A DNA stretch of 64,000 bases from Candidatus Cloacimonadales bacterium (GCA_963674825.1 OY771587.1:1600001-1664000), one strand, 5' to 3'; positions 1 to 64,000 are shown, counted from the stretch's first letter. Translations and numbers: made by a program. Notes: generated by a model not told the origin, from the letters alone.

Positions 1-270
1 ATCGATTCCCTTCGGCGCGACAGCGATACAGACGAGGAACTCTTCCAGCCCTTCGATGCGCGCGTGCGGAATGGCGATTTCGTGGCCGAAACCGGTGGTT
101 CCTTGCTTTTCGCGGTCGAGAATCTTCTGATAGATATTATGCCAGTCCGCCGATTTCAGCGCTTTGCTCTTGCAAGCAAGCTGGGCCAGTTTCTTGAGCG
201 CTTCGTCTTTGTTTTTCGCGCTGAAATTCGTGCTGCACGCACGTTCATCGAACATCGGTAGTAGATTCAT
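1..270 (-). CDS. PTS EIIA-2 domain protein (PtsN/fructose EIIA-like), 3' end runs off the window
   Basis: Not in the ORF track. Manual translation from ATG at 270 gives MNLLPMFDERACSTNF...LDREKQGTTGFGHEIAIPHARIEG, with the RE-x3-TG-x4-AIPH phospho-His motif. ATGA overlap with the antiporter stop. Confidence 0.85.
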   Translation of the reverse strand, partial: MNLLPMFDERACSTNFSAKNKDEALKKLAQLACKSKALKSADWHNIYQKILDREKQGTTGFGHEIAIPHARIEGLEEFLVCIAVAPKGID

Positions 271-1526
271 CTTCGCGCCCCCATTTCATTGCCGCGAATG
301 ATAGCGAATTTGGAAAGCAGCGGTCCGGTCAGTTCGTTGAAAAACACAGAGAACAGAACGATGTTCACCATGTTATCGATGATCTTCACATACTGCGGCT
401 GGAGATTTTCCAGAAGCGGCGAAGCTTGTACCAGCAGCACAAGCCCTATTGCGACGCCTGCCTGCGGCAGCATGCAAAAGCCAAGATATTTACGGATCGG
501 CGCTGAGGTCTTTCCTATCGCGCAGCCAACATAGACTCCACCGTACTTTCCGATCGCACGGGTTAGAATATAGACGCCGCCCAGGAGCAGAATGTTACCC
601 TGCAAGATGATCTGCGGTTGCAGCTCCGTTCCGGCGATCACGAAGAAAAGCGCGTAGATCGGCGGTGTGAGCGGCTCCAGGATACGAAAGATGCGATGAT
701 TTCGCGCCGACATATTGATGATGATAGCACCGGCAGCCATGTTGGTGATCAGCGGTGAAAGATGAAACACAATCGCGGTGGCGGTCGAGAGGAAGAACAT
801 GCCCAGCGTGATAATCATGATCTCGTGGGTGTTATTCTTGCGAAAGGTGAGACGGTGAATCAGATAGCCGCTGATAATACCTATCAGGACAGACAACAGC
901 ACCTCAAGAATGGCGAACGACAGCACGCTCAGGTGACCTGCCGATTCCGACGGCGCACCCAGCATACCCGACACAACGGCAAAGATAATCCCGAAGAGGA
1001 TCACGCAGCCGGCATCATCCAGCGCGACCACGCCATAAAGATAATCGACGAAAATTCCATGTGCACGCAGCGACTGCACAATCGCGACCGTTGCCGCAGG
1101 AGCCGTTGCCGATGCGATAGCGCCCAGAAGCAGCGCGAACGGCGCTTGCATCCCTACCAGGATCAGTCCCGCCGAGACCAGCCCGAAGGTTGCCAATATC
1201 TGTACAATGGTGATGATTACAACCGCACGTCCCATTCGTTTGAGCTTCGCCCAGTAGAATTCTCCGCCAATCGTGAGCGCGATGAGGCCTAACGCAATTT
1301 CGGTGACGATTTTTAGCGATTGATTCATGTGATGCGGAATTAAGCCCAAGACAGAGTCGCCAAGGACCAGACCACCAATGATGAAGCCGGTGATTTCGGG
1401 CAGTTTGAGCTTCGCCGCGGCCCTTCCGAAGAAGTACCCGAGCAATAGAAGAATCCCCACAGAAAACAGCGCATGCTGCGTGAGAATCTCCCTTATCGAA
1501 TGATAGCCCGAAAGAAAATATTCCAT
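267..1526 (-). CDS. cation:proton antiporter (CPA2/Kef-type)
   Basis: 419 aa, about 12-13 hydrophobic segments, ATAPAAT and VALDDA motifs, PQAGVAIGL near the C-terminus. Confidence 0.85.
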   Translation of the reverse strand: MEYFLSGYHSIREILTQHALFSVGILLLLGYFFGRAAAKLKLPEITGFIIGGLVLGDSVLGLIPHHMNQSLKIVTEIALGLIALTIGGEFYWAKLKRMGRAVVIITIVQILATFGLVSAGLILVGMQAPFALLLGAIASATAPAATVAIVQSLRAHGIFVDYLYGVVALDDAGCVILFGIIFAVVSGMLGAPSESAGHLSVLSFAILEVLLSVLIGIISGYLIHRLTFRKNNTHEIMIITLGMFFLSTATAIVFHLSPLITNMAAGAIIINMSARNHRIFRILEPLTPPIYALFFVIAGTELQPQIILQGNILLLGGVYILTRAIGKYGGVYVGCAIGKTSAPIRKYLGFCMLPQAGVAIGLVLLVQASPLLENLQPQYVKIIDNMVNIVLFSVFFNELTGPLLSKFAIIRGNEMGARR

Positions 1527-1760
1527 ACTCCGACACCTTGTAAATGTGCATGTGGCGTGATTTTACAGCAATGTCGAATCACACAGGATATATTTGATAC
1601 TGTCAATAGAATTCTGTGAATTGTAAACTCCTGCCCACCAATTCGTGAGAGGAGTATTTAGGCGACTCGCTCGGAGATCAAGTACTACAATCGAAAGACA
1701 GCCAAGTTCAGGCTTGATATTACTTTCTCGCTGGATACGCAGACATCCTCGTCTGCATCG

Positions 1761-3068
1761 CTACTTCTCCTGTTTCTCCCTCAGTTTCTTCCACCATTCC
1801 AGACGCTTGCGAATATCCTTCTCAAAACCGAACGGCGATGGTTCATAGTAGGTCTTCTCACCCATCTTCCCGGGGAAGTAGTTCTGGTAATGGTAATGAT
1901 TCTCGAAGTTGTGGGAGTAAGCGTAATCTTTACCGTAATCGAGGTTTTTCATGAGTTGCGTTGGAGCATTACGAATATGCATGGGAACACCGAGGTGACT
2001 GGTTTTCCGAGCATCTTCGCGAGCCTGCGAGTAGGCGTGGTAGATGGCGTTGCTCTTGGGTGCGGTCGCAAGATAGACCACGAGCTGCGCGATGGCGTTA
2101 TCGGCCTCGGGCATACCCAGGAAATGAACCGCGTCTTTCACCGCAATAGCCTGCTGCAAGGCGTTCGGATCGGCAAGCCCCACATCCTCCGAAGCCATCC
2201 GTACCAACCTGCGTACCAGATAGAGCGGATCTTCGCCTGCTTCGAGCATGCGCGCCAGCCAATAGAGCGCCGCCTGCGGATCGCTACCGCGAATTGACTT
2301 GTGCAGCGCCGAGATCAGGTTGTAGTGTTCCTCACCGCTCTTATCGTAGAACATCGCCTTCTTGGCCAGTCGATTGGACGCCGATTCCACGTCGAGCAGC
2401 TCGCCTTCCATGAATTGATTGAGCAGAATTTCGAGGTAGTTGAGCGCTTTGCGTGCATCACCACCGCTGAGGTCAGCGATGTAGTCCAGAACCTCGTCAG
2501 GAACGGTACGATCGACCTTGGTTAATGCACGATCCATGATCGATTTCAGGTGCGGTTCACCCAGCGATTCCAGCACGAATACGTGGCAGCGTGAAAGGAG
2601 AGCCGGGATAATCTCGAAGCTTGGATTCTCGGTGGTCGCACCGATGAGTATAATCGCTCCCGACTCGATGTAGGGCAGAAACGCGTCCTGTTGAGCCTTG
2701 TTGAAACGGTGGATCTCATCGACGAACAGGATCGTCCCCTTATTCTCGGTATGGAGCGTATATTCGGCTTCCTTCATGACCTCTTTGACATCCTTGATGC
2801 TGGCCAGAACCGCGCTGAAGGCAAGGAAGCGATTTTCGGCCTTCTGTTGGATCAGCCGGGCAATGGTTGTCTTGCCGCAACCGGGCGGTCCCCAAAGGAT
2901 AAACGAGGAATATTTCCCGGTCTGGATCATGGTGCGCAGGGCCGAGTTTTCGGAAAGGAGCTTTTCCTGCCCGAGGATATCGTCGAGGCTGTCCGGACGT
3001 GCTTTTTCCGCGAGCGGTATGTTGGTCGGTTTTATCTGGTCGCTGAATAAATCGAGCTGATCTTTCAT
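1761..3068 (-). CDS. rarA: replication-associated recombination protein A (RarA/MgsA AAA+ ATPase)
   Basis: PLAEKARP, GPPGCGKTT Walker A, VDEIHRFNKAQQD, GATTENPSF, ISALHKSIRGSD, ASEDVGLADP. Confidence 0.95.
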   Translation of the reverse strand: MKDQLDLFSDQIKPTNIPLAEKARPDSLDDILGQEKLLSENSALRTMIQTGKYSSFILWGPPGCGKTTIARLIQQKAENRFLAFSAVLASIKDVKEVMKEAEYTLHTENKGTILFVDEIHRFNKAQQDAFLPYIESGAIILIGATTENPSFEIIPALLSRCHVFVLESLGEPHLKSIMDRALTKVDRTVPDEVLDYIADLSGGDARKALNYLEILLNQFMEGELLDVESASNRLAKKAMFYDKSGEEHYNLISALHKSIRGSDPQAALYWLARMLEAGEDPLYLVRRLVRMASEDVGLADPNALQQAIAVKDAVHFLGMPEADNAIAQLVVYLATAPKSNAIYHAYSQAREDARKTSHLGVPMHIRNAPTQLMKNLDYGKDYAYSHNFENHYHYQNYFPGKMGEKTYYEPSPFGFEKDIRKRLEWWKKLREKQEK

Positions 3069-3961
3069 TTCTTATCTCCTGTGATAACACGGAGCTTCTC
3101 ACCGGTGATCTCGATCATGAGGTCATTCCAGCGCTTGGGCTCGGGTAGCTCGCCATCGAGGTAAACAGGGATTCCGCAAGGTGCCAAAAGATGTAATTGT
3201 CTGCATCGAAATTCGCGCACCACCGGGTGTTCGATATGCTTGCCCGTAAAGACCTTCGGCAGAAGCAGTAGTGCCTTGAAGATCGAGATATGTCGCACCA
3301 GGCAGACATCAAGTAAACCGTCGTTGAGATCGGCGTTGGGCGTAACTGGAATACCGCCGCCGGTCGTGCTGCCATTTCCGACCGCAGCCAGAAGGTATTT
3401 CTCGCTGAAGCGCTCACCATCCGCTACCACATCCATCGAATAGCCCTCATAGCTGATAAACGCCATGAGGATACCTGCCAAATAGCGCACCATACCCTGC
3501 ATCGGACGCACTTTTTCGGCCATCCAGGAGGCTTTGGCGTCGAAACCTGCACCAAGGTTGTTGATGAAAAAGCGGTCATTGAGCTTGCAGACATCGACTT
3601 CCGAAGTACGGTCACTCAGGATAGCATCGAAGGCAATCGCCGGCTCGCGAGGGATACCGATCATCCTGCCGAAATCGTTGCCACCGCCTGCCGGCATCGT
3701 GCCGAGTATTGGTCTCTTTGTCCGATCGATCCGCATAAGACCGTTCACCACTTCGTTCAAGGTTCCGTCTCCACCTACGGAAACAACATGCGTGAATCCT
3801 TCTTCCACAGCTATCGAAGCCTTTTTCTGAGCATCTCCCGCACATTGGGTGGTATAGAGCGTGATGTCGAGCCCAGAATGTTTGTGTACGTGCTCAATGT
3901 AGCGTCGGGTCTTATTTCCTCCACGCGTGATAGGATTCACGATGAACAGGTAACGTTTCAT
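3065..3961 (-). CDS. diacylglycerol/lipid kinase family protein (YegS/DgkB-like)
   Basis: NP motif, GGDGTLNEVVNG, PAGGGNDF, DGLLDV, YLDGE. Confidence 0.9.
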   Translation of the reverse strand: MKRYLFIVNPITRGGNKTRRYIEHVHKHSGLDITLYTTQCAGDAQKKASIAVEEGFTHVVSVGGDGTLNEVVNGLMRIDRTKRPILGTMPAGGGNDFGRMIGIPREPAIAFDAILSDRTSEVDVCKLNDRFFINNLGAGFDAKASWMAEKVRPMQGMVRYLAGILMAFISYEGYSMDVVADGERFSEKYLLAAVGNGSTTGGGIPVTPNADLNDGLLDVCLVRHISIFKALLLLPKVFTGKHIEHPVVREFRCRQLHLLAPCGIPVYLDGELPEPKRWNDLMIEITGEKLRVITGDKK

Positions 3962-4115
3962 GTTTTATTCTCCTTGAAATCTGGATCGATCGTCAGGTAT
4001 TTTGTTGCCGCACCCGCAAATCAGTGCAAGGAAAAAATCTGTTAACATCTTCTTCTTGACGCAAGTCGGTTTGTCGTAAAGCATGCCCGAAAACGATCCA
4101 GTAGGGGATACGAGC

Positions 4116-5303
4116 ATGAATATACTGTTTCTGTCGCCCATTTATTCGACCTTCATTCATACGCAGGTTGCGAAGCTGCTGCAAATGGACGATATCTCGG
4201 GAAAGGCCGAATTCCTGGTTCGGCGCTACGCATGGATGCGCAGTAGTAACTACCGGAGCAACTTCCAGCCAGAACGACTCACGGTACGCATTCCCGACGA
4301 ACATTCACATCTGCTGTTTCATCCCAATCTCCCGCGCGACTTGCTATTGCACATGAACGCACGCTGGATCGCGAGCATACTCAAAAAACAATACCGTAAA
4401 GGTGACTTCGACCTCATCCATGCGCATACTCTCTTTCCCGCCGGCGCAACCGCGATGTATCTCGCAAAGAAGTGGGATATCCCTTTTGTGGTCACCACCC
4501 ATGGCTCCGATTTCTACCGCATCCGGCCAGAACTCAATCAAACGCGCGGTGGACGTGCGTACGACAAAGCCACGGCAAGAATCGTGGAGAAGGTGTTGCA
4601 GTACTCCGATCGCATCATCGCTGTCTCACCCGGATACGCGGAAGATATCCACAAGATTGTACCGGAAGCAAAGGTCGAGGTGATCCCAAACAGCTACGAT
4701 CACACCATTTTCTATCCCGGAGACCGCGAAGAAGCCCGACGCGAACTCGGCTTCCCGGATGGCCGCACCATCCTGCTAAGTGTGGGACACTATACCCGGA
4801 CAAAGGGCTTCGAATACCTTATCGAAGCAATGCCAACATTGGTCGAGAAATACGGCGACATCAAGCTCTATCTGATCGGGCACGGAGAACTGGAAGGCAA
4901 CCTCCAGGCGATGATCGACGAAAGGAAGCTCCAGAAGCACGTCGAGCTTCACTCACCCGTCCGTCATGATGAGCTTGCAACATGGTACCGCGCAGCCGAT
5001 CTCTATCTGCAACCGTCGCTCAACGAGACCTTCGGTCTGGCTCTGGCCGAGGCACAGGCCTGCGGACTTCCAGCCGTAACATCCACCGCAACCGGACCAT
5101 CGTACATCTTGAATCTCTCCAAAGGCGGATTGATGGTTCCCGCTGAGGACCCCAAAGCATTGGAGCAGGCAATAACGAGGATTCTCGATGACAAGGAGCT
5201 CTATGCCCAGATACGAACTGCCGCGCCGGGCAATGTCAAGAAATCGCTGACCAACCTTGAAGAACGTATCAGATTACTCTACCATAAGCTTTTACTACGA
5301 TAG
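4116..5303 (+). CDS. glycosyltransferase family 4 (GT-B)
   Basis: DLIHAH, TTHGSD, KGFEYLIEA, ETFGLALAEAQACG (E-x7-E). ATG 4116 follows an AGGGGA SD. Confidence 0.9.
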   Translation: MNILFLSPIYSTFIHTQVAKLLQMDDISGKAEFLVRRYAWMRSSNYRSNFQPERLTVRIPDEHSHLLFHPNLPRDLLLHMNARWIASILKKQYRKGDFDLIHAHTLFPAGATAMYLAKKWDIPFVVTTHGSDFYRIRPELNQTRGGRAYDKATARIVEKVLQYSDRIIAVSPGYAEDIHKIVPEAKVEVIPNSYDHTIFYPGDREEARRELGFPDGRTILLSVGHYTRTKGFEYLIEAMPTLVEKYGDIKLYLIGHGELEGNLQAMIDERKLQKHVELHSPVRHDELATWYRAADLYLQPSLNETFGLALAEAQACGLPAVTSTATGPSYILNLSKGGLMVPAEDPKALEQAITRILDDKELYAQIRTAAPGNVKKSLTNLEERIRLLYHKLLLR

Positions 5304-5472
5304 CTGTTATTCACCTATACATTCACTTCTGTCATGAAACCGAATTCACTATTTGCGTTCCTATTTCATTGCACAAAAACACGTTGACAGAAAAAACGAG
5401 TACAAACTAAATGATCTGTTCATTATTCGGCCGGTTATCATACCGGAAATGGAAACAGAGACTGGGGTCTAA

Positions 5473-6204
5473 ATGGATAAACAACAGCCAATAGCACTCA
5501 TTACCGGCGCTGCCCGTGGTATCGGAGCAGCCATCGCCAAACAACTCAGCGCAGACGGTTATATTATCTGGGCAAACTACCGCAGCAACCACGAAGCAGC
5601 CAGCCTACTCAAGCAGGAAATCGAGGAACAAGGCGGACAGTGCGTGCTTGTTCCGTTCGATGTCGCCGACGAAGAGCAGGTCAATCAGGCGCTCTCTCCA
5701 CTTCTGGAGAACGCAACACCGGATGTCCTGGTCAATAACGCCGGCTTCAGCCGCGACAGCTTGATGGTTTGGATGTCGTCGGAAGACTGGCAGGCCGTCA
5801 CCGACGTTACCCTGCGCGGTTTCTTCCTGGTCACCAAGCAAGTCCTGCTGGGCATGATGAAGCAGCGCAAAGGTGTCATCGTCAACGTCGCCTCCACCGC
5901 GGGACAGAGCGGACTCGCCGGACAGGCAAACTATTCCGCCGCCAAAGCCGGGCTCATCGGCGCAACCAAGTCGCTTGCCAAAGAGGTTATCAAGCGTAAG
6001 GTGCGCGTCAACTGCGTCGCGCCGGGATTTGTCGAGACCGATATGACAAACGATCTCCCGGTTGACGAGATCAAGAAAACCATCCCCGCCGGAAGGTTCG
6101 GCAAAGTGGAAGAAATCGCCGGCGTGGTGAGCTTCCTATGCTCGGACGCAGCCGCCTATATCGTAGGCGAAACCATCTCCGTCAACGGCGGAATTTACAC
6201 CTGA
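5473..6204 (+). CDS. fabG: 3-oxoacyl-ACP reductase (ketoreductase of the lipid cluster)
   Basis: TGAARGIG, NNAG, YSAAK, VAPGFVETDM SDR motifs. Confidence 0.9.
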   Translation: MDKQQPIALITGAARGIGAAIAKQLSADGYIIWANYRSNHEAASLLKQEIEEQGGQCVLVPFDVADEEQVNQALSPLLENATPDVLVNNAGFSRDSLMVWMSSEDWQAVTDVTLRGFFLVTKQVLLGMMKQRKGVIVNVASTAGQSGLAGQANYSAAKAGLIGATKSLAKEVIKRKVRVNCVAPGFVETDMTNDLPVDEIKKTIPAGRFGKVEEIAGVVSFLCSDAAAYIVGETISVNGGIYT

Positions 6205-6250
6205 TCAACGATTTTCGCATCAGCGGAATCCACATAGAAAGAGGTTGAAC

Positions 6251-7465
6251 ATGTACGATGTCGCGATCACCGGTATCGGTGTCGTATCTACCCTGGGAAC
6301 GGGAGTCGAAAAGGTAGCCCGTTCGCTGGAGCAGGGTAAAACTGGAGTAGGAATTGATCCGGAGCGCAAGGAACTCGGCTTCCGCAGCACGCTGACCGGA
6401 ATCATCGATGATTTCGAGCCACCGCAGATGCCGCGTAAACAGCGCAAGACGCTCAGCGATTTCGGCCTGCAAGGCTACGCAGCGGCGCTTGAAGCAGTCG
6501 AGATGGCGGGATGGAGTCAGGAAGATATCCAGACCAGCAGAACCGGCCTGATCATCGGAAACGATTCCTCCGCAATCGCAAATATAACACCTTACGAAGT
6601 TGTTATGCGGGAGAAATCAACGTTCCCGATCGGCGCGACGGTAATCTTCCAGGCGCTGACCTCCACCGTGACGATGAATCTCAATACACTTTTTGGAAAT
6701 CGCGGCGCGTCCTGGACCATATCGGGAGCATGCGCCAGTGGTGGACACGCTGTTGGGCAAGCAGCAGACCTGATCGCGCTTGGCAGGCAGGATCGAGTCA
6801 TATGCGGTGGCGTGCAGGAGATAAGCTGGCAATCGGTTTGCAGCTTCGATGCAACCAACGCCTTTTCCCTCCGTATGGACGAACCCGAGAAGGCGTGTCG
6901 TCCATTCGACAAAGACCGCGACGGCCTGATTCCCAGCGGTGGTGCAGCAATTGTCGCACTCGAGCGGGGCGATATCGCTCGAAAACGTGGTGCAAATATT
7001 CTCGGATGGGTACGTGGCTACGGATTCTCATCCGATGGGCAGAACCTCTCGGTTCCTTCCGGCGACGGCCTGCGGGACTGCATTAAACTCTGTCTCGAAA
7101 ACGCGAAGCTCAATCCTGATCAGATCGACTATATCAATGCGCACGCCACATCGACACCAGTCGGTGACGCCATGGAAGCACGCGCAATCGGCGAAGTTTT
7201 CGCCAACAGCAATCCGTGGGTATCATCAACCAAATCGATGACCGGCCACGAGATGTGGATGTCTGGTGCGGCACAGGTCGTTTACACGCTGCTTATGGCT
7301 CAAAATGGCTTCATTGCGCCCAATCTGAACTACACCACTCCAGATCCCGAAATGCCCACACTCAGGATCGCAAAGGAAACCATTGCGCTAAAACCGAGAC
7401 TGGCACTGCTCAACTCTGCCGGCTTCGGCGGAACGAATTCCTGTCTGATCATTGAGAGCGAATGA
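6251..7465 (+). CDS. beta-ketoacyl-ACP synthase (FabB/FabF-like KS 1)
   Basis: Catalytic triad GACASG, NAHATST, KSMTGHE; NSAGFGGTN. Confidence 0.9.
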   Translation: MYDVAITGIGVVSTLGTGVEKVARSLEQGKTGVGIDPERKELGFRSTLTGIIDDFEPPQMPRKQRKTLSDFGLQGYAAALEAVEMAGWSQEDIQTSRTGLIIGNDSSAIANITPYEVVMREKSTFPIGATVIFQALTSTVTMNLNTLFGNRGASWTISGACASGGHAVGQAADLIALGRQDRVICGGVQEISWQSVCSFDATNAFSLRMDEPEKACRPFDKDRDGLIPSGGAAIVALERGDIARKRGANILGWVRGYGFSSDGQNLSVPSGDGLRDCIKLCLENAKLNPDQIDYINAHATSTPVGDAMEARAIGEVFANSNPWVSSTKSMTGHEMWMSGAAQVVYTLLMAQNGFIAPNLNYTTPDPEMPTLRIAKETIALKPRLALLNSAGFGGTNSCLIIESE

Positions 7466-8913
7466 GCAAATACGACAGTATCGTAATCGGCGCGGGTGCG
7501 AGCGGATGCGCCTCGGCGTTGCTTCTTGCCATGAACGGGCAGAAAGTCGCACTTGTGGAGTCCCACCGAACCCTGATGCCGCTGATCAAACGATTCAAGC
7601 GCCAAGGCTACTGGTGCGATCCCGGATTCCACTATACTGGCGGTTTGCATCACGATGGCAAGATGTCCGTTTACATGCGCTATATGGGGCTCGACAGCAT
7701 GATCCGGCCTGTCATGATGGATCAGGAATGCTTCGATATCATCCGCGTGAAGGATCGCGAATTTCGCATCCCGTGGGGTATGAAGCGATTACGAGACTAC
7801 CTTTGCTCAGAATTCCCAAAGTCAAGCGCTGCCATCAACACCTATCTCGACTATTTTCACGCGTTGAACGAAAACACCGCTTTCACAAACTACGATCTCC
7901 CCTATGGCACCTATCCTGATGAGATCATCGATTCGCGGAGCCTCTATCGATACCTGCGCGATCTTGGCGCTGAAAAGCAATTGATACAGCTCATCGGTGT
8001 CCACGGCAGCATCGTGTACGGTGCTGACTTGCTGGAAACTCCGGCGTTCATGAACGCTTATATCATGTGGTCGTTCTACAACGGCACCGGGACATTCATC
8101 AACGGCGGCGACGCGCTGGTTGATGCCTTTTCGAAGCGACTCAGCGAGGCCGGGGTAGATGTGTTTCTCGGTTCACCGGTGACGAAGGTCGATATCGATT
8201 CGCAACGTATATTCCGGGGTGTCGAGATCGCCGGAGAAACAATGCTTGAAGCCGATCATTGCGTCGCGAGTCTACATCCACAACGCCTGATGAACCTGAT
8301 CCCAGACCACGGCGTAAGGCCAGCATTCCGTAAAAGAGTGAACGGATTGCAAAACACCGCCTCATTTGCCACGATTTTTTATGGAACTACGATAATCCCC
8401 GAGCCGATCAAGCATGCGAACGAATACACATTTTCACCTGATCGCAAGGACGCTATGGACGGAACTTTCGCCATCATGAAAACCGATCCGGAGCAGAAAA
8501 ACGCGCTTACAGTAATACTTCCGATCAATTCAAATGAATTGGACGATTTATTCAATATTGACAGAAAAGAAGAACCTGAGAAATATCAATCCTTGAAAAA
8601 GGAGATCGGTAAACGGGCGGATCGTGCGCTTTTCCAACGGTTTCCGGAGCTGAAAGGCCATGCGGAAATACTGGATATTGCCACACCGGCAACCTACCAG
8701 CGCTACACTGGCACGCCTCGAGGAACCGCCTACGGTCTGAAGCAATCGAATCAGACCTTCTCGCTGACCACACGCACACCGGTACAGGGTTTGTTCCTTG
8801 CGGGACAAAGCTTGAGTCCGGGAGTACTTGGCGCGTTCGTGACAGGCTTCATGGCTACCGCATCGATCATAGATCCCGATCCGATCTGGAAGGAACTCAG
8901 AAAATGCAGATAA
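7462..8913 (+). CDS. phytoene desaturase-like FAD-dependent oxidoreductase
   Basis: GAGASG dinucleotide fold, DPGFHYTGG, ATPATYQRYTG...GTAYG, GLFLAGQS. Confidence 0.8.
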   Translation: MSKYDSIVIGAGASGCASALLLAMNGQKVALVESHRTLMPLIKRFKRQGYWCDPGFHYTGGLHHDGKMSVYMRYMGLDSMIRPVMMDQECFDIIRVKDREFRIPWGMKRLRDYLCSEFPKSSAAINTYLDYFHALNENTAFTNYDLPYGTYPDEIIDSRSLYRYLRDLGAEKQLIQLIGVHGSIVYGADLLETPAFMNAYIMWSFYNGTGTFINGGDALVDAFSKRLSEAGVDVFLGSPVTKVDIDSQRIFRGVEIAGETMLEADHCVASLHPQRLMNLIPDHGVRPAFRKRVNGLQNTASFATIFYGTTIIPEPIKHANEYTFSPDRKDAMDGTFAIMKTDPEQKNALTVILPINSNELDDLFNIDRKEEPEKYQSLKKEIGKRADRALFQRFPELKGHAEILDIATPATYQRYTGTPRGTAYGLKQSNQTFSLTTRTPVQGLFLAGQSLSPGVLGAFVTGFMATASIIDPDPIWKELRKCR

Positions 8914-10148
8914 ATCGAGTTGTAATAACCGGCATGGGGGCCGTATCTCCCTTTGGAGCAGGCGCAGATAAGATGTATGACAGTCTTTGCGCAGGCAAAA
9001 CCGGTGTTGTGAACCTGAAGAAGGAATGGCAAGAAATCGTATCCGACCTGGAATGCTGGGTCGGTGCACCGGTCATCGAAGAGCTCAATGAGAAAAAGAT
9101 CCCTCGTCGCTACCGTAAGCTGATGGGACGCACCGCGATCCTCTCGTACTTCGCAGCGCTGGAAGCGATCGAAAGCGCTGGAATCACCGATGAAATGCTT
9201 CGTTCGGGCGAAGTCGGCGTATGCTTCGGATCTTCGCTGGGCAGCATCCAGAGTACAGCGGAATTTTTCTCCGAAATCATCCGCACAAGCGAAAGCCATC
9301 AGCTCTCATCGGGGATGTTCTTTCAGGTGATGAGCCATACAGCGGCTGCAAACCTGGCGCATGTATTTGGAATTACCGGCAGGGTTCTGGCTGCAAACGC
9401 AGCCTGCGCATCTTCATTGCAATCGATTGGCGTAGCCTACGAGCAAGTTCGCTACGGGATGGCGGATATCATGATTTGCGGTGGTGCTGAAGAGCTTCAC
9501 GCCTACACCAGCACATCGTTTGACATCGTACAGGGAACCTCTACCCACTACAACGATAGCCCCTCCGATACACCTCGGCCATTCGACCGAGATCGTGACG
9601 GAACCGTTTGTGGAGAAGGCGCTGGTTGCCTGATCATTGAATCTGAGGAATCGGCGAAGAAGCGTGGCGCGACGATCCTGGCAGAGATAATAGGATTCCA
9701 AACATCTGCAAGCGGCGAACATATGTCCCATTCGAATGCGGAATCCATTGTATCCTGCATGCGTAAAACGCTCCAAAGCGCAGGAATCAATCCCGAAGAT
9801 GTAGATTATATCAACGCCCACGCGACCGCAACCGAACTTGGCGACCTTCACGAAGCTCAGGCGATCGAAGAGGTATTCAACGGGCATAAAATACCGGTCA
9901 GCAGCCTCAAGGGTTACATGGGTCACACACTTGGAGCCAGCGGAGCACTGGAGCTGATCGCATCGGTATTCATGATGCGAGATCAACAGATTCTCCCCAC
10001 ACGAAACCTGAGCAACCCGGACGATGCCGCCAAAAACTTGCGGCACGTGACCAGTATCGAGCCTGCGAAACTTGATATTATTCTAAAAAACAGCTTCGCC
10101 TTTGGGGGAATCAACACGGCACTATTGATAAGGAGTTATAAATCATGA
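8904..10148 (+). CDS. beta-ketoacyl-ACP synthase (FabF/ApeR-like KS 2)
   Basis: AACASS, NAHATAT, KGYMGHTLGA, NSFAFGGIN. Confidence 0.9.
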   Translation: MQINRVVITGMGAVSPFGAGADKMYDSLCAGKTGVVNLKKEWQEIVSDLECWVGAPVIEELNEKKIPRRYRKLMGRTAILSYFAALEAIESAGITDEMLRSGEVGVCFGSSLGSIQSTAEFFSEIIRTSESHQLSSGMFFQVMSHTAAANLAHVFGITGRVLAANAACASSLQSIGVAYEQVRYGMADIMICGGAEELHAYTSTSFDIVQGTSTHYNDSPSDTPRPFDRDRDGTVCGEGAGCLIIESEESAKKRGATILAEIIGFQTSASGEHMSHSNAESIVSCMRKTLQSAGINPEDVDYINAHATATELGDLHEAQAIEEVFNGHKIPVSSLKGYMGHTLGASGALELIASVFMMRDQQILPTRNLSNPDDAAKNLRHVTSIEPAKLDIILKNSFAFGGINTALLIRSYKS

Positions 10149-10399
10149 ACGATGAAATGATTATGGAAAAAATTTCACGTATTCTGGTCGATGAATTTGA
10201 AATTGAAGAAGATAAGATCACGACGGAAGCGACGCTTTACGATGAACTGGGCCTGGATAGCCTGGACGGTGTGGATCTGATCGTTATGCTTGAAAACGAA
10301 TTTGGCTTCAAGGTCGATCGCAAGCAGGATGAAAGCGTCATTCGCGCAATGAGGAACGTACAGCACATCGTCGATTTCATCAAGCAAAAAGCTGCCTGA
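10145..10399 (+). CDS. acyl carrier protein
   Basis: 84 aa acidic protein with LGLDSLD phosphopantetheine site. Confidence 0.95.
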   Translation: MNDEMIMEKISRILVDEFEIEEDKITTEATLYDELGLDSLDGVDLIVMLENEFGFKVDRKQDESVIRAMRNVQHIVDFIKQKAA

Positions 10400-10420
10400 T
10401 TCTTCATCATAGAGCGGAAA

Positions 10421-11152
10421 ATGCCTCTTCTGCTGAATTTTTATTTTATTGTTGTACTCGCTCTCGTAAGCGCCGTGTTCGAGGTTTTATATCACCTGGC
10501 GGCGCCCATCATGATGCTTGTGAAAGGCTATCGGCGAGATGACATTTATCGCATCAAGAACGCCGTTTACGGAAAAATGATGGTACGGGCAAGCTGGCCC
10601 ATTCTGCGTGTCAAGATGAAAGGCGCACACCGGGTTCCGAAGAACCGTTCCTGCGTTTTTGTCTATAACCACCCCAGCATGATCGATGTTTTCTTCGCAG
10701 CGTTGGTCCCGCACAACAACCTGTTGGTGTTCGTGCGATCCTGGCCATTCAAGCTGAAGCTCTTCGGCTGGTCTATGAAGCTTGCGGACTACATCAACAG
10801 TGAAGCCACCACACACGATGAGCTTGTTGAGCGCGGCGTTAAACTGGCGGAGCGCAATGTTTCGTTCGTGGTATTTCCCGAAGGTCACCGTTCACGCGAT
10901 GGCAAGCTGCACCGATTCTATTCCGGCGCGTTCTATCTCTCCATCAATACCGGCTCACCGGTAATACCGGTTGTGATGTCCGGAGTCGAAAACTTTTTCA
11001 GCACGAAGTTCCCCTTCGTGCGACCGACGAATGTAACTATCGAGATGCTCGACCCTGTTTATCCCGAGAATTTTCAGGAGGGTCAACGTCACCTGGCCAT
11101 GCGTAAACACGTCGAAGGCATCTATCGAGAATATTTGGGAGAACCACTTTGA
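10421..11152 (+). CDS. lysophospholipid acyltransferase (PlsC/ApeD-like)
   Basis: NHPSMID (HxxxxD), FPEGHRS, N-terminal hydrophobic helix. Confidence 0.85.
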   Translation: MPLLLNFYFIVVLALVSAVFEVLYHLAAPIMMLVKGYRRDDIYRIKNAVYGKMMVRASWPILRVKMKGAHRVPKNRSCVFVYNHPSMIDVFFAALVPHNNLLVFVRSWPFKLKLFGWSMKLADYINSEATTHDELVERGVKLAERNVSFVVFPEGHRSRDGKLHRFYSGAFYLSINTGSPVIPVVMSGVENFFSTKFPFVRPTNVTIEMLDPVYPENFQEGQRHLAMRKHVEGIYREYLGEPL

Positions 11153-12465
11153 ACCTGATCGCCGATTTCCCCGCTGGCAAGTACCGCGACATTCAATATT
11201 TGAGCCGCGATCAGCAAGACGCCATTACGCTGGAACTGCTTCGAGAGCACATCGCATATGCGGCAAAGAACAGTCCTTTTTACCAGCGGCTTGGCATCGA
11301 CAGCAATAATATCAGGGATTTCAGCGATATGCAGCTGATTCCCACCACTGAAAAACGCCACCTGACCGAGCAGAATCTCGATTTTCTGGCTGTTCCACGT
11401 GAAACCGTGACCGATGTCTGCATGACATCCGCCACCGTCGGCTCGCAACCGACCATGATCCTGCAAACCCCTTCCGATCTCGCGCGCCTCGCGCACAACG
11501 AGGAGATCGCGTTCGGCATCTCCGGCCTCGGAAGTAATGACATCCTGGCTATCGGCGCAGCCATCGACCGCTGTTTCATGGCAGGCCTGGCATACTATCT
11601 GGGCGCACAGCGTATGGGCGCGACCGCTGTCCGCATCGGAGCTGGAAGCGCGGCGCAGCATTGGGAGCTGATCAAGACAACGGATGCAACAGCCATCGTA
11701 GGCGTACCATCCATGATGCTCAAGATCGCTCAGTACGCGCAGGAAGCAGGAGATGACCCAGCTTCGAGCACCGTCAGGAAGCTGCTCGCCATCGGCGAAC
11801 CGACGCGCGACGCCGGGCTGGAATTACTGCCTCTCGGCAAGCTGCTGGAAGAGACATGGCAAGCACCGCTCTATTCCACCTACGCTTCCACCGAAATGGC
11901 TACCTCATTCAACGAATGCGACGCCCGATGCGGAGGCCACCTTCGTCCCGAACTGGCCTACATGGAGATCCTCGACGATGATGGGAAACCAGTTCCACAA
12001 GGCGAGACAGGCGAAGTGACCCTTACACCGCTTGGTGTAAAAGGAATGCCGCTGATCAGGTTCCGCACCGGCGATATAGCCTACATGATCGACGAACCAT
12101 GCTCTTGCGGCAGAACTTCTCGGCGCATATCCCCGGTAGTGGGACGCAAGAACCAGATGCTGAAATACAAGGGAACGCTGATGTTCCCCAACGCCGTGAT
12201 GTCCGCTGTGGAAGGCCTGGATGGATTTCTGGAAGGCTATGTTACGGCGAAGTGCGATTCGCATGGAAACGACCTGGTGACGCTTTGCGCGGCGATTGAT
12301 CCCGCAAGGCTCTCGCTCGAAACCATGCGCCAGAGGCTACAGTCAAAGATCCGTGTGGTACCGCAGATCGAGCTGATGACCGAAGATGCTATTAGAGAAA
12401 AAGTATATCTGCCCGGAAAACGTAAACGGGTAATCTTTCACGATTACAGGAGTAACAATGAATGA
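11149..12465 (+). CDS. phenylacetate-CoA ligase (PaaK)-family adenylating enzyme, probable aryl starter loader
   Basis: MTSATVG P-loop, IGEP, YASTE, PLIRFRTGD, VGR. Confidence 0.85.
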   Translation: MNLIADFPAGKYRDIQYLSRDQQDAITLELLREHIAYAAKNSPFYQRLGIDSNNIRDFSDMQLIPTTEKRHLTEQNLDFLAVPRETVTDVCMTSATVGSQPTMILQTPSDLARLAHNEEIAFGISGLGSNDILAIGAAIDRCFMAGLAYYLGAQRMGATAVRIGAGSAAQHWELIKTTDATAIVGVPSMMLKIAQYAQEAGDDPASSTVRKLLAIGEPTRDAGLELLPLGKLLEETWQAPLYSTYASTEMATSFNECDARCGGHLRPELAYMEILDDDGKPVPQGETGEVTLTPLGVKGMPLIRFRTGDIAYMIDEPCSCGRTSRRISPVVGRKNQMLKYKGTLMFPNAVMSAVEGLDGFLEGYVTAKCDSHGNDLVTLCAAIDPARLSLETMRQRLQSKIRVVPQIELMTEDAIREKVYLPGKRKRVIFHDYRSNNE

Positions 12466-14041
12466 CACGATCGTATTAACTGGCTACGATTTATCTATAG
12501 ACGAGATCGTCGCGATCGGACGCGGCGAAAAGAAAGTGAGCATGGAACCGCGCGCCTTGCAGCGTTGCGAAGCCTCGAGGAAGTTCCTGGAAGAAGAGAT
12601 TTCCAAGCAACGCGTCATCTACGGCGTAAACACCTCGTTCGGCCCCATGTGCAACAAAATCATCGACCACAACCACATCGAAACCCTGCAAGCCAACCTT
12701 ATCCGCAGCCATGCGGCCGGACTGGGCGAACCGCTCAATCCGGATGTCGCACGGGCCGTCTTCGCAGTGCGTTTGAACACATTGGTCAAAGGCTACGCAG
12801 GTGTCCGCATCGAACTGCTGGAACTGCTGGAAGGCATGATCAACGCCGGCATCGCACCATGGATTCCCGAGTGTGGAAGCGTAGGAGCATCGGGCGATCT
12901 GGTCCATCTGGCGCACATGGCGCTTTCGATCATCGGTGAAGGAAACGTGTGGTTTGATGACAGGGTAATCCCAGCGGAGTTGGCGCTGAAACAGTGCGAT
13001 CTGGAACCGCTGAACCTCAGCTATAAGGAAGGCCTTGCGCTGATCAACGGAACCGCCGCCATGACCGCCATCGCCGCTTTCGCTATCCACGACGCCAGAA
13101 AATCGATCGATATCGCCTGCCTGAACGCGGCATTCGCAATCGAGATTTTCGGCGGGATCGACGACGCATTCGACCGGCATCTGCATGCGGTCAAGCCGCA
13201 TCCGGGGCAAGTCTGGATCGCGGATCGTATTCGCGGACTCTACAAGGGCTCGGAAAACATCACCCTGCGCGAAAACATGCACGAGATTATCCGCAGCAAG
13301 CAGAAGGGCGACGAGCAAGTATTCGAGACCGATATCAACGTGCAGGATGTCTATTCAATTCGCTGCACGCCGCAGATACTGGCACCGGTGCAGGAAGCGA
13401 TCGAATTCACATCCGAAACCGTGATGCGTGAGGCAAACTCGTCCAACGACAACCCGATTATTATCCCCGAGAAACGAAAGATCATCCACGGCGGTAACTT
13501 CCATGGACAGAGCATCAGCTTCGCCATGGATATGCTCGCAATTGCTGTCTCAACCATGTGCAACCTCTCCGAACGCCGGCTGAACAAGCTGCTCGATCGC
13601 AACCTCAACGAAGGTCTGCCAGAGCATCTCATTCCGGGTACGGTGGGCCTTACGATGGGGTTCATGGGTGCACAGTACCTCTCCACTTCCACAACGGCGG
13701 AGAACCGCCAGATGGCAGCACCGGTCAGCACCAATACAATCTCCTGTAATGCCTCCAACCAGGACGTCGTCAGCATGGGGACCGTCTCGGCACGCAGAAC
13801 CTACCGCATGCTCAAGAATGCCTCCTATGTCTTGACGATGGAAACGCTGGCAGATATGCAAGCGCTTTCGTTCCGCAACGCCGATAAGCTCGGCGGGAAA
13901 ACCGGCAGGATTTACGGTGAACTTCAGAAACACTTCCGGGTTTACGATAACACACGCATTTTCCATGAAGATCTGGCAGCCTTCAAGCACCTGATATTCA
14001 AAGAAATCGACTTGAGTGGCATGCTGGAAGCAAAAGAATGA
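12458..14041 (+). CDS. MIO aromatic amino acid ammonia-lyase, probably tyrosine ammonia-lyase type
   Basis: YGVNTSFGPM, GSVGASGDL (ASG = MIO), YSIRCTPQ, HGGNFHG, NQDVVSMG (PAL/TAL-type NQD rather than HAL QED). Confidence 0.85.
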   Translation: MNDTIVLTGYDLSIDEIVAIGRGEKKVSMEPRALQRCEASRKFLEEEISKQRVIYGVNTSFGPMCNKIIDHNHIETLQANLIRSHAAGLGEPLNPDVARAVFAVRLNTLVKGYAGVRIELLELLEGMINAGIAPWIPECGSVGASGDLVHLAHMALSIIGEGNVWFDDRVIPAELALKQCDLEPLNLSYKEGLALINGTAAMTAIAAFAIHDARKSIDIACLNAAFAIEIFGGIDDAFDRHLHAVKPHPGQVWIADRIRGLYKGSENITLRENMHEIIRSKQKGDEQVFETDINVQDVYSIRCTPQILAPVQEAIEFTSETVMREANSSNDNPIIIPEKRKIIHGGNFHGQSISFAMDMLAIAVSTMCNLSERRLNKLLDRNLNEGLPEHLIPGTVGLTMGFMGAQYLSTSTTAENRQMAAPVSTNTISCNASNQDVVSMGTVSARRTYRMLKNASYVLTMETLADMQALSFRNADKLGGKTGRIYGELQKHFRVYDNTRIFHEDLAAFKHLIFKEIDLSGMLEAKE

Positions 14042-14048
14042 GGAGACA

Positions 14049-14912
14049 ATGATACCGATTGAGTTTCCAGTTGATGCACTGAAATTGATACCACAGCGCG
14101 GAAAGATGAAATTGATCGATGAACTACTGCGCGTTTCGGAAGAAGAAGCCTGCACGTGCTCTGACATGACCGATAAAACGATGTTTCTGACCCCCTCCGG
14201 GCATATTCTCCCGGCAGCGCTCGTTGAGCTGTCAGCACAATCAACCGCGTGCTATTCGGGATATATATCGATCCTGGAGGATGCCTCCGGTCAGCACTCT
14301 GGCTTGCTGGTGGGTATTCAGAATTTCGTCATCGAGGAAATCCCCGTGGCAAGTGAAGAGTTGTCAGTAGAGATCCATCAGGAAAGTGCTATCGGGCCAT
14401 TCAGTGTCCATGGGATATCCGTATTTTCGAATCAGACACAGATAGCCAGCGGTGCACTCAAGACTTGGGAAGTCACCGAATCGATGGAGAAAATCGATAT
14501 CGAGATGCAAGCAGTCGGCAATCCGGTTCTGGAAGCTCATTCCAGCGATCTTGCGCCTATCGAGCACGACATTCTGAGAAGTGTTGTATCCATCGGCAAG
14601 CAGGATGACCACATCCGCGCACGCCTTTGCTATCGGCTTGATTTCATGGGATTCGACGGACATTTTCCCGAGTTTCCAGTACTACCCGGCATTCTCATTC
14701 TGCAAACCGCTGAGACAATTTGCTCGCAACAATTGAACTACCTCTACCGCATCAAGTCGATTGGAAACGCCAAGTTCGCTAAATTGATATTGCCAGGTGA
14801 GGAGATCGATTACGACATCGTATTGAAGCGCGGAGAAGAGGATATCACTGCCCTCGTGCGTGTTTACGGCGGCAACGAATTGAAGGCCAGATTTTCCCTG
14901 ACGCTGGCGTAA
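14049..14912 (+). CDS. double hot-dog 3-hydroxyacyl-ACP dehydratase (ApeP-like plus FabZ/ApeI-like fusion)
   Basis: N-half LIPQRGKMKLID...VELSAQ; C-half FDGHFPEFPVLPG and AKFAKLILPG. AGGAG SD before ATG 14049. Confidence 0.8.
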   Translation: MIPIEFPVDALKLIPQRGKMKLIDELLRVSEEEACTCSDMTDKTMFLTPSGHILPAALVELSAQSTACYSGYISILEDASGQHSGLLVGIQNFVIEEIPVASEELSVEIHQESAIGPFSVHGISVFSNQTQIASGALKTWEVTESMEKIDIEMQAVGNPVLEAHSSDLAPIEHDILRSVVSIGKQDDHIRARLCYRLDFMGFDGHFPEFPVLPGILILQTAETICSQQLNYLYRIKSIGNAKFAKLILPGEEIDYDIVLKRGEEDITALVRVYGGNELKARFSLTLA

Positions 14913-14925
14913 GAGAGTTATTTAT

Positions 14926-15399
14926 ATGAGTCGCAGAAGTAAAAAACAATATTTCCCGCAGGAACCCGGCGCCCCCGAACCCCTGATCGCCGAATGCACG
15001 CGCATCGTGCGTTTTGAGGAGGTCGATCCGTTGACAATCGTCTGGCATGGTCGCTACCCCAGCTTTCTGGAGGATGGACGAGCCGCGTTCGGCATCAAAT
15101 ACAATATGGGTTATATGGACATGTACAAGGCCGGATTCCTGGCCCCGATCGTCCAGATGCACATCGACAACCACAATCCGCTGCAGTTTGGCGAGGAATT
15201 CCTCATTCGCGCCCGGCTCCACTGGACGCAGGCAGTTCGGATGAACTTCAGCTACGAACTGCTCAAGGACGGCAATATCCCGGTCGCTACCGGGTATACG
15301 GTGCAGCTTTTCACTGATCTCAACCGAAATGTGATGCTGGTCAGGCCCGATTATATCGAGGATTTCATGCGTGACTGGCAGGAAGGACTGTTAGCGTGA
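14926..15399 (+). CDS. acyl-CoA/ACP thioesterase (4HBT/ApeK-like)
   Basis: VRFEEVDPLTIVWHGRYPSFLEDGR hot-dog motif. Confidence 0.85.
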   Translation: MSRRSKKQYFPQEPGAPEPLIAECTRIVRFEEVDPLTIVWHGRYPSFLEDGRAAFGIKYNMGYMDMYKAGFLAPIVQMHIDNHNPLQFGEEFLIRARLHWTQAVRMNFSYELLKDGNIPVATGYTVQLFTDLNRNVMLVRPDYIEDFMRDWQEGLLA

Positions 15400-17234
15400 A
15401 ATCTGTTTTTATCAGCGCAGCCAATATCGTGACCGGGCTTGGAACCGGCGTCGAAACCAATCTCGATAAGCTGCTCTTGGGTTCGATCGCGATTGAGACC
15501 ATCGAGCATTTCAACACCGACAGACTACTGTTTCACAAGGCCTCGACGGCGAAGCATATCCGCAAACGCAACCCTCGAAGTGTGATGATGGAGCTGACCA
15601 AAGAAGTAGTTTCCGGTTTACCAAAACTGCCTGAAAACACCTACCTGATCTGGGCCGGCGTAAAGAATAATATTGAGTATATCGAAGCCGGGAAAGACGA
15701 TTCGCTGCCCTACCTGCCCGAGCATTTCATCGAATTCGTGCAAAAGGAACTGGCAATCGACGGCGGAAGTCTTTGCTGTAACGCTGCCTGTGCCGCATCG
15801 ACGGTCGCGATCGCGCTTGCCGCACAGAAGGTTGCATCCGGTCAGAAGAAGAGCGTACTGGTTGTCGCAGCCGATATCGCCAGTCGATTCACCCACACCG
15901 GATTTTCAGCTCTCCGTGCGCTTTCCGGCACTGACTGCCGTCCGTTTGACGGCAACCGTGACGGGCTCTGCCTCGGCGACGGCGCTGCCGCGATCTGGAT
16001 TACCGACGGAGATGGTTTCTCCACGGAAGCAAAGCTCTCAGGTTGGGGTATCGCCAACGACGCCAATCATATCACCGGGCCGGCGCGTGACGGATGTGGA
16101 TTGATCATGTCCATCGAGCAGGCGATGAAAATCGCAGGTCTGAAATCGAATCAGATTGAAGCCTTCTGCGCTCACGGAACCGGTACCGTATATAACGACG
16201 CAATGGAACTGACCGCATTCGAAACCATCTTCGGCGAGAAGCGATTCCCGGTTTTCGGCGTCAAGGGCTCTATCGGCCACACGCTGGGAGCAGCCGGTGC
16301 GATCGAAGTCGCGCTGTGCAGCAAACTCCTCGATAAAAAGATCATCCCACCAACCAACGGCGTCACCGAACCGGAAGAACGCGCTGTGGGAAGAGTTTCC
16401 AGTCAATCGCAAGCTTTTGCCGGTAACAGCATCCTGACCACCAATTCCGGGTTTGGTGGCGTAAACGCCGCAGTTATTTTGGAGCCGGTTTTGGATCGCC
16501 AAGCTCCAGCTTGGCATCTCCCTGAAATGGATGCTCGTTCGGAGACCGAGCGCAACAAAAATCATGATCAGGTGAACCTGAAGATTCTCGGCGGAAGCTG
16601 GATCAACGCATCGGGATTCGCGCAGTTGAACCAAGCCACATCCTTCGAGTACCAACCGGGTGAACCCGTTCTACCGCCGGCACGAGGACTCTTCAATCCT
16701 CCGCTTACACGCTACGGCAGATTCGATCGTTATACCAAGACCGGTATCGCGGCCATGGCGCTTGCTTTGAAAGACGCCGGACTGGAAACGTACGAAGACA
16801 AGCGCAACATCGGCGTGGTTCTTTCTACTAAATGGGAGAGCTTCGAAACCGATCTGACATATTATGAAACGACGCTCGCGGACGGCGGCATCGCATCAAG
16901 TCCGAACCTCTTTTCCTACACACTTCCCAACGTGGTTATCGGCGAATGTGCCGCCTACTACAAGCTAATGGGCCCCACTTTCACTGTGGGAAGCTGCTTT
17001 TTGCCTGCGCTAGACGCGATGATAGCCGGGCTGACCGACACGATGGTCATCGGATGGCTGGACAGCGACCCAATGGGTGACCATAACGGCGCGCTGTTTG
17101 TTTTGGTGAAGCGTGCAAACGAACACGAGAAATACGATTATCAATACATTGACGGGACGCTGACCGATCCAAACGGCAAGCCAATCAACAGCTTGCAGGA
17201 TCTGGTTCGCAACCACATCAACCAAAAGGGCTAA
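15396..17234 (+). CDS. ketosynthase fused to a chain-length-factor-like domain
   Basis: N-terminal KS with AACAAS, AHGTGT, GHTLGAAG and SGFGGVN; C-terminal inactive KS-like domain with RFDRYTK and SPNLFSYTLPN. Confidence 0.8.
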   Translation: MKSVFISAANIVTGLGTGVETNLDKLLLGSIAIETIEHFNTDRLLFHKASTAKHIRKRNPRSVMMELTKEVVSGLPKLPENTYLIWAGVKNNIEYIEAGKDDSLPYLPEHFIEFVQKELAIDGGSLCCNAACAASTVAIALAAQKVASGQKKSVLVVAADIASRFTHTGFSALRALSGTDCRPFDGNRDGLCLGDGAAAIWITDGDGFSTEAKLSGWGIANDANHITGPARDGCGLIMSIEQAMKIAGLKSNQIEAFCAHGTGTVYNDAMELTAFETIFGEKRFPVFGVKGSIGHTLGAAGAIEVALCSKLLDKKIIPPTNGVTEPEERAVGRVSSQSQAFAGNSILTTNSGFGGVNAAVILEPVLDRQAPAWHLPEMDARSETERNKNHDQVNLKILGGSWINASGFAQLNQATSFEYQPGEPVLPPARGLFNPPLTRYGRFDRYTKTGIAAMALALKDAGLETYEDKRNIGVVLSTKWESFETDLTYYETTLADGGIASSPNLFSYTLPNVVIGECAAYYKLMGPTFTVGSCFLPALDAMIAGLTDTMVIGWLDSDPMGDHNGALFVLVKRANEHEKYDYQYIDGTLTDPNGKPINSLQDLVRNHINQKG

Positions 17235-17238
17235 TACT

Positions 17239-18501
17239 ATGAAATTCAAACTTATATATCCGAAATGGCGTAAACTCGAGATGCAGACACCATTCTTTCT
17301 TCCGCCGCACGGCCCGGTCGTAATGGCTGCCGAAGTGCCGGAAGATGTCGAAATCGAATTCACTGACGACAACGTGCAGGACTTGGTTCTGGATGACTCA
17401 CCCGATCTGGTGGGACTTTCTGTCATGCTCACAGCGCAGCTTCCCAGAGCGTTCGAGATCGCAAAACACTACCGCGACCGCGGTATCCCCGTCATGGCGG
17501 GTGGTATCTCGGCGAATCTCCATTCGGAAGAGCTCAGAAAGCATGTCGATTCCATCTTCCTGGGGGAAGTAGAAGGCAGACTTGGCAAGGTCTTCGACGA
17601 TCTCAAGAACGGGCAATTGAAACCAGTGTACGACTACCATCTCGATTTTCCGCCCATCGAGTCCATTGGAACCGCTCGGCGCGAGATCCTGGACCACAGC
17701 AAGTACGTCTATCGCGGCACCAAAATGCTCGATCTGATTCACGCCTCGCGCGGCTGCCGGTTCAATTGCTTCCCGTGCTGCACGCCGTATCTGGGTGGTC
17801 GGCAATTCCGCCCGAGACCGATTGAAAACGTCATCGAGGAGATGAAAGCGATCGACAATAACCGCCTATTCATCGTGGATAACTCACTGGCGCAGGACTC
17901 TAACTGGGAAAAAGAGCTCTTCAAAGCGATGATTCCCATCAAGAAGAAATTCGTAAGCCATCCCATCGAACGCAACGACGAGATCCTCGAGCTCGCATAT
18001 CAGGCTGGTGCATGGTACGTCTATCAGGCGGTGTTCGATACTTCCGATTTCATCCGCGAAACCATCCGCATGTACAAGGATCATGGCATCGGCATCGAGG
18101 GAACCATCATTCTCGGTACCGACGATCAGGATGTGGACACCATCAAGCGGCTCGTCGATTTCCTGCTCGAAGTGGAGATGGACACTGCTGAATTCACAAT
18201 ACTCACACCGTTCATGCACACTCCGATCCGTACGCAGCTCGAAAAAGAAGGCCGACTGCTCTCCAATGGATGGGAAGATTATACTTGCGATCGCGTCGTT
18301 TTCAAACCCAAGAAAATGACGACAACCCAGCTTCAGGATATGTATTATTACGCGTGGGAAACCTTCTATCAGGATGAATCGCAGGAATTGAAGATGGGCA
18401 AGCTCTTCCACAAGCTGGTGCAACGTGAAATTGCAGACGGCACCTATGCGCGTCCAAGCCTTTCCGGCAGTCGCAGACGTGGAGCAAACCAAACGACATG
18501 A
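17239..18501 (+). CDS. cobalamin-binding radical SAM protein 1
   Basis: N-terminal B12-binding Rossmann domain (PPHG, DLVGLS, MAGG, GEVE); RGCRFNCFPC CxxxCxxC. Confidence 0.85.
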   Translation: MKFKLIYPKWRKLEMQTPFFLPPHGPVVMAAEVPEDVEIEFTDDNVQDLVLDDSPDLVGLSVMLTAQLPRAFEIAKHYRDRGIPVMAGGISANLHSEELRKHVDSIFLGEVEGRLGKVFDDLKNGQLKPVYDYHLDFPPIESIGTARREILDHSKYVYRGTKMLDLIHASRGCRFNCFPCCTPYLGGRQFRPRPIENVIEEMKAIDNNRLFIVDNSLAQDSNWEKELFKAMIPIKKKFVSHPIERNDEILELAYQAGAWYVYQAVFDTSDFIRETIRMYKDHGIGIEGTIILGTDDQDVDTIKRLVDFLLEVEMDTAEFTILTPFMHTPIRTQLEKEGRLLSNGWEDYTCDRVVFKPKKMTTTQLQDMYYYAWETFYQDESQELKMGKLFHKLVQREIADGTYARPSLSGSRRRGANQTT

Positions 18502-19844
18502 TACTGCTGATTTCCTGCAACACAACCACCGAACCCTATCCGGTCTATCCGCTGGGTATGGCGATGATCGCACATGCCGCTGAGGATGCCGGATTTGACG
18601 TAATCCAGCGCGATATCCTGGTCGCAGAAGACTGGCAAGCGGAAATCCGCGAGCTGATCGAACAGAACGATCTGCTCCTGATCGGGCTTTCCATACGCAA
18701 TGTTGACGACGTCAACTACTGCAAGGGCGATGTATATTTCGACCACTATCGCCAGATCGTGCAATTCATCCGGCAGTACACCGACAAACCCATCGTACTC
18801 GGTGGTTCGGGCTACTCGATCTTCCCAAATGAGATGCTCGAAATGAGCGGTGCCGACTACGGTATCGTGGGTGAAGGCGAAAAGGTATTCGTCGAGCTGG
18901 CAAAGGCGATCAGCAGCGGCAATCCGCCATCTGAGACCATCCTGCGCGGTTCGAGCTACATCCAGCCAGACGAACTGATCCCCACCCGTCGAGATCCGAA
19001 GCTTGCCGAGTTTTATCTCATGCGTGGTGGTATGCTGAATGTGCAGAGCAAGCGCGGGTGTCCACATCGCTGCATCTATTGCTCCTATCCCGTGCTGGAA
19101 GGCGTTCAATATCGGTTTCGCTCGGCAAAGGACGTCGTGGACGAGATCGAGCAACTGAAAACCGATTACAATGCCGACTATCTTTCTTTCACCGACTCGG
19201 TATTCAATGACGCGCGCGGTAACTATCTCTCCATCGCGGAGGAACTTGTGCGTCGCCAGAATAAGACGCCGTGGATGGCTTTTTTCCGTCCTGCCGATTT
19301 CACGCCAGACGAAGTCGATCTGCTGAAACGATCTGGTTTGCATGCTGTGGAATGGGGAACAGACGCTTCCTCCGACGCAACACTGGACGGACTGAAGAAG
19401 GACTTTACCTGGGCTCAGGTACAGCATTCCAACCGGTTGTTCGCGGAATCCGGCATTCAGAACGCACATTTCGTGATGTTCGCCGGACCGAACGAGACAC
19501 CGGAGACAGTCGAAGAGGGAATCCGCAATATCGAAGCGCTAACCGATTGCGTGGTCTTCGCCGGTATCGGGTTGCGCGTGTTCCCGGATACGCCTATCTG
19601 GAAGACACTGACAGAGCAAGGCATAATCTCAGCGCAACAGAACATCCTCGATCCCTACTGGTACTTTTCGCCGCACATCGATCGCGAATGGCTCCACCAA
19701 AGACTGCTGGAAGCGTTCAAAGACCGAAAGGATCGCATCTATCCCGACGGCGAACAGCTCGATATGATCAAGGCATTCCACAACATGGGCTATCGCGGCC
19801 CCATCTGGAACTTGATCCTCTCGCACAACAGAACCAGGCGGTAA
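18498..19844 (+). CDS. lipid-biosynthesis B12-binding radical SAM protein 2 (resembles the ladderane-cluster-associated family)
   Basis: PYPVYPLG, GLSIRNVDD, LGGSGYS, GEGE, KRGCPHRCIYC. Confidence 0.8.
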   Translation: MILLISCNTTTEPYPVYPLGMAMIAHAAEDAGFDVIQRDILVAEDWQAEIRELIEQNDLLLIGLSIRNVDDVNYCKGDVYFDHYRQIVQFIRQYTDKPIVLGGSGYSIFPNEMLEMSGADYGIVGEGEKVFVELAKAISSGNPPSETILRGSSYIQPDELIPTRRDPKLAEFYLMRGGMLNVQSKRGCPHRCIYCSYPVLEGVQYRFRSAKDVVDEIEQLKTDYNADYLSFTDSVFNDARGNYLSIAEELVRRQNKTPWMAFFRPADFTPDEVDLLKRSGLHAVEWGTDASSDATLDGLKKDFTWAQVQHSNRLFAESGIQNAHFVMFAGPNETPETVEEGIRNIEALTDCVVFAGIGLRVFPDTPIWKTLTEQGIISAQQNILDPYWYFSPHIDREWLHQRLLEAFKDRKDRIYPDGEQLDMIKAFHNMGYRGPIWNLILSHNRTRR

Positions 19845-19845
19845 C

Positions 19846-21291
19846 ATGAACGAGCGCGCATTATACTTAATTCACCCGCTGGGCGAAAACTGGATGCCTG
19901 GCGAAATCGATATGTCACGGGTGGCGAACATCATGCCACCGCTGGGCCTGTGCAGCATTTCCGCATGGATGGAGCAGCACGGCTGGCAAACCGAAATCTA
20001 TGATTGCTACGCCTTCCCGGGCGACGATAAACGACTTTTCCAGCAACTCGAACGCGATAAACCCATGTGGATCGGCTTCAGCACCACCACATCCAGTTTC
20101 CCGGACGCGATCCGTCTGGCGAACCACTGTCGCGAGATCCTGCCTGAAGCGAAGATCGTCTTCGGTGGTGTGCATGTTTCCGCACTACGAGAACAACTGA
20201 TGAACGAATTCTACGTCATCGATTACTGCGTGGTGGGCGAAGGCGAACAGACGCTGCTCGAACTGGTCGAATGCAACGACGAGGATCTTTCGCACATTCA
20301 AGGACTCATCTGGCGCGACGGCCACGAGGTGATCTTCAATGGTCATCGCGAAAAGCTGCTCGACCTCGATACCCTTCCGATCCCGTCATACAACAAGCTT
20401 CATGGCTTCCCCGAGGCTTACAAGCTACCGATTTTCAACTATCCCAAGGCCCCCGGAACGACCATCATCACCAGTCGCGGGTGCCCCTTCCGATGCTCCT
20501 ATTGCGATCGCTCGGTGTTCCAGAGCTCGTATCGCTACAACTCCGCAGACTACATCCTCAAGATGATGCAATACTTGCACGACACCTACGGGATGCGGCA
20601 CGTGAACATCTACGACGATACTTTCACGCTCCAACGCAAGCGGATCGAGGAATTTTGCCACAAGAAGATCGCCTCCGGACTCAAGATGACCTTCAATTGC
20701 GCCGCACGCGCGGAGCAGGTCGATCCCGAACTGCTCAAGCTGTTGAAGAAAGCCGGGTGCTGGATGATCAGCCTCGGCATCGAGACTGGCGATCCAGACC
20801 TACTCAGAAAGCATCGCTACTACGGTGGGAAAATACCCGAGGACGCTCTGCAGATGAATCGCGACGCCGTAAAAATGATCCGCAAGGCCGGTATCCGCGC
20901 CAAGGGTCTCTTCATGCTGGGACTTCCCGGCGAGACGGATGAGAGCATCGAACGCAGCATCCGCTACGTGCTGAGCCTGCCGCTGGATGACTTCAATCTG
21001 GCCAAGTTCACTCCATTCCCGGGATCACCCGCCTACCAGACGATCCACGAATTTGGCGAGTTCGACGAAGACTGGTCGCTCATGAACGCGCTCAATTTCG
21101 TTTTCGTGGCGCATGGCTTCACCAAAGAACGCCTGGAAGCGCGCCACCGGGAGTTTTATCGCCGCTACTATCAGCGCCATAAAGTGATGTGGAACTACGT
21201 CACCATGCTGTGGAAATCACCCGATAGCTGGCGAAGATTCCTGAAAGACCTCTCCGTCTTCCTCAGCTTCCGCAAGCAGTACGAGAAGTAG
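19846..21291 (+). CDS. cobalamin-binding radical SAM protein 3 (class B methyltransferase-like)
   Basis: MPPLGL, FGGVH, GEGE, SRGCPFRCSYC, DDTFT, LGIETG, GLPGET. Confidence 0.85.
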   Translation: MNERALYLIHPLGENWMPGEIDMSRVANIMPPLGLCSISAWMEQHGWQTEIYDCYAFPGDDKRLFQQLERDKPMWIGFSTTTSSFPDAIRLANHCREILPEAKIVFGGVHVSALREQLMNEFYVIDYCVVGEGEQTLLELVECNDEDLSHIQGLIWRDGHEVIFNGHREKLLDLDTLPIPSYNKLHGFPEAYKLPIFNYPKAPGTTIITSRGCPFRCSYCDRSVFQSSYRYNSADYILKMMQYLHDTYGMRHVNIYDDTFTLQRKRIEEFCHKKIASGLKMTFNCAARAEQVDPELLKLLKKAGCWMISLGIETGDPDLLRKHRYYGGKIPEDALQMNRDAVKMIRKAGIRAKGLFMLGLPGETDESIERSIRYVLSLPLDDFNLAKFTPFPGSPAYQTIHEFGEFDEDWSLMNALNFVFVAHGFTKERLEARHREFYRRYYQRHKVMWNYVTMLWKSPDSWRRFLKDLSVFLSFRKQYEK

Positions 21292-21295
21292 TAAA

Positions 21296-22570
21296 ATGAG
21301 TGCATCTGACATCCGAATCCTGATCGTGATCCCGGTTTACAACAACGCCGCTACGATCGCGGACGTGGCCCGACGCGCCATGCAAACCGGCTATCCGGTA
21401 CTGGTCGTCGATGATGGCTGTACGGATGGGGGGATAGAGAAGTTACGAGTTACAAGTAACGAGTTACAGAGTGATAACCCCCCTTTATCCCCCCTTGTCA
21501 GGGGGGTGAGAGAGGATTCTCCGTGCCCTCGCCCGTTTACGGAAGAGGGATGGGGTGAGGGTCTCATTATCACTGGATTCGAGCAGAATCGCGGTAAAGG
21601 CGCTGCCATCATGGAAGGCAATCGTTGGGCGATGGAGCATGGTTTCACGCACATCCTGACCATCGACGCCGACGGACAGCACCATCCCGAAGAGATCCCG
21701 CAATTCGTCGAAGCAGCTACTCGTTCTCCCCTATCTATCGTGATCGGAACCCGGGATTTCAACAGCGATGACGTCCCCGGATCGAGCAAATTCGGGCGTA
21801 AATTCTCCAACTTCTGGATCCGCGTCTGCACCGGGCAATCTGTCTCCGATAGCCAGAGTGGCTACCGTGTCTATCCCTGCGAAGCGCTTGAGCTATTGAA
21901 AATTAAAGGCCGACGATACAACTTCGAGGTGGAAGTTATCGTGCGCGCCATCTGGGCGGGACTGGAGATCAGCGAAGTACCGATCAAGGTCGAATACGCA
22001 GACCGCGTCACCCATTTCCATCCTTTCAAGGACAACGCCCGAATCTCTTGGACATACACCCGCCTGGTACTGCGAAACTTCCTGCCGTTACCGCACAAGC
22101 TGCTCTTCGGCAAGAAGCGCGAGAACCAGTTCAAGCTTTACCTGACCAATCCCTGGAAGACGCTCAAGATGCTCTTCACCGAACGCCTGGCTCCATCCGA
22201 ACTGGCGCTGGCAGTGGGTACCGGCGTCTTTCTGGCGACGTTTCCGCTGATCGGTTTCCACGGCGTAGCCATCGTATTCGTCGCCACACGTATCAAGGTA
22301 AACCGGCTTGTAGCACTCAGTATGAACCATTTTTGCGGCCCACCATTCGTTCCGGCACTCTCCATACTGATCGGATACTATGTGCGCAACGGACGCTTCC
22401 TAACCGAATTTACCTGGGAGACGCTTGGCCATCAGATCTTACAGCGATTAGGTGATTACATTGTCGGCTCGGCGGTTCTAGCGCCATTTCTGGCCATAGC
22501 ATCCGGTTTGAGCATCATGGGCGCGACATGGCTCTACCAGAAGATCACGCGACGAGGCAGCAATGTCTGA
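21296..22570 (+). CDS. glycosyltransferase family 2 with C-terminal DUF2062-like membrane domain
   Basis: IPVYN, VDDG, NRGKG, IDADGQH, DSQSGYRVYP; hydrophobic C-terminus; carries an in-frame palindromic insertion. Confidence 0.85.
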   Translation: MSASDIRILIVIPVYNNAATIADVARRAMQTGYPVLVVDDGCTDGGIEKLRVTSNELQSDNPPLSPLVRGVREDSPCPRPFTEEGWGEGLIITGFEQNRGKGAAIMEGNRWAMEHGFTHILTIDADGQHHPEEIPQFVEAATRSPLSIVIGTRDFNSDDVPGSSKFGRKFSNFWIRVCTGQSVSDSQSGYRVYPCEALELLKIKGRRYNFEVEVIVRAIWAGLEISEVPIKVEYADRVTHFHPFKDNARISWTYTRLVLRNFLPLPHKLLFGKKRENQFKLYLTNPWKTLKMLFTERLAPSELALAVGTGVFLATFPLIGFHGVAIVFVATRIKVNRLVALSMNHFCGPPFVPALSILIGYYVRNGRFLTEFTWETLGHQILQRLGDYIVGSAVLAPFLAIASGLSIMGATWLYQKITRRGSNV

Positions 22571-23462
22571 ACGAAAGAAATCACCAAATTACGGCGGAAA
22601 ACTGGGCTACGGATTCTTCCATATTCTTATACGGCTGCTGGGACCTTATCCGGCATACTTTTTCGCAGCATTTATAATACCGTATTACCTTGTAAAAGTG
22701 TGGCTTACTCAGTCATCTCCTCGATTTTACCTTGAGCACAGGTTCCCAAAAAAGTCAAAACTCGCGCGGTTTTTTCTGGGTAGTAAACACATCTACGAGT
22801 TCTCAAAAATACTGATCGATCAGGCCTGCATGGGCATCCTCGGTCCGGGAAAATTCAAGATCGAATTTACCCACTGGAACGCCCTCTACGAGCTTTCGAA
22901 GGAAGAAAAAGGCATGGTGCTTCTGACAAGTCATTGCGGAACCTGGCTCGCCGCCATGGCATCCATGGATCACCTGGAGAAGCCGGTCAATTTTCTCCTG
23001 CGCTTGCAAGAGCACGACCGCGGCAAATATTTCTTTGATCTCGCGCGGGAAAAGGGGATCAAGATCATTTCACCCGACGGTATGTTCGGTGGATTGGTGG
23101 AATCGATCAACATGCTTCAGAAAGGTGAATGCGTGTCCATCATGGGTGACCGTGCCTGGGGAGCCCGTACAAAAGACACGAAGTTTCTGGGCGAGGACGC
23201 CGCATTTCCCATCACACCCTACTATCTTTCGGTGACCGGCGAAGCAAGGCTGGTGATGTTTCTGACCGTGCGTACAGGGCCGCTCTCGTTCCGTATCGAC
23301 CACTACGTACTCACAGACGAGATTGACCAGAATCTGCAAAAGGACGCCAAGCTCGACGCCCTCATGAGGCGATACGTTGATCATCTGGAAGAATACGTAA
23401 CCAGTTATCCGTTCATGTGGCTCAATTTCTTCGATTTCTGGAGCGAGGATAAGACGTCTTAA
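22563..23462 (+). CDS. LpxL/LpxM-family lipid acyltransferase
   Basis: GMVLLTSHCGTW, VSIMGDR, FLG, YPFMWLNFFDFW. Confidence 0.8.
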   Translation: MSERKKSPNYGGKLGYGFFHILIRLLGPYPAYFFAAFIIPYYLVKVWLTQSSPRFYLEHRFPKKSKLARFFLGSKHIYEFSKILIDQACMGILGPGKFKIEFTHWNALYELSKEEKGMVLLTSHCGTWLAAMASMDHLEKPVNFLLRLQEHDRGKYFFDLAREKGIKIISPDGMFGGLVESINMLQKGECVSIMGDRAWGARTKDTKFLGEDAAFPITPYYLSVTGEARLVMFLTVRTGPLSFRIDHYVLTDEIDQNLQKDAKLDALMRRYVDHLEEYVTSYPFMWLNFFDFWSEDKTS

Positions 23463-23482
23463 ATTGTTCATCGTACGAAAAC

Positions 23483-23508
23483 AAAAAAGGCGATCCCTAA
23501 GGACCGCC
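23483..23508 (-). terminator. intrinsic terminator of the minus-strand transcript
   Basis: Minus strand GGCGGTCC-TTAG-GGATCGCC stem (one G-U pair) followed by T6. Confidence 0.65.
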
Positions 23509-23536
23509 CTTCGAATATCAGAATCAAATCGAAAAT

Positions 23537-23656
23537 CTAACTATCGGATTTCTTTTCCTTTGATGTTTTCTTCGGCTTTTCCTTTGTACTCTCTTTGGGG
23601 AGGTTCGGTTTTGCATTCGGCTTAGGAGCTATTGAGTAATCTGACAAAACGATCAT
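23537..23656 (-). CDS. small Lys/Pro-rich protein, 39 aa
   Basis: Not in the ORF track. TAAGGAGGT SD directly before ATG; MIVLSDYSIAPKPNAKPNLPKESTKEKPKKTSKEKKSDS; terminator just downstream. Confidence 0.55.
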   Translation of the reverse strand: MIVLSDYSIAPKPNAKPNLPKESTKEKPKKTSKEKKSDS

Positions 23657-23811
23657 AACACCTCCTTATAGTGTGATGTGCTACCAATAATATAACACCG
23701 AATATTGGAAATGCGTTACGGAATTTTGCTCAATTTTCTTGCTACCGAACGCAACTCTTTTGCTTTGATACCCTTATATCGGCAAATTAATTTATCGCTT
23801 GAATTGAATCC

Positions 23812-25059
23812 TTAGAATGGGAAATTGTCCTGCCCGTTTGATGAAATTTTCGCCAGATCTTTTCGAATTTCCTCCATCTGACTTCTGAAGCGTTTAAGCT
23901 TATCACCTTCAAGTTTCTGAGCGCCGACCATGCGAAGGTTTTTCGGGTTGATCCACTTTCCATTTTTCTGAAGACCGAAGTGAAGATGAGGTGCTTGAGA
24001 ATAGCCAGTATTGCCTGCCAGACCTATTTTCGTACCCTTCTTGACCACCTGTCCCTTGCGTACAAATACTTTGCTCAGGTGCGCGTAATGCGTCAGCATA
24101 TCGTTATGCTTGATGCGGACTTCCTTGCCATTGCCACCATTTGGTCCTGCACTGACGATTCTTCCCGCAGCAACTGCGTAAACTGGCGTTCCAGTACGGG
24201 CACGGAGATCCATACCGAGGTGCATCTTCCACTTGCGTGAGATGGGATGGATACGCTTGCCGAACGGTGAAGTGACATGCATGTAGTCCAGTGGCGTACG
24301 TACCGCGTTGTGAACCAGCGCTTTTCCTTCGGTGCTATACATGCCGTTGAGCGCGGATGAAACATCGTCGTCCGTGTAGCGGAAGGCTTCCTTGAACTTG
24401 GCAACCTTTCCTTCGTAAGAGGCATAAATCAGCTTGGCTCGCGGGAGTTTTTCGCCATGGAAGAAGCGTTCCTTCACCAGCACATGAAACACGTCGCCCT
24501 TACGTGTATCGGTCTGGAAGCTGATGGATGCTTCCAGCGCGTTGTTGACCTCCTGCTTGACGGACGCCTCCAGGCCAGCACCAAGCAGCGCAGCATCGAG
24601 CGTGTTTTCCACTTCGCCGGTGACCAGACGAAATTCTTCATCCACCGGCTCTTCGATGTATCCATAGGCAAGCGAATCACCCACATTATACATGATGTGT
24701 GATGTAGTGAGATCGGGTTTATAGATGATTTCTTCAACTGTCGCGCCGTCCGTGGCAAACTTCACCTTCAGCGAATCGCCCGGCTGGATGGTGCTGATAT
24801 CTACATACTCACCCATGAAGATGGTGAAATCGGCAACCGCCTCGATGGTGACGCCCATTTCGGTAAGCACCTGATAGATGCTTTCGCCCTTCTCGATTTC
24901 TTTCATAATGTAAGTCGGTTCCGGGACGTAGGTATTTTCCATCTGGATAACTTCTGGTTCGGATGTGTTATTAGCGCTGCATTTTATGAGCATAACCATG
25001 AACATTACGGCGATAACCGCGACGATGGCGTATAATCCTAATTTCTTATATTTCATCAT
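23812..25059 (-). CDS. M23 family peptidoglycan endopeptidase (MepM-like)
   Basis: N-terminal TM anchor, TSPFGKRIHPI, HLGMD, HYAHLS, GNTGYSQAPHLHF. Confidence 0.9.
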   Translation of the reverse strand: MMKYKKLGLYAIVAVIAVMFMVMLIKCSANNTSEPEVIQMENTYVPEPTYIMKEIEKGESIYQVLTEMGVTIEAVADFTIFMGEYVDISTIQPGDSLKVKFATDGATVEEIIYKPDLTTSHIMYNVGDSLAYGYIEEPVDEEFRLVTGEVENTLDAALLGAGLEASVKQEVNNALEASISFQTDTRKGDVFHVLVKERFFHGEKLPRAKLIYASYEGKVAKFKEAFRYTDDDVSSALNGMYSTEGKALVHNAVRTPLDYMHVTSPFGKRIHPISRKWKMHLGMDLRARTGTPVYAVAAGRIVSAGPNGGNGKEVRIKHNDMLTHYAHLSKVFVRKGQVVKKGTKIGLAGNTGYSQAPHLHFGLQKNGKWINPKNLRMVGAQKLEGDKLKRFRSQMEEIRKDLAKISSNGQDNFPF

Positions 25060-25348
25060 GATAAAGCCTTTCAAACATATTTTCACAGGATAAGGTTCTT
25101 CAATTTAATTCCATTTTTTGCAGTAAGAAACAGACTGTCAAATAAAGAATGGAGAAAGAACAGGCAGGAGTGCTTGCGTTCCAAAAGAAAAGAGGCTGCC
25201 GCGGCGAAGGTTGGGGGGTATGGTGGATAGGGGATTTCATGTCGGCGTCTTGAGAAAATATGTCGAGGAGGATCTTCCAAAACATGAGACCGACGATGAG
25301 CTTCGCGTTAGCAACCTCAGACTATGTAAAGGATCTGATGTTTCATTA

Positions 25349-25364
25349 TGCAAGCTTCATGCCA
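25349..25364 (-). promoter_or_regulatory. sigma54 (-24/-12) promoter
   Basis: TGGCATGAAGCTTGCA, exact GG-N10-GC spacing with TTGCA. Confidence 0.7.
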
Positions 25365-25506
25365 TATATATATAATCAATAATAGCAGAATGATACGTAC
25401 TTTGTCGTTATATTAAAATCGTCGGATGACGAACGGGATGTGTTCGATGGTGAACACCAGAGAGAATAATACTTATGCTGAAGTAGAATAGCCTGTAATA
25501 TTCGCA

Positions 25507-25538
25507 AAAAAGGGAAGAGGTATGCTTCTTCCCTTTTT
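25507..25538. terminator. bidirectional intrinsic terminator
   Basis: AAAAAGGGAAGA...TCTTCCCTTTTT inverted repeat downstream of the FGE-domain gene. Confidence 0.7.
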
Positions 25539-25586
25539 ATTATGAGCATGCAATCAGGACCCGAGGATTATCCTGCCTGCAAACCA

Positions 25587-26546
25587 CTACTCGTTTCTCA
25601 CAAGCCTGAACCCAATATATCCACCCGATTGATGCGGCCAACTGCTGTACCGAACAGCAACCCGAACATAGTGCTGTCCGTCTGTCCAGTCACCTCCACG
25701 CAATACGTGCCAGGAACCTTCCTCCGGCCCCATCGGGTTGTCTTGGGGGCTCTCCGCATAGTAGTCGGATGAAAACCAGTCCCAGCAATATTCATACACA
25801 CTGCCGCTCATATTATAGAGTTCAAGCTGATTTGGAAGCTTGCCTCCCACGGGTTGCAGCGCTCCGCCAGCGTTGAAATACCAGGCGTAATCGGGTAAAT
25901 CGGTAACATCATGGCAACCACTGTAGCGGTAGTTATCCATCCAGTTGATCCCGCCTCGCGCCGCGTATTCCCATTCAGCTTCGGTGGGCAGGCGATAACC
26001 GCTTGCATCGAAATCGCACGCAACATCACCTTCCGAAACCGTATAGCACGGCGTCAGATCAAAGGCTTCGCTCAGCCAGTTGGCAAATTCGCACGCACCA
26101 AACCATGTCATGGTGATCACCGGGCATGTTTCCATATTGACGGTATCGTTGATCTGAAACACGAATTTTTCATCCCAGGTGACTGCGCAGCGCGGATCGT
26201 TCAAATCGATCATAAGATTGCCATTCAGCATGCCATCGGACGTGACATTCTTCGCATTGAGGAATGAGACAAAGAAGAGGTGGTATTCCTCGAATTTACG
26301 CATGTAGAAGTTATCGACCGATACAGAATGCACCGGCAGTTCGTCGTCCCAACCTTCGTCGAGGTGATCGCCCATGGAATAGGTGCCGCCTTCGACGAAT
26401 ATTTCGTCCGGCTGCAAAAATGTCATGGTTTCGATTTCATCCGTATCGAAGCTCTGAGAGCCGCCGCCGGCATGAAAGACGATGGATGCAGCCGTAAGCG
26501 AAGCCCCAAGAAACAAAACAATCGAGATCAGTAGAAGTCGCATCAC
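25587..26546 (-). CDS. secreted FGE-sulfatase (C-type lectin fold) domain protein
   Basis: Signal peptide; GGTYSMG, YRLPTEAEWEYAARGG, PNQLELYNMSG, VLRGGDW, IGFRLVR. Confidence 0.9.
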   Translation of the reverse strand: MMRLLLISIVLFLGASLTAASIVFHAGGGSQSFDTDEIETMTFLQPDEIFVEGGTYSMGDHLDEGWDDELPVHSVSVDNFYMRKFEEYHLFFVSFLNAKNVTSDGMLNGNLMIDLNDPRCAVTWDEKFVFQINDTVNMETCPVITMTWFGACEFANWLSEAFDLTPCYTVSEGDVACDFDASGYRLPTEAEWEYAARGGINWMDNYRYSGCHDVTDLPDYAWYFNAGGALQPVGGKLPNQLELYNMSGSVYEYCWDWFSSDYYAESPQDNPMGPEEGSWHVLRGGDWTDGQHYVRVAVRYSSWPHQSGGYIGFRLVRNE

Positions 26547-26554
26547 ATTGCCTC

Positions 26555-27187
26555 CTATTTTAACAGCAGCATCTTGCCGGTTGTGGACATTCCATCGGCC
26601 GTGATTCTGTAGAAATAGACACCGCTAGGCATTTGCCTGCTTTGGTCATTGCAGCCATTCCAGTGGATACGCTGCTCACCGGCCGGCAGTGTTCCGTCCA
26701 TCAGGTGCCGAACATGCGCTCCGCGAACATCGTAGATATCCGCTTTGACAGTAACCTGACTGACCAGCGACAGCAGGATATCGGTATCGGGATTGAAAGG
26801 ATTGGGATGATTCCCCAATACGGTCAGGGCTCCAGAAGGCTGCATTGTGCCATCGTCAATAGGGCTGGGATCGAAGAACGAGAGATCCATGATCGTCTTG
26901 AAGATATATTCGTCGGTCGAGCCGGACAGCAGATGCAAACGAAGTGTTGCCGTGGGATCATCAACAAAGTCAAGAAACTCGATATCAGCAAGCGCGTAAT
27001 AGTTCTCGCCGCCATCACGGAGCGTTATGCACAGATAGGCGATTCCCGGTTCGGTGAAGGTGATTTCTTCAAGCAACGCGGTATCGACCCTGCCGACATT
27101 GCCGTTTTCGAAGTTAAGGATCAACCTGTCGGCGGACAGGCTCGCCACGGACAGGGTTATAAGCAGGAAAATCAATAGGTTCTTCAT
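26555..27187 (-). CDS. secreted protein with three short beta modules and a FlgD-Ig/secretion C-terminal domain
   Basis: Signal peptide; GNHPNPFNPDT, YDVRG, WNG, SGVYFYR, KMLLLK. Confidence 0.8.
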   Translation of the reverse strand: MKNLLIFLLITLSVASLSADRLILNFENGNVGRVDTALLEEITFTEPGIAYLCITLRDGGENYYALADIEFLDFVDDPTATLRLHLLSGSTDEYIFKTIMDLSFFDPSPIDDGTMQPSGALTVLGNHPNPFNPDTDILLSLVSQVTVKADIYDVRGAHVRHLMDGTLPAGEQRIHWNGCNDQSRQMPSGVYFYRITADGMSTTGKMLLLK

Positions 27188-27197
27188 GATTCCTCCT

Positions 27198-27809
27198 TCA
27201 TTTGTCAGCTTGAAATCCCTTCAACATATATCCGATCATCGTCGTGTATTCATTGACCGTGTAGCATTTGCTTTCCAGGCATAAAATCACCAGAGACTGT
27301 GCCGAAACGATGAAATAGTTCATCGAAAGCTTCAAATCCAGATCCTTGTTCAGGGTGCCGTCTTCCATGCCCTGCTGAAAGATCTCCCGGAAGAGGTCGC
27401 CCGATTTCCGCTGCGTATCGTAAAGCTCCTTTTTCGCTTCATCCGAGAGCTTCTCCTGATTGCGTATGATGTGTGTCATGGCATCGTGCAGTTTGATGAA
27501 CTCGGGCTGAGTCTCGTAGCAGCGATAGAGTTGCATGGCGAACGCGGTCATCTTCTCGAAAGCGGTTCCAGCTTCTTCTATAGCGCGCACATAGTCGAAA
27601 TGGCTGTTTTTCGTCGCCTTGATCAGAATCTTGATGAGCAGCTCTTCTTTGCTCGGAAAGTAGGTATAGAGCGTGGATTTGCTGATATTCACGTTTTTCG
27701 CGACCTCGTTCATGGTCGTGTTTTCGTATCCCTTTTCCACAAATAGTTGCTTGGTCGATTCGAGAATGAGATCGATCTTGATTTCGTGCAGTTTCTCTTT
27801 GACATCCAT
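27198..27809 (-). CDS. TetR/AcrR family transcriptional regulator
   Basis: LFVEKGYENTTMNEVAKNVNISKSTLYTYFPSKEEL. Confidence 0.92.
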   Translation of the reverse strand: MDVKEKLHEIKIDLILESTKQLFVEKGYENTTMNEVAKNVNISKSTLYTYFPSKEELLIKILIKATKNSHFDYVRAIEEAGTAFEKMTAFAMQLYRCYETQPEFIKLHDAMTHIIRNQEKLSDEAKKELYDTQRKSGDLFREIFQQGMEDGTLNKDLDLKLSMNYFIVSAQSLVILCLESKCYTVNEYTTMIGYMLKGFQADK

Positions 27810-27841
27810 CGTATATCCTCCATTTATAAACCATCGGTATT

Positions 27842-27868
27842 TTGACCGAACCCACGGTTCGATGTCAA
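27842..27868 (-). promoter_or_regulatory. putative TetR operator inside a sigma70 promoter
   Basis: Palindrome CGAACC-CAC-GGTTCG (27847-27861) lies right after a minus-strand TTGACA, about 40 bp upstream of tetR. Confidence 0.55.
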
Positions 27869-28018
27869 TCTTTATTTCTCCCTCCGGGTAGTTTTTTGTG
27901 ATTCTGCGCGTTGATCCTGAATTTATTCTTTGACATAAGTTGGTTCATTCCAGCTAATCAGCAGCAGAGACAAAAGAAAAGTAACTCGTACATTTGCCGC
28001 ACCCTACAGGAGACCCCG

Positions 28019-29257
28019 ATGAAAAAGCATCTTTTCCTGCTGATAGCCGTCTGCGTGTCCATGATGTTCGCGTTGGAGTTTAGTAGCATTAAAAACATCT
28101 ACAAGGGCCCAACCGAACGCCCAGCCAACTGGAAGACGCCATCGCATAACTTCGAGATCATCGACGAATGGGAAGTTGACCTCAAACCCGGGCAATACGT
28201 GCTTTTCTCACCTGCCTCCGAGACCGACAGCGGCGAGCCAAAGATCATTATGGAAGAGGGCAAGAACCGTGCATATCATATCCATGATGGAGAGATGGAA
28301 CTGGTTCCGTTTGCAGTTAGTAATCGCCTGATTAGTGAAAATTGCCAATACATTGCAGGATATCGTTTCGAAAAGGAAAATGAAAATGAAGAAAATGAAA
28401 TTGTTCGCGAAATAATAAGTATAGCAGAGCTTAATGATCATGATATGCAAATCACCTCTTGCATAAAGCAAGGAAAAGACATGCTTGACGTCATTAGCAT
28501 CACATCAAGTGGTTTGTTGCTCTGCGTAGATGAACGCAATGATGGGTATATCCTGGTTGATCAGAACTGGAATGAGATATATCGAAACAACACATTTGGC
28601 AAATACGCTGAATTTTACTGTACTGTTCGATCAAGCCCAAGTAAAAACCGATCGTATATAAAAGTAGGCTACAATAGCCAGGAATTTGTTGATGAGCCTA
28701 TCGGTAACTATGATGGCTTCATGCTGTATATTCATAATGAAAAAGGGGGATTAATAAACACCATGCAGATCCCAGGCGATTTCGAGATGAAGCCCAGCAC
28801 GACAGGAGCTTATTGCTGGCTATCAATGCGAGAGCTTCAAGAGTCATGGCTTATCGATGGACAGGGGAACATTATACAGAAATTCGAGTATCTGACATGT
28901 TTTGGTTGGTCACCTCAAGATGATTTCTGCTATCTAAATGTCGATGATCCGAATATTCTCGCAACGACGTTGAATATTGATGATTTGAAATTTTATGAAG
29001 GAAGTGGATTTATGAGGTCTTCTGGGGTGAATCCACCCTATCAAGTTCGCGCTGGTGTTGAAAGCGTGTATGTTCAGAATTATATCAATGAACAAATGAT
29101 CATCAGGGACACTCCTCCCAAGCCTTCTCATGCCGAAACCATTCGAGGTAAAAAGACAAACAACGAATCTGCGGTAAGCATTTCTGGGGATGGTAAAACA
29201 GTCTGTGTGTTTATAGGTGGCCTTGTCCGTAAATACAGAATCGGGAGTGAAAAATGA
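28019..29257 (+). CDS. secreted hypothetical protein, tandem paralog A (beta-rich)
   Basis: AGGAG SD, signal peptide MKKHLFLLIAVCVSMMFA; paralog of the next gene. Confidence 0.75.
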   Translation: MKKHLFLLIAVCVSMMFALEFSSIKNIYKGPTERPANWKTPSHNFEIIDEWEVDLKPGQYVLFSPASETDSGEPKIIMEEGKNRAYHIHDGEMELVPFAVSNRLISENCQYIAGYRFEKENENEENEIVREIISIAELNDHDMQITSCIKQGKDMLDVISITSSGLLLCVDERNDGYILVDQNWNEIYRNNTFGKYAEFYCTVRSSPSKNRSYIKVGYNSQEFVDEPIGNYDGFMLYIHNEKGGLINTMQIPGDFEMKPSTTGAYCWLSMRELQESWLIDGQGNIIQKFEYLTCFGWSPQDDFCYLNVDDPNILATTLNIDDLKFYEGSGFMRSSGVNPPYQVRAGVESVYVQNYINEQMIIRDTPPKPSHAETIRGKKTNNESAVSISGDGKTVCVFIGGLVRKYRIGSEK

Positions 29258-30135
29258 AAAAGCATCTTTTCCTGCTGATAACCGTCTGCGTGTCCATGAT
29301 GTTCGCGTTGGAGTTTAGTAGCATTAAAAACATCTACAGGGGCCCAACCGAACGCCCAGCCACCTGGAAGACGCCATCGCATAACTTCGAGATCATCGAC
29401 GAATGGGAGGTTGACCTCAAACCCGGGCAGTACGTGCTTTTCTCACCCGCATCCGAAACCGACAGCGGTGAACCGAAGATCATTATGGAAGAGGGCAAGA
29501 ATCGTGCATATTTTATCCATGATGGAGAGATGGAGCTGATACCGTTTCCTGTTAGTAACTTGAACGTCTCGAAAAATGCTGGATATATTACACACGAGGA
29601 GTTTCACTTTGTTCCTGATCAAAGAGCTGATGGAAACGAAAACTACACTCTCCACATCGCCAAGTTGAATGACCATAGCATGGAGATATATACTCATGAT
29701 GGACTGCGTGAAAAGGGGTTAGCTTACCCTCAAATAACGAATTCGGGGCTTATCCTTTTTTATGATGAAAAACATCATGGCTATGTTTTCACCGATCTTG
29801 AAATGAATATCATTTTCCAGAGTACCTTCTTCGCTGAATATCCCAATGCAGGTTTTGGGGTAAAATCATCTTTAAATGGCAATCGTAATTTTGTAAGTAC
29901 CTCCTATATTGATACTCATGAAGAGCTTGATCCTCAGATGCCACACGACAAATATCGCCTTTTTGTTCACGATCGTGAAGGCAACTTGATCAACTCGCTG
30001 GAAATCCCAGGCGATTTTGAGATGAGACCCAGCATGACAGGAGCTTATTGCTGGCTATCAATGCGAGAGCTTCAAGAGTCATGGCTTATCGATGGACAGG
30101 GGAACATTATACAGAAATTCGAGTATCTGACATGT
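28801..30135 (+). repeat. 100-bp perfect direct repeat (28801-28900 and 30036-30135) inside the paralogs
   Basis: GACAGGAGCT...TCTGACATGT identical in both copies, offset 1235 bp. Confidence 0.85.
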
Positions 30136-30510
30136 GTTGGTTGGTCGCCACAGGATGATTTCTGCCATTTAATTTCGCAAGATAAAAGCATTGGATACGT
30201 TTCATTGTACACGAAGGATTTGAGATTTTATAAAAAAGGAAACGTTGGATATGTATCTGGTTTTTATCCGCCCTATCAAGTAATCTCCGGAGCTAACGAC
30301 AAAGACGGAACTGGAAGCATTTCTGTGCAGAATTATATAACAAGGCAGGTTATCATCAGCGACAATCTGCCCGCTAAAGATCATTTTTTCAACAGAAAAG
30401 GGAATATTGATAACCGCGAATCAATGATCAGTATATCGGGTAACGGACAAATAGTCTGCGTTTTCCACAACGGCCTTGTCCGCAAATACCGAATCATCGA
30501 GAAGAAGTAG
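29254..30510 (+). CDS. secreted hypothetical protein, tandem paralog B
   Basis: ATGA-coupled to paralog A; near-identical N-terminal ~95 aa. Confidence 0.75.
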   Translation: MKKHLFLLITVCVSMMFALEFSSIKNIYRGPTERPATWKTPSHNFEIIDEWEVDLKPGQYVLFSPASETDSGEPKIIMEEGKNRAYFIHDGEMELIPFPVSNLNVSKNAGYITHEEFHFVPDQRADGNENYTLHIAKLNDHSMEIYTHDGLREKGLAYPQITNSGLILFYDEKHHGYVFTDLEMNIIFQSTFFAEYPNAGFGVKSSLNGNRNFVSTSYIDTHEELDPQMPHDKYRLFVHDREGNLINSLEIPGDFEMRPSMTGAYCWLSMRELQESWLIDGQGNIIQKFEYLTCVGWSPQDDFCHLISQDKSIGYVSLYTKDLRFYKKGNVGYVSGFYPPYQVISGANDKDGTGSISVQNYITRQVIISDNLPAKDHFFNRKGNIDNRESMISISGNGQIVCVFHNGLVRKYRIIEKK

Positions 30511-30698
30511 TAGCTCAAGCGGATACTTTTTTTGCGGCGAGCCTGGAACGGTGACGGTAGCGATAAGGAACCATCGTATCGTGGATTGGAACCCTTAAAC
30601 GAACGAAATTCTTTAAAAGCATAAAAAGAACAGAGAAAAAACTTTACACTGTTAAATAATCCATTCCGAATTGGCGCATCCAATTCAAGGAGGCACCT

Positions 30699-31766
30699 AT
30701 GAAAAATTTCTTTGCATCCAGGTGGGGCATCATCGTTGCCGGTCTGGCAATCGGAGTGATCGCGTCAGTGCTTCAAAAGCTGGGCAATCCAAGCAACATG
30801 GGATTGTGCATGGCGTGCTTTGAGAGAGATATTGCCGGCGCGCTCGGTTTTCACCAGGCAGGCGTTGTGCAGTATGTACGACCTGAAATTATCGGTATCA
30901 TCATCGGCTCATTCGTAACATCCATTTTCTTCAAGGAATTCAAACCCCGCAGCGGTTCGTCGCCCATCATACGCTTTTTCCTCGGCGTTTTCGCGATGAT
31001 CGGCGCACTGGTCTTCCTCGGCTGCCCGTGGCGCGCGTTTCTGCGCTTGGCAGGCGGTGACTGGAACGCGATTATCGGAATCGTGGGACTTGCCTTTGGC
31101 GTCGGGATCGGCGTGATTTTCCTGCGTTCGGGATTCAATCTCGGCCGGTCTTATTCCTCACGAAGCCGCTTCTCGGGATGGGTTTTCCCGATCGTAACGG
31201 TTATCATTTTCATCTTTTTCCTTCTCAAGCTTCCCTTTATTCACTTCAGCGAAAAGGGACCTGGCTCGCAATACGCGCCCATCGCCATTAGTCTCATTGC
31301 AGGCCTGGTCATCGGTTTCCTCGCAAACCGCAGCCGCTTCTGTACCATGGGCTCGATCCGCGACGTGATCCTGATTCGCGATTTCCATCTTCTCAGCGGC
31401 GTACTCGCATTCACCGTCGCCGCATTGATCATGAACTTCATCTTTGGGCAATTCCACCCAGGATTCGCAAATCCGCCCATCGGCCACACCGACGGCCTCT
31501 GGAACTTCCTCGGCATGACGCTGGCTGGCCTTGCCTTCGCGCTGGCGGGTGGATGTCCCGGACGTCAATTGATCCTGGCTGGTGAAGGTAACGGCGATTC
31601 GACCGTTTTCGTGCTGGGTATGCTTGCAGGAGCAGGATTCGCGCATAACTTCAGCCTGGCCTCAAGCCCGAAAGGAATCGGAACTTACGGCGCACAGGCT
31701 ACCATTCTCGGCCTGATCTTCTGCGTGGTTATCGGCCTTTTCATGATCGAACGAAGAAAAGCGTAA
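30699..31766 (+). CDS. yedE: YedE-family putative selenium/sulfur transporter
   Basis: GNPSNMGLCMACFERDIAGALG, LGCPWR, RSRFC, GGCPGRQ; many TM helices. Confidence 0.85.
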   Translation: MKNFFASRWGIIVAGLAIGVIASVLQKLGNPSNMGLCMACFERDIAGALGFHQAGVVQYVRPEIIGIIIGSFVTSIFFKEFKPRSGSSPIIRFFLGVFAMIGALVFLGCPWRAFLRLAGGDWNAIIGIVGLAFGVGIGVIFLRSGFNLGRSYSSRSRFSGWVFPIVTVIIFIFFLLKLPFIHFSEKGPGSQYAPIAISLIAGLVIGFLANRSRFCTMGSIRDVILIRDFHLLSGVLAFTVAALIMNFIFGQFHPGFANPPIGHTDGLWNFLGMTLAGLAFALAGGCPGRQLILAGEGNGDSTVFVLGMLAGAGFAHNFSLASSPKGIGTYGAQATILGLIFCVVIGLFMIERRKA

Positions 31767-31779
31767 AGGGAGGAAAAAA

Positions 31780-31989
31780 ATGAATGTGATCGACACACGC
31801 GGACTCTCCTGTCCGCAACCCGTAGTCATGACCAAAAAAGAGATCAATCGCGGTAAGGGTGATTTCTCCATTCTTCTCGACAGCGTCGTCGCGAAAGAAA
31901 ACGTGCTCAGAGTCCTGGAACGTTTCCAGCTCCAATACAAGGAAATTGAAGAGAACGGCGAGTTCAAAATCAACGTAAAGCGAAGCTGA
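31780..31989 (+). CDS. TusA/SirA-family sulfur/selenium carrier
   Basis: IDTRGLSCPQPV (CPxP). Confidence 0.9.
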   Translation: MNVIDTRGLSCPQPVVMTKKEINRGKGDFSILLDSVVAKENVLRVLERFQLQYKEIEENGEFKINVKRS

Positions 31990-31992
31990 TTC

Positions 31993-33156
31993 ATGGAGCG
32001 TCCGGTTTACTTCGATAACGCGGCTACCTCGTTTCCAAAGCCATCCACGGTTGTTCACGCAGTCGTGCACTATATGACGCAGATCGGCGCTAACGCGGGG
32101 CGATCGAGTCATTTCCGCGCGGTGGAAGCAGGCAGGTTGTTGTTCAACGTCCGCAATTCGCTTGCATCCATGTTCGGGCTGGATAACCCGATGAATGTCA
32201 TCCTGACCGAAAACGCCACCGGCGCACTCAGCCTGGCAATTCTGGGCTATCTTCGCGAAGGGATGCACGTCATCACCAGCTCGATGGAACACAATAGCGT
32301 TATCAGACCGCTGGAGCATCTGCGCAAGCAAGGAACGATCCGGCTCGACATCGTGCAGTGCGATACCGCGGGAAAGCTCGATCCTGACGACATCCGCAAA
32401 TCGATCTGCAACGATACGGCCCTGGTCGCGATCAACCACGCCTCCAACGTAAACGGAGTCGTGCAGCCAGTCGCCGAAATTGGTGCGATATGCCGCGAAA
32501 AGGGGATCACCTTCCTGGTGGACGCATCCCAAAGCGCTGGGAGCTATCCGATCAATATGAAGGAAATGCAGATCGACCTACTGGCAATACCGGGGCATAA
32601 AGCGCTCCTTGGCCCCACCGGAACCGGTGCTCTACTAATTGACGACAGCTTCGATCCCAAACGAATCTCACCACGTAAATTTGGCGGAACAGGCAGCGCC
32701 TCCAGCATGATTGAGCAGCCTGATTTCCTGCCGGATCGCTTCGAAAGCGGTACACCGAACCTCGCAGGCTTCGCCGGACTGGCAGCAGGCTTGGATTATC
32801 TTCAGCGTTTTGAAGGTGGAATCCAGAGGATTCACCAGCATGAATCGGAACTGAGAGAATATTTTGTGGAAAAGGCACTCCAGGAAGGAGTCGAGATATA
32901 CTCGGACGAACGTAATCCGGCCACCGCAACCGTTTCGTTCCGAATCCCGAATTTCAGTGTTTCAGATGTCGCCAGAAGGTTTTCCGATGATGAAGGAATT
33001 CTGTGCCGGCAGGGCCTACATTGTGCCCCTCTGGCACATCGAACACTGAATACATTCCCCGAAGGCAGCTTGCGTTTCGGATTCGGGTTGTTCAATTCAT
33101 ACGAAGAGATTGATTATGCAATCGATGCAATCAGGAGGATACGCGATGCCCAATAG
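31993..33156 (+). CDS. cysteine desulfurase/selenocysteine lyase family PLP enzyme (class V)
   Basis: YFDNAATSFPKP, EHNSV, HASNVNG, DASQSAG, GHKALLGP, RQGLHCAP. Confidence 0.9.
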   Translation: MERPVYFDNAATSFPKPSTVVHAVVHYMTQIGANAGRSSHFRAVEAGRLLFNVRNSLASMFGLDNPMNVILTENATGALSLAILGYLREGMHVITSSMEHNSVIRPLEHLRKQGTIRLDIVQCDTAGKLDPDDIRKSICNDTALVAINHASNVNGVVQPVAEIGAICREKGITFLVDASQSAGSYPINMKEMQIDLLAIPGHKALLGPTGTGALLIDDSFDPKRISPRKFGGTGSASSMIEQPDFLPDRFESGTPNLAGFAGLAAGLDYLQRFEGGIQRIHQHESELREYFVEKALQEGVEIYSDERNPATATVSFRIPNFSVSDVARRFSDDEGILCRQGLHCAPLAHRTLNTFPEGSLRFGFGLFNSYEEIDYAIDAIRRIRDAQ

Positions 33157-33373
33157 CAGTTTTGTGATCCTGTTCCATTCATCCAATCATGCAATATGGG
33201 CTGAGGCCGCATTGAAAAAGGCCTGCATCAACTGCAAGATGATCCCGGTACCACGGCATCTGAGCTCTGATTGCGGGTATTGTGTGGAGTTCGAACACAC
33301 GGAGCATGATCACGTACTGGATATTCTGTCACATGGAGGTATCGAGTACGACCGGATCGCGATGTCGAAGTAG
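33146..33373 (+). CDS. DUF3343-like small protein
   Basis: ILFHSSNHAIWAE...IPVPRHLSSDCG; AGGAGG SD; usual partner of the yedE/desulfurase module. Confidence 0.75.
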   Translation: MPNSSFVILFHSSNHAIWAEAALKKACINCKMIPVPRHLSSDCGYCVEFEHTEHDHVLDILSHGGIEYDRIAMSK

Positions 33374-33375
33374 GT

Positions 33376-33723
33376 TTACTGCTTTCCCGTTTTCTTCAGA
33401 AGCGCTTTCAGGTCTTTGAGCTCCTGAATAACATTCATCTTGATCGCGGAGTGGTCATCGGAGAAGAAGATTTCTTTCTGAATGGGTTCTTTGGCTTCGC
33501 TGGCAAGCCGTTTGCGTGCACCTTCGATGGTAAACTTCTGGTTATGAAGCATATCCTTGATCCGCGTTAGCAGATCGATATCTTTCTGCGAATACTTGCG
33601 ATTACCGCCGCTGGTCTTCTGCGGACGCAGCTGCCGGAATTCGGATTCCCAGTAGCGGATAACATGCGTTTTGAGGTCGAGAAGGTTACTGACTTCGCCG
33701 ATAGAATAATAATATTTTTTCAT
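33376..33723 (-). CDS. MerR-family HTH regulator
   Basis: YYSIGEVS...HVIRYWESEF...GGNRKY...FTIEGA. Confidence 0.9.
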   Translation of the reverse strand: MKKYYYSIGEVSNLLDLKTHVIRYWESEFRQLRPQKTSGGNRKYSQKDIDLLTRIKDMLHNQKFTIEGARKRLASEAKEPIQKEIFFSDDHSAIKMNVIQELKDLKALLKKTGKQ

Positions 33724-33724
33724 A

Positions 33725-35299
33725 TCAATAATCTTTTCTTAGTGCTCGGTAATTTGATATTGTGTGATTTCGGACCCATGCAAACAGACCCATGACAAGT
33801 CCTATTAAACCCAGTACCAGCGGAAACGCGCGGAGTGGTCCACAATACAGGGACTTTGACTCATAGCGATACACCGGACTTTGCAATGTTCCACGCTTGA
33901 ACAATCCCAGCTTTTTCTCGATCCTGCCAGTAGGAAGCACGATCATTGAGATACCCGAATTTGCCGCCCTATAGATCTGCCTGCGAGTCTCGATCGCGCG
34001 GAATTTGACCATCATCGCATGCTGGTAAGTTCCAACTGAATGGCCAAACCAGCCGTCGTTGGTGAGATTAACGATGAAGTCGGCATCATTCTTTTCTATA
34101 TTGCACGTGAGATGCGGGAAAGCGATTTCGAAGCAAATCAGGGGTGAATATCGCAAGCCGTCAACTGTGTAATAAGCAGTGGAATCGCCAGGCTGGAAAT
34201 TCGCCTGTCCAAGCTGCATACTCCACAGGAACGGGAATGTATTCAGCCAGGGGGTTCTTTCCCCGAAAGGTACCAGCGCTATCTTGTTGTAGATTGGATC
34301 GGGACGTGTGTCGGGGTTGAACTGAGTACAGCTATTGTAGTCGTAAGAATCGACGTGAGGATTATCCTTGAGGATTACCATATGCGGAAATCCGGTAAAG
34401 ATTGGAACATCGAGCCTGTTGCTCCACCTCTGTACGGGATTAAACTGGCTGCGGAGCCTGCCGAGATACATGGGAATAGCGGCCTCGGGGTAGACGACAA
34501 GGTTAGCGCTATCTTTCCGGGCAGCTTCGGTCATAGTTTCGTAGACGGTGAGTGTGCTGTCCAGATAAGCACGATCCCATTTAATTTCCTGCGGGATGCT
34601 GGGCTGTACGATGGCAACTTCGGTGTTGGTTTTGTGCATGGGAAGACCATACAGTCTGATTCCGCCATAGACGAGCCATGCTGTCATCAAGATACCCAGC
34701 AGGATAAAATATTTCTGCGGTCTGCGATAGGTTTTATAGATCATCCAGTTGACCACAATAATCAGCACTGATACAAGGTAAACACCGCCAATTTCGGCGA
34801 CTTGAATCAGGATAGTATACTCGGAAAGTGAGTAACCGAGGTTGTGCCATGGAAAACGGAAGTCACCGAAGTTTTGCAGCCATTCGAAGCCGACCCATAA
34901 TCCAATGATCGCCAGCAATCGCCAAACACGGGAGTTTTTCCATACAGCGTCGATCAGACCGAAAAGTATGCTGAAGTACATCGAGAACAGAAACGTGATA
35001 CCCACCCATATTCCTAAACCAATTGGAACCTCCGACCACTTGGGTACCATCGCATGACGTGCCGTGAAGATAACCCAGTGGAGCGAAATTATGGTATAGA
35101 GTGTGGCAAAAAGAACGCCGGCCGTGATGATTTTCGCACCGGATCGATCACGATTCTGGAAGAACGAGAATAGCGGGATCAGCGCAAAGAATACCAGAAA
35201 ACCCAAGTGCCAGTTCAAGCGCGACAATCCGAACAGGAATGCGGCCAGAAGAGGTTCCTGATAGGATTCCCAGAAACTATGGGAGTGGCTGTATCTCAT
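33725..35299 (-). CDS. lnt: apolipoprotein N-acyltransferase
   Basis: N-terminal TM helices, FPW, VQPSIPQ, YPEAA, YNKIALVPFGE, LICFEIAF, NLTNDGWF, RAANSGIS; start position approximate. Confidence 0.92.
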   Translation of the reverse strand: MRYSHSHSFWESYQEPLLAAFLFGLSRLNWHLGFLVFFALIPLFSFFQNRDRSGAKIITAGVLFATLYTIISLHWVIFTARHAMVPKWSEVPIGLGIWVGITFLFSMYFSILFGLIDAVWKNSRVWRLLAIIGLWVGFEWLQNFGDFRFPWHNLGYSLSEYTILIQVAEIGGVYLVSVLIIVVNWMIYKTYRRPQKYFILLGILMTAWLVYGGIRLYGLPMHKTNTEVAIVQPSIPQEIKWDRAYLDSTLTVYETMTEAARKDSANLVVYPEAAIPMYLGRLRSQFNPVQRWSNRLDVPIFTGFPHMVILKDNPHVDSYDYNSCTQFNPDTRPDPIYNKIALVPFGERTPWLNTFPFLWSMQLGQANFQPGDSTAYYTVDGLRYSPLICFEIAFPHLTCNIEKNDADFIVNLTNDGWFGHSVGTYQHAMMVKFRAIETRRQIYRAANSGISMIVLPTGRIEKKLGLFKRGTLQSPVYRYESKSLYCGPLRAFPLVLGLIGLVMGLFAWVRNHTISNYRALRKDY

Positions 35300-36107
35300 A
35301 CTTGCTCTCGTAAATGGTGACGCCGCCTTCGCGAACGACGACCCAAGCGCCTGATTCGATGAAGAAACTCTTGATGCGCTCAATACCCATGGCGAGCTTC
35401 GCGCCGGTCGATTGTTGTTCGATCGCGTTCGGAAGCATCGTGAATTTCTGGTTGAAGCGGTCGAGCTGCATGAAACCAGGGACGTCTTCCAGATGTTGCC
35501 CCATGGCGTTATAGATCAGCGTAGTATCGTCACCGGCATCATAGATCCAGACGTATTCGCGGTTGGTCGTGATGCGCTGTGGCCGGGTAAACTGGAATTT
35601 CCCGAAGGTAAAACGCTCTTCTTCCCGCGTACTGGTGACAATAGTAATATCCTTGCTGAAGTTGTCGTAGATATACATTTCCTCGTCATCGGTGACGTCA
35701 AACCGTGTAGGTTCTTTGAGGTAAGAAAGGTCGTAATCGGCGATCCACATTCCGTCTTTGTCGAACTTCTTGATCTTGCGGCTGAAACTGTCGAGCGCGA
35801 GAATTTTTCCGTCCGGTGCAAGTGCTATGTCGTCCAGACGGCTGAAATTAGACTTATCGAACCCGAGCTTGCCGATTGTGTTGATCCTCTTACCATCCCG
35901 GAAAATATGAATAGCGTTATCGTTTTCGGGCATGATATAGAGCGTTCTTGTGATGGTATCGTAGCAACATTTGCGGATGGATTGCTCGAAATCGAGCTGC
36001 TGGGGTTTGGTCAGGCCGACCGGAATCGATACCGGGCGATCCTGAAGAAAGGAGCATCCCATAAGCAGGACGATCAGGAGAAATAACCAGCTATAGCTTT
36101 TTCGCAA
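35277..36107 (-). CDS. NHL/6-bladed beta-propeller lipoprotein
   Basis: Lipobox LMGC; DDIALAPDGKILALDS-type NHL repeats. Confidence 0.7.
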   Translation of the reverse strand: MRKSYSWLFLLIVLLMGCSFLQDRPVSIPVGLTKPQQLDFEQSIRKCCYDTITRTLYIMPENDNAIHIFRDGKRINTIGKLGFDKSNFSRLDDIALAPDGKILALDSFSRKIKKFDKDGMWIADYDLSYLKEPTRFDVTDDEEMYIYDNFSKDITIVTSTREEERFTFGKFQFTRPQRITTNREYVWIYDAGDDTTLIYNAMGQHLEDVPGFMQLDRFNQKFTMLPNAIEQQSTGAKLAMGIERIKSFFIESGAWVVVREGGVTIYESKYEIQPLP

Positions 36108-37815
36108 AGTGGATGTCCTTTAGCTTGCCCTGGATCGAGGTCTTATCCTGCCAGGTATTCCACTCGAGTGAATAGGCGATGTCAATCATGATATTTTTAC
36201 GCAGGAACGGCAGCAGGTTGCCCATGTTGAAGCCGATAAGATCGAGCACGCAGCCATCTTTTTTGACCTTCATCTTGAGGTGGTTCCTGCCTACCATGTA
36301 CGGATAGCCCACCACGGTGACATTCCGGGTGTAAAAGATCGGACGCATGTTTCCCGGTCCGAATGGCGCAAATTTCTCCAGCCACTCGATAAGGTTGTCG
36401 TTTATCTCGTAGAGCTCAAGCTTGTATTCCACCTTAAGCGGTGGAATGAGCTGTTCCGGTAAAGTGTTTTCACGGACATAGGTGTTCAATTTCTGCTCGA
36501 ACTGGTCAAGATATTCTGGCAAGATGGAGAGCCCCGCTGCGTACTTGTGGCCGCCGAAGCTTTCGAGCATATCCTCGACACTGGAGAGCGCTTCGAAGAG
36601 ATCGAAATCGGAGATACTACGCCCTGAACCGCTGCCCACGCCTTCGTTTAGCGCGATCATGATGGTGGGACGATAGTATTTCTCGACCAGCTTGGAGGCG
36701 ACGATTCCGATGACGCCGGGATGCCAGTTTTCCGAAGATATGACAATGCAATGGACTTCGCTGAGGTTATTGTATTTACGTTCAATGATATCACAGGCTT
36801 CCTGGAAAGTCTGTTGATCGACCTCCTGCCGAAGCGTGTTTTCCTTCTCGATGACACGCGCCAGCTCTTCGCTCTGCGTGCGATCTTCCGAGATCAGCAG
36901 TTCGACAGCACGCATCGCGCTTCCCATGCGTCCGGCCGCGTTGATTCGCGGAGCCAGCCCGAAGACGATATCTGTCGTGTTCAGCTCTTTGTTGATGAGC
37001 CCGGAGATGTTGATTAACGCGGTAAGACCGAGGTTGCGTTTACGGAAAAGGTGCTTGAGACCCACACTGGCGAAGATACGGTTTTCACCGGTGAGAGGCA
37101 CGATATCGGCGATGGTTCCAACTGCGACCAGATCAAGGAAACGCGTGATGTTTTCTTCTGTCGCTACATCCATCTCGTGATACACCGCCATCATCAGTTT
37201 GTAAGCCGCGCCGACACCGGCAAGATCCTGATAGGGATATCCGCTGTTCTCCACCTTGGCATTGATAATGGAAAGAGCGCTGGGTAAAGTATCCTTGGGG
37301 TTATGGTGATCAGTAACAATCAGCTCCATCCCGAGACGGGTAATCTCGTCAACTTCTTCTACCGCATTGATACCGCAATCAACAGTGACGATGAGATTGG
37401 TACCTTCGTCACGAAGCTGCTGCACACCATTCATGGAAAGGCCGTAGCCATCGATCATACGATGGGGTATGTAGTAGTTTACAATTGCGCCAATACGTTT
37501 GAGCCCGAGGTAGAGCAGTGCTGTGGCGGTGGTTCCATCCACGTCGTAATCACCATAGATGGTGATCAGCTCCTGGTCTTCGATCGCTTTTCGGATGCGC
37601 TTGGCTGCGATCCGCATATCGCCGAAGAGGAATGGATCGTGGGTGTGATCCAAGTGAGGATTGAAGAATCGATTGATTTCCTCGATATCCGTAATGCCTT
37701 TTCTCAGGAGGATTTCAGCAATGATATCGGGTGCGTGAATCTCGTTCGCGATTGACCTTTTCAGCTCGTTTTGTTCATCGGTCAGGTCCTTTGCATGATG
37801 CCATCTTTTTTCCAT
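36091..37815 (-). CDS. recJ: single-stranded DNA exonuclease RecJ
   Basis: GDYDVDG, TVDCG, TDHH, GTIADIVPL, PRINAAGR, GSGRS, GGHKYAAG. Confidence 0.96.
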   Translation of the reverse strand: MEKRWHHAKDLTDEQNELKRSIANEIHAPDIIAEILLRKGITDIEEINRFFNPHLDHTHDPFLFGDMRIAAKRIRKAIEDQELITIYGDYDVDGTTATALLYLGLKRIGAIVNYYIPHRMIDGYGLSMNGVQQLRDEGTNLIVTVDCGINAVEEVDEITRLGMELIVTDHHNPKDTLPSALSIINAKVENSGYPYQDLAGVGAAYKLMMAVYHEMDVATEENITRFLDLVAVGTIADIVPLTGENRIFASVGLKHLFRKRNLGLTALINISGLINKELNTTDIVFGLAPRINAAGRMGSAMRAVELLISEDRTQSEELARVIEKENTLRQEVDQQTFQEACDIIERKYNNLSEVHCIVISSENWHPGVIGIVASKLVEKYYRPTIMIALNEGVGSGSGRSISDFDLFEALSSVEDMLESFGGHKYAAGLSILPEYLDQFEQKLNTYVRENTLPEQLIPPLKVEYKLELYEINDNLIEWLEKFAPFGPGNMRPIFYTRNVTVVGYPYMVGRNHLKMKVKKDGCVLDLIGFNMGNLLPFLRKNIMIDIAYSLEWNTWQDKTSIQGKLKDIHFAKKL

Positions 37816-37880
37816 AATAACCTATTTTTTATTTATTTCTTTTCTAATAATAAAGGAATCCGGCTTGGATTCGATAATGT

Positions 37881-38316
37881 TGTCGGAGAAGATGATAAGC
37901 CGAATTCTGTACACTGCGTAACAGGCAGTGTTATGTCTATTTATCTGGACCGGGTCTCACGACTCCCAACTGGGATCGCTATGCGACCGGTTCGTGCTGC
38001 CTACCCGGGAATCAAACGGACCGGGCCGATCCTCTTCCCCTATTCGGCATTGCACCGGATAAGGCATTCCTGGCATTCCAGCTCACGCCGGAACCCGGTA
38101 GTCTCTTACACTACCATTTCACCCTTACCCAGCATCAAGATGTAACGGGGAATAACTTCCCTGAGAATAATATTGCAGGCAAATTTCGATGCTGGGCGGT
38201 TTATTTTCTGTGGAGCTGCTCTTCGTCACCGAAGCTTCCCGTTAGGAAGTATCCTGCCCTACGGTGTTCGGACTTTCCTCCCCACTATGGGAGCAGACAT
38301 GCTATCTTCTCCGACA
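37881..38316 (-). ncRNA. rnpB: RNase P RNA
   Basis: Minus strand GAGGAAAGTCCGAAC near the 5' end and ACAGAATTCGGCTTATC near the 3' end; P1 TGTCGGAGAAGAT/ATCTTCTCCGACA; located downstream of a zinc-ribbon gene as is common. Confidence 0.93.
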
Positions 38317-38336
38317 CGATATCCGTAAAATAATGA

Positions 38337-39056
38337 TCAGGATTCGATGTTCTCCGGTTTCCGGACAATGATGCGGCCGCAACTTTCGCAGCTGATAATT
38401 TTATTCTCGCGTTCGATCTCGATGACAAGCTGAGGGCGAAGCTGGAACCCGCACCCGCCGCAAGCGTTGTTTTCCATAAAGACGACTGCCTTGCGATCTT
38501 TCGCTTTGATCAATGACACATAGCGTCTGACCAATGTCCGCGGAAGATCCTGCGCAAGTACGCTTCTCTCATTCTTGCGTTCTTCGATCTCGGAGTCAAG
38601 TTCATTAATCCTTTTTTTCAGCCGGTCCTCGTTTTTAGCAAGTTCGGCTTTCGCTTTGTTCACTTCCTCTTCCGCTTCAGCAAGCTCTTCTTTGAGCTTG
38701 TTTTCAATTTCCATCAGCTCAAGAATCTCATCGTCAATCGCAGTATTCTTCTCTTTCAGGTGGTTGATCTCGCTGTTAAGGGCTTTGTATTCCTTGTTAT
38801 TCTTGATAGCCAACAATTGATCTTCATACTTGCCCATCGTCTTGATATTGGTCTGGATATCGACATCTTTCAGCTTCTGGGTTTTCCGGTTCTCGTTGAG
38901 TCGGTCTTTCGCTGCGGTGAGATCGTCTTCAGTATTTCTAACGCTCTCGAGCAGGCTCTTCAGCTCAGCCGGCAATAACTGTTTCAATATTTCCCTTTTG
39001 CCGATTTCGGTATCCAATGCTTGCATTTCCACTAAAATACGCAAATCGTCTTTCAT
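38337..39056 (-). CDS. coiled-coil protein with C4 zinc ribbon (DUF164/CT398-like)
   Basis: Long coiled coil, KEYKAL, CGGC...CESCGRI. Confidence 0.88.
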   Translation of the reverse strand: MKDDLRILVEMQALDTEIGKREILKQLLPAELKSLLESVRNTEDDLTAAKDRLNENRKTQKLKDVDIQTNIKTMGKYEDQLLAIKNNKEYKALNSEINHLKEKNTAIDDEILELMEIENKLKEELAEAEEEVNKAKAELAKNEDRLKKRINELDSEIEERKNERSVLAQDLPRTLVRRYVSLIKAKDRKAVVFMENNACGGCGFQLRPQLVIEIERENKIISCESCGRIIVRKPENIES

Positions 39057-39059
39057 GCG

Positions 39060-39881
39060 TCACTCCTTAAACAATAAACTGATATCCAGCGATGTATAGG
39101 AATGGGTGATCATCCCTGAAGAAATATAATCAACACCCGTCGCGGCGATCTTGTTCACCGTCTCAAGGCTGACATTCCCTGATGCCTCCAGCTCAACTTT
39201 ACCACCGTATTTCTTCACCGCTTTTTTCATGTCCGTCACACTCATGTTGTCCAGCATGATGCGGTCCACGCCGCACGCCGCCGCTTCGTCCAGTTCCTTT
39301 AGATTGGTAACCTCGACCTCGATTTTATAGGTCACCATCCGCTTTCTCACCCGCTCTACCGCGATCGTAATCGATCCAGCCGACCGGATATGATTTTCCT
39401 TCAGCATCACCATATCGAACAGCCCGAACCGGTGGTTGAAACCACCGCCGACGCGCACAGCGTATTTCTCGAGCTCACGCAGGAGAGGTGTGGTCTTGCG
39501 CGTATCCAGCAGTCTCGCCGGGTAGGGTTTGATCGCTTCCACCATCTTATGGGTAATAGTCGCGATTCCACTCATGCGTTGCAGCAGATTCAGCGCTACG
39601 CGTTCCGCTTGAAGAATCTTTGAGGCTCTGCCGCTCACGCGTGCAATCACGTCACTTTTCTTCAGGCAATCGCCATCCTTGTAGTAAGCAATACAGTTGC
39701 AATCTGGATCGAGCTGTTTGAACACGGAAAGCGCGACATCAAGCCCGGCAAGGACTCCCTCTTCCTTGGCAATCAACGACGCCTGAGCACTCTTGTGCCC
39801 GAAGTCAAGGCTCTCGGTAGTGATATCGCCATATCCGATATCCTCGCGAAGTGCCAGCTTTACGATCTCTTCGATGTTCAA
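39060..39881 (-). CDS. nadC: nicotinate-nucleotide pyrophosphorylase (carboxylating)
   Basis: ALREDIGYGDIT, LDTRKTTP, NHRFGLFD, LKENH, IMLDN, EASG; TTG start after GGGGAG. Confidence 0.95.
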   Translation of the reverse strand: MNIEEIVKLALREDIGYGDITTESLDFGHKSAQASLIAKEEGVLAGLDVALSVFKQLDPDCNCIAYYKDGDCLKKSDVIARVSGRASKILQAERVALNLLQRMSGIATITHKMVEAIKPYPARLLDTRKTTPLLRELEKYAVRVGGGFNHRFGLFDMVMLKENHIRSAGSITIAVERVRKRMVTYKIEVEVTNLKELDEAAACGVDRIMLDNMSVTDMKKAVKKYGGKVELEASGNVSLETVNKIAATGVDYISSGMITHSYTSLDISLLFKE

Positions 39882-40096
39882 TTTCTCCCCCGTAAAACAA
39901 AAAAAGCATTTGTCGATTGTATGACAAATGCTTGCTCTATATAAACTATCTGTTGACCATTCTTCAAATATCGCATGGGTTTCCATCTCCCTGTCTATCA
40001 GGAAATTTTTTTCCACGTATTTTGTCAATGAGATTCTTCATCCATTTACAATGAAACGAGCTCCGGCTCATGATTTAATCCTTTATGATAAATCCT

Positions 40097-40399
40097 TCAC
40101 ACAGACTGGTCTATTTCCATGATACGATCGAATCCCGCGATCTCGAACATCTTTCGCACTTCGGGGGTCGGATCCTGTATCCGCAACGACTGAACGTGAA
40201 GGTTTTTAGCTGTTTCCAGACAAATACGTAAAAACAGAGAAGAGATGTAATCCACTTCCGCGATATCGAAGACAACCTTGCCCTTAAAACCCAGCAGAAG
40301 CTCCTTGTACTCTGGCTGCCACTCGGAACAGGTTATAGTGTCCTGTCTGCCCTTGAATGTGCAGATCAGGCTGTCGTTTTCTAATCGGTTCTGAACCAT
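40097..40399 (-). CDS. STAS domain anti-sigma-factor antagonist
   Basis: VVFDIAEVDYISSLFLR, FEIAGF; GGAGG SD. Confidence 0.85.
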   Translation of the reverse strand: MVQNRLENDSLICTFKGRQDTITCSEWQPEYKELLLGFKGKVVFDIAEVDYISSLFLRICLETAKNLHVQSLRIQDPTPEVRKMFEIAGFDRIMEIDQSV

Positions 40400-40564
40400 T
40401 ACGGATCCTCCATTAACAAGATAACCGGAAAATAACGATCGCGCATCCAATGTAAAGAAAAAACGATCATGTAAGATGTATATCTATTGTCAGATGTACG
40501 TTGTGAACTTCCAGGCCAGAGGTCAATCCAACGAGGATTGAGAGATGATTGTTTTTGGGGAAAT

Positions 40565-40592
40565 AAAAAAAGGGCGGTTTATCGCCGCCCTT
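40565..40592 (-). terminator. intrinsic terminator
   Basis: Minus strand AAGGGCGG-CGATAAA-CCGCCC followed by T7. Confidence 0.75.
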
Positions 40593-40770
40593 TGGGGGGA
40601 ATTGCCTTAGTCCAGTGCGTTTGAACCGGGCAATCAATTGACCCTCCACGCGTCTACCCTATCCTCCCCGACTGTCATCGTCGGTGCCTTTGTGCGCGTT
40701 TTTTCCTTTATACATCCCCACATATAAGTTCTAATTCAATGCTTTCGTTTTTGCTTTGCAAAATCCGAAA

Positions 40771-42912
40771 TTACTTGAGAAGGATCATCTTGCGCGTCAG
40801 AGCTTGATCCTCTGTCTGCAAGCGGTAGAGGTACACTCCGCCTGAGACGTTTTTGCCGCTCTCGTCGGTGCCGTTCCAGGTAACGTTGTTCTGGCCTGCT
40901 TCACAGCGGCTGTTGACCAACGTCTTTACCTTCTGACCTCTGATGTTGTAAACGCTCAGCTCGACTACCCCCGGCTTCTCCAGGCTGTAGGAGATCGTCG
41001 TTTCCGGGTTGAACGGATTCGGATAGTTTTGTCCAAGCGTATTGGCGTAAGCCGGTGCGCCACCGTTTTCGTCGATGCCTTCGGAGTGGAACGTGACATC
41101 GAGCGACATATAGGAAATCGAACCACCGTCGTTAGCTCCACTGTCGTTAATGAAGGAGCCATACGAGTTATCGTTGAAGAACATAAGCCTTAGGAGGCCG
41201 TGCTTGTCGCCGCTGTTATCAGTGTAGAGATACTCGATCTCGTCGGCGGGATAGATATAGCTGATGTTCATGCCTTCAAACTGCTCGACATAATTTCCGT
41301 CATCAGCGTTACTGTTATAGTGCATGCGGATGGGATCGGACCATGTCGTTCCAGCGTCACTGGAGATAGCAATGCAGATCTCCGGCTTGCTCTGCCAGTC
41401 ATCGTAACCCTCAACACCATCTTCAAAGAATTTGCAAAAAAGCGCATCCTGCCAGACGACAGCCAGCCAGCCCTGTTCGTCATTCCGACAAATTTTCCAG
41501 TTGTTCTCATCCCAGCCCTTCTCAGGATCCCAATAGTAAAAGGGCCAGCCAAGTTCCATCAGAACATTACCCTCTTCGTCATACTCATCGACTGATCCAT
41601 CTTCGTCCAGATCCCATGGAACCATCGGCGTACCATCTTCGGGATGCGCTCCCTTTGGATAAAGGTCAGAGAAGAAGAATTCCCCTGAATTCAGATCGAA
41701 ACCGAAAACCTTGGCATACGTAAGGTTCATAAACCATGTGAACGTGTTATTTTCAGTATCTCGTCTCAGTGCCATGTTGGCCGGGAAAAGCACCCTACTG
41801 TCCTCAATAAGTGTCGAATTGAAGTTCGTGCACTTTGTAAAAGAGAAATAAAGGTCCTCATATGGTTCCCCGGTCGTTTCAGCGAATACCCATTCCCCAT
41901 TCTGGTCCTGTACGTTGTTCTGCGCGAATTTGTAGTTCTGGATGTATTCGGTGAATTCCCCTTCTCCAAAATTGTCATTTATATAGGCATAAATTTCCTG
42001 AGTTGAATTTGAATAGCCCACGAATCCGACAGTGCCGTCTTCCGTGGCAAAGAAGGTGTGGTTACCCTGGTTGAAATCAGGTTCGTCCACATCCCATGCG
42101 TCCATCTGCGAGACGGTGTTGTAGTCCCAGTCCAGATCTTCGATACTGGGGTTGGGATCGCTGGTGTCGTAATCAGTATAGGCTATGATCGGATTATGAG
42201 CCGCATAGCCGCTCTCGTGCACAGTGTAATTATTGGCAACAATATACAGCCGTCGGTAAGGAAGTCCCTCCGGTGAAGGTCCGATGTGTACATACGGCCA
42301 GTTGTATTCGTTATCGACGCGCGGAAACACGTCGAAGCACTCTTCGAGATCGTTATCGATGATGACTTCGGGAATCGCGAGCAAACCAGGGCTTCCGATC
42401 AGATGGAAGCTATCCATGGTTAGGAGAATTTCCTGCGCGCCATCGTTATCGATATCCGAATGCCATGCAATGAACGGATCCGCCATATCGGGATCGATTA
42501 CAACACTCGAATAGCCTTCGCGATAGTTTTCTTGGCTGCAATAAGTGATCTGGTCAAGTGCGTCGTTCATATCGAAATATGCTGAATATACACGGCGTTC
42601 CGCGGATGCTGTCTCTTCCGATTGGAAAGTCATATAGAGTCCATCCGCTGCTGTTCCGTTACTACACTGTACAGGTTGCACTCGAAACGGACTGCCGTTG
42701 TAGCTGCCGGGCATATAGTCATAGTAAGATGTCTGGATTGCGTAAGGCTCAGTAACAAAGGTCCACTCGGGAACGTCACGGCTGCCTGCCGTGCGCTTGA
42801 AGTGGTCGTAATTCACATATTCTGCATTGTCGGCGTATGTAACTTCATTTGAAATGAGCGTGGATATAAGCATCAGTGCAATCAGTGCGAAAATGATTCT
42901 TGTGCTGCTCAC
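40771..42912 (-). CDS. secreted acidic protein with FlgD-Ig/secretion C-terminal domain
   Basis: GTG start after GGGGG SD, signal peptide, BNR/Asp-box-like SSDAGTTWS, QNYPNPFNPET, YNIRGQKV, GVYLYRL, KMILLK. Confidence 0.82.
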   Translation of the reverse strand: MSSTRIIFALIALMLISTLISNEVTYADNAEYVNYDHFKRTAGSRDVPEWTFVTEPYAIQTSYYDYMPGSYNGSPFRVQPVQCSNGTAADGLYMTFQSEETASAERRVYSAYFDMNDALDQITYCSQENYREGYSSVVIDPDMADPFIAWHSDIDNDGAQEILLTMDSFHLIGSPGLLAIPEVIIDNDLEECFDVFPRVDNEYNWPYVHIGPSPEGLPYRRLYIVANNYTVHESGYAAHNPIIAYTDYDTSDPNPSIEDLDWDYNTVSQMDAWDVDEPDFNQGNHTFFATEDGTVGFVGYSNSTQEIYAYINDNFGEGEFTEYIQNYKFAQNNVQDQNGEWVFAETTGEPYEDLYFSFTKCTNFNSTLIEDSRVLFPANMALRRDTENNTFTWFMNLTYAKVFGFDLNSGEFFFSDLYPKGAHPEDGTPMVPWDLDEDGSVDEYDEEGNVLMELGWPFYYWDPEKGWDENNWKICRNDEQGWLAVVWQDALFCKFFEDGVEGYDDWQSKPEICIAISSDAGTTWSDPIRMHYNSNADDGNYVEQFEGMNISYIYPADEIEYLYTDNSGDKHGLLRLMFFNDNSYGSFINDSGANDGGSISYMSLDVTFHSEGIDENGGAPAYANTLGQNYPNPFNPETTISYSLEKPGVVELSVYNIRGQKVKTLVNSRCEAGQNNVTWNGTDESGKNVSGGVYLYRLQTEDQALTRKMILLK

Positions 42913-42925
42913 AATATCCCCCTTT

Positions 42926-43660
42926 TTATCGGTTTTCCGGTTTGGAACCGATAATGAATAGCCGTGCTGCTGAGCCAAGTCCTTTCTTGTAAAGACTTTT
43001 TTTAATTCGCTCCTTCTCAGCGCCCAGCTTTTCGTAGTCGGGGTGCTGCTTGATTCGGTCGTGATATGGATCAAGAATCGCGATCGTCTTCTCAACCGCC
43101 TCATCGGGAGCTTTCTGCTGAAAGTTAATATCGTAGAGCTTGATATTATCGAGCCCGAGGTCGTCTGCAAAACGCTCGAGGCGCTCACGCTTGTAGGTCA
43201 GGTGATGCGGGATCCCCATACGTTTGTCGATCCTGGCACACCAGTGATGCATGCGTACATGGTTCTTCTGAGCCTGAGTCTGGTCACCGTCACAATACAT
43301 TTCAGAGATGAAAAGAAGGCCACCGGGTTTGAGCACACGGATCATCTCGTCGATCACCTTCTTCGGCCGGTGCATGTGATGAACCGAATTGGAGATACAG
43401 GCAACGTCGAATTCGCCGTCGAAAAAATCCATCGCTTCAGCGTCCATCTGAATAACATCAACCGGGGCGTCCTGGAACTGCTGACTGCAGAAATCCACCG
43501 CACGCTTTTCGCTGTCGATGGCGACAAAGCGCTTGTATCCACCCAACGACGGCATCATCATCGCGATGAATTCGCCCCGCCCGGTGGCGACATCGAGTAT
43601 CTTGCCGGCTGATATGCCTTTAAGGCGCTCTTCCAGCTTCTCCATGTCCGTGGTTTTCAT
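42926..43660 (-). CDS. class I SAM-dependent methyltransferase
   Basis: ILDVATGRG, MDAEAMDF, EMIRVLKPGG. Confidence 0.88.
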   Translation of the reverse strand: MKTTDMEKLEERLKGISAGKILDVATGRGEFIAMMMPSLGGYKRFVAIDSEKRAVDFCSQQFQDAPVDVIQMDAEAMDFFDGEFDVACISNSVHHMHRPKKVIDEMIRVLKPGGLLFISEMYCDGDQTQAQKNHVRMHHWCARIDKRMGIPHHLTYKRERLERFADDLGLDNIKLYDINFQQKAPDEAVEKTIAILDPYHDRIKQHPDYEKLGAEKERIKKSLYKKGLGSAARLFIIGSKPENR

Positions 43661-43950
43661 TTGATTCTTCCTTTCTCTTGACAGATATGTACGCCCTGTC
43701 CCGTTATCGTACACATATTCACAGCAAACTTTCCGGAAGCTATCAGGATTTCCTGAGTTTCCAGGTGAATCTCATTGATATAGTTAATATTTGATTCCGA
43801 AGTTTCATTCGGAAATGACAGACTCTGGACTGAAAGCGGGTGCTGATTCAGAGACAAGAAAGAAGAAAAAGGGAGGAAATCGATAAACGGCAAGCTTTGT
43901 GGTCCCAGATATGTCTTGTTTTTTTTGATCGTAACGCTTGCTAATTTCAT
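43657..43950 (-). CDS. hypothetical 97-aa protein, first ORF of the sigma54 operon
   Basis: GGAGG SD before ATG 43950; its TGA overlaps the methyltransferase ATG (ATGA). Confidence 0.5.
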   Translation of the reverse strand: MKLASVTIKKNKTYLGPQSLPFIDFLPFSSFLSLNQHPLSVQSLSFPNETSESNINYINEIHLETQEILIASGKFAVNMCTITGQGVHICQEKGRIK

Positions 43951-43988
43951 CGTTTCCTCCGTTTCTTGTTCCGGCGATTTGTGTAAGT

Positions 43989-44004
43989 TGCACACCTCGT
44001 GCCA
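43989..44004 (-). promoter_or_regulatory. sigma54 (-24/-12) promoter
   Basis: TGGCACGAGGTGTGCA (GG-N10-GC), predicted start about 28 nt before ATG 43950. Confidence 0.75.
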
Positions 44005-44120
44005 CTGAATGAAGCTCATTTTTATCACATTTAATTGCAACACGTTAGTTATTCAGGTAGGGCCAAACCACTAAATTTCTTTTCAGACACCGTGCCAAAC
44101 ACCCTCAAAATTACCCCATT

Positions 44121-44542
44121 TTTCCCATATATAGGAAACCGTTATTCTCGTTTTGCCAATTTCCCGTTTTTTGCTTTGATCTCTTCATTGATTATATCGG
44201 CGTGAGTGACATAATACTCACGAGAATTATTGTTATAAAAGGATTTCAAGACAAACCACGCTATCAAACCGAACCGCTGTCAAATAATTACAGCCATATA
44301 ATCGACACTATGTCCCATATTTGGGAATCCTGTTTCGGCGTTATCCAACAGCTGGAGCGTGATAGTTGATTTACCTGATGTCGGAGCGAACTAACGATAC
44401 GCACTTAACAGATTCATTCATTGAAAGTGTCGGTCTAAAACTTTATTGATGGAGTAATCTCACAGATCGATTGATATGATTGGTGGACAGAGGTGATTCT
44501 TCTCAAAACCCATACATAGAGACCATGTCCCAAATATGGGAA
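44121..44542. promoter_or_regulatory. candidate enhancer (UAS) sites, consensus TGTCCCAWATWTGGGAA
   Basis: Copies at 44121-44137 (3 mismatches), 44311-44327 and 44526-44542; a fourth at 48402-48418 in reverse orientation. Confidence 0.6.
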
Positions 44543-44545
44543 TTT

Positions 44546-47500
44546 CTATTCGTCTTTCTTATTCGCCAGCAGTCGATAGAAGGTCGAGCGAGTCAGGCCG
44601 AGTTCGTCCTGAACTTTTTTTGCAGAGCCGAGACAGTCTTTTCGCCACTGCAGATATGCTGCCACCAGGTCATCGACCGAGCCTATCGTTTCAGGGTCGA
44701 TCTCGAATCCGTCCATGGTGTTGTCGATGCGATCGCGTCGTGGCATGAGCAGCACCTTATAGACGCGGTTTTCCAGTTCACGGATATTGCCGGACCAGTT
44801 TTCTTTTATCCATTGCGAAATCGTATCATCGGGAATGCCGGTAACGATGATATCAGGTTGGATCTCCATGAAATTGCGGGTGAAATGCCTTACCAGCAGG
44901 GGGATATCCTCGAGCCGTTCCCGAAGTGGCGGGACATTCACCTGGAACGCGGAGATACGGTAATAGAGGTCTTCCCGGAATTCGCCGGTTTTCACCGCCT
45001 GATAAAGATCTCGGTTAGTGGCAAAGAGAATTCGTGCATTTGAGCGATGCTCTTTCTTAGCACCGATGGGATAATAAGTCTTTTCCTGTAAAACGCGCAG
45101 CAGCTTGGTTTGCATATCGAGTGGAAGGTCGCCGATCTCGTCCAGGAAGAGGACGCCATCCTCTGCAAGCGCAATTTTACCGGCAAAATCCTTGATCGCG
45201 CCGGAAAAAGATCCCTTCATATGGCCGAATATCTCGCTCTCGAAGAGGTCTCGCGGGATGGTGCTGACATTGATGGATATCAGATCGCCCTTGTAGTTGC
45301 CTTCCTGGTAAACCGCCCGGGCGACCATCTCCTTTCCGGTACCGGTTTCGCCGGTGATCAGTACGGGGAAGGGGACATTTGCGAGGGTGACGATCTGCTT
45401 GTAAATCTCTTTCATCGACTGGCTTTTACCCACGATACCGTGGAAGCTTTCCTGCACTTCGATATCGCGCAGACGCTTCTGCATCTCTTTCTGATTGAGG
45501 TGTTCCAGGAAAACACCCAGGATGGAAGCGAGATTCTCAATGTAGCGGATATCTTCTTCGCTGAGGGAGTGATCGCGCTTCACCGAGTGCATGTATATTG
45601 TACCCAGCAGCTTTGCGCCAACAACCATCGGCACGCAGAGCGCGCGATAGATACGCAATTTCTGGATACTGTCGTTGCGGAATCTCGATGAAGAGTCGTA
45701 TTGAAGCGTGTGATAGGCATCCTGCGTGTATTGCAGCAGGATATTGTTGCTGTATTCGAGTGCACGGTAGCTCTCTTCATCTTCGTGAATGATATTGCGG
45801 AATGGCACGAATCGGCCACTCTCTTCGTTGTAGATAAACGGTATCACGCTGTCAAAACGATAGGTAAGCTGGAAAAAGCTGCCCAGCTCGCGCAGGAATT
45901 CGTCCAGGTGCGAAATACTGGAAAACTTTTCAATGATATCGTTGATATCGAGCCGGCTGATCTGCCTGCGACGCAATTCCCAGTCTTGCAGAAGAGTCTG
46001 GGCATCTGCCGAGCGCGATTTTAGCCCCATGTAGTTGAACGTCTCCAGCGCATTCTGCATGAAGTCGATAGCAAGCTCGGGATTCCCCATTCGCTCCAGG
46101 GCAAGGCCAGTCCAATAGTACGATTCTGCCCGTTCGTAACCGCTTTTTGATTCGATCTGGGTCGAATACCGGATCACTTCCTGATAGCGCTCTTCAAAGA
46201 ATAGATCGATGATCTTCTGGTAGGGCTTAGTGGCTACGAAGCGGCTTCCGTTCATCTCGAACCGCGCCGAGTAACGCTTGCGAACATCCTCCGGAGCAAA
46301 GCGGTAGATGAGATAGGCCGTGTTGTCGTCATCACGCTGGAAGTATGATGACAGCTCCCGGGCATTGTCGTCGATAAGCTTTTCCATCCAGGGCTCAAAG
46401 GTGAACTCATGATCGTAGAAGCTACAGATCAGAAACACCTGGATCATGTAGGCGGTTGCATAGCCGTGTGACTGCCGGATGCGTGCGATGATGCGTTCTC
46501 GACAAATATCGTAACGCTCCCGCAGCATATCGTGATAAACCTGCACCGAAGTGAAATGGGTCTGCATGACCATCGGCAGGTATTGGATGGAGATCTTCTC
46601 GTAGAAATTGAGGATGAGCTCGATATCTTTCACGCTGCGTTGCGCGGTATGGTAGAGGTAATAAAAAAGCAGACGACCAATCTGATACTCGGAGCCGATA
46701 AGCAGCGAGAGGACCAGAAGGTAGTCGAGATATTCGTCTGCGAGCTTGAGCCGGGACTTCGCCTTGGCGAGAGTATTGAGAAACTCCTCGGGATCGGTCT
46801 GGGCCGCGATATAGTTGGAAAGCGTTACAAACACCTTGCGATCGAACGCCTCGGGCGAGATGTAGCACAGGACATCGATGTAGTGATAGACCATGATCCG
46901 CGTCTCGGGATAAAGCTTTTCTTCGCGGCAATAATCATTGAGAGTACGGAGGTCTTTGCTACGGTAGATTTCGCGAACCTTCTCGATCTGGGTGAGCTTC
47001 GAGCGTGTTTCAACGCTCATTTTCTTCAAAATATCGGGTGTTACAGGGAACATATCCATTGGTACAATATCAGAAAGCACATTTGCCTGATAAAGATGGA
47101 CGCGAAGCTTGCCGATCTGGTCCGGCTGGAGATTGTCCTGAGCCGCATAGAGACGAAGAAGTCTCGCCGCCAGCGTGAAATTACGAGTTAAGAAGTATCG
47201 GTGCAGCACGATGAAATCATCCGCCGGCATCCTGCCGATATCTTCGAGCTGTTTGTTTCCCGCATAGCGCATGCGATTCAGCAGATCGTTTCCCAGCCTG
47301 ACATAGGTATCGAAATCCCATACTTCCATCGCTTCGCGGAGCTGTCTCGTCGCTTCCAGAATCGGTAGGCTCTCTTCTTCGGCCAGCTTTGGCTTTTCGG
47401 GAAGATGCACCTTACCGTTTTTCCAGCCCAGGCCGGATTCGGCGATGATCTTCTGCAGCGATATTTTGTGATTGGCATCCACCTTGAATTGCTCGATATT

Positions 47501-48337
47501 ACGCGTACGTCTGAAGGGATGGATCAGGCAATATCTGCGGTAAAGCTCGAAAGTCTCACGATAGCTGAACTGATCGGTGTAAAAGAGGTCCGAAAGCCGC
47601 TGGTGAAACTCGAGATAATTGTTGTATGGCTCATCGTAAGGCAGCGTTAGGATTTTATCGCACTCCGAGAAACGCGCGATCCATTCGTCGAGATCCTGCA
47701 CACGTTCCCATGGGTCGAGCGCGAGGAACTTATGTGCCAGCCTGAACAGCGGCGACGCCTGCGGAAGCTGGATCGTCTGGCCTTGCTCAATCTTCTCCTT
47801 GATCTCGTCGGCGCTGGAATAAAGAGAAGCGAAAATTAGCGCGATGGTGAAGAGATTGGAGCGCCATGACATTCTTCCCTTCATTTGTTCCGGCGCGGCC
47901 CACTGCGGCGTTATACGGCTCTCGTGCGGCGTCAGGTCGATGATGCCGATCACCAGGTCATCCTCTTCGCGGCGCACGCGGATGTGCTCCGGCTTCATGT
48001 CGCCGATGAAGGTATTGTGGTATTTCAGGTAACGCACGAAGTGAAAGAGCTTCTCCCACAGGATGGGGATATCCTCCGGATGCCGCTCCATGTGGATGTT
48101 GATAGGCAAGCCGTCGAAGTACTCGTACTCGAACCGGGCGCTGCGTTCGTCGAACCGGTATTTGACCAGCGGAACGAAGTAAGGATGGCTGTATTGCCGG
48201 AAGAAATCCACCTCCGCTTTGAGCTGCGAGCTGACAAGAACGCCCGGATTCGTGTAGTATTTCACGATCCGCTTGCCCTGCGAAGTCTTCTTCAGGTATA
48301 TTTCAACCATGTCTTTCTTCTTGAGATAGTATTTCAT
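44546..48337 (-). CDS. sigma54-dependent activator with N-terminal Ser/Thr (pseudo)kinase, helical/TPR-like region, GAF, AAA+ and Fis-type HTH
   Basis: GDMKPEH and WAAPEQ kinase motifs; RALCVPM GAF; GETGTGKE, ESEIFGHMKGSFSGA, FLDEIG, FREDLYYR, WSGNIREL; LGLTRSTFYR. Start may extend to 48355. Confidence 0.9.
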   Translation of the reverse strand: MKYYLKKKDMVEIYLKKTSQGKRIVKYYTNPGVLVSSQLKAEVDFFRQYSHPYFVPLVKYRFDERSARFEYEYFDGLPINIHMERHPEDIPILWEKLFHFVRYLKYHNTFIGDMKPEHIRVRREEDDLVIGIIDLTPHESRITPQWAAPEQMKGRMSWRSNLFTIALIFASLYSSADEIKEKIEQGQTIQLPQASPLFRLAHKFLALDPWERVQDLDEWIARFSECDKILTLPYDEPYNNYLEFHQRLSDLFYTDQFSYRETFELYRRYCLIHPFRRTRNIEQFKVDANHKISLQKIIAESGLGWKNGKVHLPEKPKLAEEESLPILEATRQLREAMEVWDFDTYVRLGNDLLNRMRYAGNKQLEDIGRMPADDFIVLHRYFLTRNFTLAARLLRLYAAQDNLQPDQIGKLRVHLYQANVLSDIVPMDMFPVTPDILKKMSVETRSKLTQIEKVREIYRSKDLRTLNDYCREEKLYPETRIMVYHYIDVLCYISPEAFDRKVFVTLSNYIAAQTDPEEFLNTLAKAKSRLKLADEYLDYLLVLSLLIGSEYQIGRLLFYYLYHTAQRSVKDIELILNFYEKISIQYLPMVMQTHFTSVQVYHDMLRERYDICRERIIARIRQSHGYATAYMIQVFLICSFYDHEFTFEPWMEKLIDDNARELSSYFQRDDDNTAYLIYRFAPEDVRKRYSARFEMNGSRFVATKPYQKIIDLFFEERYQEVIRYSTQIESKSGYERAESYYWTGLALERMGNPELAIDFMQNALETFNYMGLKSRSADAQTLLQDWELRRRQISRLDINDIIEKFSSISHLDEFLRELGSFFQLTYRFDSVIPFIYNEESGRFVPFRNIIHEDEESYRALEYSNNILLQYTQDAYHTLQYDSSSRFRNDSIQKLRIYRALCVPMVVGAKLLGTIYMHSVKRDHSLSEEDIRYIENLASILGVFLEHLNQKEMQKRLRDIEVQESFHGIVGKSQSMKEIYKQIVTLANVPFPVLITGETGTGKEMVARAVYQEGNYKGDLISINVSTIPRDLFESEIFGHMKGSFSGAIKDFAGKIALAEDGVLFLDEIGDLPLDMQTKLLRVLQEKTYYPIGAKKEHRSNARILFATNRDLYQAVKTGEFREDLYYRISAFQVNVPPLRERLEDIPLLVRHFTRNFMEIQPDIIVTGIPDDTISQWIKENWSGNIRELENRVYKVLLMPRRDRIDNTMDGFEIDPETIGSVDDLVAAYLQWRKDCLGSAKKVQDELGLTRSTFYRLLANKKDE

Positions 48338-48475
48338 CCGGTTCGTCCAAATCAATCGTAATGCAGAATTGTACTTCCATGATGGATCGTGTCAAAGGAT
48401 TTTCTCAAATATGGGACAGTTTTGCATGATACGCTGGGTACGTAGAGCTCCAGTTCCGCATTCTCTTTTCTCTTA

Positions 48476-48530
48476 CCCTCGCCCTTTTCGGGGAGAGGGT
48501 CGGTTCGACGAAGGAGAACCGGGGTGAGGG
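48476..48530. repeat. REP-like GC-rich palindromic element
   Basis: CCCTCGCCC-TTTTCG-GGGAGAGGG...GGGGTGAGGG, abutting the stop codon of the FG-GAP gene; same ends as the element inside the GT2 gene. Confidence 0.7.
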
Positions 48531-50177
48531 TCACTTAAGCAGCGTCACCTTTTTCGTCTGGATGACATGACCATCCATCTTGAGCTTACAGAAGTAGATC
48601 CCACTCGAAAAGCCTTCGGCATTCCAGGTGATGGATGAGGGAAACCCCCTTTTATTCCCGTTTGAGTGATTCGAGTTTTTGCCTCCGGCAAAACTCACAC
48701 TTCTCAGGGGGATAGGGACTGAGTCCACCTTTTGCCCTCGTATGTTATAGATTTCTATCGTCAGATCGTGGTATTCGGTATCCGTTTTGATCTCGAACGA
48801 CACCTCTGGATTGAACGGATTCGGGTAAGCATTAAAAGTAATATCTGAAGATGGAACTGACTCGTCGCTCGTATCATCGGTATCCACCTCTTCAAGATCC
48901 TCATGTCCGCCGTAAACGTACACATGCCCCCAGTTCCAATAAGCGTTCCCGCCATCTCCATATGCTCCTACGGCGATATCATCGAACCCGTCGTTATCGA
49001 AATCGCCAACTGCATGAGAAAAGGTCATACCAAAACCATCTTGGCCATTTCCTCGATTAAAATCCCATGTTCCGTTTTGATCGCCAAGATAGAAATAGAT
49101 TATCCCTCCAGAATTTGTTATGTGATAAGGATTTACAATATCTCCTTTGCCGTCTCCATTCAGGTCGCCACAAGACGGCATCAGGTGAGAATAATACTCG
49201 ATATGACCATACCAATCCCAATGGATGGTCTCCCCCCCTCTCCATAGAGGGCAACCGATTGCAGTCATCGATTCCTCGTCCACATCATACCCCGAGATCA
49301 CGAAATCATCATAACCGTCGCCGTTCCAGTCTCCGGCAGGCCAGAGTTCATACCATAAATTTGGAATGGCGAGAAATTCTAATGTATAATCAGGGGTTGT
49401 ACTTAGAGTCGGTCCACCGTAAAAGAAGCAGTTATAATGGCGGTAATATTCATCCCAGTCAAGTTCGTAGTAATAGTTGAAGTCGTCGTAGCCGTCGCCG
49501 TTTACATCTCCTAAGCCGCGGAATCCCTTTCCGTTCCGCGTGTAGAGGGAATCCACGAACGGTACTCTTTCGAAGCTCCCGCCATAGACGATGGAATAGA
49601 ATAGTGTGTCGGCACTATCTTCGGTAATTCCCGCATCGTCGTAGCCGTCCCCGTTGATGTCGCCGAGGGGATTGATTGCTCGATCGGATGTACTATGTAA
49701 ATACCAGTAGTCAGGAATCGTATCATTTATCGTGTTACCTAGTAAAATCCCCGTATAAAAGCAATATTGGTAATCCCCATTGTTAATTGCATAGCTATAA
49801 CTAAATCCTAAATCGTCACAGTTATCACCATTCATATCACCAAGATTCTGAATATCTCTCCACAATTCAATGTACACTTTACTTGTATCAATGGGGGTAG
49901 AAATTGTAAGATCTGGTACGCTAGATAATCCATCGTCTGAGCCAAAATAAACATATAGCTTACCACGGTAGTAATGTATTTCTTCGTCAAGATAATATCT
50001 TCGAGCACTCACCGCCAAATCATCGATGCCATCGCCGTTGAAATCTAGCGCAATAACATAGTAGCCGTAATCATCGCAGGCTTGCTCGCCTTGCTGTTCC
50101 CACACTACGTTCATATAATTGGTGCTGTATAACAATGCGCTCATGGCGAGTAGAATCAATATGTATAGGTATCGCAT
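48531..50177 (-). CDS. secreted FG-GAP (integrin-like) repeat protein with FlgD-Ig/secretion C-terminal domain
   Basis: Seven GDxNGDGxDD-type repeats, signal peptide, AYPNPFNP, SGIYFCKL, KVTLLK. Confidence 0.88.
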   Translation of the reverse strand: MRYLYILILLAMSALLYSTNYMNVVWEQQGEQACDDYGYYVIALDFNGDGIDDLAVSARRYYLDEEIHYYRGKLYVYFGSDDGLSSVPDLTISTPIDTSKVYIELWRDIQNLGDMNGDNCDDLGFSYSYAINNGDYQYCFYTGILLGNTINDTIPDYWYLHSTSDRAINPLGDINGDGYDDAGITEDSADTLFYSIVYGGSFERVPFVDSLYTRNGKGFRGLGDVNGDGYDDFNYYYELDWDEYYRHYNCFFYGGPTLSTTPDYTLEFLAIPNLWYELWPAGDWNGDGYDDFVISGYDVDEESMTAIGCPLWRGGETIHWDWYGHIEYYSHLMPSCGDLNGDGKGDIVNPYHITNSGGIIYFYLGDQNGTWDFNRGNGQDGFGMTFSHAVGDFDNDGFDDIAVGAYGDGGNAYWNWGHVYVYGGHEDLEEVDTDDTSDESVPSSDITFNAYPNPFNPEVSFEIKTDTEYHDLTIEIYNIRGQKVDSVPIPLRSVSFAGGKNSNHSNGNKRGFPSSITWNAEGFSSGIYFCKLKMDGHVIQTKKVTLLK

Positions 50178-50297
50178 GGTTGCCCTCCATTCTGTCGAAG
50201 TCCCTGTGAGCAGGATTTTAATATTCTTTTAGATCGTGTCAAGAAATCAGGCTGGAATCTTCCATTCATGCAATTGAATTGCCGCTCGAGGCTGGTT

Positions 50298-50313
50298 TGG
50301 CATCGAACGTGCA
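50298..50313 (+). promoter_or_regulatory. sigma54 promoter candidate
   Basis: TGGCATCGAACGTGCA (GG-N10-GC). Confidence 0.6.
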
Positions 50314-50473
50314 TATTAATTTTCATGTATCCGAAAGCCTGCCAGCCTGAAGATACGACTGCCTCAGACCTTGGGGGAAACGAGGCCAATCCGGTATTGT
50401 CTGTGCGTCATTATGAGATATTACCATATAACTTTGATATGAACGCATGCGATTCATAATTCCTGCTCGATTA

Positions 50474-50513
50474 GCTGCCGGATTGACGCATACCACGGTC
50501 CGGCAGCATTTTT
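50474..50513 (+). terminator. intrinsic terminator
   Basis: GCTGCCGGA...TCCGGCAGC stem followed by ATTTTT. Confidence 0.55.
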
Positions 50514-50640
50514 ATATTTACATGTTTGCATTACTACATTATAGAATCCAATGACTTACGATCCGTCCGAATACGAACGTTTTTAATACATAATCGAACG
50601 AAATCCATGTTTCCGGTTCAGATTCTCCAGAAAATCCCAT

Positions 50641-50656
50641 TGGAATCGGTCGTGCA
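50641..50656 (+). promoter_or_regulatory. sigma54 promoter candidate for the ABC permease
   Basis: TGGAATCGGTCGTGCA (GG-N10-GC), about 50 bp before ATG 50708. Confidence 0.55.
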
Positions 50657-50707
50657 TATAGATTTCACTTGAGAGAGAGGAAATTCAAAACAAAGAGGCC
50701 ACATTTT

Positions 50708-53104
50708 ATGCTCGCAAAGATATTAATTGTAGGGTTCAGAAATTTGCTCAAAAACAAGACCTTCTCTCTGATCAACGTCGTAGGTCTCGCTGTAGGTCTT
50801 GCATCCTGCGTGTTTCTGATCCTCATCGCCAATTTCCATTATCACTTTGATGACTACCACTCCAAAATCGATCGCATCTATCGCCTCAACGACCGCATCG
50901 TGGGCCAGGGAAGCATCGATCACAACACTGCACTCACGCCACCGGAGTGGTCACCTGCCATGAAAGAGGAATACCCTGAGGTGGAAGACTTCTGCCGCAT
51001 CGAGGACGGAAACGTCAATTTTCGCGTCGGAGAAGAACTGAACAGCTACTACCTCGTTTACACCGATCCATCCTTCTTCGATATATTCGATTACCCGCTT
51101 ATAGCCGGCAATCCCAAGACCGCGCTCAACGAGCCGTACTCACTTATCCTGGGAAAAGATTACGCCGAGCAGCTCTTCCCGGACGAAGATCCTGTCGGAA
51201 AAACGCTCTTTTCCGTCGTCGAAAACAAAAACTACCTGGTTACCGGTGTGATGGGAGAAATACCCTACAACACCACCATGTATATTCCGGCTCTCTCATC
51301 ATACAGCACACTGAACAAGGATAATTATCAGTACTTCGAATCGTGGTACTACCACGCGGTCACAACATTCCTCCTCTTGAAACCGAACACAGATTACAAA
51401 AAGCTTCAGGAGAAATTCCCGGAGTTTATCGACCAGCACATGGATACAGAGAAGGTTGGCCGGTATAAGCCTTTCTTGCAACCGATGAAGAATTACCACC
51501 TCAAAAAGCGCTTTCTCCGCAGCGAGCAAGGTAATTTCATCGATCGAAACATCGTGCTTCTGATCGGCGGAATCGGGCTTCTGGTGATCGTTCTCGCATC
51601 GATCAACTATATCAATCTATCCAGTGCAATCTCCATGCGACGCTCAAGGGAAGTGGGTATGCGCAAGATATTCGGCTCCATGCGCAACCAGATCGTCACA
51701 CAGTTCATGGCTGAATCGCTCATTCTGTCCATCCCCTCCGGCATCGTCGGCACGGTTCTACTGGAACTCATCATCAAATACCTGAATTCAGCTTACTTCG
51801 ACAACATCTTCCCCACGCCCTATTATACCACGACGCACATCTTCGTCCTGACCATGATCATCTCGGTCATCGTTGGCCTTCTGGCAGGAATCTACCCTTC
51901 GTTCGTTCTATCATCTTACCGGCCTGCCGCAGCACTGAAAGACGGCTCCACCAAGGGACTAAAAGGGATGTGGTTCCGTAAGCTCTTCATCGTAGTGCAG
52001 TTCTTCCTGGCCATCACGCTGCTGGTCATCAATATCAATTTCTATCGCCAGATCAAATACATGGAGACCAAGGACTACGGCTTTAATCCAGACAGCATCT
52101 ACACCATCCCCAATCCCATCGGTTCCCGCTACGACCGGGCCGAAGTATTCCGTCAACGTTTGCTCGATGTTCAGGGAGTGAAAGAAGTCTCATTTTCCGC
52201 CAACACGCCAGGACTGGGCTACTGGTGGGGACGCTTCCTTCCCGAGGGTGCCGATCAGGAAGACGGCAGGATGTACAAGGTGCTGTTCGTTGACGATCGC
52301 GTTCTACCCATGATGGATTTCAAGCTGCTCGAGGGCCGATTCTTCTCGAACGAGTTCGCCACCGACAGCGTCAACACCGCAATAATCAACGAGGCTGCAT
52401 TGCGTGAATTCGGCTGGGATACTGCTGTCGGGAAGAAGGTTAACTACCTCTACCAGCAGTTCGGCGATACCACCCGTACCATTATCGGCGTGGTGAAGGA
52501 TTTCCATAGCGACAACCTCACCGAGCCCATCACACCCATGGTCATAATGTTCGATCCAAAGTTCATGAACGTCGCGAATATCAAGTACGATGAATCCAGA
52601 CGCAAAGAGATCCGGGATGAGATCGTCGAGATATGGAAGGAGTATCAGCCCGATTCGCCGATAAGCTACGGCACCTTCTTCGATGATGTTCTGGCCCGTC
52701 GTATCCATAGTATCAAGCCGTTCGTGCAAATGATCTCTATGTTTACCGGGCTATCCATCTTCATCGCCTGCATGGGCCTTTTCGGGTTGGTCTCGCTGGT
52801 GGCCCAGCAAAAACGAAAGGAAATGGGAATCCGCAAGGTGTTCGGGGCTTCGGGCGGCAGAATAGCCTACGAAGTTTCCTCGTACCTGATCAAATTTGTG
52901 ATCATCGCCAATGTTATCGCAATCCCGTTCGCGTGGTACGTCTTGAAGCAGGTAACCAGCAACATGGCATACGTGGTCAATTTCGTAGCCTGGCCGTGCA
53001 TTGTAGCCGCATTGGCCACGCTGATCATCGCGCTCTTGTCCGTTGGATGGCACGCGATCAAGACTGCTCGTTCCAATCCGGTGGATTCACTCCGATACGA
53101 ATAA
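50708..53104 (+). CDS. MacB/FtsX-type ABC transporter permease (duplicated architecture)
   Basis: FSLINVVGLAVG, INYINLS...RSREVGMRKIFG, IGVVKDFH, KEMGIRKVFGAS, NPVDSLRYE. Confidence 0.92.
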   Translation: MLAKILIVGFRNLLKNKTFSLINVVGLAVGLASCVFLILIANFHYHFDDYHSKIDRIYRLNDRIVGQGSIDHNTALTPPEWSPAMKEEYPEVEDFCRIEDGNVNFRVGEELNSYYLVYTDPSFFDIFDYPLIAGNPKTALNEPYSLILGKDYAEQLFPDEDPVGKTLFSVVENKNYLVTGVMGEIPYNTTMYIPALSSYSTLNKDNYQYFESWYYHAVTTFLLLKPNTDYKKLQEKFPEFIDQHMDTEKVGRYKPFLQPMKNYHLKKRFLRSEQGNFIDRNIVLLIGGIGLLVIVLASINYINLSSAISMRRSREVGMRKIFGSMRNQIVTQFMAESLILSIPSGIVGTVLLELIIKYLNSAYFDNIFPTPYYTTTHIFVLTMIISVIVGLLAGIYPSFVLSSYRPAAALKDGSTKGLKGMWFRKLFIVVQFFLAITLLVININFYRQIKYMETKDYGFNPDSIYTIPNPIGSRYDRAEVFRQRLLDVQGVKEVSFSANTPGLGYWWGRFLPEGADQEDGRMYKVLFVDDRVLPMMDFKLLEGRFFSNEFATDSVNTAIINEAALREFGWDTAVGKKVNYLYQQFGDTTRTIIGVVKDFHSDNLTEPITPMVIMFDPKFMNVANIKYDESRRKEIRDEIVEIWKEYQPDSPISYGTFFDDVLARRIHSIKPFVQMISMFTGLSIFIACMGLFGLVSLVAQQKRKEMGIRKVFGASGGRIAYEVSSYLIKFVIIANVIAIPFAWYVLKQVTSNMAYVVNFVAWPCIVAALATLIIALLSVGWHAIKTARSNPVDSLRYE

Positions 53105-53125
53105 TTACTCCGTATGAAATAATAA

Positions 53126-53154
53126 GAAAGGGCAGCCGCAACGGCTGCCCTTTC
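53126..53154. terminator. bidirectional terminator between convergent genes
   Basis: GAAAGGGCAGCCG-CAA-CGGCTGCCCTTTC perfect 13-bp stem. Confidence 0.8.
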
Positions 53155-53175
53155 CTATATCTATAAGATGTTGTA

Positions 53176-53634
53176 TTACAATACGAATCGATACATGATT
53201 TGCAGGATGACGTTGCTGAGGATACCAGCCATCACGTCGTCTGCAGTGATACCCAGCCCACCGGTCAGCCGCTGTAATTGTTTCACGGGAAACGGCTTGA
53301 CGATATCGAAAAAGCGAAACAGCACAAAAGCGAGTCCGGCAGTAAGAATCGTCTGCGGAAGCATAAGCACCGCAATAAAATAGCCACATACCTCGTCAAT
53401 TACAATACGACCATCGTCATGCCCCAGTTCACGTTCCGCGAAATCGCTGAACAACACGCTGAGCAACGTCGTCGCCACAGCGATGATCCATAACACCGTC
53501 TGATTTACGGCCACCAGGCTCGACGATAGAATCAGATAAATTCCGGCGGTCAGCAGCGTGGCAAATGTACCGGGCGCTTTCGGAAAATATCCGGTATAGA
53601 AAAACGTAGCAAAAAAGACCGACAGCTTCCGCAC
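53176..53634 (-). CDS. pgpA: phosphatidylglycerophosphatase A
   Basis: PKAPGTFAT, DDGRIVIDE, FRFFDIVKPFP, GITADDVMAG. Confidence 0.92.
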   Translation of the reverse strand: MRKLSVFFATFFYTGYFPKAPGTFATLLTAGIYLILSSSLVAVNQTVLWIIAVATTLLSVLFSDFAERELGHDDGRIVIDEVCGYFIAVLMLPQTILTAGLAFVLFRFFDIVKPFPVKQLQRLTGGLGITADDVMAGILSNVILQIMYRFVL

Positions 53635-54905
53635 TATTCCTCGAGAAACACTTCGACGTATTTGTCTTTTTTGAGCTGACGAATCAGGTCTTCGTAGATT
53701 TCCATCTGCTTCTGATTTTCTACATAGCCGCGAAGCTGATCCTGGATCTCGGTATATTCGTAAGGACGTTCGGGAACCCTCTTCAGCTTGCCAAAGATGT
53801 ACAGCAGCTCGTCCTGACGGATCACATCGGTGTAGTCGCCGTAATCGAGTGCCATGAGCTGATCCTTGAACATCTCGGGATATTCATCGACACTGAATTC
53901 GCCCATGATTCCGCCATGAACCGCAGTCGAATCATCTTCGGAGTATGTCATCGCGAGTTCACTGAAATCCTCACCCGCGCGAAGACGCTGCAAGACATTG
54001 TCCATTAGCTGAATTTCAGCTTCAACATCCTCTTCGGAGGCAACGACCTGCTTAAGAATGTGTCTTGCACGGACATTATCGCCGTCACGTTCTTCAACCT
54101 TGATTATGTGATAGCCGAATTGGGTCTTCACAACATCGCTAATCTGCCCAGGACGCAACTCGAACGCTACCTTCTCGAATTCATAGACCATCTGTCCGCG
54201 ACCGAAGAAACCTAGATCGCCACCATTTTTCTTGCTGGGGCAATCGCTACGTTCTTTGGCCAGCTTGGCAAAATCGGCACCTTCACGGAGCTCGTCGAGA
54301 ATCTCGCTGATCTCTTTCAGCGCTTTTTCCTGCGTATCTTCACTAGCTTCTATTTTGCGCATGATCATACCGATCTGGTCCTTTTCTGGACGCAGTGGAA
54401 TCTCATCGCGGTGCTCTTCGTAGTACTCTTCCACTTCCGCTTCGGTAACGGTCACCTTGCTGCGGATTTCGTTCTGGAAGATAAGCTGCTTGAGCTGTTC
54501 TTCGCGGATACGATCCTGATAGACCTTCTTCAGGTCGTAATAGGTCAATCCGGCTTTTTGCATCTCTTGTTCCATCACTTCACGCGAAGGAAACTGTGCT
54601 GCGACTTTATCCAGCTCTTCCTGAGCCTGCAATTTTATCTTTTGTTCGTCAACATTATAGGCTTCGTCTCGCGCTTTCTGGATAATCAGGCGTGATTCGA
54701 TCATCTGATCCAGCACATCCATCTCTGTCATGTCGGGCGGCATCATCTTCATGCTTTGCATCTGCATGATCTGGGTCTGTAATTCGCTTTCCAGAATGAT
54801 CTCTCTTCCGATCTTGGCAACGATCCGATCCAGCACTTCAGCGCTTGCATTGGCGCAAAGAATCGTCAGCATGATTGCGATCCATATCAGTCGTGTGATT
54901 TTCAT
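53634..54905 (-). CDS. SurA-like chaperone with parvulin PPIase domains
   Basis: Signal peptide, DRIVAKIG SurA N-domain, FAKLAKERSDCPSKKNGGDLG, TQFGYHII, ARHIL. Confidence 0.85.
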   Translation of the reverse strand: MKITRLIWIAIMLTILCANASAEVLDRIVAKIGREIILESELQTQIMQMQSMKMMPPDMTEMDVLDQMIESRLIIQKARDEAYNVDEQKIKLQAQEELDKVAAQFPSREVMEQEMQKAGLTYYDLKKVYQDRIREEQLKQLIFQNEIRSKVTVTEAEVEEYYEEHRDEIPLRPEKDQIGMIMRKIEASEDTQEKALKEISEILDELREGADFAKLAKERSDCPSKKNGGDLGFFGRGQMVYEFEKVAFELRPGQISDVVKTQFGYHIIKVEERDGDNVRARHILKQVVASEEDVEAEIQLMDNVLQRLRAGEDFSELAMTYSEDDSTAVHGGIMGEFSVDEYPEMFKDQLMALDYGDYTDVIRQDELLYIFGKLKRVPERPYEYTEIQDQLRGYVENQKQMEIYEDLIRQLKKDKYVEVFLEE

Positions 54906-54924
54906 TCGTTTCTATTCCTTCGTC

Positions 54925-55728
54925 TTATATATTCGTCACGATCTTGGCTTTCTTTTCGAGTTCCTGGATGAGGTTCTCAGTCTCGCTCTTGAGCTTTTCG
55001 ACTCGTAGCTTCTCTTCTATTTCCGCTTTGACGTCTTCGAAGTCGGCTGCCTGGGTAGGAACCTTTCGACTCCGATAATGCAGGATAAGGTAATAGCCAT
55101 TATCAACCTGGACCGCAGCATATTCCCACGCATTTCGCTTGATCAGCTCGTTCCAGATGCGATCACCAAGTTCCTTGCGCGATTGGAAGCCAACCCAACC
55201 ACCATTTTTGCCGATTGCTTCCTCTGAATATTTGGTCGCGGCATCGGTAAACTTCATTCCGCCACGGATCGCGTCCTGTACTTCCTGAAGCTTTTCTTTG
55301 GTCGATACGAAGATTCGCTGGATCTTGAGTTCGGTTTCTTCACCGAGATAGTTCCGCTTGTAATACTCGAACGCTTCTTCTTCTGAGATATTGATCTGCC
55401 GGACATACTGTGCCAACACTGCATTGGCGAGCACCTTCATCCGAGCGCTATCAAGCTTCATACGAATGGCCGGTTGTTGATCGAGATGCATGCTCTGCGC
55501 TTCCTGACTCAAGAGGGTCAATCGCTTCCATTGGTTGACGATTTCCTGCTTGTCTTCGGTAGAGAGCGCGTTCCATGCCTCAGGAGAATATTCGGCCTGG
55601 AGATCTTCCAGCAACAGCACAGCATCGTTGACCTGTGCAACGACCGTACCCTGCGGTTCTTCTGCCTGTTTTTTGCAGGAAACAACCAGAAGCGTAATGA
55701 ACACCAGAAAAATAGTAAGGTATCTCAT
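54925..55728 (-). CDS. parvulin-type peptidylprolyl isomerase lipoprotein
   Basis: Lipobox VVSC, VVAQVN, FTDAATKYSE...NGGWVG. Confidence 0.75.
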   Translation of the reverse strand: MRYLTIFLVFITLLVVSCKKQAEEPQGTVVAQVNDAVLLLEDLQAEYSPEAWNALSTEDKQEIVNQWKRLTLLSQEAQSMHLDQQPAIRMKLDSARMKVLANAVLAQYVRQINISEEEAFEYYKRNYLGEETELKIQRIFVSTKEKLQEVQDAIRGGMKFTDAATKYSEEAIGKNGGWVGFQSRKELGDRIWNELIKRNAWEYAAVQVDNGYYLILHYRSRKVPTQAADFEDVKAEIEEKLRVEKLKSETENLIQELEKKAKIVTNI

Positions 55729-55729
55729 G

Positions 55730-56950
55730 TCAGAATTCCTCAATAAATGGTCTGGTGAATGTCACATCGAGATAGGGGTCTGATGTTGAAAGAATGTGTC
55801 CCAGATCACGATCTTCTTCGACAGAACGGATCAGGAAACCGTGATTTTCCGCTTCTCCCGACACAATCGCCTGAAGCAGCGAGGTTATATCGACCCGGAT
55901 TTGACCGGTATCTTCGTCGTAATACGCCACATCGTTTCCAGTATAGTAGAGGTAGTCTTCCGTGTAGATCAGTGGGACAGAAGGCTCTTCAGTCAGCATC
56001 ATATAGGCGCGAGCAGAGAACGTTCCATCCACAGCGTAAGATTGATCCGCGTCGATATCGAAGACCAGCTCCGCTCGGTTGATGGTGGTGTGCGTGTAAT
56101 CGTAGGCGGTGAGTTCATCAAGACCAGATACGGAAAGTGCTTCGTTGAACTGGTCGTAGTCGAAATTCAGCTTGATCACCGTACGATAGGGATAGATATT
56201 CGAGAGGAACATACCATCGAACGATTCGCCCAGGGTGGTGTCCTCATCGGGATTATTATAAATGGTCACATCGTCGATCGCGTCTTCGGAATAGGTCAAA
56301 GTCTCTCCATCCACCGTATAATCGAACTCGAGGAGCGGAGCATAATCAGAATCAAGCGAGTAGATCTCCAGAAACTGGTCCGGTGTGTCCGTGAAAAGGG
56401 CGATACCGAAGTTATTGGTTTCGTCTTCGTCATTGGTGATATTATCCAGCCATTCCTGCAGCAAATCGAGCGGGAACGTGACAGCCAGTGTATCGACGGC
56501 AGAATCGTACTGGAAACTCGCGATTGCTTCGTAATCGTGTCCGGGAGTTTCCCATTCGATTTCATCGGCTGCATAGGTCCAGGTGCAGTCTTCCTCTTCC
56601 CAGTTCTCGGGCATTCTGGCGATTCGGATCGTCATGCTGTCCGGAACGACATCGTTTACCGGCTTGATATACATAGTTGCGGATAATGCCTGAGCATCGG
56701 ATGGTAAATCGTCCCATCTGATAAGGGTCATGAGCCGGATGTTCTGGTAGTTGCCAAGTGTGTTGATGGTTGCACCATCGTAGTTCTGTACAGTATCACG
56801 ATAGTTCCAGGCATATGTAACCAGACTGTCGGACATGGTCACATTTTCAGGATCAAGGATATTGTTATCATATCCAGTTTGATTTGCTTTGTCGGTGCAA
56901 CCGACTGTCAGGAGAACTGCTGCAATGAGCAGTGCGATGAAAAACCTCAT
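55730..56950 (-). CDS. acidic lipoprotein of unknown function (DNRLRE/DUF4270-like)
   Basis: Lipobox TVGC; WEEEDCTW, NFGIAL and NHGFLI suggest two related beta domains. Confidence 0.6.
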   Translation of the reverse strand: MRFFIALLIAAVLLTVGCTDKANQTGYDNNILDPENVTMSDSLVTYAWNYRDTVQNYDGATINTLGNYQNIRLMTLIRWDDLPSDAQALSATMYIKPVNDVVPDSMTIRIARMPENWEEEDCTWTYAADEIEWETPGHDYEAIASFQYDSAVDTLAVTFPLDLLQEWLDNITNDEDETNNFGIALFTDTPDQFLEIYSLDSDYAPLLEFDYTVDGETLTYSEDAIDDVTIYNNPDEDTTLGESFDGMFLSNIYPYRTVIKLNFDYDQFNEALSVSGLDELTAYDYTHTTINRAELVFDIDADQSYAVDGTFSARAYMMLTEEPSVPLIYTEDYLYYTGNDVAYYDEDTGQIRVDITSLLQAIVSGEAENHGFLIRSVEEDRDLGHILSTSDPYLDVTFTRPFIEEF

Positions 56951-56954
56951 ACAT

Positions 56955-57215
56955 AATCCTTATATGATTTCTATTTTATATTCAATACATAGAGATAATA
57001 ATAATAACAAGGGCTGTGGATATGGTGATAACCCTGTTTTTATAACGCAGAAGCTGCTGCCTTGTTACTATTTACAATGACACGGAAAATGTGGATAACC
57101 CGTGTATTTCTTTTGAATAACATGTCAGTTATCCACGTACCTTGTTTTTGTCAAAGGAATTCCAAGCGTTATCCACAGTCATTAACACCATCCTGTGTGG
57201 ATAAGTGGATATCGG
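56955..57215. other. oriC part downstream of dnaA with DNA unwinding element
   Basis: DnaA boxes at 57015, 57090, 57129, 57169, 57196; GCCC followed by a (TTA)n trio array and an AT-rich tract at about 56955-57010. Confidence 0.85.
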
Positions 57216-57328
57216 GATTTTGACCGATAATTTCATACTCGTAACTCCTTTCATATAAAAAAAATCCCACTGGCCTCGCATGATTTTGAATCCTTCGAAA
57301 CACAGTGGGATAAATTTCAGGTTCACGT

Positions 57329-58663
57329 TCAAGGATTCTTGATTTCCTTGATCAGCAGCTCGATTTGAATACGAAATTTATTGTCTGAACGGAACTGGTT
57401 TTCGATCATTTTCTTGGCGTGAAGCACCGTTGTGTGGTCCTTGCGCTTGTAATATTCCGCGATTTCCTTCAGCGATGCCTGTGGAATCAACAGATTGGAA
57501 AGATACATCGCCACCTGTCTCGGGAAGGCGATGTGCTTCTTACGCGTTTTATCGAAGAGCTGTGTAGGTGTGACGTTGTACATGTCGCACACCTTCTGCA
57601 TGATCGTATCGAGGTTGATATCGCGCACTTTTTCCGAGATCAGGTCGGAGAGGATCTCCTTGGCCAGATCGGGGTCGATATCTTCGGTATTGAGGTTGTT
57701 GTAAGATGCGTACGCAAGGATGCGGATCAACGATCCTTCCAGCGCGCGTACGTTGCTGGATACATATTCCGCGATGAAACCGATGACATCTTCGCGCAGG
57801 AAGATATCTTCGTTTTCGGCCTTTTTGCTCAGGATTGCCGCACGAGTCTCGAAATCGGGGCTCTTGAGGTCGGCCATCAGTCCCCACTCGAAACGGGTTA
57901 CAAGGCGTTTTTCGAGGTCATGGATATCCTTGAGCGGTCTGTCGCTGGTGATAACAATCTGCTTTTTATTCTCGTAGAGAGCGTTGAAGGTGTGGAAGAA
58001 AGTTTCCTGGGTACTTTCCTTACCGGCCAGGAAGTGGACGTCGTCCACCAGAAGAACATCGACATTACGGAACTTATTTCGGAACTCGGTCATGTTCTTG
58101 GTCTTCAGTGCTTCGATCATTTCGTTGGTGAATTCTTCGGCTGTTGTGTAATATACGTATCTGGAGCTCTGCTCTTCACCCAGAAAATTGCCGATAGCCT
58201 GCATGAGATGGGTTTTTCCCATACCCGATTCCCCATATATGAATAGTGGGTTGTAAGCGGTTCCTGGTGATTCGGCGACGGCCATTGAGGCAGAGTGTGC
58301 AAAGTTGTTGCTCTTACCCACTACGAATTGGTCGAAGGTGTATTTAGGGTTGAGCTTGCCGCTGCTCTGCTGTTGATTACCATTGAGCTTGAAGCTGCCG
58401 TTTTTCTGCTTCTTGAGCGGGTAATTGGTAAAGCGAACCTTATATTCTTTTTTATAGAGGTTGTAGGAGATTTCTGACAATAGAACCGTGTAATTCTGAT
58501 TCAGGAAATCGGCGGTAAATTTTGTAGGCACCTGAACCAGAAGGATATTGTTGTCGATATCGATCAGTTTTGTGTCGCTGAACCAAGTTTTAAAACTTTT
58601 CGGGTTGATATGATCTTCCAATGTATTTAAGACATTTTCCCATATATCCTGATCTCTTTCCAT
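57329..58663 (-). CDS. dnaA: chromosomal replication initiator DnaA
   Basis: LNPKYTFDQFVVGKSN, YNPLFIYGESGMGKTHL, LLVDDV, RFEWGL, NVRALEG, RQVAMYL, KDHTTVLHA. Confidence 0.98.
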   Translation of the reverse strand: MERDQDIWENVLNTLEDHINPKSFKTWFSDTKLIDIDNNILLVQVPTKFTADFLNQNYTVLLSEISYNLYKKEYKVRFTNYPLKKQKNGSFKLNGNQQQSSGKLNPKYTFDQFVVGKSNNFAHSASMAVAESPGTAYNPLFIYGESGMGKTHLMQAIGNFLGEEQSSRYVYYTTAEEFTNEMIEALKTKNMTEFRNKFRNVDVLLVDDVHFLAGKESTQETFFHTFNALYENKKQIVITSDRPLKDIHDLEKRLVTRFEWGLMADLKSPDFETRAAILSKKAENEDIFLREDVIGFIAEYVSSNVRALEGSLIRILAYASYNNLNTEDIDPDLAKEILSDLISEKVRDINLDTIMQKVCDMYNVTPTQLFDKTRKKHIAFPRQVAMYLSNLLIPQASLKEIAEYYKRKDHTTVLHAKKMIENQFRSDNKFRIQIELLIKEIKNP

Positions 58664-58699
58664 TAAGACTCCTCGGAATAATTTCTAACTCTGCGGATG

Positions 58700-59000
58700 T
58701 TTATCCACGAACTTATCCACAGAAAACCGACGGGATACGAAATACCTTAACTACATCAAATACAATATTTAAGAGCAAGCATTACAATAGGTACTCCTCG
58801 ACTTATCCACATCAGCACATGATGTGTCATCCCCGGCAAAGAAAGCTGGATGAGGCATGTATTAAAGCATAGAATTCCCATGACTGTTGTATCATGCTTT
58901 TCCCATCCACAATCAATAGATTGCATATTCAATCGGATCCGTCATTTACAAAGAACCAGGTCCTTCCGGCATCGACGAAACCAGTATTGTTATCCACTGC
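58700..59000. other. oriC part upstream of dnaA (DnaA box cluster)
   Basis: TTATCCACG 58701, TTATCCACA 58713 and 58803, TTATCCACT 58990. Confidence 0.8.
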
Positions 59001-59507
59001 ACGAGTCGTTTCAGACCCACACAACCTTTCAAGATTCTACATGACGAGATAATTTGTCAAGGCGCGTTTGTTTGATTTCTTCCATAGAAGAATCGAGACA
59101 AAATTGTTATAATATATTGAAATATATAAAATTATGTGAATTGGTAGTATTTTTGATTTTTTAGGATCATAAATTCTAATGTGATGAACCACATGGATCA
59201 ACCGATCTGTGAAGAATTCCTGTAAAAAAAATTTGGAAATGATGAATGGCATATTTTACGGACATGTAATGATCTATATATCAGTATGATAGGATTAATC
59301 TGGGGCATGAATACTCCTGTATATGTTGTTAGTTTCCTGAAATGATTGATGTTGTCGTGTCGACAGGTTTAATATTAACGAATATGAAAAAACAAAATAA
59401 ATAGATTAACTGAGTGTAGCGGAATAATGGCTATCGGGTTCAGCTTTTCAATTGACAGAAATTTCTGAACGAAAAGGATTGTGATACGAAAAAATAAGGA
59501 TACAAAA

Positions 59508-60833
59508 ATGTCGCCATCACATACAAGTAGATCAATAGAAATCGAGCATCCGGAAATCTTCAGAAGAAAGAGCAAGGTAAGCCTTGAGTCAATCAACCGG
59601 TTCGTCTTACTTGCATTTGCATTTAGCCCCATTATATCGATTGTTACGTGGGTATCGATTCAGATAAGTGGGAAGTTTTTATTCGCAACCATTATGATCG
59701 TATTGACCTTTATGAATATGTTGAATCCCAGGAAAAAAGGTAGTGGGTTAAAAAATTACTACTTCATTTTAGCGTTATTGATTGCATATCATCTTATCCT
59801 TGATATTGTTTACGGTCGAATATCCTTCGACAGAATCCAATTATTCGCATACAAGAACTGGGCTGTACAAACTCTTTGCGTTTTGTATCTTATTGATAAC
59901 ACGAAATTTAAAACAAAGAAAATACATTTATATGTCCGTTTCATGGTCATTGTTGCGATAATGGCCGTGGTTGTATCTTTTATTCAGATTAGGTTTGATA
60001 AGAATTTCCTCATTCAAAAGTATTACTATGAGGGACAATCAAATTACTCACTGGTTTCGGCTCAGTCGATCTATTCCTATATCGATAGGAATGCGATTGG
60101 ATTCGACTTTGTACCAATGATGGCTGCTTTAATAGGTTGGAGTGTTTTCTTTGGCAGGCAAAATCTGTATCTGATCAATGTTCTGATAGCCGGGTTCGTT
60201 TCGATGGCTTCTACAAGAAGGTACGTGATGTTGGCGGTCGTGGTCGCATTGTTTCAGTTTGTATTTATCAAGATGCATGCAAAAAAGAAGACATTATGGC
60301 TTATAGGTGTTGTATTTGGTGTATCGATTGTTATCATGCTTTTCTCATTTGTTTTTTCTGGTTCAGGATATTCGCTTGATAATTATTTACATAAAAGGAT
60401 TCTGTCAGAGTCTGCGATGTCTCGAATTGAGGCTTTTAGTTTGTTCAAAAAGCACTTCCCGCGAAACATCTGGCTGGGCACAGGTGGTGGACAGGATTTC
60501 GAATTGAAAACTGATATCCGTAGTGGATACACATCCCAGATTCATGTTGGGTACTTGTCATTCTTGTACCAGTATGGTATTTTTGGTGGAGTGCTATTCT
60601 TCATGTTTATCATTACGTTTCTAGTAAAATTGATTCGAGAGTCGAGTTATTCGAAATTCTATGGAGGATTGTTTGCTTTCATTGTTATCCTGGTAAATTA
60701 TGCAACATTGGTGCAGTTTTCATTACTATATACCGGTGTCGCATTCGGATTGATTCTGCACAAGTTCTTCTATGAGCAAAAGAAGCTCGAAGATGAACAG
60801 GCTCGGCTTCTATCAGTAGAAGTTGTCGAGTAA
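59508..60833 (+). CDS. O-antigen ligase/Wzy-like polytopic membrane protein
   Basis: About 11 TM segments, periplasmic loop SAMSR...WLGTGG...IHVGYL...YGIFG; noticeably AT-rich. Confidence 0.7.
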   Translation: MSPSHTSRSIEIEHPEIFRRKSKVSLESINRFVLLAFAFSPIISIVTWVSIQISGKFLFATIMIVLTFMNMLNPRKKGSGLKNYYFILALLIAYHLILDIVYGRISFDRIQLFAYKNWAVQTLCVLYLIDNTKFKTKKIHLYVRFMVIVAIMAVVVSFIQIRFDKNFLIQKYYYEGQSNYSLVSAQSIYSYIDRNAIGFDFVPMMAALIGWSVFFGRQNLYLINVLIAGFVSMASTRRYVMLAVVVALFQFVFIKMHAKKKTLWLIGVVFGVSIVIMLFSFVFSGSGYSLDNYLHKRILSESAMSRIEAFSLFKKHFPRNIWLGTGGGQDFELKTDIRSGYTSQIHVGYLSFLYQYGIFGGVLFFMFIITFLVKLIRESSYSKFYGGLFAFIVILVNYATLVQFSLLYTGVAFGLILHKFFYEQKKLEDEQARLLSVEVVE

Positions 60834-60887
60834 ATTCTATTGCTATACGTGATCAATGGTTATCCTTAGTCATTTTGGGAGGTACGT

Positions 60888-61769
60888 TTGAAAGGAATAA
60901 TACTTGCAGGGGGAAGCGGAACTCGTCTGTATCCAGCTACGAAAGCTGTAAGTAAGCAGCTTCTTCCCGTTCACGACAAACCCATGATCTACTATCCTCT
61001 GTCGGTGTTGATGCTTTCCAATATTCGTGATATCCTAATCATCTCAACTCCAGACGATTTGCCAATGTTCGAGAAGCTTCTAGGCGACGGAAGTGAATTC
61101 GGCTTACGATTAAGCTATAAAGAGCAACCACGCCCGGAGGGAATCGCCCAGGCATTCATTATCGGGAAAGAGTTTATCGGAGATGACGATGTGTGTCTTA
61201 TCCTCGGCGATAATATTTTCTACGGCGACAAGCTTAACCGTTATCTGACGAACGCGCTCAAGACTGTGGAGAACGACCGTAATGCGGTTGTGTTCGGCTA
61301 TTGGGTCAAAAACCCTCAGCGCTACGGCGTGGTTCACTTTGACGATGAGCAGAACGTGCTAGGGATCGAAGAGAAGCCAAAGGAGCCAAAATCGAACTAC
61401 GCGGTAGTAGGGCTCTATTTTTACCCTAACGATGTCGTGAAGGTGGCAAGCGAGATAAAGCCATCCATGCGAAACGAGCTGGAGATTACTGATGTCAACA
61501 AAGAGTATCTGGCCCAGAAGCGATTGCAGGTAGAGATCCTCGGTCGCGGTTATGCATGGCTTGATACCGGCACGCACGAATCTCTGGCAGATGCATCTGT
61601 GTTTGTGCGAGCATTCGAGGAGCGACAGGAGCTCAAGATTGGCTGCCCGGAAGAGATCGCGTTCAGGCAGAAATTCATCACTCGTGATCAGCTTCGAGCT
61701 CGGGCCGAGACAATGAAAAACAACCAGTACGGTCAATATCTGTATTCTCTACTCGAATGGATCAAATAG
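60888..61769 (+). CDS. rfbA: glucose-1-phosphate thymidylyltransferase
   Basis: [49 protein letters not shown]. Confidence 0.96.
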
Positions 61770-61786
61770 CAGAAAAGGAAAGAGGA

Positions 61787-62821
61787 ATGAAAGATATTCG
61801 ATTCGCCCTTATCGGATGCGGAAGAATCTCGAAGAACCACTTTGAATCGATCAGAAAAATAGACCACGGTGAGATTATTGCTTGTGCCGATATCATAGAA
61901 GAGAGAGCTAAAGAATCTGCTGAACGATACGAGATCAAAAGCTACTATAAAGACTATATTGAGATGCTGGATAAAGAGAAGCCGGATGCGGCGATTATCT
62001 GCACACCCAGCGGAATGCACCCGGAGATGGGTATTGAAGCGGCCAATCGCGGCATTCACGTAATCACGGAAAAACCAATGGCCATCCAGCTCGATGATGC
62101 AGATAATCTGGTGAAGGCTTGTGACCGTAACCACGTTCTGTTGTTCGTGGTGAAGCAAAATCGCCTTAATACGACCATGCAACTTCTCAAGTCCGCAATC
62201 GACAAGGGACGCTTCGGTCGCATCTTCATGGTGCAGTCGAATATCTTCTGGCAGAGACCGCAAGAGTACTACGATCTTGCTAAATGGCGTGGAACCTGGG
62301 AGTTTGATGGTGGTGCGTTCATGAATCAGGCGAGCCATTACGTCGATGCCCTCCACTGGCTGATCGGTGAAGTGGATCATGTCCTTGCCGAAACTGCGAC
62401 CTTGGCACGCAGAATCGAGACGGAAGATACCGGATCTGCAATACTCAAATTCCGCAGCGGTGTGATTGGCACAATTAATGTAACCATGCTGACCTACCCA
62501 AAGAACTTCGAGGGATCGGTTATCGTGCTCGGTGAGAAGGGAACAGTCAAAATCGGTGGAATCGCGGTCAACAAGATCGAGAAATGGGAGTTCGATTCAT
62601 ACGATGACGACGACCGTATCGTGTCCGAATCGAATTACCAGCCGCCGAACATCTATGGATTCGGCCATATTCCGTACTACAAGAACGTTATCGACACGCT
62701 ACTCGGAAACACGGCTCCGCATACGGACGGTAGAGAAGGCAGGAAATCGCTCGAAATTATCCATGCGATATATCGCTCGGCCAAGACCGGTCAAAAGGTA
62801 GCACTACCGCTCGATTATTGA
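61787..62821 (+). CDS. Gfo/Idh/MocA oxidoreductase, WbpB/WlbA-like UDP-sugar 3-dehydrogenase
   Basis: IGCGRIS, TPSGMH, EKPMA, VVKQNR, WRGTWEFDGGAFMNQASHYVD. Confidence 0.85.
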   Translation: MKDIRFALIGCGRISKNHFESIRKIDHGEIIACADIIEERAKESAERYEIKSYYKDYIEMLDKEKPDAAIICTPSGMHPEMGIEAANRGIHVITEKPMAIQLDDADNLVKACDRNHVLLFVVKQNRLNTTMQLLKSAIDKGRFGRIFMVQSNIFWQRPQEYYDLAKWRGTWEFDGGAFMNQASHYVDALHWLIGEVDHVLAETATLARRIETEDTGSAILKFRSGVIGTINVTMLTYPKNFEGSVIVLGEKGTVKIGGIAVNKIEKWEFDSYDDDDRIVSESNYQPPNIYGFGHIPYYKNVIDTLLGNTAPHTDGREGRKSLEIIHAIYRSAKTGQKVALPLDY

Positions 62822-62901
62822 AGATTGCAGATATCCACGAAAAATCCTTGACACGAAACAGCGGTTTTTTGCATTGTTCCTAACACGTTATTGAATGATG
62901 T

Positions 62902-62978
62902 GGGTGATTAGCTCAGTTGGTTAGAGTACTTCGTTGACATCGAAGGGGTCACTAGTTCGAATCTAGTATCACCCACCA
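62902..62978 (+). tRNA. tRNA-Val(GAC)
   Basis: GGGTGAT/ATCACCC acceptor stem, CTTCG-TTGACAT-CGAAG anticodon arm, GTTCGAATC, encoded CCA. Confidence 0.95.
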
Positions 62979-63008
62979 CTTTTTTCATATACCTGCTATT
63001 TTTCGAGT

Positions 63009-63085
63009 GGGTGATTAGCACAGCTGGTTAGCGCGCATCGTTCACATCGATGAGGTCACTGGTTCGAATCCAGTATCACCCACCA
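63009..63085 (+). tRNA. tRNA-Val(CAC)
   Basis: GGGTGAT/ATCACCC acceptor stem, CATCG-TTCACAT-CGATG anticodon arm, GGTTCGAATCC, encoded CCA. Confidence 0.95.
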
Positions 63086-63583
63086 CTTAAACCAAACAAC
63101 TTATTTATTTGTAATAAGATACTAGTGTAAAGTTGTAAAGTGACTGTGTAAAGTGACACCTTCATTTTCCACTTTGTGACAGCATGATTTCCTTACTTCC
63201 GAAATGGAAGTGACAGGAAATGTTCTTAACTCCCGCACCATCAATCACATTCATGCAGTCACTTTCTCAAGTTGCAAGTGACGGCAGTCTTTCCATTGAA
63301 TCGTCCTGATTTTTTTTGCCGTTGTCAGTTAACTTAGTTTCCGGGCTGCAGGTAATCTGGCTCAACCAAGCCAGTTCCATCCTGAAGGGAAAGTAGTGGT
63401 TTTCCAGCATGATCGCGTTTCTCGCTTTGATCGGCGAAGTGCGGTTTATTTCAAGCCTATCCTGTTACTCCATACACTGCACTGATACTTGTTATGTGAA
63501 GAAATATATAGACACAGTTCTACCTGAAAACAATATTCACCGAGTACGATTCAGAAAATCAGTTTTTAAGTAACGGAGCAGCA

Positions 63584-64000
63584 ATGAGAAACAATGAAAA
63601 ATGGTTTCATAATCAGGTAAAGCAATATCAACAGGATCGAGAGAATTACATCCAATTGGCTGATGTGCTTCAGCAGATATTATTCCGAGCATCTGAGATA
63701 TATTCACCACTTGCCATCATACAGACAAGACCGAAGTCAGTATCGAGTTTCGCTGAAAAATGTCTGAGAAAAGCGGATAAATATATCGACCCGGTTCACC
63801 AGCTTACAGACCTCTGTGGTGGTCGAATTGTTTGCCACACCAATACGCAGGTGCAGCGCCTTTGCAGGTTCATCCTTGAAGAGTTTATTGTAGACAATGC
63901 CAATAGTCTGGATGCAGGTTCACGTTTGCGAAATGAGGAGTTCGGATATTTGTCGGTCCATTACATCGTTGAAATAGATAACGAGAAGATTCTTGGGATT
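63584..64000 (+). CDS. RelA/SpoT-like nucleotidyltransferase domain protein, 3' end runs off the window
   Basis: Not in the ORF track. GGAG SD, then MRNNEKWF...TRPKSVSSFAEK...TDLCGGRIV...FGYLSVHYIV, matching the R-x-K, D-x-x-G-x-R and GY-x-S-x-H synthetase motifs; open to the window end. Confidence 0.8.
   Translation, partial: MRNNEKWFHNQVKQYQQDRENYIQLADVLQQILFRASEIYSPLAIIQTRPKSVSSFAEKCLRKADKYIDPVHQLTDLCGGRIVCHTNTQVQRLCRFILEEFIVDNANSLDAGSRLRNEEFGYLSVHYIVEIDNEKILGI

Follow-up and report, generated by a model that had tools for sequence, protein, structure and literature searches.

The aryl polyene, flexirubin and "ladderane-like" systems are the described gene clusters that lie closest to the one considered here. 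The structure of the aryl polyene lipid (APEL) involves two ACPs, two chains, and both PlsC and GT/AT steps (bioRxiv 10.1101/2020.12.19.423268). Flexirubin biosynthesis uses FlxA, a proven TAL that combines a HAL-like motif 1 with a TAL-like motif 2 (PMC3992019). A 2026 review names ladderanes and jawsamycin as the only fatty-acyl or ketide lipids for which modification by radical SAM enzymes has been proposed (PMC13459092), and the "ladderane" clusters of non-anammox organisms have been reported as expressed, yet without explanation (PMC9902471). No ladderanes were detected in Desulfotalea, which has a similar cluster (Rattray 2009, PMC2649909).

The cluster type is widespread and has already been catalogued as "ladderane-like"; the present locus, from a Candidatus Cloacimonadales bacterium, is one more copy. 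Our literature search turned up a characterized product neither for the cluster type nor for any member of the TIGR04072 or ladderane-like islands, in keeping with what the first-pass annotation had stated for this gene set. The Pelobacter genome paper says nothing about the cluster, and no support was found for a link to overly-branched GDGT (PMC11868695). The 16-gene block described here is the largest of three blocks that likely build one outer-membrane lipid. The assembly line is very likely of the aryl-polyene/flexirubin type. That the three loci form an anaerobic line of this kind, whose outer-membrane lipid is tailored by B12 radical SAM enzymes, most likely by C-methylation, is the reading that we favor, with considerable reserve.

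Organization of the Gene Cluster

In the window, the whole 64,000-nucleotide stretch of DNA that was analyzed, sixteen ORFs lie on the + strand between positions 5473 and 23462 (Table 1). With starts set by the longest ORF, they overlap at 9 of the 15 junctions and the widest gap is 40 nt. Pfam and NCBIfam profile searches upheld all 16 annotations, and the first-pass account of 16 co-oriented, mostly overlapping genes stands. The boundary that it drew is incomplete, two more loci of the system lying outside the window. Gene order is the same in both congeners fetched (57-94% identity). The GT4 gene keeps its position in 2 of 2 congeners and is absent from the distant clusters compared. At 53.5% GC, the cluster lies above the genome mean (49.6%), and a value this high is reached in just 1 of 216 18-kb windows; promoter and terminator counts do not depart from chance.

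Table 1. Genes of the 16-gene block and the gene directly upstream
Feature	Position	Strand	Basis and remarks
GT4 glycosyltransferase	4083..5303	+	PF00534; directly upstream of block, membership uncertain
Ketoreductase (KR), ApeQ/FlxB-like	5473..6204	+	FlxB model 307.8, below cut-off of 340
KS1, FabB-like	6245..7465	+	Cys-His-His intact
CrtI/CrtD/retinol-saturase-like FAD oxidoreductase	7462..8913	+	PF01593; TIGR02733 below cut-off; Atlas neighbors
KS2, ApeR-like	8904..10148	+	Reciprocal best hit of ApeR, 42% over 411 aa; triad intact
ACP, ApeF-like	10145..10399	+	Passes PRK05350; reciprocal best hit of ApeF
PlsC-type acyltransferase, ApeD-like	10421..11152	+	PF01553; reciprocal best hit of ApeD
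FlxY/PaaK-type CoA ligase, optional starter cassette	11149..12465	+	FlxY model 440.6, below cut-off of 520
MIO lyase/aminomutase, likely tyrosine ammonia-lyase, optional starter cassette	12458..14041	+	PF00221
Double hotdog dehydratase, ApeP-like and ApeI-like halves	14016..14912	+	Weak Ape matches
Thioesterase, ApeK-like	14926..15399	+	Domain profile and ApeK match
KS3-CLF fusion	15396..17234	+	CLF half without triad
RS1, B12-domain radical SAM of own clade	17239..18501	+	About 20 residues missing after barrel strand 4
RS2, TIGR04072, TsrM-like fold, predicted C-methyltransferase	18498..19844	+	Profile, fold
RS3, BchE/HpnJ-like B12 radical SAM	19846..21291	+	Profile matches
GT2-DUF2062	21296..22570	+	Matches ApeJ N-half
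LpxL-type acyltransferase	22563..23462	+	Matches ApeJ C-half

Correspondence with Aryl Polyene Biosynthesis

The E. coli proteins ApeD, E, F, I/P, J, K, L, M, O, Q and R all have best-hit counterparts in the genome, those of ApeR, Q, M, K, J, F, E and D being reciprocal, and the aryl-polyene/flexirubin logic proposed at first pass is upheld by them. The ape features KR, dehydratases, ApeD and ApeJ are all matched, with the KR as best genome match of ApeQ (42%), ApeJ split over two genes, and weaker matches for the dehydratases (ApeI/P) and ApeL. The Cys-His-His triad is kept in KS1, KS2 and the N-terminal half of the fusion at 15396-17234 and is missing from its C-terminal half; in relatives, KS3 and CLF are frequently separate genes. 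Two KS-like proteins without the triad are candidate CLFs, yet BLAST gave no match to ApeC, nor any to ApeA or ApeG, and tblastn of the genome found none for the aryl methyltransferase ApeB or the ligase ApeH (E. coli subtype). A PDB sequence search with the FAD oxidoreductase was likewise without a match.

The other two loci lie elsewhere in the genome. Locus 2 encodes an ACP, KS/CLF and an export set of MMPL, LolA and DUF3261, the last corresponding to ApeN, and also holds the best hit for the ApeO-like KS. Loci 1 (the 16-gene block) and 2 together supply two ACPs (ApeE- and ApeF-like), which pass the PRK05350 and PRK09184 models, and two KS types (ApeO- and ApeR-like). At locus 3, a fourth B12 radical SAM enzyme (RS4) adjoins DarB, which is followed by a class I methyltransferase gene; no DarA was recognized next to DarB. 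DarB passes the StlD/DarB subfamily model (540, cut-off 450) and falls below the narrower DarB (exception) model (455, cut-off 550).

In relatives these blocks are contiguous: loci 1 and 2 form a single cluster in, among others, L113/G193, G225, G320, G179, G235 and G282, and the RS4-DarB pair adjoins the main cluster in G381 and G282. Locus 2 and DarB are each present in 3/3 congeners; outside the genus, DUF3261 is found in 0/4 genomes of the family and DarB in 0/2 genomes, and DarB was not found in two of five radical-trio genomes examined.

The Radical SAM Enzymes

The first-pass annotation had named three tandem B12 radical SAM enzymes; all three are present, but since RS1, RS2 and RS3 share merely 20-24% pairwise identity they represent three families and not tandem duplicates. 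RS1 scores below the Radical_SAM Pfam cut-off (22.5 against 29.5), and its CxxxCxxC motif is invariant in all 45 aligned homologues. The TIGR04072 test suggested for 18498-19844 placed RS2 well above the cut-off (553 against 360 bits), with BzaD and TsrM as the next NCBIfam matches, both far below theirs.

The tryptophan C2 methyltransferase TsrM (PDB 6WTE/6WTF) is the best PDB profile match of RS2 (E 5.6e-51; 26% identity) and its nearest fold, at TM 0.86-0.88 against ≤0.67 for others. With TsrM and BzaD, RS2 has in common the fold and an axial Gly-x-Ser/Thr-x-Arg: Arg67 corresponds to TsrM Arg69 in 147 of the 148 sequences covering the site, and the role of this axial arginine under the cobalamin has been described (PMC9204698). 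RS2 differs in that neither Glu273 of TsrM, which ligates and blocks the unique iron, nor Glu236 is kept, the former being Val235 here, Val/Ile/Thr in the family, and Glu in 3 of 151 sequences, and the polar mechanism of TsrM is therefore not assumed by default. Despite the missing Glu273, the profile, the fold and the axial arginine make C-methylation the likeliest reaction, and RS2 is probably a methylase. Where the first pass had proposed a product "radically methylated or cyclised", methylation is the better backed for RS2 and cyclization the less so.

Starter Cassette and Distribution

The MIO enzyme has the same motif pattern as FlxA and, among PDB sequences, is nearest to the tyrosine aminomutase SgTAM and to AdmH. 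Its score is 459 with the TAM model, whose cut-off is 501, and 469 with the FlxA model, whose cut-off is 700; the FlxA, FlxY and FlxB models all stay below their cut-offs. An aminomutase that provides β-tyrosine or another amino acid unit, to start or decorate a released type II polyketide, would agree with these scores and neighbors and with the two of 16 loci in which the lyase is present without the ligase. It is nevertheless very unlikely: PlsC, GT2, LpxL, LolA, DUF3261 and MMPL indicate a membrane lipid, and the family nearest to the neighboring ligase is that of the proven 4-coumarate ligase. An aryl starter is quite likely in the host genus, where 4/4 genomes retain ligase and lyase (73-90% identity) as genes that overlap their neighbors.

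The relatives present a different picture. The radical trio is core, RS1 and RS3 each occurring in 15/15 window-clade genomes, as against orthologues of the ligase in 5, the lyase in 2 and a SPASM enzyme in 1, which also rules out that RS3 tracks the lyase. RS1 lies ≤3 kb from RS2 in 43 of 53 loci, and the clusters of G179, G235 and G282 are complete with nothing after PlsC. These counts would suit a family product that is non-aromatic, either a multiply methyl-branched or radically tailored acyl glycolipid or a dialkylresorcinol lipid, to which lyase and ligase are a side option. We hold this to be unlikely, yet worth keeping in view, given the cassette of the host genus, the position of RS2 directly next to the lyase, or next to a ligase-SPASM pair, in differently arranged loci (L140, L148, G546), and the aroyl-CoA that other pathways could provide in other hosts. 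In 4/16 loci the starter slot is empty and yet the radical trio is kept, which, with the two ligase-free loci, means that the substrate of RS2 is not always a tyrosine-derived ring. The "aryl-primed" of the first-pass annotation thus probably holds for the host genus but is no family rule.

Of 251 genomes sampled from the phylum that contains Geobacter, 54 score above the TIGR04072 cut-off, and the product is therefore probably an envelope lipid common in anoxic habitats, which might serve as a biomarker. No RS2 match was found on plasmids at E ≤ 1e-40. Scanning the genome collection with RS2 alone returned chiefly distant radical SAM enzymes, BzaD/TsrM-like outgroups among them, and in the family of G151 the RS1-like matches are generic (4/41 genomes).

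Relation to Ladderane Biosynthesis

The gene content of the host is that of an anaerobe, as had been proposed: the genome has four FeFe-hydrogenase matches and no COX1. It contains no HZS_alpha match (hydrazine synthase) either. Among 15 anammox-type genomes, chosen by phylum sampling and HZS_alpha, the counterpart is the RS2-containing, kuste3335-3352-type cluster and not the conserved cluster I, and it is patchy (4/15). This cluster-II version has two ordinary SAM methyltransferases beside RS2.

RS1 is the best genome match of the cluster-I radical SAM enzyme (150 bits, against 133 for the next; 28% identity), and its closest fold is that of AprD4, a non-methylase (TM 0.78). A joint clade of RS1 with the cluster-I enzyme is not rejected (p-AU 0.198), which neither shows nor rejects a sister relation. 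BchE and HpnJ are the top models of RS3, and a CrtI-like gene and KS/CLF pairs are common to both systems. RS1, RS3 or both might on these grounds cyclize or crosslink the polyene, giving a ring lipid akin to ladderanes from a non-anammox relative of the pathway. We judge this decidedly improbable. RS1 and the cluster-I enzyme fall in separate clades, and the deletion in RS1 (~20 residues) is not found in the anammox enzyme. Cluster-I FabZ, both FabFs (amxFabF2, amxFabFmut) and desaturase find better matches elsewhere in the genome than in the cluster. With hydrazine synthase not found, the shared cluster patchy and no ladderanes detected in Desulfotalea, the product is probably no ladderane; the ladderane half of the first-pass proposal is weakened, and the resemblance of RS1 to the cluster-I enzyme speaks for it.

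A Proposed Pathway

From the observed genes, catalytic triads, synteny and best-hit Ape/Dar correspondence we infer the following steps of predicted chemistry. The MIO enzyme would deaminate tyrosine, and the resulting 4-coumarate would be turned into its CoA ester by the FlxY-like ligase. On the ApeE-like ACP, the ApeO-like KS/CLF of locus 2 could then elongate this starter, with KR and dehydratase, to an aryl polyene. A second, special acyl chain may come from KS2 and the ApeF-like ACP working together with KS1, KS3-CLF and the FAD enzyme, and PlsC would load it onto a lysophospholipid; GT2 would add a sugar and the LpxL-type enzyme the aryl-polyenoyl chain. As a possible alternative anchor, DarB may join two acyl chains into a dialkyl-cyclohexanedione or resorcinol. 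Export would proceed via MMPL, LolA and DUF3261. RS2 is predicted to transfer the methyl group of methylcobalamin to an electron-rich sp2 carbon of a phenol, resorcinol or polyene, in place of the absent ApeB, and RS1 and RS3 would modify the acyl chains. The SAM methyltransferases beside RS2 in anammox bacteria and the class I methyltransferase after DarB mean, however, that RS2 need not replace ApeB, and if the FAD enzyme saturates the chain, no pigment would result.

A more far-reaching version, which we think quite improbable, is an oxygen-independent flexirubin/aryl-polyene-lipid pathway with new radical lipid chemistry, in which RS4 replaces DarA, a SPASM radical SAM enzyme replaces the lyase as source of the starter in relatives, and RS1 closes polyene rings. 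On this version, the ladderane-like clusters of culturable anaerobes would be a working model for ladderane ring formation and a possible evolutionary source of it.

Comparison with Known Systems

The analysis recasts "ladderane-like" clusters as aryl-polyene/flexirubin-type lines that have a radical SAM-DarB module and starter cassettes that can be exchanged for one another, and it proposes for RS2 a reaction that can be tested. Common to the ape clusters of E. coli CFT073 and Xenorhabdus doucetiae (PMC8253772, bioRxiv 10.1101/2020.12.19.423268) and the present system are two ACPs, ApeR- and ApeO-like KS, KR, two DH domains, TE, PlsC, GT2 plus acyltransferase, and MMPL/LolA/DUF3261. Unlike ape, the system is spread over three separate loci without matches to ApeB, ApeH, ApeA or ApeG, and has in addition two active KS, the FAD oxidoreductase, four B12-domain radical SAM enzymes, the lyase/ligase starter and DarB.

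Flexirubin (Chitinophaga flx/dar; PMC3992019) and arcuflavin (Azoarcus arc/dar; PMC3949708) share with it a TAL-like lyase, a 4-coumarate-ligase-like starter, several KS, LolA, GT, an exporter and a DarB-family cyclase. In the Azoarcus table, the aromatase gene darA occupies the spot where a B12 radical SAM stands here; further differences are the Flx-specific models below cut-off, the anaerobic host and three more radical SAM enzymes.

The cluster belongs to the family of "ladderane-like" FASII islands of Desulfotalea, Geobacter, Pelobacter and Kuenenia (kuste3335-3352; PMC2649909, PMC4790861), which have in common a TIGR04072 member, a PaaK-like ligase, a CrtI-like gene, KS/CLF pairs, GT2 and MMPL. 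RS2 is of a different clade from the anammox TIGR04072 enzyme (34% identity), and where RS1, RS3, PlsC/LpxL and the lyase are found here, the anammox cluster has instead a SPASM radical SAM and the two SAM methyltransferases. Anammox cluster I (kuste3603-3608; bioRxiv 10.64898/2026.05.19.726425) differs in its host and in the lack of anchor and export genes from the fetched locus, but has a KS/CLF pair, a CrtI-like gene and a B12 radical SAM of the same broad subfamily as RS1.

The cluster and its neighborhood

The 16-gene cluster in the window is real and conserved. It is a variant of aryl-polyene/flexirubin systems with radical SAM enzymes, is uncharacterised, and represents one copy of a family that has already been flagged genomically. 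Its co-oriented ORFs overlap at 9 of 15 junctions, with a largest gap of 40 nt, and the labels given to all 16 genes in the first-pass annotation are borne out by Pfam and NCBIfam. The check proposed there of RS2, the middle member of the radical SAM trio, against TIGR04072 gave a score of 553 bits, above the cut-off of 360. Both KS1 and KS2 have the Cys-His-His triad; in the KS3-CLF fusion it is confined to the N-terminal half. Gene order within the block is identical in both congeners fetched. The annotation was aware of no product characterised from such a combination of genes, and none was found in the literature searched, which covered few of the subscription journals. In its account of ketoacyl lipids for which modification by radical SAM enzymes has been suggested, a 2026 review names only the ladderanes and the Jaw5 product (PMC13459092). 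Non-anammox "ladderane" clusters are described from the Cariaco Basin as expressed and of unknown function (PMC9902471).

Coordinates of the cluster, its associated loci and neighboring features (G000, host genome; C1, its contig 1; L, fetched loci)
Feature	Location	Description
Main block	window 5473-23462	16 co-oriented genes
KS1	window 6245-7465	ketosynthase
KS2	window 8904-10148	ketosynthase
Ligase	window 11149-12465	FlxY/PaaK-type
Lyase	window 12458-14041	MIO enzyme
KS3-CLF	window 15396-17234	fusion
RS1	window 17239-18501	B12-domain radical SAM
RS2	window 18498-19844	B12-domain radical SAM
RS3	window 19846-21291	B12-domain radical SAM
Locus 2	G000:C1:1757771-1763931 (L095:9771-15931)	ACP, active KS, triad-less KS (CLF-like), LolA, DUF3261, MMPL
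Locus 3	G000:C1:3716515-3719765 (L327:8516-11766)	RS4, StlD/DarB-family ketosynthase, putative class I-type methyltransferase ORF
SPASM radical SAM	L223:4203-5246 (-); L269:11249-12355	in relatives
Second TIGR04072-like gene	L271:9329-11828	with FabH/type III PKS-like gene, anammox-type genome
Lipid kinase	window 3065-3961 (-)	YegS/diacylglycerol-kinase family, divergent from GT4 gene
Small ORF	window 23537-23656 (-)	lysine-rich, 39 codons, strong ribosome-binding site; between cluster end and M23 peptidase gene
Hairpin	window 23485-23512 (-)	terminator-like, after the small ORF
ORF pair	window 27911-30510 (+)	overlapping, 448 + 418 aa, low-GC stretch, no Pfam or NCBIfam match

Two further loci

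The pathway extends beyond the 16-gene block. A further KS pair was detected by tblastn in the host genome, 140 kb from the main block, at a second locus that is kept in all three congeners; DUF3261 was found in none of four same-family genomes of other genera. In relatives the genes of this locus are joined to the main block, for instance directly after LpxL (L113/G193 and G225) or interleaved with it (G320, G179, G235 and G282). Two divergent GT4 genes also lie at the second locus and are retained in one of three congeners.

At the third locus is RS4, a fourth B12 radical SAM enzyme, HpnR-like and under the model cut-off. The neighboring ketosynthase, DarB, scores 540 bits against a cut-off of 450, and the ORF that follows reads as a probable class I-type methyltransferase. 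DarB is found in 3/3 congeners, in neither of two genomes of other genera, and in three of the five tested genomes that carry the radical SAM trio. RS4 lies directly upstream of it in all six DarB loci among the matches listed, and also in G381. RS4 and DarB sit next to the main cluster in G381 and G282; an unrelated 314-aa gene takes their place there in G193 and G225. A table for Azoarcus sets darA (aromatase) beside darB (cyclase), with a BtrH-like gene nearby (PMC3949708), an order mirrored in G225. Since darA adjoins darB in Azoarcus as RS4 does here, RS4 stands in the darA position, where it might stand in for the aromatase.

The radical SAM enzymes

The host radical SAM enzymes share 20-25% mutual identity. 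The predicted structure of RS2 (pLDDT 90.6) is nearest to TsrM (TM 0.86-0.88; all others at most 0.67), and its next family matches after TIGR04072 are TsrM and BzaD, which methylates an aromatic carbon. The axial Arg of TsrM is kept in RS2 (as Arg67) and in 147/148 sequences overall. The equivalent of TsrM Glu273 is not kept in RS2, and is Glu in 3 of 151 sequences, all three being TsrM-like outgroups. On account of the TsrM-like fold, the family matches and the retained Arg, methyl transfer would be the likeliest reaction of RS2, as judged from sequence and model, and this does not imply the mechanism of TsrM. The latter mediates polar methylation of an sp2 carbon, for which Arg69 lies beneath the cobalamin and Glu273 binds the unique iron (PMC9204698). 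A quick tree places the RS2 clade (support 99) together with the RS2 enzymes of metagenomic clusters of flexirubin-like order, apart from both anammox clades. The idea that RS2 substitutes for ApeB is weakened because anammox cluster II (kuste3335-3352-type), which contains a TIGR04072 gene, retains two ordinary methyltransferases.

In RS1 the CxxxCxxC motif is invariant, and the nearest fold is AprD4 (TM 0.78). Its clade as a whole has lost some 20 residues following barrel strand 4, the region in which OxsB and TsrM have a SAM-binding Lys (PMC9204698). An RS1 homologue (P0236, 66%) bears the name Desulfuromonas carbonis. RS3 is BchE/HpnJ-like, with the models below cut-off.

Core and optional genes

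Of 251 genomes sampled from the phylum to which an uncultured Geobacter record belongs, 54 have TIGR04072 above cut-off, as do 16 of 351 in a Planctomycetota-type sample. Eighty chosen genomes were searched (54 over and one near cut-off from the Geobacter-record phylum, 11 negatives, seven from the host family and seven from planctomycetes); many of them are drafts and kin, and the counts are descriptive. In the 15 genomes with the top-scoring RS2 (at least 565 bits), RS1 and RS3 were present throughout (15/15 each), RS3 sometimes at another locus, together with the ligase in five, the lyase in two and a SPASM radical SAM enzyme in one. RS1 lies at most 3 kb from RS2 in 43/53 loci. Lyase orthologues (6 genomes, leaving out one 38% match) and the SPASM enzyme (12 genomes) do not co-occur among the 80. 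From 20 distinct PlsC loci, the 16 with ACP-PlsC order were retained and four rearranged loci dropped; the slot after PlsC holds ligase and lyase in three, ligase and SPASM enzyme in five, ligase alone in two, lyase alone in two, and is empty in four. These starter-slot and gene counts count against a tyrosine-derived ring as the sole radical SAM substrate. The SPASM enzyme is AhbD/NirJ2-like, with scores under the cut-offs. In loci without the lyase it comes after the ligase (L223, L269, L115, L121, L141 and L322), as it does in anammox cluster II (52% identity), and it may supply the starter acid through a radical reaction.

In relatives, the cluster is often terminated or interrupted by a gene for a PagL-like outer-membrane protein (L134, L141, L214, L317, L319, L320), which has no match in the host genome. 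RS1/RS2 homologues also occur in further cluster types (L107, L114; L140, L217, L313, L314), with either an AMP-ligase and FabH-like genes, or two unannotated genes of 330-350 aa, KS pairs and a thioesterase.

Distribution in the host genus

All four genomes of the host genus carry RS1, RS3, the lyase and the ligase, which none of three same-family genomes of other genera has, and TIGR04072 matches three of 151 sampled genomes of the host phylum, all within the host genus. The GC content of the cluster is 53.5% versus 49.6% for the genome, a level equally high in 1 of 216 windows. This genus-restricted distribution and raised GC suggest that the cluster was acquired by an ancestor of the host genus. 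In the host genome COX1 has no match and FeFe-hydrogenase has four, and a cobalamin riboswitch is present.

The ladderane question

The first-pass annotation had also drawn on the ladderane pathway, and this half of its reading was weakened: hydrazine synthase (HZS_alpha) has no match in the host genome, and the FabZ, FabFs and desaturase of anammox cluster I (kuste3603-3608) match host genes outside the 16-gene cluster better. Judging by its genes, the window cluster does not appear to be a member of that pathway. Cluster I is described as a conserved, highly expressed ladderane candidate for which direct evidence has so far been lacking (bioRxiv 10.64898/2026.05.19.726425). Its radical SAM enzyme matches RS1 best in the host genome (28%); the two form separate clades in quick trees, with sisterhood not rejected (p-AU 0.198), and a distant mechanistic link to the ladderane pathway through RS1 is possible.

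Clusters of this sort in Desulfotalea, Geobacter and Pelobacter were described by Rattray in 2009, in whose account Desulfotalea yielded no ladderanes, but C31:8/9 hydrocarbons (PMC2649909). In the anammox-type genome G546, the order around the TIGR04072 gene matches kuste3352-3335 as set out in Table 2 of PMC4790861, from which we infer a cluster of that type. Of 44 preselected genomes, 18 contained HZS_alpha. It lies in an ORF of 809-831 aa in 15 of these, which form the anammox-type set; the other three, in which it is part of a much longer protein, were dropped. Orthologues (61-100%) of the G546 gene occur in 4/15; a CrtI-like gene is found in all five genomes tested, with a second copy only in two, and cluster-I context was checked in three. 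All 15 carry a second TIGR04072-like gene that scores under the cut-off, with a FabH/type III PKS-like gene after it (L271 and equivalents), but the genomes were selected through that match; the pair is probably kuste2803/2804-like.

Comparison with flexirubin and aryl polyene systems

The starter pair of the host, lyase and ligase, resembles FlxA/FlxY, for which formation of 4-coumaroyl-CoA has been demonstrated (PMC3992019), and a HAL-like motif 1 and TAL-like motif 2 are common to FlxA and the host lyase. However, both host proteins fall below the cut-off of the Flx models, and substrate specificity is described as not predictable from sequence (PMC3992019). Metagenome clusters (L164-L175, L182, L184) display a flexirubin-like order (lyase, KR, KS, ACP, LpxL, RS2, DH, TE, KS...), in most of which RS2 is the sole B12 radical SAM enzyme seen.

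The 18 Ape proteins of E. coli CFT073 were compared with the host genome. ApeA, ApeB, ApeC, ApeG and ApeH have no match there, and the dehydratase and LolA matches are weak. Reciprocal best hits in the main block pair KS2 with ApeR (42%), KR with ApeQ, ACP with ApeF, PlsC with ApeD and TE with ApeK, and at the second locus ACP with ApeE and MMPL with ApeM. The best genome hit of ApeO is the locus-2 KS, and the two halves of ApeJ are matched by separate genes, GT2 and LpxL. DUF3261 corresponds to ApeN (PMC8253772). In the solved lipid of Xenorhabdus, an aryl polyene is attached to GalNAc and another conjugated acyl chain occupies sn-2; the two chains are proposed to be assembled on ApeE and ApeF, with ApeJ and ApeD as their transferases (bioRxiv 10.1101/2020.12.19.423268). 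This arrangement accounts for the presence of two ACPs and of two acyltransferases in the host system.
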